Source of the DNA: Geobacter metallireducens GS-15
GTDB taxonomy: Bacteria > Desulfobacterota > Desulfuromonadia > Geobacterales > Geobacteraceae
Direction of reading: 5' to 3'
Length of the DNA stretch: 32,000 nucleotides
Assembly: GCF_000012925.1 (NCBI RefSeq)
Contig: NC_007517.1
Span: forward strand, 330,001-362,000
Positions 1 through 32,000 of this stretch are shown piece by piece; position 1 is the first letter of the stretch; the number at the start of each line of letters is the position of its first letter. The notes under the pieces were generated by a model. It was not told where the DNA came from, did no database searches, and saw only the letters and a program-made list of their open reading frames with translations. The translations under genes and the position numbers were made by a program.

Positions 1-4
1 CGGA

Positions 5-1471
5 TCAGAACCGGACCTGCACGCCGTAGGGGTCCTTGATCTCCACCTTCGGGTCAAACGTCAGCTTCTTCTCGCCCCGTTGATCCAGGTACTTGTTCAG
101 CTCCAGGTTGACGGTGAGCGGCACATCGACGCCGGCCTTGGCCAGGGCCTGACGGAGCAGGGCCTCGGCCTTGGTGGCGAAGGCGGTGGCGTCCCCCAGC
201 ACCCGCATGGCCTCGGTGGGGTTGTGGAAGCCGACGGAGTTTTCGGCGCCGATGAAGACGCAGCGGTAGAAGGCTTCCTCATAGAGATCTTTCGCCCGGT
301 CGTAGAGGGCCTTGTCGATCTGTTTTCCCTGGGCCTGGGCGGCATGGGCCTTCTCGAAGAGTTTGGCCACGGTTGCGGTGGCGTAGCCGGAGCGGAGCAT
401 GAGGGAGACGGTCCGGTCCTGGATGGCGATGACCTGATCCCGGAGCCATTCGGGTTTTTCGGTGTGGCATTGGATGCAGGCCTTCATGTCATTCTTCAGG
501 GGACTCATGACCCGGTGGTCCGATACCTTGAAGGCGCCGACCCGGGTGTAGGGCATATGACAGTCGGTGCAGGCCGCCCCGGCCTTCCAGTGGACGCTGT
601 TGTTGGAGAAGAGCTCATACTCGGGGTGGCGGATGAATCCCAGCTTGAAGCCGGTGACTGTCTGCGTCCACTCCCCCACGCTGGCATCGCTGCGGATCTG
701 CTTGATGATGTTCTCGACGGAGATGTTGCCCATCTTGCTTCCCTGCCAGGGGAAGTAGACTCCGATCGACTTCTTGTCGGCGTCCTTGGGAATATTGTAG
801 GTGACGTGGCACTGGGCGCAGACGAGGCTCCGCATCTCCTGGCGGGACAGCTTCGCCTGGTCGACCCCCAGCTTCTTCAGGGCCTCTCCGAGGGTGAAGC
901 CTCGGGAAATCCTGAGACTCATGTCCTTGTTGTCGTGGCAGTCGATGCAGGCCACCCCGAGGGTCTTATGCTTTTCGGGAATCTTGGCGAGGACATCCTT
1001 GAAGGGGGTCTTGAAGTAGTCGATCCCCATCTCCTTTTCGAGTTTGGGCGCGTAGGGGGTCTTGCAGGTGAGGCAGACGCCCCCCGACTTGAGGCGGGCC
1101 GAGTCGATCTCCAACTGGTCTCGCACCATGTTGGCGTGGCCCCGGGGCTCGTTGTAGGCGATGCCGAACCCCCAGCCGTTGAAGAGGAGTGCCATGTAGG
1201 GGAACTCGGAGAGCTTGTCGTAGGTGACGTGGTCGGCGTCGAAGCCCCGCTTGTACTTGCTCTTGCCAGGAGGCTCCGGCTCCTCGGTCTTTTTCCACAT
1301 TTCGTATTCGGTCGGATAGGCCTTGCCCCAGACGGCCGGGTCGACTTCGCCATCGGGGATCTGGACCGTCTTTACCGGCTGGGCTTTCTCCGGGGCGCAT
1401 CCCCCGAGGACAAACAGGGTTGCCGCGGCAGCCAGCGCGATCAGGGGTGCAACAGGATTCAGTCGTCTCAT
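5..1471 (-). CDS. nrfA: Pentaheme cytochrome c nitrite reductase NrfA, copy 1 (probable lipoprotein, periplasmic)
   Basis: ORF 5..1780 trimmed to the ATG at 1469-1471, which is preceded by AGGAGG. Signal peptide MRRLNPVAPLIALAAAATLFVLGGC. Active-site heme motif CLTCK plus CIDCH, CAQCH, CTDCH and CIQCH. Confidence 0.93.
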   Translation of the reverse strand: MRRLNPVAPLIALAAAATLFVLGGCAPEKAQPVKTVQIPDGEVDPAVWGKAYPTEYEMWKKTEEPEPPGKSKYKRGFDADHVTYDKLSEFPYMALLFNGWGFGIAYNEPRGHANMVRDQLEIDSARLKSGGVCLTCKTPYAPKLEKEMGIDYFKTPFKDVLAKIPEKHKTLGVACIDCHDNKDMSLRISRGFTLGEALKKLGVDQAKLSRQEMRSLVCAQCHVTYNIPKDADKKSIGVYFPWQGSKMGNISVENIIKQIRSDASVGEWTQTVTGFKLGFIRHPEYELFSNNSVHWKAGAACTDCHMPYTRVGAFKVSDHRVMSPLKNDMKACIQCHTEKPEWLRDQVIAIQDRTVSLMLRSGYATATVAKLFEKAHAAQAQGKQIDKALYDRAKDLYEEAFYRCVFIGAENSVGFHNPTEAMRVLGDATAFATKAEALLRQALAKAGVDVPLTVNLELNKYLDQRGEKKLTFDPKVEIKDPYGVQVRF

Positions 1472-1482
1472 TGTTGAGCCTC

Positions 1483-1953
1483 CTATAAGGTTTCCATGGC
1501 CCCGCTCCGCGTGTGGGAGACGCGGCGGTGGCATTTCCAGCATTGGCGTTCGGTATCGATGTGGGTCACGGTGGTGTCGTGGCAGCGGACGCAGTTCTTC
1601 TGGAGAACCTCTTCTCCGTGCTTCGAGAGCCTGATGATCTCCGGCACGTGTCCCGAATAGAAGAAGATGGCGTCCTTCGCGCCGTCGATGGATTTCCAGA
1701 TATAGTGGACCGCGAGGTTCTCGTTGGGGAGGTGGCAGTCGACGCACTTGACCCGCCGGTGGGCACCGGTGTGGATCCATGCCTCGTATTCATTTTCCAT
1801 GGGGTGGCACCCGACGCAGAAGTCGGGGGTGTCCGATTTGGCCAGCAGCTTCGGCGGCCCGAAAAGCACGAAGAGCGCCACCGCTGCTACGATTACGCCG
1901 ATCGCCAGGTAGATGGCCTGGTTTCCGGTCCCGGGCAATCCCATATCGTTCAC
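1483..1953 (-). CDS. nrfH: Tetraheme cytochrome c quinol dehydrogenase NrfH (NapC/NirT family)
   Basis: 156 aa with an N-terminal TM helix (AIYLAIGVIVAAVALFVLF) and four CXXCH motifs (CVGCH, CVDCH, CVRCH, CWKCH). Ends 11 nt upstream of the nrfA start. Confidence 0.9.
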   Translation of the reverse strand: MNDMGLPGTGNQAIYLAIGVIVAAVALFVLFGPPKLLAKSDTPDFCVGCHPMENEYEAWIHTGAHRRVKCVDCHLPNENLAVHYIWKSIDGAKDAIFFYSGHVPEIIRLSKHGEEVLQKNCVRCHDTTVTHIDTERQCWKCHRRVSHTRSGAMETL

Positions 1954-2040
1954 CTCCTCTTGGTGATGTGCCGATTGTAATGATATGTGACTAACAGTAT
2001 ATCTTCCAATCTTCGCCTCGCAACGGTGAAATTCTTCCCC

Positions 2041-2054
2041 TTGACTTATGTCAA
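2041..2054. promoter_or_regulatory. CRP/FNR-family type palindrome TTGACttatGTCAA in the divergent nrfH / nrfA2 intergenic region
   Basis: Perfect 5-N4-5 inverted repeat. A -10-like TATTCT at 2076-2081 begins 28.5 nt from the box centre, which matches class II activator geometry for nrfA2. Confidence 0.5.
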
Positions 2055-2234
2055 AGCGACTAATTGAAGAGGTCGTATTCTAATGAAGGTCGGACGCTCA
2101 CGTCAGGGAGCCACCGGCACATCCGGGGTCTGGACTGCTCCCGGCAGCTGCGGTACATTTTGTCGGCACATGATGAAAGGGGCAGGACCAGAGGATGCAA
2201 ATCTCCCACGAAAGGAGCAAGAGAGGTGAATGAA

Positions 2235-3692
2235 ATGCTGATGAGTAATGTGAAGCGGTGGGCCGCCGTCACGGCTTTTACCGCAATGGCGGCGGTCGGT
2301 ACGGGGTGTGCCCCGAAAAAGGTGGAACAGGACAAATCGGCGAGCGTCGCCGACGGGACCATCGATCCGGCCGGATGGAAAAAGGCCTATCCGGCCCAGT
2401 ACGAGCTCTGGAAGAAGACCGAGGAGCCGACCCCGACGGGCAAAAGCCGTTACAAGAAGGGGTATGACGAGGACGGGGTTTTCTACGACAAGCTGGATGA
2501 GTACCCCTTCCTGGCGCTCCTTTACAACGGCTGGGGGTTCGGCGTCGAGTACAAGGAGCCCCGGGGTCACGCCTACATGATCCATGACCAGTTCGAGGTG
2601 GACCCGGCACGGCTCAAGGCTGGCGGCTCCTGCCTCACCTGCAAGACCCCCTATGCGCCGGAGCTGCAGCAGCGGCTCGGCAAGGACTACTTCTCGAAGC
2701 CCTATAAGGAAGTTCACGCCCAGATTCCCAAGGAACACCAGATGCTCGGTGTGACCTGCATCGACTGTCACAACGGCAGTGACCTGTCGCTGAAGATCTC
2801 CCGCGGCTTCACCCTCGGCAAGGCCCTGGAGAAGCTCGGCGTCGACCGGGCCAAGCTCTCGGCCCAGGACAAGCGGACCCTTGTCTGTGCCCAGTGCCAC
2901 GTCACCTACGCCATCCCCAAGGATGGGAACATGAAATCCACGGACGTCTACTTCCCCTGGGACGGCAGCACCTACGGCGGCATCACCATCGAGAATATCA
3001 TCAAAAAGCTCCGGAGCAGTCCGGCCAACGGCGAGTGGACCCAGGGAGTGACCGGCTTCAAACTGGCCTTTATCCGCCACCCCGAGTTCGAGCTTTTCTC
3101 CAACAACAGCCCCCACTGGCAGGCGGGTGTCTCCTGCGCCGACTGCCACATGCCTTCTACTACCGCGGGGAATCAGAAGGTTTCCGACCACCGGGTCATG
3201 AGCCCCCTGAAGAACGACCTCAAGGCCTGCGCCCAGTGCCACACCGAGACCCCGGACCAGCTCCGCGGCAAGGTCTACGCCATCCAGGACCGCACCATGT
3301 CCCGGTTTATTCGGACGGGCTATGCCACCGCCACCGTGGCCAAGCTCTTCGAGATGACCAATAAGGCCGAGGCCCAGGGGAAACAGATCGATAAGACCCT
3401 CTACGCCCAGGCCAAGGACCACTACGAAGAGGCCTTCTACCGGGTGGTCTTTATCGGCGCCGAGAACTCGGTTGGCTTCCACAACCCGACCGAGGCCACG
3501 CGGGTGCTGGAAGATGCGGCCATGCACGCTGGCAAGGCCGACGGGCTCCTGCGGCAGGCCCTGGCCAAGGCAGGGGTGACGGTTCCCGCAAAGGTCGACC
3601 TGGAACTGGAGAAGTACGTGAACAATCGCGGAAGCAAGAAGTTGATGTTCAAGCCCGAGCACGAGATCAAAGACCCCCTTGCGGGGAAGTAA
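2235..3692 (+). CDS. nrfA: Pentaheme cytochrome c nitrite reductase NrfA, copy 2 (paralog, no adjacent nrfH)
   Basis: ORF 2064..3692 trimmed to the ATG at 2235, which follows AAAGGAG/GAGAGGTG. Signal peptide MLMSNVKRWAAVTAFTAMAAVGTGC. Heme motifs CLTCK, CIDCH, CAQCH, CADCH, CAQCH. Colinear with copy 1 along its whole length. Confidence 0.9.
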   Translation: MLMSNVKRWAAVTAFTAMAAVGTGCAPKKVEQDKSASVADGTIDPAGWKKAYPAQYELWKKTEEPTPTGKSRYKKGYDEDGVFYDKLDEYPFLALLYNGWGFGVEYKEPRGHAYMIHDQFEVDPARLKAGGSCLTCKTPYAPELQQRLGKDYFSKPYKEVHAQIPKEHQMLGVTCIDCHNGSDLSLKISRGFTLGKALEKLGVDRAKLSAQDKRTLVCAQCHVTYAIPKDGNMKSTDVYFPWDGSTYGGITIENIIKKLRSSPANGEWTQGVTGFKLAFIRHPEFELFSNNSPHWQAGVSCADCHMPSTTAGNQKVSDHRVMSPLKNDLKACAQCHTETPDQLRGKVYAIQDRTMSRFIRTGYATATVAKLFEMTNKAEAQGKQIDKTLYAQAKDHYEEAFYRVVFIGAENSVGFHNPTEATRVLEDAAMHAGKADGLLRQALAKAGVTVPAKVDLELEKYVNNRGSKKLMFKPEHEIKDPLAGK

Positions 3693-3710
3693 AGAATATG
3701 GGAATGGGAA

Positions 3711-3749
3711 CCGGAGCCGGTAGAGCAATCTGCCGGCTCCGGCCTTTTT
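3711..3749 (+). terminator. Rho-independent terminator after nrfA2
   Basis: 10-bp perfect stem CCGGAGCCGG (3711-3720) / CCGGCTCCGG (3733-3742), a 12-nt loop, then CCTTTTTCC. Confidence 0.7.
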
Positions 3750-3764
3750 CCGAACGAGGTACCA

Positions 3765-4772
3765 ATGAACAAACCGAATTTCCACTCACGCATCCCCACT
3801 TGGCGAGCCCTGGTCCAGTGGGGCTTTTTCGCCTGGGTAGTCGTCATCGGCATCCGCTTCGGCGCCTTTGTCCGCCACTTCGAGACAGGGGGAGCCACCC
3901 CGCTGGTCACCCGGCCGCCGGGGGTGGAGGGGTTCCTTCCCATCGGCGCCCTGGCCAGCACGAAGCTCTGGCTCGCCACGGGGACCGTCAATCCGGTCCA
4001 CCCCGCGGCGCTGGTCATCTTCCTCACCATCGTCGGCATGAGCCTGGTGGCGAAAAAATCGTTCTGCTCCTGGCTCTGCCCGGTGGGGACCCTTTCGGAA
4101 GCGGCCTGGAAGCTGGGGCAGCGCCTCTTCGGGCGTAATTTTCGCGTCTGGCCCTGGCTCGACGCGGCGCTGCGGGGGGTGAAGTACCTCCTCCTGCTCT
4201 TCTTCGTGAAACTCATCCTCATCGATATGCCGGCCTTGGCCCTGTCGGCCTTTCTCGACGCCCCCTACTGGGCCGTGAGCGACGTGAAGATGCTCCACTT
4301 CTTCACACGGATGTCGGTCACGACGGTGGTGGTTCTGGCCGTCCTCACGGGGCTGTCGCTCCTCTACAGGAACGCCTGGTGCCGCTACCTCTGCCCCTAC
4401 GGCGCACTCCTGGGGGTGGCGAGCTACCTGAGCCCCTTCAAGATCCGGCGCGATACGGCCGGCTGCACCGGCTGCCGCGGCTGCAGCCGGGCCTGCCCGT
4501 CCGGGCTCCCAGTCCATGAGAAGGAAACGGTCATCTCCGCCGAGTGCACCGGCTGCCTTACCTGCGTGGCCAGCTGTCCCGAGCGTGACGTGCTCCGGAT
4601 GGCGCCCCCTTTCTGGCGCCGCCCCCTTCCCGCCTGGGTCTTCCCGGCCCTGGTGGTGCTCCTCTTCGTCGCCGGCATCGGCACCGGCATGGCCACCGGG
4701 AACTGGCACAGCTCCCTTTCCGCCGACGACTATCGCCGGCTCATACCGATGGTGCCGTACCTGAGCCATTGA
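3765..4772 (+). CDS. Integral membrane 4Fe-4S polyferredoxin (NapH/YccM/NosR-like)
   Basis: 335 aa with several hydrophobic helices. Two CxxxCP motifs (CSWLCPVG, CRYLCPYG) and two ferredoxin motifs (CTGCRGCSRACP, CTGCLTCVASCP). GAGG lies 6 nt before the ATG. Confidence 0.8.
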   Translation: MNKPNFHSRIPTWRALVQWGFFAWVVVIGIRFGAFVRHFETGGATPLVTRPPGVEGFLPIGALASTKLWLATGTVNPVHPAALVIFLTIVGMSLVAKKSFCSWLCPVGTLSEAAWKLGQRLFGRNFRVWPWLDAALRGVKYLLLLFFVKLILIDMPALALSAFLDAPYWAVSDVKMLHFFTRMSVTTVVVLAVLTGLSLLYRNAWCRYLCPYGALLGVASYLSPFKIRRDTAGCTGCRGCSRACPSGLPVHEKETVISAECTGCLTCVASCPERDVLRMAPPFWRRPLPAWVFPALVVLLFVAGIGTGMATGNWHSSLSADDYRRLIPMVPYLSH

Positions 4773-4795
4773 GGCTGCAATAAATTCGGCACAGC

Positions 4796-4809
4796 TTGAC
4801 GCAGGTCAA
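4796..4809. promoter_or_regulatory. Second CRP/FNR-family type palindrome TTGACgcagGTCAA upstream of the PAS gene
   Basis: Same half-sites as the box at 2041-2054. A -10-like TAAGGT at 4833-4838 starts about 30 nt from the box centre. The PAS gene ATG is at 4861 and is preceded by AGGAGG. Confidence 0.5.
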
Positions 4810-4860
4810 GGAACAGGTACCGTATTATCTCGTAAGGTAGCAAAAACAGGAGGTGGTCCC

Positions 4861-5310
4861 ATGCCAGACACTACGAACGACAAGCTCTTGCGCCTCATCG
4901 CTGAAGGAGTCCCCGACGCCGTCATCTTCGCCGACCGGGAAGGAATTGTCCGGATCTGGAGCCCCGGGGCCGAGCGGATGTTCGGCTTCACCGCCGCCGA
5001 GGCGGTTGGGCAGTCCCTGGACCTCATCATCCCCGAGAACCTCCGGGCCCGGCACTGGGAAGGGTACCGCAGGGTCATGGAAACAGGAGAAACCCACTAC
5101 GGGACAAAGCTCCTGTCGGCACCGGCCCTGTGCAGCGCCGGCGGCCGCATCTCCACCGAGTTCTCCATGGCGCTCGTGCGCGACTGCGAGGGAGCCATGG
5201 CCGGCAGCGGCGCCATCATCCGCGACGTGACCGAGCGCTGGCAGAAGGAAAAGGCCATGAAGGAGCGGTTGGCGGAGCTGGAGCGGCACGAGGCGGAGAG
5301 GAACGGGTAG
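4861..5310 (+). CDS. Stand-alone PAS domain protein (no output domain)
   Basis: 149 aa. PAS S-box-like core (DAVIFADREGIVRIWSPGAERMFGFTAAEAVGQSLDLIIP ... IIRDVTER) followed by a short coiled C-terminus. Strong RBS. Confidence 0.8.
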   Translation: MPDTTNDKLLRLIAEGVPDAVIFADREGIVRIWSPGAERMFGFTAAEAVGQSLDLIIPENLRARHWEGYRRVMETGETHYGTKLLSAPALCSAGGRISTEFSMALVRDCEGAMAGSGAIIRDVTERWQKEKAMKERLAELERHEAERNG

Positions 5311-5399
5311 GTGGAATACTTCATTGCAGCACATGTCCTCTGCTGGGGGCTCGTGGCGGTCGTCGCTCTTTTCCGACCGCTATACGGCGAAAGCGACCG

Positions 5400-5927
5400 A
5401 TGAAGCGTCGGATCGTGCAACTTCCCCGCAAGATGAGGGGGCGGGGGGGACGGCCCTCCTCGCCCCCTTTGTCGCTTAAGTACGCCATCTGGGGTGTTCT
5501 GAGCAGTACGGTGGGAATCCTTGCCATTTTCGCCGCGACCCGCATGGCGGGACACCCCTACCTGATCGGCTCCTTCGGGGCTTCGGCGGTACTCCTCTTT
5601 GGTGCCCCAGATGCAACCTTCGCCCAGCCCCGTAACCTGATAGGAGGGCAACTCCTTTCCGCCGCCGTTGCCGTGGTGGTGGTGGCCTGCGGCGGAAGCG
5701 GCCCCGTGGCCATTGCCCTGGCGGTGGGGCTGGCGAACCTCCTCATGTATGTCACCCGAACCGTCCATCCTCCGGGGGGCGCCATTGCCCTCCTCGGGGT
5801 GCAGGGGCACGTGGGGGCCTCCTACCTCATCGACCCGATCCTTGTGGGAGTACTGATCCTCCTGACGGTCGCTCTTTTCACCAACAATATCGTCCACCAC
5901 CGGCAGTATCCCAAGTACTGGTGGTAA
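5400..5927 (+). CDS. HPP family integral membrane protein
   Basis: ORF 5130..5927 trimmed to the ATG at 5400. About four hydrophobic helices and the family signature VHPPGGA. Start is uncertain; ATG 5433 is an alternative. Confidence 0.78.
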   Translation: MKRRIVQLPRKMRGRGGRPSSPPLSLKYAIWGVLSSTVGILAIFAATRMAGHPYLIGSFGASAVLLFGAPDATFAQPRNLIGGQLLSAAVAVVVVACGGSGPVAIALAVGLANLLMYVTRTVHPPGGAIALLGVQGHVGASYLIDPILVGVLILLTVALFTNNIVHHRQYPKYWW

Positions 5928-5989
5928 TGGTGGCGGCGACGAGTCAAAATACCTTTGACTCCCCCCGTTCCCCCCTTTACAATTTCACC

Positions 5990-7105
5990 ATGGATATCCG
6001 GCCCCTGTCAGACGTCGCCGGCGTGATCCTCGTCGGCGGCCGGAGCCGCCGCATGGGGCGCGACAAGGCGCTCATCCCCCTTGGGGGGAAACCCCTCGTG
6101 GAGCGGGTCATCGATGCCTTTCGCCCCCTCTTCGAGCGGATTCTCCTCGTGGGTGACCGCGGAGAGCGGTTCGCATCCTACGGTCTGCCGGTCTTTCCCG
6201 ATATCCATCCTGGAAGCGCTCTGGGCGGTCTCTACACCGGCCTGGTCCGGGCCGGGACTCCCCATGTGTTCGTCTCGGCCTGTGACGTGCCGTGGCCTGA
6301 CCCGCGGGTGATCGCGCGGCTCTGTTCCCTGCGGGAAGGGTTCGACGTGGTGGTGCCCCGCACTGTGGGGGGAAGCGAACCCCTCTTCGCCGTCTACGGC
6401 ACCGGATGTCTCCCGGCCATGGAGCGGATGCTCCGGGAGGGGAACTACCGGATCTACGATTTTTATCCCGAGGTGCGGACCCGCTACGTGGAACAGGCGG
6501 AGCTGGCTGACCTGGTGACGCCGGCGCGGACCTTCGTCAACGTCAACACCCCGGAAGAGTTTGAAACCATTCGAAACAGGGAGGAAGGGATGGCAATCAA
6601 GGCGGTATCGTTCGTGGCTAAATCGGGGACCGGCAAGACGACCCTCCTCGAAAAGGTGATTGCGGAGCTGAAGGGCCGGGGATACCGGATCGGGGTCATC
6701 AAGCACGACGCCCACCGCTTCGATATCGACCATCCGGGAAAGGATTCCCACCGCCTCGCCGCGGCCGGGGCCGACACCATGCTCATCGCCTCGCCGGAGA
6801 AACTGGCGCTGGTGAAGAAGTATGATGAATCCCCCCCTCTCGATGAGCTCCTCGCCACCTACTTCGGCGATGTGGACATCGTCCTGACCGAGGGATTCAA
6901 GAAGAGCAGCCTGCCGAAGATCGAGGTGCACCGGATGGAACGGAGCGCCACGCTCCTCTGCCGGGGCGAGGAGCACGACCCCACCCTCGTGGCCGTGGCC
7001 AGCGACGCGGCCCTGGCGTTGGACGTGCCGGTCTTTGACCTGAACAATCCCGCCCAGGTGGCCGACTTTGTGGAGCGGACGTTCCTTGCCGCGGGTGCAG
7101 CCTGA
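5990..7105 (+). CDS. mobA-mobB: Fused molybdenum cofactor guanylyltransferase MobA / MobB
   Basis: The N-terminal half (VILVGGRSRRMGRDKALIPLGGKPL) is MobA-like. The C-terminal half (VAKSGTGKTTLLEKV ... IKHDAHRFDIDHPGKDS) is MobB-like with a Walker A motif. Both lie in a single frame. Start is uncertain (GTG 5921, ATG 5927, ATG 5990). Confidence 0.85.
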   Translation: MDIRPLSDVAGVILVGGRSRRMGRDKALIPLGGKPLVERVIDAFRPLFERILLVGDRGERFASYGLPVFPDIHPGSALGGLYTGLVRAGTPHVFVSACDVPWPDPRVIARLCSLREGFDVVVPRTVGGSEPLFAVYGTGCLPAMERMLREGNYRIYDFYPEVRTRYVEQAELADLVTPARTFVNVNTPEEFETIRNREEGMAIKAVSFVAKSGTGKTTLLEKVIAELKGRGYRIGVIKHDAHRFDIDHPGKDSHRLAAAGADTMLIASPEKLALVKKYDESPPLDELLATYFGDVDIVLTEGFKKSSLPKIEVHRMERSATLLCRGEEHDPTLVAVASDAALALDVPVFDLNNPAQVADFVERTFLAAGAA

Positions 7106-7130
7106 TGGATGGCATCTTTCGAGGAAACCG

Positions 7131-8111
7131 ATGAAACTCGTTGACAGCCACGGGCGGAGGATCAACTATCTCCGCCTCTCGGTCACCGACCGCTGCAACC
7201 TCCGCTGCCGCTACTGCATGCCGGCCGAGGGGGTGGAGATGTTGAGCCACGGCGAAATTCTCTCCTACGAGGAACTCTCCCGGATTGCCCGGGCCGCGGT
7301 GGCCATCGGCATCGAGAAGATCCGGATCACCGGCGGCGAACCCCTGGTCCGCAGGGGGATCGTGCCGTTCCTGGCCGGAATCGCGGCGCTGCCGGGACTG
7401 CGGCAGCTGGTCCTCACCACCAACGGCATCCTCCTGCCGGAGATGGCGGCGGATCTGCGCCGGGCCGGGGTCCAACGCCTCAACATCAGCCTCGATTCCC
7501 TGAAACCGGAGACGTTCCGCGACATCACCCGCACCGGCAATGTGGAGCGGGTCCTGGCCGGCATCGACGCGGCCGTGGTTGCCGGCTTTCCCCCCCCGAA
7601 GATCAACATGGTGGTGATGCGCGGGGTGAACGACGACGAGGTGGTGGATTTCGCTCGCCTCACCCTCGACCACCCCTACACGGTCCGCTTCATCGAATAC
7701 ATGCCGGCCACCCGGGAGGAAAACTGGCAACGGCTCTGCATCCCGGCCCAGGAGGTCCTCGACCGGATAGCCGCCAGCCACGAACTGGAGCCGGTGGAAA
7801 GGGGGGCCATGGCCGGCCCGTCGCGGGATTTCCGCATCCGCGGCGCCGTCGGGACCATCGGGGTCATCTCCGCTGTTTCGGGGCACTTCTGCGGTGAATG
7901 CAACCGGATCCGTGTCACCTCCACCGGCATGGCCAAGAGTTGCCTCTTTTCCGACGAGGGGCTTGACCTGAAACCGTTTCTGGGAGAGAACGCCCCGCCG
8001 GTGCTGGAGGATGCTCTGCGGCGGCTGGTGGGATGCAAGCCGGCACGCCATGGGATGGATGGGGAGAAGGTGGAGCATGCGGCCTTCTCCATGGCGAAGG
8101 TGGGGGGATAA
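7131..8111 (+). CDS. moaA: GTP 3',8-cyclase MoaA (radical SAM)
   Basis: MKLVDSHGRRINYLRLSVTDRCNLRCRYCMP matches the radical SAM CX3CX2C motif. C-terminal CGECNRIRVTSTG. GAGGAA RBS before the ATG at 7131. Confidence 0.93.
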   Translation: MKLVDSHGRRINYLRLSVTDRCNLRCRYCMPAEGVEMLSHGEILSYEELSRIARAAVAIGIEKIRITGGEPLVRRGIVPFLAGIAALPGLRQLVLTTNGILLPEMAADLRRAGVQRLNISLDSLKPETFRDITRTGNVERVLAGIDAAVVAGFPPPKINMVVMRGVNDDEVVDFARLTLDHPYTVRFIEYMPATREENWQRLCIPAQEVLDRIAASHELEPVERGAMAGPSRDFRIRGAVGTIGVISAVSGHFCGECNRIRVTSTGMAKSCLFSDEGLDLKPFLGENAPPVLEDALRRLVGCKPARHGMDGEKVEHAAFSMAKVGG

Positions 8112-8196
8112 CAGAATTCAGGAGTCAGAATTCAGAATTCAGGAGAAAGGCAGGCTCCATTCCATGCTGACTACTATATTCCGACTTCTGACTCCT
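8112..8196 (+). repeat. Tandem CAGAATTCAGGAG repeats and a long-range 11-bp stem in the moaA-MOSC spacer
   Basis: The 13-nt direct repeat occurs at 8112-8124 and 8133-8145, with a third CAGAATT at 8126. AGGAGTCAGAA (8120-8130) is exactly complementary to TTCTGACTCCT (8186-8196), which ends a few nt before the MOSC RBS. Confidence 0.5.
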
Positions 8197-8212
8197 TCAA
8201 GGAGAGGTTCAT

Positions 8213-8653
8213 ATGTCTGCAAAAGTGATAGCCGTCTGCATCAGCGAGAACAAGGGTGAGCGGAAGACGCCGGTGGCGAGCGTTGAGCTTCGGGAGAACC
8301 ACGGCATTGTGGGGGATGCCCACGCGGGGGAGTGGCACCGGCAGGTGAGCCTCCTGGCCGCGGAGAGCATCGAAAAGATGCGCAAGATGGGGCTCGACGT
8401 GGACAGCGGCGACTTTGCCGAGAACATCACCACCGAGGGGATCGACCTTCCCGCGCTCCCGGTGGGGACGCGGCTCGCGGTGGGGGAAACGCTCCTGGAG
8501 GTGACCCAGATCGGCAAGGAGTGCCATACCCGCTGCGCCATCTACCACCAGGCCGGCGACTGCGTCATGCCCAAGGAAGGGATCTTCGCCAGGGTCATCA
8601 CCGGCGGGGTGGTAAGACCGGGTGATCCGATTGCCGTGGTTCGCGGGGGGTAA
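8213..8653 (+). CDS. MOSC domain-containing protein
   Basis: 146 aa. MOSC-like core (GIVGDAHAG..HRQVSLLA.E ... GENITTEGIDL ... GKECHTRCAIYH). AAGGAGAGG RBS. Confidence 0.88.
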   Translation: MSAKVIAVCISENKGERKTPVASVELRENHGIVGDAHAGEWHRQVSLLAAESIEKMRKMGLDVDSGDFAENITTEGIDLPALPVGTRLAVGETLLEVTQIGKECHTRCAIYHQAGDCVMPKEGIFARVITGGVVRPGDPIAVVRGG

Positions 8654-8654
8654 T

Positions 8655-8690
8655 GTTACCGTTTCTCCCCGCATGTTACCCATACGTAAT
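8655..8690. promoter_or_regulatory. Putative enhancer (UAS) for sigma54 promoter P1
   Basis: GTTACCCATACGTAAT at 8675-8690 matches 10/12 arm positions of GTTACC-N4-GGTAAC. An extra GTTACC half-site sits at 8655-8660. The palindrome centre is 104 bp upstream of the P1 GG. Confidence 0.4.
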
Positions 8691-8784
8691 ACCCTTTGAA
8701 TCAGGTCGTTCCCTCCTGAATATCCCTGCCTGAAAAAATCGCACAAAAATAGTCAGTTGCGGAATCCATGGTTTTTTACCCTTT

Positions 8785-8800
8785 TGGTAGGCTCCTTGCT
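8785..8800 (+). promoter_or_regulatory. Sigma54 (-24/-12) promoter P1
   Basis: TGGTAGGCTCCTTGCT has GG and GC spaced as in TGGCAC-N5-TTGC. The flank CTTTTGGTA is shared with P2 and P4. Confidence 0.65.
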
Positions 8801-8882
8801 AAACGGAAGGGTGAGGCCATGTTCCGCGGCCTCTGAGCGCCGTTCGAACAGGGACGTATCGAACCATTACAGGAGGTAATGC

Positions 8883-9074
8883 ATGTGCGGGAGCAAACAT
8901 CACGACAAACATCTCTGCAGCCTGAAGAGTAGCGGCGAGCCCCACAGGCCCGGCACGGCCAGGGTGGAGTGCGGTCACTGCGGGGCACGGACCGATGACC
9001 CGGGAAAGGTCTGTGAGCCGATAACGCGACCAGCCATAGGATGGTTCAGTAATGGTTCCGACTATCTCGACTAG
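8883..9074 (+). CDS. Small Cys/His-rich protein (63 aa), function unknown
   Basis: AGGAGG lies 7 nt before the ATG. Sequence includes MCGSKHHDKHLC ... VECGHCGARTDDPGKVCEP. The ORF is bracketed by sigma54 promoter P1 upstream and a hairpin terminator 20 nt downstream. Confidence 0.6.
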   Translation: MCGSKHHDKHLCSLKSSGEPHRPGTARVECGHCGARTDDPGKVCEPITRPAIGWFSNGSDYLD

Positions 9075-9093
9075 GAGACACTAACACAACAAG

Positions 9094-9125
9094 GCCACTT
9101 CGCTGACGGGAAGTGGCTTTTCCTT
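9094..9125 (+). terminator. Rho-independent terminator after the small ORF
   Basis: GCCACTTC (9094-9101) pairs with GAAGTGGC (9110-9117) around an 8-nt loop, followed by TTTTCCTTTTCC. Confidence 0.7.
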
Positions 9126-9163
9126 TTCCTGCGAGACCGAACAGAACGTTGAGGAACAGGGCC

Positions 9164-9604
9164 ATGAATGTGACTGCCATTGACGAAGCGATCGACAAAT
9201 ATGTCCATGAACGGATGATGAACAAGGGCAAGCAACCAGCCGCGACACGATTCCTCTCCTACGCGTACCTGAAGTACGGGGGAGACGATCTGGCTGAATT
9301 CATGAAAAAGGTGGAGGGGTTGCTATGCTACTACATCGACTATCTCAAGGTCATGGGGAACCCGTTGAAAGGGCCGGAGTTGGCGTGGTTTCTGTCCATG
9401 CTTACGGTAGGCGCGGCCAGTTGCTACCTGATGAATTCGGAAGAATTACGGCCTGCCGGAATAGCGGTTTTTGTCGGCACGCTGGTTCATGCCGGCTCAC
9501 TCCTCTGCCATGCTGCCCGCAAATGGTGTGAGGCAGGGGTCATGATCGCCATTTACCGGGAGATCCTGGAGATTGCCGAAGGTGAGGCCAAGGGGGCAGT
9601 GTAA
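9164..9604 (+). CDS. Hypothetical protein with two hydrophobic segments
   Basis: ORF 9113..9604 trimmed to the ATG at 9164 (GAGGAA RBS), because the upstream part overlaps the terminator. No recognisable domain. GC is visibly lower than in neighbouring genes. Confidence 0.55.
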   Translation: MNVTAIDEAIDKYVHERMMNKGKQPAATRFLSYAYLKYGGDDLAEFMKKVEGLLCYYIDYLKVMGNPLKGPELAWFLSMLTVGAASCYLMNSEELRPAGIAVFVGTLVHAGSLLCHAARKWCEAGVMIAIYREILEIAEGEAKGAV

Positions 9605-9631
9605 CCCTTTCTCCCTTCCCTTCGGTCCCTG

Positions 9632-12427
9632 TTATCCCGTGTTCCTTAGCCCCGCGGCAATGCCGTTGATGGTGGCCGCCAGGACGTAGTTCAGCTCGTC
9701 GCTCTCTTCCCCGGCCCGCTTGCGCCGCAGGAGCTCGATCTGGATCATGCTCAGGGGGTCGATGTAGGGGTTCCGCAGCCGCAGCGACGCGGTCAGGGCC
9801 GGGTTCTTTTCCAGAAGCCGCGCCTGGCCCGTGACCGCCAGGACCATCCGCCGGGTCCGTTGGTATTCCTCCACGATCATGGCGAAGACCCGCTCGCGAA
9901 TTCCCGCGTCGGTCACCAGGGACGCGTAGAGTCGGGCCAGGGGGAGATCCACCTTGGTGAGGGCCAGTTCCACGTTCCTGATCAGATCGAAAAAGAAGGG
10001 GAAGCGCCCCATCATGGACCTGAGGAACTCCAACCGACCTTCTCCCCCGACGGCGAAGCGATCCAGGGCGAAGCCGACCCCGAACCAGCCCGGTATCACG
10101 TGGCGGCTCTGTATCCAGCCGAAGCCCCAGGGTATGGCCCGCAGCTCCGCTATATCCCGGCTCCGGCTCCGGCGCGCGGGGCGGGAGCCGATCTTTGCCA
10201 GCTCGAATTCCAGGACCGGCGTGGCCTGCTCGAAGTAGGGGAGGATGTCGGGGTTGCCGGTGATCCGCTCACGGTAGAAGGTGAAGGCGCTCCCCGACAT
10301 CTCCTCCAGGGCTTCCTCCCATGCCGGCTCGGGCCGTGTCTCCACGAGGCCGGCGCGGGCCAGGGTCTCCAGGGAGGCGGCCACCATCAGCTCCAGGTTC
10401 CGTTTCGCCAGGGACGGGTCGGAGTATTTCCAGTTGATGACCTCTCCCTGCTCGGTGATCTTGAGGGCGCCGGAGAAGCCGTCGGCCGGCTGGGCGATGA
10501 TGGCCCGGTGGGTGGGGCCGCCCCCCCTCCCCACGGTGCCGCCGCGGCCGTGAAAGAGGCGCAGACGCACTCCGCACTCCTGGGCCACCCGCTGGAGATC
10601 CCGGTGGGCCTTGTGGATCTCCCAGGTGCTCGTGAACATCCCCCCGTCCTTGTTGGAATCCGAATAGCCGAGCATCACCTCTTGCCGGCGTCCCCACGAA
10701 TCGAGAAACGGCCCGTATTCGGGCGAGCACCAGAGGGCGCGGCAGATCCCCGGCGCGTTGCGCAGGTCTTCGATGGACTCGAAGAGGGGGACCGGCATCA
10801 CCCCCGGGTCCTTTCCGTCCGGCGAGGCGGCCACGCGGATGCCGCAGAGCTCCATGAGCCAGATGAGGGAGAGGGTGTCCCGGGCCGAGGAGGCGCCGCT
10901 GATGACGTAGCTCCTGATTGCCTTGGGGGAGTAGCGCTGCTTCAGCTTTGCCACGGCCCGGAGGGTGTCGAGGAGTTCGGTGGTCTCGGCGGACGGGGGG
11001 GGAGGGACGGGGTGAACCCCCTCCTCGCAGCTGCCGGCGCCGGCGGCCAGCTCTGCCACGGCCCGGGCATGGATCCGGGCATGCTGCCGGATATCGAGGG
11101 CGTGGAGGTGGAAGCCGAAGGTCTCCACCTGCCGCAGGAGCGGGTCCACGTAGCGGCGTGCCAGCCGCTCCCCTTCCCCCTGGGCGAGGCTTGTGCGCAC
11201 CAGCATGAGGTCGGCGGCGAAGGCTCCGGCATCGGGATAGGCGTCGGGGTGGTCTTCCCCGTCGCGGGTCTGCATGAGGCGGTGGTGGACACACCGGAGG
11301 AATTTCCGGTATGGCTCGCACTCGGGGTAGATGCCGGTTTCCGCGGCTGCTCCGGCCAGGGCGGCGACATAGCGCTCCAGGGCCTCCCGGAGCTGCGGCG
11401 AGACCGTCACCCGATTGGTTGACGGCGTCAGGAGCTCCTTCAGTTCCTCGACCCCGTCCAGGTACCGGGCGAGGATCATCTGGCGGGCTGATTCCAGGGC
11501 GTGTCGGGTGGTGCCGACTGTCACGTTGGGGTTGCCGTCCCGATCCCCGCCGATCCAGGAGCCGAAGCGGATCACGGTGGGGAAGGCAGCATCGGGGAGG
11601 TCCGCGCCGTAGACCTGGCGGAAATCCTCGGCCATTTCTTCATAGAGGCCCGCCAGGGGCGCCATGAGGGAGCCGGGATAGTGGTCGAGCCCCATCCTGA
11701 TCTCGTCGGTCACCCCCTGGGGACGGCGGCGCACCTCGTCCGTCTGCCAGAGGGCGGTGATCTCCGCGAAGATGGCCTCCTGTCGCCGGTCAGCCTCGTC
11801 GCCGGCCAGGGGGAGGAGGTCAAGCTCCGCCAGCTCCCGGGCGATCCGGCGTCGCTTGAAGAGGACCACACGCCGCGCCACTTCCGTCGGATGAGCGGTG
11901 AAGACCGGCATGATCTCCACCTGCCGCAGCAGATCGAGGGCTTTTTCGGCCGTTATTCCCCCATCCCGCATCCGCATCAGGGTGCCCAGCAGGGAACCGG
12001 GCTTCACGGGGGCAGCGGGTGAAAGTTGCGTGGCCCGGCGCCGGCGCATCCGGTGGTTGGTCTCCGCCAGGTTGGTGAGCTCGAAGAAGGTCCCGAAGGC
12101 CTTGACGATCTGGTAGGTCTCGGCCACGGTCATCGTTCCCACGATCCTGACGGCCCGTTCCTGGAGTTCCTGCTCGGCGGGGCTGTCGAGGACCGCTTCC
12201 TCCTGGTCGGCGAGTGCCCGATGGCTGATGGCCAGCCGACGGAGCTCTTCCTCGGCATCGTAGGCAGCCGGCCCCGCCTGCTCCTTGATCACCTCACCCA
12301 GCAACCGACCCAGGGAGCGGACATCGCGCCGCAGCGGGATATCCTTCAGGGCCGGGTCCAGGGTCATCAGCTCGTTCAGCCGCACGGCCTGGTCGTCCGC
12401 CTTCCAGAACAGCTCTCGTTCCGCCAT
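9632..12427 (-). CDS. ppc: Phosphoenolpyruvate carboxylase
   Basis: 931 aa. Typical motifs VFTAHPTE, GYSDSNKDGG, FHGRGGTVGRGGGP and the C-terminal INGIAAGLRNTG. GGAGGA RBS. Confidence 0.95.
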   Translation of the reverse strand: MAERELFWKADDQAVRLNELMTLDPALKDIPLRRDVRSLGRLLGEVIKEQAGPAAYDAEEELRRLAISHRALADQEEAVLDSPAEQELQERAVRIVGTMTVAETYQIVKAFGTFFELTNLAETNHRMRRRRATQLSPAAPVKPGSLLGTLMRMRDGGITAEKALDLLRQVEIMPVFTAHPTEVARRVVLFKRRRIARELAELDLLPLAGDEADRRQEAIFAEITALWQTDEVRRRPQGVTDEIRMGLDHYPGSLMAPLAGLYEEMAEDFRQVYGADLPDAAFPTVIRFGSWIGGDRDGNPNVTVGTTRHALESARQMILARYLDGVEELKELLTPSTNRVTVSPQLREALERYVAALAGAAAETGIYPECEPYRKFLRCVHHRLMQTRDGEDHPDAYPDAGAFAADLMLVRTSLAQGEGERLARRYVDPLLRQVETFGFHLHALDIRQHARIHARAVAELAAGAGSCEEGVHPVPPPPSAETTELLDTLRAVAKLKQRYSPKAIRSYVISGASSARDTLSLIWLMELCGIRVAASPDGKDPGVMPVPLFESIEDLRNAPGICRALWCSPEYGPFLDSWGRRQEVMLGYSDSNKDGGMFTSTWEIHKAHRDLQRVAQECGVRLRLFHGRGGTVGRGGGPTHRAIIAQPADGFSGALKITEQGEVINWKYSDPSLAKRNLELMVAASLETLARAGLVETRPEPAWEEALEEMSGSAFTFYRERITGNPDILPYFEQATPVLEFELAKIGSRPARRSRSRDIAELRAIPWGFGWIQSRHVIPGWFGVGFALDRFAVGGEGRLEFLRSMMGRFPFFFDLIRNVELALTKVDLPLARLYASLVTDAGIRERVFAMIVEEYQRTRRMVLAVTGQARLLEKNPALTASLRLRNPYIDPLSMIQIELLRRKRAGEESDELNYVLAATINGIAAGLRNTG

Positions 12428-12613
12428 GATTTCATCCTCCGGTGATGGTTGTGTCCCTGTTGTTGCTGCTGTGATTCAAATGCCGTGCCGCTGGGTTGGC
12501 ATTCCCACGTGAAGGGGTGGCGCTTGCTCTGCCAGTAGGGGCGCGGCAAGCACCGCCCCTACAAATGTACCCCATTTCGAACCATATGAAAGAACGCGGA
12601 TCATCCGAATCCG

Positions 12614-12651
12614 CGTAACCCTTCTCACCCGCCACGTTACGCTATGGAAAC
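12614..12651. promoter_or_regulatory. Putative enhancer (UAS) for sigma54 promoter P2
   Basis: GTTACGCTATGGAAAC at 12636-12651 matches 10/12 arm positions. A CGTAAC half-site sits at 12614-12619. The centre is 106 bp upstream of the P2 GG. An AT-rich tract at 12694-12730 lies between UAS and promoter. Confidence 0.45.
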
Positions 12652-12747
12652 ATCTGCTTGTGCCCGCCGGCACCTCCTGCCAGTGAGTGCCCTTAAAAAA
12701 CTCCGCAAAATCAGATAGTTAATTTTTTTTATGGTGACCATCACTTT

Positions 12748-12763
12748 TGGTATGCCGATTGCC
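12748..12763 (+). promoter_or_regulatory. Sigma54 (-24/-12) promoter P2
   Basis: TGGTATGCCGATTGCC has correct GG/GC spacing. The flanks CTTTTGGTA and TTGCCATT are shared with the other three promoters. Confidence 0.7.
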
Positions 12764-12922
12764 ATTATATCGGCAACCTGCTCTTCCTGGTGTATGGTCA
12801 GCCGCCTGATCTCTGTGTCAGGGCCGTGGCAGACTGTCAAAATCCGGAAGATTAGTTGGCTGCAGCCGATGCAGCACTATCAAAAGCTGAGCGACGTTAA
12901 CAAAGGGCATGAGGAGGTCTCT

Positions 12923-14194
12923 ATGCAGTTGACAGGATTAAAGTATGGAAGAAGGCTGCTCGATCTGGTGGAGTTTCCCGTGTCGCAGGTTCTGACAGAG
13001 GATGCTTCCCACGATGAGATCAATGAGCTGATTGCATCCCATGGCGGCAAGTGTATTGTCAAACCGGTGTTCCTCGGTGGCGTGGGGAAAAAGGGTAAGG
13101 CTGGTCTAGTGCGCATTTGTTCCAATGTCTTTGACGCGATGGTCGCCAAGCGTGACCTCTTCTTTGCCACCCATCACCAGGGGAACCGCGAGGTGCAGGC
13201 CTGTGGCGTGACCTTTGAAGGATACATCGCCTCGGACATCGAGATCTACGTGAGCATCTCCGAGTCCAGTGAATACCGGATGCCGGTCCTCCTCCTGACC
13301 ACCAAGGGTGGGGTCGACGTGGAAGATGTCCCCCCCGAGGACAAGCGGACCATCGTCTTCAACCCGGTCACCGGCGTGAAGTCGTTCCATATCAACGATG
13401 CCCTGCGGGAGCTGAAGTGCCCCCCCCAGTACATCAGTTCCCTCGTTCAGCATCTGCCGAAGCTCTGGCAGGTCTATGACAACTACGGCCTCACCACCCT
13501 GGAGCTGAACCCCATCCGGATGGGGAAGGTGAAGGGGCGCTACGTCCCCTTCGCCTGCGACATCAAGGCCTCCTTCGACCAGGACAACCCGGCCTGGAAA
13601 CGGCTCGGCTACCCGGAGGAGATCTTCTCCACCACCATCACCCAGTTCGAGTCGGAGATCAATGTCCTGCGGACCCACCAGGGGCAGAGCGACGTGACGG
13701 AGGTGAACCCCAAGGGGACGATCCTCCCCTTCATCTTCGGGGGCGGGGCCAACAGCGCTGCCACGGAGATCCTGGCGGACCGGGCCATCATCTCCTCCGA
13801 CTTCGGCGGCAACCCCCCCTACGAGAAGATCAGGGCCATTGCCGACATCACCTTCAAGCACTGGCTTCCCCAGGCGAACGTGGTGCTCCTGATCGGGGGA
13901 CGGGCCAACAACACCAACATCTTCACCACCTTCAAGGCGATCTTCGATTCGCTTCGGGAGCACATCCGCCTGAACCCCGACGTCTTCGTGGTGGCGGGGC
14001 GGGGCGGTCCCATGGTGGTGGAGGGGATGGTCTACGGCAGGGACGTCCTCGACTCCCTTCGTGTCCCCTACCGCTTCTTCGGCCATGACAGCAGCATGAT
14101 GAGCGTTCTGCAGCATGCCATCGAGATCGATTCGTTTCTTGAGCCGAAACCGGTCGCGGTGGCGCCGAAGCAGATCAAGGCCAAGGCGGCGTGA
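12923..14194 (+). CDS. aclB: ATP-citrate lyase beta / citryl-CoA synthetase ATP-grasp subunit-like protein
   Basis: ORF 12731..14194 trimmed to the ATG at 12923 (GAGGAGG RBS). 423 aa. SucC/AclB-like ATP-grasp N-terminus (KPVFLGGVGKKGKAGLVRI). Directly precedes the alpha-like subunit. Confidence 0.82.
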   Translation: MQLTGLKYGRRLLDLVEFPVSQVLTEDASHDEINELIASHGGKCIVKPVFLGGVGKKGKAGLVRICSNVFDAMVAKRDLFFATHHQGNREVQACGVTFEGYIASDIEIYVSISESSEYRMPVLLLTTKGGVDVEDVPPEDKRTIVFNPVTGVKSFHINDALRELKCPPQYISSLVQHLPKLWQVYDNYGLTTLELNPIRMGKVKGRYVPFACDIKASFDQDNPAWKRLGYPEEIFSTTITQFESEINVLRTHQGQSDVTEVNPKGTILPFIFGGGANSAATEILADRAIISSDFGGNPPYEKIRAIADITFKHWLPQANVVLLIGGRANNTNIFTTFKAIFDSLREHIRLNPDVFVVAGRGGPMVVEGMVYGRDVLDSLRVPYRFFGHDSSMMSVLQHAIEIDSFLEPKPVAVAPKQIKAKAA

Positions 14195-14236
14195 GCAGCG
14201 TCGCGAGACGGAACGACTTCACGAAGGAGATAACCA

Positions 14237-16966
14237 ATGAACTATCAAAATAATCCCTTTCCCTACCACGTCGGTGTCCAGTCGCTCCACGAGCTGGCCA
14301 ACAAGCATTCCCGGGTCTGCATCATGAACATCCGGGGGACCGAGAGCTCACTCGTCACCCCCGTCTCCCACGCTTACAGCGGCGGGAACGTGGTTGCCGG
14401 GGTCCAGTACGGTGAGTCGGGCGGAACCTTCGAGACCCCCGTGGGGGACATCCCGGTCTTCGGCAGCATCTCCGACGTCATCAGGGCTGGCATCCACTTC
14501 GACACCGGCGTGGTCTATCTCCCCCCCAGCGCCGTTTCCCACGCGGTGTCGGAGATGTGCGCCCGTAACGTCAACCTGAAGCGGATCGTCATCGTGACCG
14601 AGAAGGTCTCGGCCCGGGATTCGCGCCTGATCCGCTACGGCTGCCAGAACGCCAAGGTGGACGTGATCGGGGCCAACACCCTGGGGATTGCCAACTCCTG
14701 GGATCAGGTGCGGATCGGCGGCGCCCTGGGGGGGGACGTTCCGGCCCAGAGCCTGCGGAAGGGGAGTGTCGCCATCTACAGTAACTCCGGCAACTTCAGC
14801 ACCACCATCTCCGAGTACCTGAAGACCGCCGGGTTCGGAACCTCCACCATCCTCAGCAGCGGCAAGGACGTCTACATCCATTTCGCCCTGGCGGAATTCC
14901 TCTACTGCGCCGAGAACGACCCCCGCACCAAGGCCATCGTGGTCTACGTGGAACCGGGGGGGTACTACGAGAAGCAGGCCCTTGACTGGATCAGCGAGGG
15001 GCGCTTCAAGCTGACCAAGCCGATCATCGCCTGCGTGACCGGGCGGTGGAAGAAGAACCTGACCCGCTCCTGCGGCCACGCCGGAGCCATGGCGGGAAGC
15101 GGCGACGACGCCGAGGCGAAGGAGATCTGGTTCGATGACTTCTTCGGGGTGCCGGTCTTTGATCCGGAGCGGCCAGAGGTCTCCAAACGGGGGATCCGGA
15201 TCAGGACCATCCAGGATGTGCCCGAGGCGGTCACCGCCTGCATGGAGCTCATGGGCGAAAATCCCGACTTTCCCTCCACGGGGGATCTGAGCCTCAAGCC
15301 GTGGTTCGTAAACGATCAGGATCTGACCATGCCCCAGCAACTCCGGATGCATCCGGTGCGGGCCATCTCCCCCTACGGGGAGGAGATCGAGAAGTTCAAC
15401 AAGCTGGTGGGGGCCCGCATCATGCGGGAGCCCATGCGCAACCGCTCCGGCGCCAGCGCCATCGACCCGGCCGACTTCACCATCTCGCTCCACGGCCGCA
15501 AGCTCCTGGATCTCATCGAGGAGCCCTTCGGCGCCGTGACGGCCTACTCGGTCCTGAAGACCATGCCCGACGCCGGTCAGATGGCCGTCATCAACCCGCT
15601 CCTCAACTGGTTCGCGGCCCGGGGAAGCGAGAATATCGCCACTGTGGCTAGGGGGAGGGCCAACGGCTGCACCCCCAACGCCGCCATCGGCGCCGAGGTG
15701 CTCCTTGCGGGGAACAATCCCCTCTTTGAGTCGCTGCGGGCCACGAGCTCCTGGCTCATCGACCGGTTCTTCCACGAGACCGGGGGAGATCTCTCCATCA
15801 ACGAGGAGCTCATCGAGAAAGCATGCAGCGACGGCGAGGGATTCCCCGCCGCCGTGGAGGACCCCCGTTCGGAACAGCTGGCGGAGTATTTCGGAGCACT
15901 GCTCCGGACCCATGGCCAGGAGACAATCCTCACCCGTTTCGCCCAGGTGTATAGCGAGAAACGTCGCGCCGAGGGAGAACCCGTTGATTCCTTCACGCTT
16001 CTCGCCTCCGCCATCCTCCTGGGGCTCGCCTGGAAACCCCTGGCGGAGCGCCGCATCGCCCGGGAGGTTGCCCAGGATCTCGGGACGTACCTGGGGCTGA
16101 ACGGGATCATCGTTGGCGTCTCTCCCGTGAACCCGGAGCGGAATCCCTTCTGGCAGAAACTCCACGCGCTCATGGATCCGACGATCCTCTCTACCGATTT
16201 TGCGTCCACCTGCTTCCAGGTGCTTTTCAACCGGGTTCCGCAGGAGCAGGAGCTCTTCACCTACAACGCGCTCCTCAACCTCACCGTCACCAACGGCCCG
16301 GGAACCCTCAGCGCCAAGGGAGCCAAGGAAAGCATCAGCGCCCGCAACCACATCGCCACGGCCTATGCCGGCTTCCTGGCCAACACCGGCCTGGCCCACG
16401 GGGGGAATGGCTTCGAATCGGTGAGCTATCTCCTGGACATCTTCTCGGAGACCGACCCGTACCAGGGAACCCCGGTGGAGTTGGACCCGGTCCTCAAGGG
16501 GCTGGCAGCCCGGGCAACCCAGGAATTCGTGGTCCGGAAGAAGAAGGCGAAGATCGAAGGGGCGACGGAGCGGATTCCGTGCATCAACCATCCGGTGTTC
16601 CGCGACAAGGCCGAAAACCACGACCCGCGAGAGGTCTTCATCCGCAATCTTCTCAAGGGGAAGGAGATCCAGAATCCCTTCCTGGAGTTCTACCACCACC
16701 TGGTCACGGAGCTCCACGCCGAGGGGATAACGAGCAACGTCTACTGCGTCAACGTCGATGCGGTCATCGCGTGCATCGCCCTGGATCTCCTCTGGAAGCA
16801 GCTCCGGGACGGCGAAATCAGCGAGCAGGATGCCCAGGAGATCGTCTTCATCATGTTCCTCTACGGCCGGATGGCGGGGGTGTCGGCCGAAATCGCCGAC
16901 CACCTGGGCAGGGGACAGGATCTCGACTGCCGCACCAATCCCGGCGAGCTGGTGTATCTGGCGTAG
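14237..16966 (+). CDS. aclA: ATP-citrate lyase alpha-like large subunit: SucD-like CoA-ligase domain plus long insert plus citrate-synthase-like domain
   Basis: 909 aa. Phosphohistidine loop SCGHAGAMAGSG. C-terminal citrate-synthase-like motifs GLAHGGNG and INHPVFRDKAENHDPRE. AAGGAG RBS. Confidence 0.82.
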   Translation: MNYQNNPFPYHVGVQSLHELANKHSRVCIMNIRGTESSLVTPVSHAYSGGNVVAGVQYGESGGTFETPVGDIPVFGSISDVIRAGIHFDTGVVYLPPSAVSHAVSEMCARNVNLKRIVIVTEKVSARDSRLIRYGCQNAKVDVIGANTLGIANSWDQVRIGGALGGDVPAQSLRKGSVAIYSNSGNFSTTISEYLKTAGFGTSTILSSGKDVYIHFALAEFLYCAENDPRTKAIVVYVEPGGYYEKQALDWISEGRFKLTKPIIACVTGRWKKNLTRSCGHAGAMAGSGDDAEAKEIWFDDFFGVPVFDPERPEVSKRGIRIRTIQDVPEAVTACMELMGENPDFPSTGDLSLKPWFVNDQDLTMPQQLRMHPVRAISPYGEEIEKFNKLVGARIMREPMRNRSGASAIDPADFTISLHGRKLLDLIEEPFGAVTAYSVLKTMPDAGQMAVINPLLNWFAARGSENIATVARGRANGCTPNAAIGAEVLLAGNNPLFESLRATSSWLIDRFFHETGGDLSINEELIEKACSDGEGFPAAVEDPRSEQLAEYFGALLRTHGQETILTRFAQVYSEKRRAEGEPVDSFTLLASAILLGLAWKPLAERRIAREVAQDLGTYLGLNGIIVGVSPVNPERNPFWQKLHALMDPTILSTDFASTCFQVLFNRVPQEQELFTYNALLNLTVTNGPGTLSAKGAKESISARNHIATAYAGFLANTGLAHGGNGFESVSYLLDIFSETDPYQGTPVELDPVLKGLAARATQEFVVRKKKAKIEGATERIPCINHPVFRDKAENHDPREVFIRNLLKGKEIQNPFLEFYHHLVTELHAEGITSNVYCVNVDAVIACIALDLLWKQLRDGEISEQDAQEIVFIMFLYGRMAGVSAEIADHLGRGQDLDCRTNPGELVYLA

Positions 16967-16992
16967 CGTACCCCTCACCCGCCCTTCGGGCA

Positions 16993-17013
16993 CCCTCTCC
17001 CCCGGGGAGAGGG
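16993..17013 (+). other. Intercistronic GC hairpin between the ACL-like and CBS genes
   Basis: CCCTCTCC / GGAGAGGG stem (8-9 bp) with a tiny loop and no T-tract. It may be an RNA-stability or processing element. Confidence 0.3.
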
Positions 17014-17049
17014 GGAAGAAAACGACCGTTGGAACAAGGAGGTGGCTCC

Positions 17050-17493
17050 ATGGAGGCATTGAAAAAAATCCGCAACACCCCCGTATCCGAGTACATGCAG
17101 CGGGAAGTGGCCAGCATTGAAGGGAGCCAGACCGTTGCCCAGGCGATCCAGCTCATAAAGACGAGAAAGGTTGCCAGCCTTGTGGTCCTTCCCCGCAACG
17201 AGGACGATGTGTACGGCATCCTCACGGTGCGGGACATCCTCGGCAAGGTCATCGACCCGGGGGAGAACATCTACCGCGATATCTGGAACACCCAGGTGCA
17301 CGACATCATGACCAAGCCGGTCTACAGCATCGACCCGACCATGCGGGTGAAGTACGCGCTGCGGATGATGAACCGGCTCGGCGTCCGGCGGCTCGTGGTG
17401 CTCCGGGGGAACGAACTGGCGGGGATCATCAGCGAGATCGAGATCTTCCGGGCAGTCGAGGATTTGCCGGCAGTGGCCCAGGTGGCCCTGTAG
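17050..17493 (+). CDS. CBS-pair domain protein
   Basis: 147 aa with two CBS repeats (EYMQREVASIE...GILTVRDIL and DIMTKPVYSID...GIISEIEIF). AGGAGG RBS. Confidence 0.88.
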   Translation: MEALKKIRNTPVSEYMQREVASIEGSQTVAQAIQLIKTRKVASLVVLPRNEDDVYGILTVRDILGKVIDPGENIYRDIWNTQVHDIMTKPVYSIDPTMRVKYALRMMNRLGVRRLVVLRGNELAGIISEIEIFRAVEDLPAVAQVAL

Positions 17494-17520
17494 CCGCAAC
17501 ACCCACGCAGGGAGGCAGTC

Positions 17521-19224
17521 ATGGAGCACAAATTCGACATAGTCATCGTCGGGGCAGGGGGAGGAGGGCTGTTCGCCGCCCTGGAGGCGGTGCGCACCAA
17601 CCCGCGGGTTTCCGTGGCCGTCATCTCCAAGGTCTACCCGACCCGCTCCCATACCTCCGCGGCCCAGGGGGGGGTCAACGCGGCCCTGGGGAACAAGGAC
17701 CGGGACGACACCGTGGATCTCCATGTCTTCGACACCGTCAAGGGGAGCGACTACCTGGCGGACCAGGATGCCGTCGACTACCTCTGCAGCCAGGCCCCGT
17801 CGGTGGTGCGGGAGCTGGAGAACCTGGGGGCGCCGTTTTCGCGATTCGCTGATGGCACCATCGCCCAGCGCCCCTTCGGCGGGACCGTGAAGGACCGCTG
17901 CTGCTACTGCGCCGACAAGACCGGCCATACCCTCCTCCACACCCTGTTCGAGCAGTGCCTCCGCCGGGGGGTGACGTTCTTCAACGAATATTTCCTCCTC
18001 TCCCTGGAGCATGCCGACGGCGACTGCCAGGGGGTCATCACCCTGAACATGGCCACGAGCGCCATCGAGACCTTTGTGGCCCCGGTGGTCATCCTGGCCA
18101 CCGGCGGCCACGCCAAGATGTACTGGAACCGCTCCAGCAACGCGGCCGGCAACACCGGTGACGGCCAGGCCGCGGCCCTGCGGGCCGGCATTCCCCTGAA
18201 GGACATGGAGTTCATCCAGTTCCACCCGACGGGCCTGCGCAAGAGCGGGCTCCTGGTGACGGAAGGGGCGAGGGGCGAGGGGGGGTATCTCCTCAACCGC
18301 CACGGGGAGCGCTTCATGGTCCGCTATGCCCCCCAGAAGATGGAGCTGGGTCCCCGGGACCTGGTGGCCCGCTCCATGGAGACGGAGATCATCGAGGGGA
18401 ACGGCTTCGAGAGCGATGCCGGGAGCTACATCGAACTGGATCTCCGCCACCTGGGTGCCGAGGCCATCAAGAAGAAGCTCCCCCAGATCAGGGAACTCTC
18501 CATGCACTTCGAGGGGGTGGACCCCATCGCGGAGCCGATCCCGGTCCGTCCCACGGCCCACTACTCCATGGGGGGGATCGACGCCCACATGGCGAAGACC
18601 GCGGTCCGCGGCGTCTTTGCCGTGGGGGAGTGCGCCTGCGTCTCCGTGCACGGGGCCAACCGGCTGGGGGGAAACTCGCTCCTGGACATCCTGGTGTTCG
18701 GGAAACGAGCGGGACAGGAGGCGGCCGAGGAGGCCCCCCGGCGCAGGGCGCTGGGGATACCCCCGGGCGCGGTTGCGGGGATGGCCGACGAAATCAGGTC
18801 GTACGCCAATCCTGAGCGCTACGAGCGTTACGGCATCATCAGGGAGGAGATGGGAAAGGCCATGGGGGACAACGTGGGGATCTATCGGGTCGAAGAGAGG
18901 CTCCGCACGGGGGTGGAAGAGATCCTGGCCCTGCGGGAGCGCTTCCGGCGCATCCGGCTCTTCGACACGGGGACCGTCTACAACACCAACCTGATTCAGA
19001 TCCTGGAGCTCAAGAACATGCTCGACCTGGCCTCCTGCGTCGCCATCACCGCCCTGGCCCGGCAGGAGAGCAGGGGGTCCCATTACCGCGAGGACTTCCC
19101 CCGGCGTGACGACGGAGCGTGGCACATCCATTCCCTCTGCACCATGGAGCGGGATGGCGAGGTCCGTCTCGGCCACAAGCCGGTCACCATGGGGAAATAC
19201 TCCCTCGAGACAAGGAGTTACTAA
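17521..19224 (+). CDS. sdhA: Succinate dehydrogenase/fumarate reductase flavoprotein subunit (cytoplasmic, no Tat/Sec signal)
   Basis: 567 aa. FAD fold DIVIVGAGGGGLFAA. FHPTG covalent-FAD histidine context. HYSMGG and RLGGNSL motifs. Confidence 0.93.
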   Translation: MEHKFDIVIVGAGGGGLFAALEAVRTNPRVSVAVISKVYPTRSHTSAAQGGVNAALGNKDRDDTVDLHVFDTVKGSDYLADQDAVDYLCSQAPSVVRELENLGAPFSRFADGTIAQRPFGGTVKDRCCYCADKTGHTLLHTLFEQCLRRGVTFFNEYFLLSLEHADGDCQGVITLNMATSAIETFVAPVVILATGGHAKMYWNRSSNAAGNTGDGQAAALRAGIPLKDMEFIQFHPTGLRKSGLLVTEGARGEGGYLLNRHGERFMVRYAPQKMELGPRDLVARSMETEIIEGNGFESDAGSYIELDLRHLGAEAIKKKLPQIRELSMHFEGVDPIAEPIPVRPTAHYSMGGIDAHMAKTAVRGVFAVGECACVSVHGANRLGGNSLLDILVFGKRAGQEAAEEAPRRRALGIPPGAVAGMADEIRSYANPERYERYGIIREEMGKAMGDNVGIYRVEERLRTGVEEILALRERFRRIRLFDTGTVYNTNLIQILELKNMLDLASCVAITALARQESRGSHYREDFPRRDDGAWHIHSLCTMERDGEVRLGHKPVTMGKYSLETRSY

Positions 19225-20258
19225 TGGAACGGCGAGAGGTTTCATTCCGCATCTACCGCTACAACCCCCAGGTTGACCGCACTCCTTTTTACGACAACTT
19301 CAGGATTGCCGTCGAGAAGGGGATTACCATCCTGCGCGCCCTGAACCACATCAAGGAGCACCTGGAGCCGCGCCTTACCTTCCGGGCCTTCTGCCAGGCG
19401 GGAATCTGCGGTTCCTGCGCGGTCCGCATCAACGGGGTCTCGAAGCTTGCCTGCACGACCCAGGTCTGGGACGAGCTGGGGGGGGACGGAGAACACACGA
19501 TCCTCATCGAGCCCCTGAACAATCTGGAAGTGATCCGGGACCTGGTGGTGGACATCGACCCGATCATGGACAAGCTGAAAGAGAATTACAGCTGGGTTAA
19601 GCCGGCGATCCCCCAGGAGGAAATGGGTCGGAAAGAGCATCTCGTGAGCGACGGGGAGTTCGAGGCCATCAACGCGGCATCGGACTGTATCCTCTGCGGG
19701 TCGTGCTACTCGGAGTGCAGCATGATGGAGGTGAACCGGAGCTACATCTCGCCGCCGGTCCTCGTGAAGGCGTTCCGCATGAATAACGACTCCCGCGACA
19801 CCCTCGCCTGTGAGCGGCTGGAGCGGGTCTCCTCCGACCACGGCCTGTGGGACTGTGCCCACTGCCACAAGTGCATGGAGCACTGCACCAAGAACATACC
19901 GATCATGGACGGCATCCACCGCCTGCGGGAGGAAGCCTTTGAGCGGGGGATGACCGACTCCGAGGGGGCCCGTCACGCCCAGGCATTCTTCGACGACATC
20001 CGCGACCTCGGCAGGCTGAGGGAGGTCACCTTGCCGCTCCGCACCAAGGGGATGATCGGGAGCCTCAGGATGGTACCCCTGGCGGTCAAGATGGGGCTCA
20101 AGGGTCGGACTCCACCCCTGTGGGTGCGGCCGATTCCCGACATCGACCGGGTCAGCGACATTTACAGCCGCCTGGAGGCAAATCCGGGCGGGGAGGCTGT
20201 AGGGGCAATTCATGAATTGCCCCTACGGTCGGCGCCACGAAGCGGAGAGTGCCTATGA
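19224..20258 (+). CDS. sdhB: Succinate dehydrogenase/fumarate reductase iron-sulfur subunit with C-terminal extension
   Basis: The ATG overlaps the sdhA TAA (TAATG). 2Fe-2S motif [21 protein letters not shown], plus [11 protein letters not shown] and [11 protein letters not shown]. About 90 extra C-terminal residues. Confidence 0.88.
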
Positions 20259-21103
20259 GATACGCTTATTTCCTGAGTTGCATCAACGAGTCCATGACCA
20301 GGGAAGTGGACCAGTCCCTCCACCTGTGGAAAAAGGACCTGGACCTCGAACTGGTGACCCTGGAGAACGGGACCTGCTGCGGGGGGAGCAACCTCGATTA
20401 CGTGAGCCCCGACCACTTCATCATCGTCAACGGGCGGAACATCGCCCTTGCGGAGCAATTGGGGCTCGATCTCGTGACCTCCTGCAGCACCTGCCTTCTG
20501 ACCCTGCGCCGCGCCAAGCATCTCCTGGGCACCTCCCCCGAGAAGCGGGAGCTGGTGAATGCCCATCTGGCGGACGAAGGGCTCCGCTATGAAGGGGCCA
20601 GCGACGTGAAGCACCTCCTCTGGGTCATCAACGAGGATTACGGACTGGAGAGGCTTGCCGGCAAGGTGACCGCCCCTCTCTGGGGGGTCCGCTTCGCCCC
20701 GTTCTACGGCTGCCACATCCTGCGCCCCTCCTCCCTCCTGGGGAGGGACAACCCCGCCGCCCCCTCGTCCCTGGACCGCCTGGTTGAGGCCCTTGGCGGG
20801 AGCCTGGTGGAGTACGGCTCCAAGAACAAGTGCTGCGGCTTCCATACCCTCCTGGTGGCGGAGAAGCAGTCCCTCGCCATGACGGGGAACGCCCTTGAGG
20901 ATGCGCTCCGGGCCGGGGCCGACTACATCGTCACCCCGTGCCCCCTCTGTCACACCGCCCTCGATGCCTACCAGGACAGGGCTCTGTCGGGACGTGCCGC
21001 GGCCGGAAACATTCCGGTCCTCCACCTCTCCCAGATGATCGGCCTCGCCTTGGGATATTCAAAAGAGGAGCTCGGCATAGACCGTCATATGGTCGCCGCA
21101 TAG
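20255..21103 (+). CDS. HdrB-like CCG-domain subunit (type E SdhE / thiol:fumarate reductase-like)
   Basis: ATGA overlap with the sdhB stop. Two cysteine-rich CCG repeats (GTCCGG...SCSTC and KCCGFH...PCPLCH). No TM helices. Confidence 0.85.
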
Positions 21104-21161
21104 TCAGTCCGATACATTTTTGAGTGGACGAGCACTTACAGCCATGGGTGCTCCTTTCTCT

Positions 21162-21187
21162 GGCCGGGGGACGCTCCGGCCTTTTTT
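21162..21187 (+). terminator. Rho-independent terminator at the end of the ACL-like/fumarate reductase operon
   Basis: GGCCGG (21162-21167) pairs with CCGGCC (21176-21181) around an 8-nt loop, followed by TTTTTT. Confidence 0.75.
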
Positions 21188-21222
21188 ATCCTTTCCCTCT
21201 TCGGTTCCTTATGCAGGAACGA

Positions 21223-21260
21223 GGTAACTCTTCTCTCCCACTATGTTACCGTACGGTAAC
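21223..21260. promoter_or_regulatory. Putative enhancer (UAS) for sigma54 promoter P3
   Basis: Perfect 16-bp palindrome GTTACCGTACGGTAAC at 21245-21260, plus a GGTAAC half-site at 21223-21228. The centre is 105 bp upstream of the P3 GG. Confidence 0.55.
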
Positions 21261-21355
21261 GACGGCACGGTTCCTTATCCCTTTTCCCGCGCGCTGTATT
21301 CTGAATAAATCAATGTTATCAAGCCGATGCAATTTTTTGTGTGGCCCGAAGTATT

Positions 21356-21371
21356 TGGTACACCACTTGCC
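21356..21371 (+). promoter_or_regulatory. Sigma54 (-24/-12) promoter P3
   Basis: TGGTACACCACTTGCC has correct GG/GC spacing and is followed by TTGCCATT as in P2 and P4. Confidence 0.7.
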
Positions 21372-21439
21372 ATTAGTCATGGCAAGGAATCTCGATGGCT
21401 CGTCTGTCACCCGTCCGGTTTTCGCAGGAGGTGAAAATC

Positions 21440-22219
21440 ATGGGAAAAATTCTGGAATTGGTTGGCGGCCCCCCCGCATCGGGGAAAACAACGTACATTC
21501 GAACAAACTATGAAACCAAGGGTAGCGGGGAGTTCGTGCATCTTGATTACGACGCAATGGTCGTCAAGGAAGCGGGGAGGTGCCGCGGAGATGTTCAGGA
21601 ACAGGATGTCAGGGATCATGTCAGCATGGTGTACGGTCGCGAGCGCTCCACGGTAATTTACGGTGATGCCGGGAGAGTGACGGTGGATTGGCCCTTTTGC
21701 GTGTCGAAAAGGGCTGAGGAGTACATCTCGATTGGCCGTAATGCCGGCCGTCACATTGAATGCAACTTTTTTACGGCACAGGCCACCGAAGCCTGGAAAC
21801 GGTCGCTGACCCGGCATGTGGCCGGCGAATACAACGCGTTTACGGTCTTTCTGAATAAACACGCCGACATTGGAGAATCATTGCGGCCGAGTTTTCAGGA
21901 CTTTCTGGAAGCCCACCGTGACATGCCGGCATCCGTCGAGCGGATTTTCCCCCAGGCCGACGTGGCGTATCTCTGGGACAACAACGAGCGGGATGCCGTG
22001 CCGGTGCTCATCGCAACGTGCAAAAAAGGCGAAAAAATTCACGTCATCGACCAGGGCCGGTGGGACCGGTTTCAGTACAAGCGGGAGATTGACATTGATG
22101 CCGAATTCGAGGTGCTGGACAGTCGTGTCGAGGAATTCCAGGGAAAGCCGAGAACTCTGTTCAAGGTGCAGTATGCCAATGTAATACGGAGTGGGAGAGA
22201 GAAGGAGTTTTTGATTTAG
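21440..22219 (+). CDS. P-loop kinase, zeta-toxin/AAA_33-like, with no adjacent antitoxin
   Basis: ORF 21395..22219 trimmed to the ATG at 21440 (AGGAGG RBS). Walker A LVGGPPASGKTT at residues 7-18. 259 aa. GC is lower than in the upstream operon. Confidence 0.72.
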   Translation: MGKILELVGGPPASGKTTYIRTNYETKGSGEFVHLDYDAMVVKEAGRCRGDVQEQDVRDHVSMVYGRERSTVIYGDAGRVTVDWPFCVSKRAEEYISIGRNAGRHIECNFFTAQATEAWKRSLTRHVAGEYNAFTVFLNKHADIGESLRPSFQDFLEAHRDMPASVERIFPQADVAYLWDNNERDAVPVLIATCKKGEKIHVIDQGRWDRFQYKREIDIDAEFEVLDSRVEEFQGKPRTLFKVQYANVIRSGREKEFLI

Positions 22220-22267
22220 CCCGGGAGTGTAACAGGGAAGTATCTTTCCCGTTGCGATTTGGGACAT

Positions 22268-22466
22268 TTATCCACTGTTTCCGGCACTTGTTCCGTTACC
22301 TGTTCCAACCCTGAAGCAGTCTGAAGTGTATACACGGAAAATTTGTTATTGACACGTGATTTCATGTGGTTACGCGTGGTGCTTATTCGTTGTGCAGGAT
22401 GCAGAAGTGCCCAATGATACGTGACAATCCTGAAACATATCCACAGTTGCGCGCGACTTATCCACA
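22268..22466 (+). promoter_or_regulatory. Cluster of three DnaA-box-like 9-mers in an ORF-poor spacer
   Basis: TTATCCACT (22268-22276), ATATCCACA (22437-22445) and TTATCCACA (22458-22466) are all in the same orientation. The last two are 21 bp apart. Confidence 0.35.
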
Positions 22467-22555
22467 CCCGCCGTGGAAAGCGTGTGACGCACCGGTTTTC
22501 ATGGCAATTTTTTCATATTAGGGATTCCTTCCCCCGACGGTCGCCGTCGCTTACC

Positions 22556-22900
22556 TCACCCCCCGGCAATCCCGCGAAACTGCAGTGCGGTTTCAGGGCC
22601 GGTGATGGGGCTCCCCTCCTCTTCCTCGTGCTTGAAAAAGATGAAGGCCCTCTCCCATGGTTGCGAGCCCGAGCCCCTCCCCTAGAACTGACAGGGTTCT
22701 GAAGAAGCAGCCGGCCTCCTCCTCTACGTTCCGGAGCTGCTTCAGGTGGGTGATGACCTGGGGCGCCTTGAGCGCAAAGGTGAAATCGTCGGGGACCTGC
22801 TCCGCCCAGGGGGCGAGGACCCTCTCCGCCGGCATGTGATAGAACGTGTCGTTGATCTCCAGCGCGTTGAGGCGCTGCGCGTAGAAGCGGAGCATCTGTC
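22556..22900 (-). pseudogene. DUF72 family gene remnant (N-terminally truncated, internally deleted/frameshifted)
   Basis: One frame reads MLRFYAQRLNALEINDTFYHMP...PDDFTFALKAPQVITH. The C-terminal PWERAFIFFKHEEEEG...* is in another frame, and the expected middle part is missing. Confidence 0.6.
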
Positions 22901-23300
22901 CCATTTCACCTCGAAGACCCAATCGGGGTGGTCGAAGGGGCCTCGGCCGGGGTCGCCAGCATCGGCCGGATGTCACGGGGCATGGGGGGTGCGGGTGCCT
23001 CCTTCAGCGCCGGGTTTTCCAGCGCCTCCCGAAGGCGGATCCGTTCTCTTCTTTTCTGTCCGGACCCTTTCCCCGGGGCGGTTTTGAACGCCTTCTCCTG
23101 GGTCCTGCCGGAGAACACCGAACGGTTCTCGCCGAGGATGTCTTCGCCGGTGGCGTAACGGTCCTTCTTCTTCAGGAGGAGCCACGACTTCCCGTCCTTT
23201 GCCGTCTCCCCCTTGTGGGCATTTTCATGCCCCCCATGGGAAAGTAGTGCCCCAATTGTCTGTTGCCCATCAAGGGCTCCACGCTGCCGCTTCCCTCTAT
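22898..23300 (-). pseudogene. DNA ligase D (LigD) remnant
   Basis: One frame reads SWLLLKKKDRYATGEDI..SVFSGRT and IRPMLATPAEA. PFDHPDWVFEVKWD follows after a 1-nt frame change in a C-run. Homology stops abruptly at the DUF72 junction. Confidence 0.55.
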
Positions 23301-23413
23301 TATTTTCTGTGACGGCCTCTGGTTTCGTTTTCAGGCATTCTGCGCTGGAAGGAGGCGCGCTGCGTATAGTACAAAAGCCTGGATTGAATATAGCAAATGT
23401 GCTATGTTTTTTC

Positions 23414-23754
23414 ATGATTTGGACGATCACCTATTACAGCGAATCGCTTCAAGAGGAAATACTGACAATGCCGGCGGGCTTTCTCGGTAGGTACCTTCGG
23501 TATACCGACCGCATGGAGGCTTACGGTCCGGACCTCGGCATGCCGCACACCCGTGCCATGGGGAAGGGCTGCTCGAACTGCGGCTTAAGGCCTCGGAAGG
23601 TATAGCGCGGGTGTTCTACTGCACCATGGTCGGCAAGAAGATCGTGATGCTGCATCAATTCACGAAGAAAACGGACAAGACTCCGCCCAGAGAGCTTGAA
23701 CTGGCGCGGAGGAGGATGAAGGAGGTCAAGAATGCTCACGCACAAAAAACTTAA
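23414..23754 (+). pseudogene. Gp49/HigB-like RelE-family toxin, frameshifted
   Basis: Frame 1 gives MIWTITYYSESLQEEILTMP...EAYGPDLGMPHTRAMGKG. The sequence continues in the -1 frame from about 23566 (a G-run) as LLELRLKASEGIARVFYCTMVGKKIVMLHQFTKKTDKTPPRELELARRRMKE. Confidence 0.65.
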
Positions 23755-24085
23755 AGCCCGTGCGCTCGAACGCCCGGATGTGAAAGCCGAATATGACCGG
23801 CTTGACGAGGAATTTGCTTTTCTGGACGAATTTCTGAAAGCGCGTGCAGCCGCTGGAGTTACACAGGCGGAAGTTGCCGAACGCATCGGCACGACACAGT
23901 CTGCTATTGCACGGCTTGAGTCAGGAGGAGGAAAACATTCTCCCTCTCTGGCCACGCTGCAGAAGTACGCACACGCCCTCGGCTGCCGTCTGGAGTTGCG
24001 GCTCGTCCAAGAGACTAAAGCTCGGGAAATTGAAGGAAGGGCCAGCCGCCCAAGTCGGGCCGCCACGAAGCGGGTGGCTGGGTAG
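23732..24085 (+). CDS. XRE-family HTH antitoxin (HigA-like)
   Basis: 117 aa. HTH motif VTQAEVAERIGTTQSAIARLESG. Overlaps the 3' end of the toxin remnant. Confidence 0.85.
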   Translation: MLTHKKLKARALERPDVKAEYDRLDEEFAFLDEFLKARAAAGVTQAEVAERIGTTQSAIARLESGGGKHSPSLATLQKYAHALGCRLELRLVQETKAREIEGRASRPSRAATKRVAG

Positions 24086-24239
24086 CTTCGCAACTGTCAG
24101 TGAGAAGGATGGTGTGTTGGCGGCAGAGGTCGTCTCAATGGGGCGTTGTCTATTTGTCAATGACACGGAGTTGGCAAACTATTAAACAACGTTCCTAGTC
24201 TCCCTTAAAGAAAGTTTGATGCTCTCTGCAAATTGGGAG

Positions 24240-24270
24240 TTGATTTTATACGTCAATGCCGTATATTGAC
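24240..24270 (+). promoter_or_regulatory. Sigma70-like promoter with overlapping operator-type inverted repeat for the second TA pair
   Basis: TTGATT (24240-24245), a 16-nt spacer, then TATATT (24262-24267). The inverted repeat GTCAAT (24252-24257) / ATTGAC (24265-24270) overlaps it. Confidence 0.4.
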
Positions 24271-24273
24271 TAC

Positions 24274-24594
24274 ATGGTCACGTTCGTCGAATCACCGTTA
24301 TTTACCAAACAGGTTCATGATTATCTGACTGACGACGAATATCGGATTTTTCAGGCGTTCCTTGCTGCCACACTTGATGCAGGCGATGTGGTGCGCGGTT
24401 CCGGGGGAGTCCGCAAGGTTCGCTGGAACCGTCGCGGCACCGGCAAAAGCGGCGGGGTCAGGGTTCTATATTTTGCCCGTTCAGAAGCAGGCGAAATCTG
24501 GTTGCTACTGATTTACGCCAAGAGCGCTGTTGACAGCATTCCCGGCCATATTCTCAAAGCACTCAAAGAGGAGATGGAACATGTCACTCGATGA
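24274..24594 (+). CDS. RelE/HigB-2-like toxin
   Basis: MVTFVESPLFTKQV...GSGGVRKVRW..RGTGKSGGVRVLYFAR..GEIWLLLIYAKS. The ATG at 24274 is preferred over 24256 because family N-termini begin M-x-F-x-E-x-x-x-F. Confidence 0.8.
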   Translation: MVTFVESPLFTKQVHDYLTDDEYRIFQAFLAATLDAGDVVRGSGGVRKVRWNRRGTGKSGGVRVLYFARSEAGEIWLLLIYAKSAVDSIPGHILKALKEEMEHVTR

Positions 24595-24892
24595 AAAAGA
24601 ACTGCTGGCACGCGATGCAAAGAGAAACATTGGCGAAGAACTCCTCCAGGCCGTGCGAGACATCAAGGCCGGCAAGGTCGGGCGTGTTTCCACCCTGGAA
24701 ATTTCTCCAATAGCTGCGGCTCGCCAAAAGATCGGTCTTTCGCAGAGGGAGTTCGCAAAAATGCTCGGGGTATCGCTCCGCACCCTTCAGGAGTGGGAGC
24801 AGGGGCGTCGGACGCCATCCGGTGCGGCGAAATCTCTCATCACTATTGCCATCAAGAAACCTGAGGTAATCAAAGAACTACTTGCAGCCTGA
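24581..24892 (+). CDS. HTH antitoxin (HigA-2/NadS-like)
   Basis: ORF 24530..24892 trimmed to the ATG at 24581 (GAGGAG RBS). Overlaps the toxin stop by 14 nt. HTH motif LSQREFAKMLGVSLRTLQEWEQGRRTPSGAA. Confidence 0.85.
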   Translation: MSLDEKELLARDAKRNIGEELLQAVRDIKAGKVGRVSTLEISPIAAARQKIGLSQREFAKMLGVSLRTLQEWEQGRRTPSGAAKSLITIAIKKPEVIKELLAA

Positions 24893-25630
24893 GTCCACAA
24901 AGAAAATAGGGGACGGGCTAGTTTTTCCACATGCCTTCATCCCCTCAGCGATTCTTTCCTCGAAAAGTAGCCTGTCCCTTTTTTTCTTTCCCGTGGCCCC
25001 CTTAAATCCAGTGCTTTGTGTACTTTGAATAGTTGTATTCGTCGATTCTCTTGAGAAGTGGACGATCGTCGCAGTGCGGAACAAATTTTCGAACTCTTTC
25101 CGAGAGTATTTTATCTTTTCACAGAATTTCAGGTATTTGATGTGAGAATCACCGTCAATGTAAAAACAATTATACTTCCACGCAATGTTGGAATCCCATA
25201 TTGGAAGAAATGCCGGTGCAAACAAACTCAGCGTCTTTGCTACTGAGACAGGGCTTTTTCGATTGTCATTTAAACGTTTTAACGATGATAAAAAATCATT
25301 AAACAGAGTTGTGAGTAACTCCGAATCAAGTGTGGTGAGGGTCTCTATTCCTCTGTCTCTGAGATTGCTAAGCGAATCAATATTTCGATCAATGGACGCA
25401 ATTACAGCATTTTTATCATAGCGAGCGTAAAATCTGTTCCATCCTCGTATTATTCGACTGACTCCACGCTCCATTTCAGAAGCGTTGCCCCAGTTCTTAT
25501 TGATGACCTCCAACGCATCGAACCATATAGGCCCTCTTCTCTCTCTTTGATTGTAAATCTCATACCCTGAACAGAACTCGTGCCTCTCGGGTATATGAAA
25601 ATCTATCTGATCGTTCAAGGAGTTAGACAT
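24878..25630 (-). CDS. Hypothetical protein (250 aa), low GC, no domain recognised
   Basis: The only long ORF in an AT-rich stretch. It starts 13 nt after the reconstructed stop of the upstream lipoprotein gene. The C-terminal ~60 aa look low-complexity and may not be native. Confidence 0.6.
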   Translation of the reverse strand: MSNSLNDQIDFHIPERHEFCSGYEIYNQRERRGPIWFDALEVINKNWGNASEMERGVSRIIRGWNRFYARYDKNAVIASIDRNIDSLSNLRDRGIETLTTLDSELLTTLFNDFLSSLKRLNDNRKSPVSVAKTLSLFAPAFLPIWDSNIAWKYNCFYIDGDSHIKYLKFCEKIKYSRKEFENLFRTATIVHFSRESTNTTIQSTQSTGFKGATGKKKRDRLLFEERIAEGMKACGKTSPSPIFFVDSGCK

Positions 25631-25643
25631 GGCTTATTTCCCT

Positions 25644-25725
25644 TTATTTTCCTAAGTTGTAGCGGATAAGCTCTTCAACAATTTTGCCATTGTTTGTATA
25701 AACCACGCCTTTGACATAGTATTTA
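25644..25725 (-). pseudogene. Detached 3' end of the lipoprotein gene, displaced by the IS5-family insertion
   Basis: Joining 29194 to 25719 across one TATTTA copy continues the frame as ...SPEVK-YYVKGVVYTNNGKIVEELIRYNLGK-TAA (stop at 25644-25646). Confidence 0.7.
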
Positions 25726-25833
25726 GTCGCCCCTGAAAAAGTATAACATACTGATGTTATTGATATAATTTGCGTTTATTGTGTGGTAAAATCGCCAGCA
25801 ATTGAATCAACACACTCAAAACCTGGTGATTTC

Positions 25834-26510
25834 ATGAAACCAAAAACAAGCGCCACCGGCCAAGAAGATCTGTTTCGTTCCCGACTCGATCAGATCCTCA
25901 ACCGCCGGCATCCCCTGTTCCGCCTGGCCAACACCATCGACTGGACGGTCTTTGACAAGGAGTTTGGTTCCCACTACGTCGCCAAAATCGGTCGACCGGG
26001 ACTGCCGATCCGTTTGCTGGTCGGGCTGCACTACCTCAAGCATGCCTACAATGTGAGCGATGAGACGGTGGTAGCCCAGTTCATCGAAAATGGTTACTGG
26101 CAGTATTTCTGCGGCTTCGAACACTTCCAGCACCAGTTCCCGCTCGATCCGACCACCCTGGTCAAGTGGCGCAAGCGCATCGGACCCAAGGGGATGGAGA
26201 AGTTGCTCCAGGTGACCATCGAGACGGCCAAGGGCAAGGAGTACGTGACCGAAAAAGACCTGGAGCGAGTCAACGTCGACACCACGGTCCAGGAAAAGGC
26301 CATCGCCTTTCCGACCGACGCCCGGCTCTACCACAAGGCCCGGCGTATTCTGGTGCGGCTCGCCAAAAGAGGCGGCATCGAGCTTCGCCAGAGTTACGAG
26401 CGGCTTGGCAAGCGAGCCTTCATCATGCAGGGTCGTTACAGTCACGCCCGGCAGACGAAGCGGGCCAGGCGGGAACAAAAGCGGCTGCGCCTGTACCTTG
26501 GCCGGGTGAT
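25834..26510 (+). pseudogene. IS5-family transposase, N-terminal fragment (DUF772-like)
   Basis: MKPKTSATGQEDLFRSRLDQILN..HPL..LA..IDW..FD...GRPGLPIRLLVGLHYLKH. Homology ends at ...LYLGRVI, exactly at the IS21 end. Confidence 0.85.
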
Positions 26511-26582
26511 TGTCAACGGCAATCGAAAATTGACCCACTTTACCGGTTGATCGGCAATTGAAAAATGACCCACCTTCCTGGG

Positions 26583-28417
<1,835 letters not shown>

Positions 28418-28487
28418 CTAGGTTATCAGGAAGAGTGGGTCAATTTTCAATTTCCGAGGTGGGTCATTTTTACATTGCCGCTAACAG

Positions 28488-29162
28488 GTGATTCGTGACA
28501 TCCAACGCAAATGCGAGGCACCGGCCCCTCTGCTGGCCACCATGCTGGAGCGGGCGAAGCGGATCTTTGGCCAGAAGCGAAACGATAAGAACAAACTCTA
28601 CAGCATGCAGGCCCCGGAAGTGGAATGCATCGCCAAGGGCAAGGCCCACAAGAAATACGAATTCGGCTGCAAGGTATCGCTGGTGAGCACCTCAGAGAAC
28701 AGCTGGATCGTCGGCGTCCAAGCCGTCCATGGCAACCCGTATGACGGGCATACACTGCAAGACGCGCTCGATCAGGCACAGGCCATCAGTGGCTGGCGCC
28801 CCCAGCATGCTTATTGCGACAAAGGCTACAAAGGCGCCCCGGCAACCCTTAACAGCACCGAGATTCATCTGGCCAACAAGAAAAAGAAGAGTATCAAGGC
28901 CAGCGCCTGGAAATGGTACCGGCGGCGCAGCGGCATCGAGCCGATTATCGGCCACGTCAAGCAAGACCACCGGATGGACCGCAACTACCTGAAGGGCGAA
29001 GAAGGCGACAAAATCAACGCCATCCTGGCCGGGTGCGGCTTCAACATCAGGAAGCTCCTCAGAGCTATCCTTTTGTGGCTTTTCAAAGAGCGATTCAGGG
29101 GCATCGATCTGAACCTGATGCCCTTGCTGGAGTGCTTACCCTGCCGGTTTCAGACCAACTGA
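28488..29162 (+). pseudogene. IS5-family transposase, C-terminal fragment (DDE domain)
   Basis: (V)IRDIQRK...AYCDKGYKG...RSGIEPIIGHVKQDHRMDRNYLKGEEGDKINAILAGCGFNIRKLL. In frame with the N-terminal fragment once IS21 and one GGTGAT copy are removed (449 codons in total). Confidence 0.85.
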
Positions 29163-29190
29163 GACCGTTTGGGGACTTTTTCAGGGACGA

Positions 29191-29904
29191 CTATTTAACT
29201 TCCGGGCTGTACCAGAGTTCGCTGATTCTCGCGCCATAGTCGCTTCTGTTCAAAATATAAAAAGCATCAAATTCACCAGCAGGCACTTTGATCCGTCCAT
29301 ATCCTTTAACCTCATGGTGGTTTGAAAGATCAATGTGACCACCTGAGCGGTGCATATCGCCAGTGGCATTCCAACTTTTGCTCAAGAAGAGCGGGAAGTC
29401 GAAAGGGCGTAGGGCTGGATCGTATTCAGTTTCAACACCACCACTACCAAAGACAATCATGAGACCAAGAGACTGGTCATAAAAAGATTCTCTGCCATTA
29501 GCATTAAAAACATTGTAACCTGCGGTTCCATTATAACTCCCGATTTTCTGCACGGTAAGTCGGCTAGTTCCGCCACTGCTTAATGAATACTCCCAAAATT
29601 GCCCAGCCTGCCATTCTGGTCGCGCTGCCTTCTTGTCGGTTGCATCAATGAGTGTATCAAATCTAGGAGTGTCCTTAGCTTCTAATTCCTCTAGTGGGAT
29701 AAGCCCCAATACTTTTTGATTATTTACGCAGTTGTTATAGTTCTTGTAAGCTAAAGGTGCTCCCAACCAGCCCCACCCACTTGATGCACATACAGTTTGT
29801 TGCCACGTGTTGGGATTTACCATTACCTGGCGTGGGTTTGCACATCCGCACAGAATTGTCAAAAGCACACATGCAAGCAAACAACAAAAACTAAGATTCT
29901 TCAT
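29191..29904 (-). CDS. Lipoprotein of unknown function, 3'-truncated by the IS5-family insertion
   Basis: ORF 29191..29997 trimmed to the ATG at 29904 (GGAGG RBS). Lipobox MKNLSFCCLLACVLLTILCGC. The third base of the TAG stop (29191) is the terminal base of the IS, so the present stop was created by the insertion. Low GC. Confidence 0.7.
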   Translation of the reverse strand: MKNLSFCCLLACVLLTILCGCANPRQVMVNPNTWQQTVCASSGWGWLGAPLAYKNYNNCVNNQKVLGLIPLEELEAKDTPRFDTLIDATDKKAARPEWQAGQFWEYSLSSGGTSRLTVQKIGSYNGTAGYNVFNANGRESFYDQSLGLMIVFGSGGVETEYDPALRPFDFPLFLSKSWNATGDMHRSGGHIDLSNHHEVKGYGRIKVPAGEFDAFYILNRSDYGARISELWYSPEVK

Positions 29905-29917
29905 TTGGACCTCCGTT

Positions 29918-31257
29918 AAATTTTGGTTCTTCAGGGAATTCCGGGGAAGATTAATAAACAACAACGGCAGCACTGCGGTATCTTGATGGTTCCCCAACCA
30001 AAAAAGATCGCAGGAGGCTGCCGTTGTCGTATTCCGATGTTATCGCAATTGCGGGAGGGTGGGAAGGATATCGTGTTGCTGGGGCACGCACTATCGTCAC
30101 AAGTGATGCCAAACGGATCGAGGTAGAACTGATTGCCCTGTCCCAGGATGAGATGGTGTGTGGCTCGTGCGGTGGGCGTTGCACAAGCGTCCATGAAACG
30201 ACCAAGCGCGTAATTCGAGATTTGCCGATTCTCGATGCTCAGACTTATCTGATCGTTCACCGCCGCAGGCTGCTGTGCCCTCAGTGTGGGCCAACGCTGG
30301 AGCGTCTGTCATGGCTGGCGAAATACGCCCGCGTGACGCGCAGGCTTGCAGAGAGCGTAGCGCGACTGTGTGGTGTCGTGTCTGTGAAGCACGTGGCGCA
30401 GTATCTGGGGCTTTCTTGGGACCAGGTGAAGGAAATCGACAAGCGCTCACTCACAGAGCGGGTCGGCACCGTCGACCTCTCAAACATCGAAGTTCTCGGG
30501 ATGGATGAGTTCGCCCTTCACAAGGGGCACCGCTATGCGACGGTTATCATCGAGCCATACCGTAAGGAAGTCTTATGGATCGGCAAAGGCAGGAGTCGCG
30601 AGAGTATCCGTCCTTTCTTCACGCAGCTTGGCCCACATGGCTGTAAACGGCTCAAAGCGGTCGTGATGGATATGAACGCATCATATGAGGAGGAAATCAA
30701 GCAGCACTCGCCCCAGGCAGACATAGTCTACGACCTGTTCCATGTGGTGGCGAAGTATGGCAGGGAAGTGATCGACAGGGTGCGAGTCGATGAGGCAAAC
30801 CGCCTGAAGGAAGACAAGAAGGCACGGAAGGTAGTCAAAACATCGCGGTGGTTGCTGCTACGAAACAGCGAGAACGTCAAGGGCGACGACATGCTTCGCC
30901 TCCAGGAACTGTTGGAGGCAAACCGCAGCCTCCTTACGGTCTACCTGCTCAAAGACGATCTGAAGCAACTGTGGAAGTTTACCTGCATTGAAGAGGCGGG
31001 ACTATTCTGGGAGCAGTGGCACCAAAGGGCGATGGAGAGTGGAATACCGCCACTCATCCTGTTTGCCCGCCGGCTAAAGGGCTATCTCCAAGGAATCCTC
31101 AATCACTGCCTCTGGCCCCTTCACACCGGAATCCTCGAAGGCATCAATAACAAGATCAAGGTGATCAAAAGAATGGCCTACGGCTTCCGGGATCACGAAT
31201 ACTTCTTTCTCAAGATCAGGGCCGCTTTCCCCGGAATTCCCGGATGAACCTAAATTT
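29918..31257 (+). mobile_element. ISL3-family insertion sequence (about 1.34 kb)
   Basis: Imperfect inverted repeats of about 31 bp: AAATTTTGGTTCTTCAGGGAATTCCGGGGAA (29918-29948) against the reverse complement of 31227-31257. The core GGGAATTCCGGGGAA is identical. No target duplication was found. Confidence 0.72.
30024..31247 (+). CDS. ISL3-family transposase
   Basis: 407 aa. Zinc-finger-like N-terminus (CGSCGGRC...CPQCG). LGMDEFALHKGHRYATVI. C-terminal NNKIKVIKRMAYGFRDHEYFFLKI. TTG start with AGGAGG 6 nt upstream. Confidence 0.9.
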   Translation: MSYSDVIAIAGGWEGYRVAGARTIVTSDAKRIEVELIALSQDEMVCGSCGGRCTSVHETTKRVIRDLPILDAQTYLIVHRRRLLCPQCGPTLERLSWLAKYARVTRRLAESVARLCGVVSVKHVAQYLGLSWDQVKEIDKRSLTERVGTVDLSNIEVLGMDEFALHKGHRYATVIIEPYRKEVLWIGKGRSRESIRPFFTQLGPHGCKRLKAVVMDMNASYEEEIKQHSPQADIVYDLFHVVAKYGREVIDRVRVDEANRLKEDKKARKVVKTSRWLLLRNSENVKGDDMLRLQELLEANRSLLTVYLLKDDLKQLWKFTCIEEAGLFWEQWHQRAMESGIPPLILFARRLKGYLQGILNHCLWPLHTGILEGINNKIKVIKRMAYGFRDHEYFFLKIRAAFPGIPG

Positions 31258-31522
31258 TTTGCTCAACTACCCATTTTGGATATTTTCGGAGTTGCTCAGC
31301 GACAGAGCGATTAACAGCTATTTCAGCATCCCCCCCCCCGCAGCTATGCAATTCCTGTCTGCGCCTGTTGTATCCAGCAGGCGGCCGGATGTCAAACATT
31401 AAGAGTTTGCCATTCAGGCAAGCGTTCCTGCGCCACCATAAACTCTGTGTCGGCACCCGGCAGCTCCCGCTGGCCGTCCCCCTTCTTCCCCCGCGGCCGG
31501 TGTTCCTTCCGGAACCGGGGCA

Positions 31523-31559
31523 CGTAACGTTTCCCACCCATCCGTTACCGCAAGGTAAC
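31523..31559. promoter_or_regulatory. Putative enhancer (UAS) for sigma54 promoter P4
   Basis: GTTACCGCAAGGTAAC at 31544-31559 has perfect 6-bp arms. A CGTAAC half-site sits at 31523-31528. The centre is 107 bp upstream of the P4 GG. An AT-rich tract at 31598-31645 lies between. Confidence 0.55.
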
Positions 31560-31656
31560 GTCATCCCTGTCCCCCGCTCATCCCTCCCGCAGCGTCTTTC
31601 TTTGATTAGTTTATTACTATCACATGGTTATGTTTTTTTATTTCGGCCGGAACTTT

Positions 31657-31672
31657 TGGTACGTCACTTGCC
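31657..31672 (+). promoter_or_regulatory. Sigma54 (-24/-12) promoter P4
   Basis: TGGTACGTCACTTGCC has correct GG/GC spacing, with the shared flanks CTTTTGGTA and TTGCCATT. Confidence 0.7.
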
Positions 31673-31825
31673 ATTGTGATGTCAGGTTGTTGGTTCATAA
31701 TGTAAGGGACGGCGGGAGTTTTGACGGAAAGGTGCTTTGGGTAGAACAATATTTTATCTCAGCTGTCGGGGCGAGATCCCGTTGTCCCGAAACATGATGA
31801 GACATCGAAGAAAGGGGAGTATCCC

Positions 31826-32000
31826 ATGGGGAATCACGTCTGGCGGCCGCTCTATATCGCCGTGGCCCTGATCGCACTGGTCCTCGTTGCCAGAACGTTC
31901 CTGGTGCCGAAAGACTTCGGCGTCCACGAGCGAGGGTACATGTACGGCTGGCACCGCAAGGGAAATGAGGCCGAGTGGAAGGCCGTGACCGTGAAGTACC
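31826..32000 (+). CDS. 5'-partial CDS: membrane-anchored protein, runs off the window
   Basis: My own translation from the ATG at 31826 (AAAGGGGAG RBS) gives MGNHVWRPLYIAVALIALVLVARTFLVPKDFGVHERGYMYGWHRKGNEAEWKAVTVKY with no stop. It has an N-terminal TM helix. It is absent from the ORF track because it is open-ended. Confidence 0.6.
   Translation, partial: MGNHVWRPLYIAVALIALVLVARTFLVPKDFGVHERGYMYGWHRKGNEAEWKAVTVKY

Follow-up and report, generated by a model that had tools for sequence, protein, structure and literature searches.

A predicted sigma-54 regulon with a common enhancer module in Geobacter metallireducens, and its candidate activator

Introduction

In a 32,000-nucleotide stretch of the genome of Geobacter metallireducens GS-15 (the window; gene order Gmet_0294 to Gmet_0325), four sites that resemble −24/−12 promoters are each preceded by a similar palindrome. 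Do these sites belong to one sigma-54 regulon, and which activator would act on them? A first-pass annotation of the window had suggested a single activator with a common enhancer and had left the regulon unassigned. We propose that the four sites (P1 to P4) are sigma-54 promoters with one common enhancer module and that the palindrome is bound by the ortholog of Gmet_0339, which is encoded on the same contig. Judging from sequence comparisons, we give this reading as a whole a probability of roughly 0.72.

Four predicted promoters and their upstream module

The sigma-54-type promoters lie at 8785..8799 (P1, TGGTAGGCTCCTTGC), 12748..12762 (P2, TGGTATGCCGATTGC), 21356..21370 (P3, TGGTACACCACTTGC), and 31657..31671 (P4, TGGTACGTCACTTGC), all on the + strand. 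The pattern TGGTA-N6-TTGC has no other match in the whole window (four matches, all on the + strand, versus 0.07 expected from shuffled sequences), and a count of four was reached in 0 of 100 shuffles. There were no orphan matches to TGG[CT]A-N6-T[TG]GC on either strand of the window.

Five parts make up the common module: a half-site at the upstream end, a pyrimidine box, a palindrome, an IHF core, and the −24/−12 promoter. The 16-bp palindrome (GTTACC-N4-GGTAAC) is centered near −129 and the IHF site is near −64. The palindrome is perfect at P3 (GTTACCGTACGGTAAC, 21245..21260, +) and has perfect arms at P4 (GTTACCGCAAGGTAAC, 31544..31559, +). The first-pass annotation had listed all four promoters and all four palindromes, and each of them was found, as were the common flanks that it described (TTTTGGTA, plus TTGCCATT in P2–P4). 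From the start of the palindrome to the start of the TGG, the distance is 110, 112, 111, and 113 bp for P1 to P4; measured from the palindrome's center to the GG, it is 103.5, 105.5, 104.5, and 106.5 bp, close to the earlier values of 104, 106, 105, and 107 bp. By a rough estimate, the chance of four such placements is ~4e-15. Within the window, every palindrome with two or fewer arm mismatches has a promoter downstream, and there are no orphans. Similarly, GTTAC-N6-GNAA matches the four module sites and one lone site at 23858, versus 0.33 matches expected in the window.

The palindromes of P1 (GTTACCCATACGTAAT, 8675..8690, +) and P2 (GTTACGCTATGGAAAC, 12636..12651, +) are off at two arm positions each, which we counted against the main reading.

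The GTAAC half-site is three helical turns upstream of the palindrome, and the extra half-sites that had been proposed are present to within 1 nt (GTTAC at 8655 and GTAAC at 12615, 21224, and 31524). The half-site region of P1 (GTAATGTTAC, 8651..8659, +; 20 bp before the palindrome) is less regular than those of P2–P4. At P2, the GTAAC (12615..12619, +) is followed by the pyrimidine box CTTCTCACCC; at P3, the half-site is GGTAAC (21223..21228, +), 32 bp from the right arm of the palindrome; and at P4 it is GTAAC again (31524..31528, +). The tract between palindrome and promoter had been described as IHF-like only loosely, but the resemblance is better than that. In P2–P4, a WATCAR-N4-TTR core lies 39 nt before the TGG: it is exact in P2 (AATCAGATAGTTA, 12709..12721, +), has one mismatch each in P3 (TATCAAGCCGATG, 21317..21329, +) and P4 (TATCACATGGTTA, 31618..31630, +), and is exact in the three P3 orthologs (L007, L043, and L047).

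Genes behind the predicted promoters

The four units had been described as functionally disparate, which holds less well than it seemed: all of them lie inside one nitrate/nitrite-respiration island, and one related Geobacter has P3, the AAA_33 gene, and Cbc4 together as a single unit. P1 is followed by a 63-amino-acid Cys/His-rich open reading frame (8883..9074, +), which has no family match and is absent from L023; a terminator-like hairpin (9091–9120); and a 146-amino-acid protein, probably Gmet_0303 (9164..9604, +), which has no Pfam match. A homolog of the 146-amino-acid protein is encoded behind the P1-like promoter in the GEOBC-type species (L023/L141).

P2 is followed by the operon Gmet_0305 to Gmet_0310 (12923..21103, +), which encodes the beta and alpha subunits of an ATP-citrate-lyase-like protein, a CBS protein, and SdhA, SdhB, and SdhE of a type-E succinate dehydrogenase/fumarate reductase (annotated in PMC2700814 and in Data S1 of PMC12607771). 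This operon is laterally acquired. It ends at an intrinsic terminator (21162..21190, +; an 8-bp stem with 7 GC pairs, then TTTTTT). P3 precedes a 259-amino-acid AAA_33 or zeta-toxin-like P-loop kinase (Gmet_0311, 21440..22219, +), and this gene is also behind the P3 promoter in L007, L043, and L047. Finally, P4 precedes what had been noted as a membrane protein. It is instead the start of cbcS-2 (Gmet_0325, 31827..32000, +), the cytochrome c subunit of the Cbc4 quinol oxidoreductase (cytochrome c, FeS, and NrfD subunits). The gene continues past the window; the complete cbcS-2 gene, with the FeS and NrfD subunits, is visible in L001 and L029.

Conservation of the module

G. hydrogenophilus (L007 and L029), two more Geobacter species (L043 and L047), and the GEOBC-type species (L023 and L141) keep the module at their orthologous loci. 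The P3 palindrome is identical in L007 and has perfect variants in L043 and L047, and the P4 palindrome is identical in L029. At the P2 ortholog in L141, the palindrome has one mismatch (GTTACCATACGGGAAC) and the promoter is at +112; L142 has a similar variant, GTTACG..CGAAAC. A search of a set of genome contigs for a strict composite pattern found 48 loci versus ~8 expected, mostly in conserved groups, and the 110–113 bp spacing was found again in six independent taxon groups. Sigma-54 activator genes adjoin the palindrome in many genomes, which, with the conservation at orthologous Geobacter loci, favors one activator regulon with a common enhancer.

Could short motifs have come together by chance in a GC-rich window? 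Nothing beyond the shortness of each motif speaks for this. The 4 and 5 matches where 0.07 and 0.33 were expected, the pairing of 4/4 palindromes and promoters within a 4-bp offset window, and the excess of composite loci in conserved groups refute it.

Alternatively, a promoter cassette that was duplicated or mobile could have given rise to all four regions, which would then be alike by descent. There is a modest similarity between the spacers of P3 and P4 (64% identity, z = 3.5), IS elements lie between these two promoters, and a related species has one promoter in place of both. However, other spacer pairs are near-random (z = 0.1 to 2.9), with conservation only in the motif blocks. Over all pairs, the spacers between the blocks show hardly any similarity (z = 0.1 to 3.5), so the four regions are not recent repeat copies. 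Also, the same blocks and spacing occur in unrelated phyla with unrelated flanks, and from species to species, the spacers diverge but the orthologous sites persist. We consider descent from a cassette to be very unlikely.

A candidate activator

As the first-pass annotation stated, there is no sigma-54 activator gene in the window. There is a specific candidate, Gmet_0339 (its ortholog here is P0008), on the same contig and ~17 kb past the window's end. It is a PAS-AAA+-Fis-HTH protein at the end of the nar operon, within the same ~45-kb island as all four promoters. The Geobacter PAS activator reached none of the NCBIfam equivalog cut-offs, including that for ntrC.

In five other Geobacterales genomes, orthologs of Gmet_0339 abut the palindrome and a sigma-54 promoter that would drive nrfA, nap, or the P1 ortholog. 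In C. bemidjiense, T. lovleyi, and G. benzoatilyticus, one palindrome is ~27 bp before the activator's start codon and a second is 17–20 bp after its stop codon; the second has a sigma-54 promoter at +100 to +102 for nrfA, nap, or nrfHA. In L023/L141, the end of the PAS activator gene is followed, after 16 bp, by a perfect palindrome (GTTACCAACAGGTAAC) and sigma-54 promoter at the site orthologous to P1, and then by the ortholog of the P1 gene. A Trichloromonadaceae cluster has the activator, nrfA, and aclBA together. Elsewhere in the Geobacterales, the operons driven by this activator would be those of nrfA, nrfHA, or nap.

The recognition helix of P0008 (ISRKTLWEKMK) is common to activators beside this palindrome in ~8 lineages, including AioR-like ones. 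The helix goes with the palindrome: SRK.LW is present in 17/19 palindrome-side activators (~8 lineages) versus 2/64 controls (Fisher p = 1e-13 across all activators and 1e-7 by lineage), and the control activator loci, 417 kb in total, contain no copy of the palindrome. Furthermore, at an orthologous acl operon, the activator is of the GAF type; its helix is different, and so is the enhancer (GCAACG-N6-CGTTGC). We count this natural swap of helix and enhancer as evidence that the helix tracks the palindrome.

Expression and the choice of activator

In one G. metallireducens RNA-seq comparison (co-culture), the four units were up together, by 2- to 12-fold, but most neighboring genes rose as well, so the rise is not specific to them; the divergent PEPC gene showed no such rise. 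During growth of G. metallireducens on nitrate, expression of the four units was weak (~5–27 FPKM) despite abundant activator mRNA (288 FPKM), so the inducing signal is not simply nitrate. Weakness of the four promoters could be the reason for this low expression.

The low expression of the units while Gmet_0339 mRNA is high would also fit a second possibility, which is that the promoters and enhancer are truly of the sigma-54 type but respond to another enhancer-binding protein, one of the same DNA-binding class with its gene in some other part of the genome. Several distinct activators use this class of helix and palindrome, among them response regulators of the AioR type and the activator of L142. 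Some relatives have paralogs with the same helix (the L142 activator and, in Geobacter sp. SVR, a pair of homologs), and in the G. metallireducens clade, no palindrome flanks the activator gene. On the other side, Gmet_0339 shares its island with the four promoters, its orthologs abut the palindrome in the five genomes above (one driving the P1 ortholog), and G. metallireducens is named for just 1 among the best 120 homologs, most of these entries being nameless. Overall, a different activator seems rather unlikely to us, and we prefer Gmet_0339.

If Gmet_0339 is the activator, then a promoter of the FNR/CRP type (HcpR-like) would turn on the nar operon and the activator gene with it. The PAS domain would sense a signal, perhaps related to nitrogen oxides or redox; the activator would oligomerize on the palindrome and half-site; and IHF would loop it onto sigma-54 RNA polymerase to open the four promoters. 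What the sequences themselves show is how the module is built, that it is conserved, and that this class of helix occurs together with the palindrome; the DNA binding, the dependence on sigma-54, and the signal are what we infer. The regulon would comprise the two small proteins (P1), the ATP-citrate-lyase-like/CBS/type-E succinate dehydrogenase operon (P2), the AAA_33 kinase (P3), and Cbc4 (P4).

Comparison with known systems

At glnAp2, NtrC uses tandem dimer sites ~100–140 bp upstream, in helical phasing and with IHF between, and it has a Fis-type HTH. The module of P1–P4 is similar in its tandem upstream sites, phasing, and intervening IHF, and the candidate activator also has a Fis-type HTH. 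However, the NtrC half-site is TGCACC-N5-GGTGCA, unlike GTTACC-N4-GGTAAC, and NtrC has a receiver domain. CbrB of Pseudomonas is a sigma-54 activator whose reported site, TGTTAC-N14-GTAACA, has half-sites that contain GTTAC and GTAAC. As CbrB is a receiver-domain response regulator of the crcZ small RNA and its spacer is N14 rather than N6, it is a lead only.

In Desulfovibrio vulgaris, NrfR (DVU0621) is a sigma-54 activator of nrfHA, the cytochrome c nitrite reductase operon (PMC4641369). Likewise, the PAS activator gene is directly upstream of nrfA or nrfHA in non-metallireducens Geobacterales, but DVU0621 is a two-component response regulator. Neither GTTAC nor GTAAC appears in the main text of the NrfR paper (PMC4641369).

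In Geobacter and Desulfuromonas, nrfHA and nar were predicted to be under the control of HcpR, and the motif of HcpR2, GTAAC-N4-GTTAC, is built from the same pentamers as our palindrome (PMC1274295). So, the palindrome might be the operator of a CRP/FNR-type factor or a repressor, with the TGGTA-N6-TTGC sites not being promoters. However, the HcpR2 arms have the opposite orientation and a shorter spacer, and both proteins belong to the CRP/FNR family and act at sigma-70 promoters. No sigma-70-like promoter was found near any of the four units. Also, these loci contain separate HcpR-type sites (TTGAC-N4-GTCAA), and the palindrome is always ~100–113 bp from a GG-N10-GC and adjoins sigma-54 activator genes. 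We give little credence to such an operator. In this locus, the HcpR-type sites seem to work at the level above the predicted sigma-54 regulon.

Finally, AioR, which regulates arsenite oxidase at the aioBA promoter, offers a match for the palindrome itself. The palindrome had been matched to no known activator, but its 16-bp GTT-N10-AAC geometry is that of the AioR site GTTCGGATTTCCGAAC, which was confirmed by EMSA and DNase I footprinting and lies upstream of a −24/−12 promoter (PMC5335332). AioR is a sigma-54 activator that binds such a palindrome, as we propose for Gmet_0339. Alcaligenaceae promoters of the aioB type have an exact GTTACC-N4-GGTAAC at 111–113 bp, and the AioR-like activators there have the helix ISRK(N/T)LWEKMK and share 41% identity with P0008 across the AAA+ and HTH regions. 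In contrast, AioR is a response regulator whose receiver domain is phosphorylated, and it works with a kinase (AioS) and a periplasmic sensor (AioX). The Geobacter protein lacks a receiver domain and has a PAS domain as its sensor, and arsenite oxidase is not among the targets of P1–P4. Thus, as predicted from sequence, the regulon is of an ordinary type, with an enhancer that fits the known type of AioR site.

Four sigma-54-type promoters with a common upstream palindrome

The first-pass annotation described four promoter-like elements (P1 to P4, at 8785, 12748, 21356, and 31657 on the plus strand) and a palindrome of the type GTTACC-N4-GGTAAC upstream of each (starting at 8675, 12636, 21245, and 31544), and we found both sets at these positions. 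The GG and GC are spaced correctly for a TGGCAC-N5-TTGC-like sequence: all four promoters read TGGTA-N6-TTGC, and orthologous promoters read TGG[CT]A-N6-[TC]TGC. Transcription would be predicted to start near 8811, 12774, 21382, and 31683. TGGTA-N6-TTGC occurs four times in the 32 kb, on the plus strand each time, versus 0.07 expected from dinucleotide-preserving shuffles. Similarly, GTTAC-N6-GNAA occurs at the four sites and at one other place, versus 0.33 expected. (The solitary match, GTTACACAGGCGGAA at 23858-23872, lies within the ORF at 23732-24085, which encodes an XRE-type HTH protein in a toxin-antitoxin region. It is not followed by a promoter element and probably arose by chance.) The association holds in both directions within the window: every palindrome with at most two arm mismatches starts 110-113 bp before a promoter element, and there is no orphan TGG[CT]A-N6-T[TG]GC on either strand. 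The distances from palindrome centre to GG, which we computed as 103.5, 105.5, 104.5, and 106.5 bp for P1 to P4, agree with those claimed.

As had been reported, GTAAC/GTTAC half-sites precede the palindromes, and the T-run and the TTGCCATT flank are likewise present. At P3, the half-site is 32 bp from the right arm of the palindrome. A palindromic site about 80-150 bp upstream and a second site in helical phase is the arrangement expected of an enhancer, and it is found here. Another common block, a pyrimidine box (TTCYCNCCC), lies between the half-site and the palindrome. Finally, an IHF core (WATCAR-N4-TTR) is located exactly 39 nt before the TGG. P2 and three orthologues of P3 match it without deviation, P3 and P4 deviate at one position each, and P1 lacks it.

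The four regions might have resembled each other because they derive from a repeat element. We rejected this origin because the spacers that separate the motif blocks have almost random similarity (z = 0.1 to 3.5), and we infer that the similarity is due to constrained motif blocks rather than recent repeat copies. A crude scan of 8000-23000 for the sigma-70 consensus gave 3 sites versus a shuffle level of 2.5, and no −35/−10 promoter was found upstream of the P1, P2, or P3 units (P4 is outside of this range). No Rfam family was found in the window, so the 5′ UTRs contain no known leader RNA or riboswitch.

Some of these regions contain additional inverted repeats. At P3, a repeat at 21364-21384 (CTTGCCAT-TAGTC-ATGGCAAG) overlaps the −12 element and the expected start site; the P3 orthologue in G. 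hydrogenophilus (locus L007) retains the arms with a longer loop (TAGGGAGTC). P2 has a shorter repeat at 12757-12777 (TTGCC-ATTATATC-GGCAA). These could be operators for a second factor or features of the 5′ end. Also, a repeat with a 9-bp stem at 12594-12616 (ACGCGGATCATCCGAATCCGCGT), in the divergent region between PEPC and aclB, overlaps and just precedes the half-site of P2. It was scanned as terminator-like on the minus strand, yet no gene ends there.

The spacing is conserved in other genomes

We searched 596 Gb of species-representative genomes for the strict composite pattern (GTTACC-N4-GGTAAC, N88-102, TGGYA-N6-TTGC) and found 48 loci, versus about 8 expected. Five of these are from Geobacter and have the full extended architecture, including the G. 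hydrogenophilus orthologues of P3 and P4. An orthologue of P2, reached via aclB homologues, has a better palindrome (GTTACCATACGGGAAC), followed by TGGTACGGGGATTGC at +112. Five unrelated groups (Geobacter, NC10/Rokubacteria, Alcaligenaceae, Planctomycetes, and Nitrospirae) have 110-113 bp from palindrome start to TGG, and Acidobacteria have 107-110 bp. Across these genomes, the spacing is a property of the class as a whole. Ungrouped singleton loci have scattered distances (104-118 bp), and most of them are probably chance matches. Together, the sequence architecture and its conservation support the original reading of the four promoters as a sigma-54 regulon.

Outside of Geobacter, the palindrome and promoter lie upstream of molybdopterin oxidoreductases (NC10/Rokubacteria), a cytochrome c (Nitrospirae), a sulfite/nitrite-reductase-like protein (Acidobacteria), and pseudopilin-like proteins (Planctomycetes). 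A literature search for use of GTTACC/GGTAAC as an enhancer returned only eukaryotic papers.

The four units and their surroundings

P1 precedes a 63-aa Cys/His ORF and a 146-aa protein without a family match (Gmet_0303). The small protein is not HgtR, a known RpoN-dependent repressor of Geobacter (62 aa, N-terminus MGRMREN), whose neighbouring activator has a hydrogenase-like domain (PMC2817479). In G. sulfurreducens, rpoN is an essential gene (PMC2817479). P2 precedes the beta and alpha subunits of an ATP-citrate-lyase-like enzyme, a CBS protein, and a type-E SdhA/SdhB/SdhE (Gmet_0305 to Gmet_0310); this operon ends at a strong terminator (21162-21190). The alpha subunit is identical in the MAG GCA_018531165.1 (contig JAHDIW010000012.1). 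P3 precedes an AAA_33 or zeta-toxin-like kinase (Gmet_0311), and P4 precedes genes for three subunits (cytochrome c, FeS, and NrfD-type) of the menaquinol oxidoreductase "Cbc4" (Gmet_0325 to Gmet_0327). The descriptions of the units in the first-pass annotation needed correction: the P4 unit is Cbc4, and P3 and P4 are not separate everywhere. In two more distant Geobacter (L043 and L047), a single promoter drives AAA_33 and then directly Cbc4, so P3 and P4 are parts of a unit that is single elsewhere.

Because the genes are tightly packed, we initially read P4 as the promoter of the whole nar operon, which follows. We dropped this reading because expression jumps about 60-fold from Gmet_0327 to narC (Gmet_0328) and because the gap between these genes contains an HcpR-type site (TTGACTAAAGTCAA).

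The gene order of the window matches the published GS-15 annotation (Gmet_0294-Gmet_0325, PMC2700814), including an IS21-family element, a lipoprotein gene, and an ISL3-family transposase before P4. The patch of mobile elements directly upstream of P4 (25783-31247) matches ISGme4 and ISGme5 of G. metallireducens GS-15. It comprises an IS5-like transposase gene (25783-26550 and 28488-29162) that is split by the IS21-family element (istB, 26583-27377; istA, 27374-28399), the lipoprotein gene (29191-29997, minus strand), and the ISL3-family transposase (30024-31247). MAG GCA_018531165.1, although nearly identical elsewhere, lacks the patch. Toxin-antitoxin-type pairs (Gp49/RelE-like with XRE-type HTH), such as 24256-24594 with 24530-24892, are found in the stretch from the P3 gene to the patch (22900-24900).

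A candidate activator at the end of the nar operon

A sigma-54 activator gene lies within 8 kb of 20 of the 48 loci from the composite scan. In a GEOBC-type species of the Geobacteraceae (loci L023 and L141), only 16 bp separate the end of a gene for a PAS-AAA+-HTH_8 protein from a perfect palindrome, and the sigma-54 promoter there drives a homologue of the window's 146-aa gene, beside PEPC, in synteny with P1. The L023 activator has an orthologue (P0008, corresponding to Gmet_0339; 83% identity) on the 142.7-kb contig of the window region. Its gene is about 17 kb past the end of the window, after narGHJI, two NarK-type transporters, ppcF, moeA, moaA, and the adjacent gene with a protoglobin domain (Gmet_0338). 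We propose that Gmet_0339 is the candidate activator of Gmet_0303, Gmet_0305 to Gmet_0311, and Gmet_0325 to Gmet_0327.

Genes for PAS-AAA+-HTH proteins also abut the palindrome at L058, L059, L060, and L144, as in L023 and L141. The first three are from complete genomes, in which activator orthologues (54-63% identity) have a palindrome on both sides of the gene. In Citrifermentans bemidjiense (L058), GTTACCAAATGGTAAC lies about 27 bp before the start and GTTACCTGCCGGTAAC after the stop, with a promoter (TGGCACGCTACCTGC) at +100 and then nrfA. In Trichlorobacter lovleyi (L059), the sites are GTTACTTTTATGTAAC (about 30 bp before the start) and GTTACCGAATGGTAAC, with a promoter at +102 and then napDAGHBF-nrfA. 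In Geobacter benzoatilyticus (L060), they are GTTACCAATCGGTAAC (about 28 bp) and GTTACCCGGCGGTAAC, with a promoter (TGGTACGCAACCTGC) at +100 and then nrfHA. The distance from palindrome to promoter is about 10 bp shorter in these genomes, which leaves the helical face unchanged. In one Trichloromonadaceae cluster, the order is activator-nrfA-Fer2-flavoprotein-aclBA, with variant palindromes.

None of the named NCBIfam sigma-54 activators (NtrC, NifA, NorR, AtoC, ZraR, PrdR, RtcR, and others) reached its equivalog cut-off; for the L023 activator, the best match is PrdR (389 bits versus a cut-off of 795). No paper in the literature that we searched mentions Gmet_0339 or GSU0359.

The recognition helix co-occurs with the palindrome

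The Geobacterales orthologues all end with LGISRKTLW(E/K/Q)K(M/L)K. In the genome scan, 17 of the 19 complete activators that adjoin the palindrome contain SRK.LW, from about eight lineages (Alcaligenaceae, NC10/Rokubacteria, Nitrospirae, Rhodocyclaceae, Tepidimonas, an alphaproteobacterium, a Rickettsiales MAG, and Geobacter). As a control, we used a metagenome scan with P0053, which was aimed at orthologues and gave only paralogous activators (37-57% identity). Just 2 of the 64 complete control activators have the SRK.LW helix, and none of the 63 non-matching control loci (417 kb) contains the palindrome with at most one mismatch or the GTTAC-N6-GTAAC core. The association of helix and palindrome is significant (P = 1e-13 across all activators and P = 1e-7 by lineage, Fisher's exact test). 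If the control set is biased, it is biased towards the helix, as KTLWKKMK was among the search peptides.

The acl-sdh operon of another relative (L143) has an adjacent GAF-type activator with a different helix (LGIQPTTLTTRIK), and its enhancer is GCAACG-N6-CGTTGC. At this conserved operon, the regulator seems to have been replaced, and such a natural swap supports the link between helix and palindrome. (At L143 1967-2065, the orthologous operon also has a predicted sigma-54 promoter, TGGCACAGCTCTTGC, with the activator gene divergent and the enhancer reading GCAACGGTATTGCGTTGC.)

The sensor domain

The N-terminal PAS domain of the activator matches PAS_10 and PAS_4 (PF13596 and PF08448). In this domain, His63 is invariant and a FENSYYP motif is conserved. 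The AlphaFold model of P0008 (pLDDT 80) has the expected layout of PAS, AAA+, and HTH. Foldseek matches of this model in the PDB are mostly to the AAA+ core and are uninformative about the PAS ligand.

The window also encodes a stand-alone PAS protein of 149 aa, Gmet_0298 (4861-5310), which is very highly expressed (1485-4575 FPKM). Its homologue in T. lovleyi (57% identical; L059 7900-8334) adjoins the activator gene. With the PAS domain of the activator itself, Gmet_0298 shares only about 22% identity. It might have a role as a signalling partner.

Expression and a proposed upper tier

Expression levels (FPKM only) were taken from one RNA-seq data set for G. metallireducens (PMC12607771, Data S1). 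In nitrate medium, the four units are weakly expressed: 26 for Gmet_0303 (P1), 16-27 for Gmet_0305 to Gmet_0310 (P2), 4.7 for Gmet_0311 (P3), and 5-12 for Gmet_0325 to Gmet_0327 (P4), with the nar operon at 135-543 and Gmet_0339 at 288. So, the inducer is not nitrate alone. In co-culture with a denitrifier, all four units are higher, at 71 (3.3-fold), 24-49 (1.4- to 3.6-fold), 49.5 (12-fold, the largest rise), and 19-36 (2.4- to 4.4-fold), respectively, and Gmet_0339 is at 1042. The divergent PEPC gene, Gmet_0304, does not change significantly (117 and 156). The joint rise fits co-regulation of the four units; it is weak evidence, as most neighbouring genes rise too.

HcpR-type sites (TTGAC-N4-GTCAA) have been predicted for nrfHA and nar in Geobacter (Rodionov et al., PMC1274295). 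The window has such sites at 2041-2054 (CCCTTGACTTATGTCAAAGC, in the divergent nrfH-nrfA-1/nrfA-2 region) and at 4796-4809 (AGCTTGACGCAGGTCAAGGA, upstream of Gmet_0298). In G. hydrogenophilus (L029, reverse-complement coordinate 4471), such a site also precedes narC. In C. bemidjiense (L058 9929) and G. benzoatilyticus (L060 9927), a site precedes the activator gene, about 45 bp upstream of the activator-proximal palindrome. From these positions, we suggest that the activator gene is switched on by a factor of the FNR family, acting directly or via the nar operon. Autoregulation would then be mediated by the palindrome that closely precedes the start codon of the activator.

A portable module?

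The P1 to P4 regulon is a well-known kind of system, and the steps that go beyond its sequence architecture are predictions. What is new here is a named candidate activator, AioR as the known relative of the enhancer, and a redescription of the targets. We tentatively propose, with a probability of about one in three, that the palindrome, the ISRK(T/N)LWEKMK helix, and the fixed offset of 110-113 bp form one portable enhancer-promoter module. This module would have been reused in at least six lineages with interchangeable sensors (an AioR-type receiver domain, or PAS in Geobacterales) to switch on respiratory oxidoreductases such as arsenite oxidase, Nrf, Nap, and other molybdoenzymes. In the clade of G. 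metallireducens, it would have been recruited to laterally acquired genes of central metabolism (the ATP-citrate-lyase-like enzyme and the type-E succinate dehydrogenase) and to Cbc4. As the activator lies within the HcpR-controlled nar operon, the result would be a two-tier cascade from nitrogen-oxide respiration to a change in the mode of the TCA cycle.

The assignment of Gmet_0339 to Gmet_0303, Gmet_0305 to Gmet_0311, and Gmet_0325 to Gmet_0327 is concrete and testable. The reductive TCA cycle that has been proposed for G. metallireducens is based on the ATP-citrate-lyase-like enzyme (PMC3998878); otherwise, the literature that we searched does not describe the physiological roles or the regulation of the target genes. 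We also predict that nrfA and nap in other Geobacterales, which matter in nitrate ammonification in soils and sediments, are under the control of the same activator family. More broadly, the match between helix class and palindrome suggests a simple sequence rule for pairing enhancers with sigma-54 activators across phyla.

Comparison with known regulators

The locus does not belong to the BccR/cbcBA regulon: BccR is a different activator, of the receiver-domain type, and its targets differ. HcpR2, of the CRP/FNR family, recognizes GTAAC-N4-GTTAC, whereas the sites here are GTTAC-N6-GTAAC, with the opposite orientation and a longer spacer. Also, the HcpR2 operator is at a class-II distance from a sigma-70 promoter, while the site here is about 105 bp from a −24/−12 element. 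In Desulfovibrio, DVU0621 (NrfR) has a functionally analogous role for nrfHA.

The first-pass annotation could not match the palindrome to a known activator, but the enhancer has a known relative in that of AioR. AioR is the sigma-54 activator of aioBA (the Rieske and molybdopterin subunits of arsenite oxidase) and binds a 16-bp palindrome, according to EMSA and DNase I footprinting (PMC5335332). The published motif is GT[TC][AC][CG]...[GTA]AAC and the footprinted site is GTTCGGATTTCCGAAC (PMC5335332). P1 to P4 have the same 16-bp GTT-N10-AAC geometry before a sigma-54 promoter. The Alcaligenaceae loci of the composite scan drive a 176-aa Rieske protein with a TAT signal, which fits the small subunit of arsenite oxidase, and the consensus of these aioB-type promoters is identical to the Geobacter palindrome. 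P0008 and the Alcaligenaceae activator share 41% identity over AAA+ and HTH and have the same recognition helix. The footprint of AioR and the correlation of helix and palindrome are indirect evidence that the candidate activator would bind P1 to P4. However, AioR has a receiver domain, whereas the Geobacter activator has PAS and no Response_reg. AioR is partnered with the kinase AioS and the binding protein AioX; Pfam matches of the called genes in the window region and at locus L055 included no homologue of either. The targets are not aioBA either, but acl/sdh, AAA_33, Cbc4, and small proteins (nrfA or nap in relatives). With the AioR-type palindrome and helix but PAS in place of the receiver domain, the P1 to P4 locus would work like an AioR enhancer at the DNA level and would not be a member of the Aio system.

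Follow-up and report, generated by a model that had tools for sequence, protein, structure and literature searches.

What does Geobacter metallireducens GS-15 do with a cluster that joins a citrate-cleaving enzyme to a second fumarate reductase? [quoted passage not shown]

Organization of the gene cluster

In the window (the whole 32,000-nt stretch of DNA that was analysed), ppc and a divergent six-gene cluster were identified with Pfam and NCBIfam profiles (Table 1). The seven products are identical in sequence to those of Gmet_0304–Gmet_0310, and the window corresponds to chromosome positions 330001–362000, so that adding 330000 to its gene coordinates gives the published ones (Gmet_0304, 339632–342427). 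Gaps within the cluster are short (aclB–aclA, 42 nt; aclA–CBS, 83 nt; CBS–sdhA, 27 nt), sdhA and sdhB overlap by TAATG and sdhB and sdhE by ATGA, and neither a sigma-70-like site nor a strong internal terminator was found. The layout of Gmet_0305–0310 is that of a single transcription unit with one sigma-54 promoter ahead of it and one terminator behind it. A preliminary description of this DNA had already claimed six tight genes between 12923 and 21103, a clean terminator after them and a ppc gene diverging across 495 bp; the profile calls, gaps and overlaps, the hairpin with its TTTTTT run and the measured spacer bear this out. IS21, DDE and ISL3 elements lie close downstream.

Table 1 Features of the locus, in window coordinates
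Feature	Position	Strand	Remarks
ppc, phosphoenolpyruvate carboxylase, Gmet_0304	9632–12427	-	PF00311 E 7e-274; NF000584 863 bits (cutoff 815)
Divergent control region, ppc/aclB-like	12428–12922	.	Exactly 495 bp; conserved blocks in four-locus Geobacter alignment
Palindrome ACGCGGATcatccgaATCCGCGT	12594–12616	.	Assumed to be the previously proposed 'UAS'; not conserved
Candidate enhancer-binding-protein site GTTACGCTATGGAAAC	12636–12651	+	Consensus GTTACS-N4-GGWAAC; 112 nt before -24 element
Sigma-54 -24/-12 promoter element TGGTATGCCGATTGC	12748–12762	+	Invariant in four Geobacter loci
aclB-like/ccsA-like subunit, Gmet_0305, 423 aa	12923–14194	+	ATP-grasp_2 PF08442 and Citrate_bind PF16114
aclA-like large subunit, Gmet_0306, 909 aa	14237–16966	+	CoA_binding, Succ_CoA_lig and Citrate_synt
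Internal degenerate citryl-CoA-lyase module copy in aclA-like, residues ~425–630	15509–16126	+	Lacks catalytic motifs
CBS-pair protein, Gmet_0307, 147 aa	17050–17493	+	PF00571 E 1.5e-23, two stretches
sdhA flavoprotein, Gmet_0308	17521–19224	+	TIGR01812 790 bits (cutoff 567)
sdhB iron-sulfur subunit, Gmet_0309, 344 aa	19224–20258	+	TIGR00384 207 bits (cutoff 88)
sdhE, CCG/HdrB-like subunit, Gmet_0310	20255–21103	+	PF02754 E 8e-28; NF042965 247 bits, below cutoff of 500
Intrinsic terminator GGCCGGGGGACGCTCCGGCC + TTTTTT	21162–21187	+	Strong; hairpin 21162–21181, 8 pairs (7 GC)
Second upstream site GTTACCGTACGGTAAC and sigma-54 element	21245–21260 and 21356–21370	+	Ahead of Gmet_0311; conserved in L001, L002 and L003
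Gmet_0311, P-loop gene, AAA_33/zeta-toxin-like	21440–22219	+	Annotated start
Third upstream site GTTACCGCAAGGTAAC and sigma-54 element	31544–31559 and 31657–31671	+	Before multihaem cytochrome c ORF

The putative citrate-cleaving enzyme

The best PDB match of the aclB-like protein is the large subunit of citryl-CoA synthetase (CCS; 6hxq_B, E 1.6e-36), and the N-terminal 290 residues of the aclA-like protein match the Hydrogenobacter enzyme (6HXQ, E 1.1e-33, Foldseek rank 1). The latter chain runs from a CoA-binding/phosphohistidine domain through a linker and a degenerate lyase-like domain to a catalytic citryl-CoA-lyase (CCL) domain, and its AF2 model aligns over ~640–680 columns with Chlorobium, Methanothrix and human ATP-citrate lyase (ACL). 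Invariant in 20 homologues (50–86% identity) are H281 (GHAGA), H721 (AHGGN), H785 (NHPVF), D841 (NVD), R798 and R899; N686 stands where the DHG motif of CCL has histidine. Comparison of the degenerate region with residues 649–884 by hhalign gave a probability of 97% (E 2.8e-11), against E values of 0.18–0.78 for reversed, shuffled and N-terminal controls, and when its profile was compared with the PDB, H. thermophilus CCL (6hxp_A) shared first place, at an E value of only 0.2. The extra ~300 aa of AclA are a degenerate internal duplicate of the lyase domain, predicted to be helical with high pLDDT, and probably have a structural role.

[quoted passage not shown] The earlier label 'ATP-citrate-lyase-like' holds for citrate-lyase identity and fails for the classical type, since a 6HXQ-like synthetase is fused to a citryl-CoA-lyase domain. 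The ATP-grasp/citrate-binding subunit Gmet_0305 and the H281 phosphohistidine domain would form citryl-CoA, which the C-terminal lyase domain of Gmet_0306 (H721, H785 and D841) would split into acetyl-CoA and oxaloacetate.

The reductase and its CBS partner

SdhA carries an RSHT motif at residue 42, which we take to be the covalent-FAD histidine motif, SdhB has two CxxCxxCxxxC motifs (residues 155 and 211) and SdhE two CX(n)CCGX(n)CXXC motifs; a search of the reductase subunits for transmembrane segments found none. Relatives of the 'type E' SdhABE group are regarded as membrane-associated quinone enzymes. SdhE is 100% identical to a G. metallireducens protein and 62–68% identical to those of Chlorobiales and Chloroherpeton, and Gmet_0308 is annotated as a 'type E' Sdh/Frd flavoprotein in Dataset S1 of Feist et al. 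2014 (PMC3998878). Gmet_0308–0310 appear to encode a 'type E' fumarate reductase/succinate dehydrogenase that has no anchor and came from Chlorobi; the 'soluble-type' reductase first suggested agrees with the lack of a transmembrane segment, but the label goes too far, as the enzyme belongs to the Chlorobi-type 'type E' SdhABE.

CBS orthologues (52–54% identity) are placed equivalently in L010, in L011 and in the Chloroherpeton locus L012, the last of which has the order CBS–sdhA–sdhB–sdhB'–sdhE (CBS, 54% identity). Judged by gene order, the CBS-pair protein belongs with the sdhABE unit as a conserved partner and is no bridge between the enzymes: it does lie between the two, but it travels with sdhABE in Chloroherpeton. 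This partner probably senses an adenosine nucleotide.

Promoters and shared upstream sites

Three sigma-54 elements occur in the window against 0.2 expected (0 of 100 shuffles gave three), and the -24/-12 element ahead of the aclB-like gene is unchanged across four Geobacter loci (window, L001, L002 and L003) with diverging flanks, both of which support the sigma-54 promoter proposed at the outset. The GAGGAGG RBS and the ATG of the aclB-like gene are also conserved in the alignment of Geobacter loci. The palindromic UAS proposed along with the promoter, assumed here to be 12594–12616, did not hold up: it represents a 19-nt insertion found in the window and, in degenerate form, in L003, and is missing from L001 and L002.

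The half-sites at 12636–12651 are invariant in the alignment of the four Geobacter loci. Their consensus, GTTACS-N4-GGWAAC, occurs three times in the window against 0.00 expected, for a motif defined after the data had been seen, and each site lies 111–113 nt before a sigma-54 element, at all three window promoters; the pairing is repeated in L001, L002 and L003. The cytochrome c ORF behind the third promoter extends past the window end and, by position, is the gene preceding Gmet_0326–0327; the orthologous promoter and cytochrome were found in L016 and L015, and in L001 genes for a 4Fe-4S protein and an NrfD subunit come after the cytochrome c. On microarrays, Gmet_0304, 0306, 0326 and 0327 have parallel profiles, which we count in favour of shared regulation. 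An enhancer-binding protein may bind GTTACS-N4-GGWAAC ~112 nt upstream and turn the operon on, and the same protein would probably turn on Gmet_0311 and the cytochrome c/FeS/NrfD quinone complex; a search of the 32,000-nt window found no enhancer-binding protein gene.

Previous accounts and distribution

The locus is the published Gmet_0305–0310 cluster, and the operon finding is real, not new. Aklujkar et al. 2009 (PMC2700814, Fig. 4) drew and described Gmet_0304–Gmet_0310, and Feist et al. 2014 (PMC3998878) proposed a reverse TCA cycle; in their model iAF987, ACITL is assigned to Gmet_0305 and Gmet_0306, and FRD to Gmet_2395-97 or Gmet_0308-10. Given the ACITL assignment and the 'type E' annotation of Gmet_0308, the reverse-TCA reading was already published, and the reverse-TCA or citrate-cleavage reading drawn from the letters alone matches it. 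The main texts of 2009 and 2014 and the searched parts of their supplements mention neither the sigma-54 promoter with its shared upstream site, nor the internal duplication of Gmet_0306, the Chlorobi CBS–Sdh linkage or the presence of the cassette in further phyla.

The six-gene order is repeated in a Leptospirales MAG and a metagenome contig (AclA identity, 56–57%), and four Geobacter lineages (86–96%) conserve promoter, upstream site and RBS. These conserved control elements, the intact frames and the invariant catalytic residues indicate purifying selection on genes and regulation. In Desulfosarcina variabilis the homologues of the two genes are surrounded by mdh, frd, acn, icd and korDABC, and in Desulfobacter the homologue, 52% identical, belongs to a stand-alone aclBA pair; both contexts are counted for a TCA-cycle role. 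ATP-citrate-lyase activity in Desulfobacter was reported by Moller 1987 and Schauder 1987, as cited in later work. None of the homologous loci examined has a linked citrate transporter.

Proposed role and alternatives

Growth on formate with Fe(III), as predicted, was observed (Feist et al. 2014, PMC3998878); as this test was run in Fe(III)-citrate medium, citrate may have been a carbon source. G. sulfurreducens was turned autotrophic by Chlorobium aclAB alone, a result that gives no reason for an additional fumarate reductase. In the available part of the microarray dataset (PMC3998878), Gmet_0306 stood at 6.4 log2 on acetate/Fe(III) citrate, near the lowest values, and at only 8.2 log2 on phenol. 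The operon was scarcely expressed under any of the conditions tested, and every microarray culture contained 55 mM Fe(III) citrate.

The best explanation, to which we assign a probability of roughly 60%, is a sigma-54 operon whose CCS/CCL-fusion citrate lyase and 'type E' reductase enable a reductive TCA cycle or citrate cleavage. Geobacter has reversible 2-oxoglutarate:ferredoxin and pyruvate:ferredoxin oxidoreductases; with the citrate lyase and SdhABE added to them, the TCA cycle would become reductive or citrate would be cleaved, and ppc would supply oxaloacetate.

We consider it unlikely that the enzymes work oxidatively as in Desulfobacter postgatei, where the lyase would be reversed, forming citrate from acetyl-CoA and oxaloacetate and conserving one ATP, and SdhABE would oxidize succinate, so that more ATP would be gained from oxidizing acetate or aromatics, with no CO2 fixation. 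Toluene activation uses up fumarate that must be regenerated from succinate, and supplying toluene or phenol as donor brings a modest rise in expression, both in keeping with such use; however, the acetate signal is near background, an anchorless enzyme would have no obvious means of driving succinate oxidation by menaquinone, and the nearest SdhABE relatives are in Chlorobiales, which are reverse-TCA autotrophs. ACL has been described as catalysing a fully reversible reaction, and Moller et al. 1987 reported just such an ATP-yielding use in Desulfobacter, the holder of the lone aclBA pair, but G. metallireducens possesses its own citrate synthase family and in the 2014 model (PMC3998878) the ancestral FrdCAB spends membrane potential to oxidize succinate.

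Similarly doubtful is the assimilation of citrate (or a related acid) with no CO2 fixation, in which imported citrate would be converted to acetyl-CoA and oxaloacetate as carbon source and the reductase would shed reducing equivalents or handle another enoate. The sole growth evidence for 'autotrophy' came from Fe(III)-citrate medium, and N686 replaces a CCL histidine, yet the operon was nearly silent on acetate despite the citrate in all microarray cultures, 0 of the loci examined link a citrate transporter, and the Desulfosarcina TCA supercluster favours the cycle itself. Least probable is a laterally acquired, mostly silent island that came with the adjoining nitrate-respiration genes and has little present role in GS-15: the Chlorobi-like origin of the Sdh genes, the cassette in an unrelated phylum, the IS21, DDE and ISL3 elements immediately downstream and the low expression would suit it, but every reading frame is intact, the catalytic residues are invariant and the control elements are kept in four Geobacter lineages.

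Comparison with known systems

'Type II' ATP-citrate lyase (Hugler & Sievert 2011 via PMC3522073; PMC6315080) likewise consists of two subunits, the large one a ccsB-like/ccl-like fusion, and, like Gmet_0305/0306, is distinct from classical AclAB and linked to reverse-TCA genes. In tubeworm symbionts this linkage includes a CCG-type fumarate reductase, tfrAB, whereas the Gmet reductase is accompanied by a CBS partner and is split into SdhB and SdhE. A similar large-subunit fusion is seen in the CCS/CCL-to-ACL intermediates of Thiel et al. 2017 (PMC5459899); Gmet_0305/0306 may belong to 'type II' or to the intermediate Spirochaete/Planctomycete clade.

Hydrogenobacter thermophilus CCS and CCL (6HXQ and 6HXP) are the best sequence and fold matches, and the Gmet lyase motifs align with CCL, but Gmet_0306 is a single 909-aa chain, in which an additional degenerate lyase-like domain separates the lyase from the part equivalent to the small CCS subunit. 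Chlorobium limicola AclAB (6HXJ) and human ACLY share the domain order and the catalytic His/His/Asp set, with ~640 columns aligning, yet at ~16–17% identity and with a large subunit of 617 aa against 909 aa; no ACL-specific NCBIfam/Pfam model reached its cutoff with the Gmet proteins (Citrate_synth_N, 43 bits against 83).

SdhABE, Campylobacter MfrABE and methanogen TfrAB share with the Gmet reductase a flavoprotein, an FeS subunit with two CxxCxxCxxxC motifs and a two-CCG HdrB-like subunit, and likewise have no haem-b membrane anchor. The Gmet reductase scores below the Mfr equivalog cutoffs and its flavoprotein match begins at Mfr-model position 48, so that the model's N-terminal leader region lies outside the match. 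Compared with type E systems, the Gmet cluster is without an SdhF-like small subunit and carries a CBS-pair gene directly upstream.

Gene content and setting of the operon

Seven genes in the region were supported by profile searches, and the coordinates assigned to them in the preliminary description proved correct. In the operon (Gmet_0305–0310), the first four genes are spaced by gaps of 42, 83 and 27 nt, the remaining two junctions are overlaps (TAATG and ATGA), and a strong terminator lies 3′ of the last gene; a scan of the operon for sigma-70-like internal promoters and strong internal terminators found neither. The spacer between aclB and the divergent ppc measures 495 bp. Riboswitches, sRNAs and tRNAs were sought across the window, and none was found. 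The aclA–CBS spacer contains a GC-rich hairpin (CCCTCTCCCC/GGGGAGAGGG), which we rejected as a conserved attenuator or processing site given that its sequence is not conserved and its folding z-score against shuffled sequences is 0.26; among the three Geobacter/Desulfuromonadales loci with the same operon (L001, L002 and L003), L002 and L003 carry other hairpins in this spacer and L001 has none.

Features of the window. Published genome coordinates are those given by Feist et al. 2014 (PMC3998878, Dataset S1); upstream sites and sigma-54 elements are paired by the gene that they precede.
Feature	Window position	Strand	Support or context	Published coordinates
Cytochrome c552 (NrfA-type nitrite reductase)	5-1780	-		
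Cytochrome c552 (NrfA-type nitrite reductase)	2064-3692	+		
ppc (Gmet_0304)	9632-12427	-	Pfam/NCBIfam	339632-342427
Palindrome	12594-12616			
Upstream site	12636-12651		ahead of ACL-Sdh operon	
Sigma-54 element	12748-12762		ahead of ACL-Sdh operon	
aclB-like (Gmet_0305), ATP-grasp/citrate-binding protein, 423 aa	12923-14194	+	Pfam/NCBIfam	342923-344194
aclA-like (Gmet_0306), CoA-binding, CoA-ligase and citrate-synthase-like domains, 909 aa	14237-16966	+	Pfam/NCBIfam	344237-346966
Putative degenerate lyase copy in aclA-like	15509-16126			
aclA-CBS spacer	16967-17049			
CBS pair (Gmet_0307)	17050-17493	+	Pfam/NCBIfam	347050-347493
SdhA-type flavoprotein (Gmet_0308)	17521-19224	+	Pfam/NCBIfam	347521-349224
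SdhB-type iron-sulfur protein (Gmet_0309)	19224-20258	+	Pfam/NCBIfam	
HdrB-like protein, two CCG motifs, sdhE (Gmet_0310)	20255-21103	+	Pfam/NCBIfam	
Terminator	21162-21181		3′ of operon	
Upstream site	21245-21260		ahead of Gmet_0311	
Sigma-54 element	21356		ahead of Gmet_0311	
Gmet_0311	21395-22219		ORF; annotated 21440-22219	
Mobile-element block	~22.2-31.3 kb			
Upstream site	31544-31559		ahead of multihaem cytochrome c gene	
Sigma-54 element	31657		ahead of multihaem cytochrome c gene	

The operon is located within a nitrate/nitrite-respiration and molybdenum-cofactor neighbourhood. The two divergent cytochrome c552 genes are followed by genes for a 4Fe-4S binding (Fer4_5) protein, an HPP membrane protein, MobA-MobB, MoaA and a MOSC protein, and nar genes are annotated downstream of the window. 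Gmet_0311, which has a sigma-54 promoter of its own, lies directly 3′ of the operon terminator; it encodes a P-loop AAA_33/zeta-toxin-like protein and has a counterpart at the same position in L001, L003 and a further relative locus (L015). Between Gmet_0311 and the third promoter lies a block of mobile elements of lower GC (0.42–0.58), comprising an IS21-type IstB ATPase with an adjacent rve integrase and DDE_Tnp_1, DUF772 and ISL3 transposases; as the flanking units are contiguous in L001 and L015, this block is an insertion in GS-15.

An anchorless reductase and its CBS partner

The flavoprotein SdhA, with a TIGR01812 score of 790 bits (cutoff 567) and RSHT at residue 42 (which we take to be the covalent-FAD histidine motif), has the features of a type E SdhA. 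SdhB likewise conforms to type E, with two CxxCxxCxxxC motifs (residues 155 and 211), the second of which holds the extra cysteine in the usual 3Fe-4S motif that marks this type, and SdhE is HdrB-like, with two PF02754 stretches (E = 8e-28) and two CX(n)CCGX(n)CXXC motifs. The maximum 19-residue hydropathy of SdhE is 1.27 and thus indicates no transmembrane segment; such segments were sought in all six operon proteins and none was found. We regard the enzyme, from its sequence, as an anchorless member of the ‘type E’ class, for which menaquinol, a thiol or another compound may be the electron donor; the earlier label ‘soluble-type’ was only half apt, as it fits the missing membrane anchor, but the family is that of type E.

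The closest relatives of SdhE outside Geobacter belong to Chlorobiales, Chloroherpeton and Prosthecochloris (62–68% identity), a Chlorobi-like kinship that agrees with Aklujkar et al. 2009 (PMC2700814). In Chloroherpeton thalassium the gene order is CBS-sdhA-sdhB-sdhB′-sdhE, with a CBS protein 54% identical to that of the window, and given this linkage we consider the CBS protein to be a partner of the reductase unit, which corrects the role suggested by its mention in the preliminary description as embedded between the two enzymes.

A fused lyase with a putative internal duplication

The aclB-like subunit matches PF08442 (E = 8.6e-14) and PF16114 Citrate_bind (E = 6.1e-13), both over their cutoffs, and so has the ATP-grasp/citrate-binding part of an ATP-citrate lyase (ACL). 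The CoA-binding part of the aclA-like subunit matches PF02629 and PF13607 and contains the phosphohistidine loop of ACL (GHAGA, residues 280–284), whose H281 is invariant in 20 homologues (50–86% identity). Also invariant in these homologues are H721 (AHGGN), H785 (NHPVF), R798, D841 (NVD) and R899 of the lyase domain, the motifs of which line up with those of citryl-CoA lyase (CCL) and supply the His/His/Asp/Arg set of ACL; H721, H785 and D841 are presumably the counterparts of pig CS H274, H320 and D375. Where CCL has the histidine of its DHG motif, the aclA-like subunit has an invariant asparagine (N686).

Among solved structures, the aclB-like and aclA-like proteins have their best relatives in Hydrogenobacter citryl-CoA synthetase (CCS; 6HXQ), each matching one of its two subunits (E = 1.6e-36 and 1.1e-33, respectively). 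An AlphaFold model of the aclA-like subunit (mean pLDDT 77) aligned best with 6hxq_A, and also aligned with the ACL enzymes of Chlorobium, Methanothrix and human over approximately 640–680 columns. ACL-specific profiles did not recognize this subunit (PF24948 scored 43 bits, its cutoff being 83, and NCBIfam gave no match to an ACL model), and a single-sequence PDB search with its C-terminal 610 aa returned CCL alone (E = 0.3). Membership of the classical (type I) AclAB was rejected on the basis of length (909 aa versus approximately 610 in classical AclA), the ACL profile score under its cutoff and a top PDB match to CCS rather than ACL. A search of the literature for a purified member of the Gmet_0305/0306 lyase clade found none.

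We read the approximately 300 extra residues as a likely tandem duplication of the lyase module, the first copy of which appears dead. When residues 400–645 were compared with residues 646–909, hhalign gave a probability of 97% and an E value of 2.8e-11 over 197 columns, versus E values of 0.18–0.78 for controls (reversed, shuffled and N-terminal domain). The degenerate copy (residues ~425–630) is without the AHGGN, NHPVF and NVD motifs, and the middle domain is predicted with high confidence to be helical. Because the profile of the middle region matched the PDB at an E value of only 0.2 (Hydrogenobacter CCL joint top), the evidence for duplication is the hhalign comparison and its controls. 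Such a duplication would account in structural terms for the unusual length of the large subunit, and the dead copy might conceivably take a pseudo-dimer role.

Linkage in other genomes

The six-gene order is kept in three further Geobacter/Desulfuromonadales genomes (86–96% identity); the same order, tightly packed, is found in a Leptospirales MAG (L011) and a metagenome contig (L010), in which AclA identity is 56–57%. In fifteen pairs of AclA and SdhE matches the longest contig has the same length for both members, so that the two probably, though not certainly, share a contig. The recurring six-gene order is evidence that the lyase, the CBS protein and the reductase can move together as a unit. 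As a general rule, aclBA-sdhABE linkage was rejected, the aclBA pair occurring by itself in Desulfobacter, a Spirochaetia MAG, a Lambdaproteobacteria MAG and KSB1, and on the contigs of two further homologues (P0019 and P0021). In Desulfosarcina variabilis (CP159846.1, 1705547–1728270), a near-complete TCA supercluster on one strand contains mdh, frd subunits, aclB, aclA, aconitase (acn), isocitrate dehydrogenase (icd) and a four-gene ferredoxin/POR-type 2-oxoacid:ferredoxin oxidoreductase set that we read as korDABC, in this order, together with a carboxylase; the position of aclBA inside this cluster connects it with the TCA cycle.

A candidate regulatory site shared by three promoters

The proposal that the operon is sigma-54-driven is supported by a −24/−12 element ahead of its first gene (TGGTATGCCGATTGC; GG-N10-GC), which is invariant in the four aligned loci (the window, L001, L002 and L003) while its flanks vary. 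The window holds three sigma-54 elements versus 0.2 expected, and rpoN is present in the genome (Gmet_1283). The window also contains three copies of an upstream site, GTTACS-N4-GGWAAC, versus 0.00 expected for this motif, which was defined after seeing the data; each copy lies 111–113 nt before its own sigma-54 element, and the pairs of site and promoter recur in L001, L002 and L003. The multihaem cytochrome c gene behind the third promoter is followed by FeS and membrane subunits (Gmet_0326–0327), and in relatives free of the GS-15 insertion sequences both Gmet_0311 and the cytochrome units are contiguous with sdhE. A metagenome scan for the composite of site and promoter retrieved orthologous Geobacter loci only, plus one unrelated, probably chance, match. 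A scan of window ORFs for an enhancer-binding protein gene (Sigma54_activat) gave no match. The palindromic UAS of the preliminary description, which we take to be the palindrome listed in the table, was dismissed as an activator site, being an insertion absent from two of the four loci.

Microarray log2 values from the Feist et al. 2014 dataset (PMC3998878).
Gene	Acetate	Benzoate	Toluene	Phenol
Gmet_0304	6.77	7.28	8.23	8.79
Gmet_0306	6.40	6.91	7.50	8.22
Gmet_0326	6.70	7.48	8.07	8.49
Gmet_0327	6.60	7.08	7.79	8.20

The microarray profiles of these four genes are parallel, which together with the shared site fits one activator, although a profile of this kind may be common to many genes. The candidate site suggests that one enhancer-binding protein may serve the ACL-Sdh operon, Gmet_0311 and the cytochrome c/FeS/NrfD complex, and offers a testable regulatory element common to three promoters.

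Physiological role

We suggest, with a probability of roughly 60%, that the operon would provide the citrate-cleaving and fumarate-reducing steps of a reductive TCA cycle and be controlled by an enhancer-dependent switch. The preliminary description was broadly right in its reverse-TCA/citrate-cleavage reading, which had already been published for this locus: Feist et al. 2014 (PMC3998878) reconstructed the reductive TCA cycle and reported growth on formate with Fe(III). Several points weaken this reading. ACL alone is enough for autotrophy in G. sulfurreducens, and operon expression was near background in all four microarray conditions. The formate growth that validated ‘autotrophy’ used Fe(III)-citrate medium (methods of PMC3998878); citrate split by the Gmet_0305/0306 lyase itself may have been the carbon source in that experiment, making the published ‘autotrophic’ growth worth re-testing. 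Three rival readings compete with it: oxidative, ATP-yielding citrate synthesis, as in Desulfobacter, in extracts of which ATP-citrate-lyase activity is reported by cited work; citrate assimilation; and an acquired, largely silent island.

If the reductive-TCA reading is extended, a more tentative and rather doubtful picture is that of a portable ‘TCA-reversal cassette’, in which a CCS/CCL-fusion lyase with an internal dead lyase copy and a CBS-regulated anchorless fumarate reductase would have moved between phyla and, in the G. metallireducens lineage, been wired into a dedicated sigma-54 regulon (one upstream site, three promoters) that would activate a cytochrome c/FeS/NrfD quinone complex as well. 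Were this true, one signal would start both the supply of electrons to the quinone pool and the flow of carbon in the reductive direction. G. metallireducens serves as a model organism in work on metal reduction and electron uptake, and whether it truly fixes CO2 by a reverse TCA cycle depends on Gmet_0305/0306, for which the lyase role is a prediction from sequence.

Relation to known systems

The window proteins are identical in sequence to the Gmet entries in the gene table of Feist et al. 2014, and the agreement of coordinates places the window at positions 330001–362000 of the GS-15 chromosome. That source assigns the ATP-citrate lyase reaction to ‘Gmet_0305 and Gmet_0306’ and lists Gmet_0308–0310 as an alternative fumarate reductase, with Gmet_0308 annotated ‘type E’ (PMC3998878). 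The same locus was covered by Aklujkar et al. 2009 (PMC2700814), the only paper returned by a literature search by locus tag for further expression studies. Because the locus is already published, the operon adds no new kind of system. The ‘type II’ ACL of Hugler & Sievert 2011 is defined as a ccsB-ccl fusion that clusters with the Magnetococcus and Endoriftia enzymes. The aclA-like subunit has this fusion architecture, and on that ground Gmet_0305/0306 match the ccsB-ccl fusion of the literature and may belong to its ‘type II’-like ACL.
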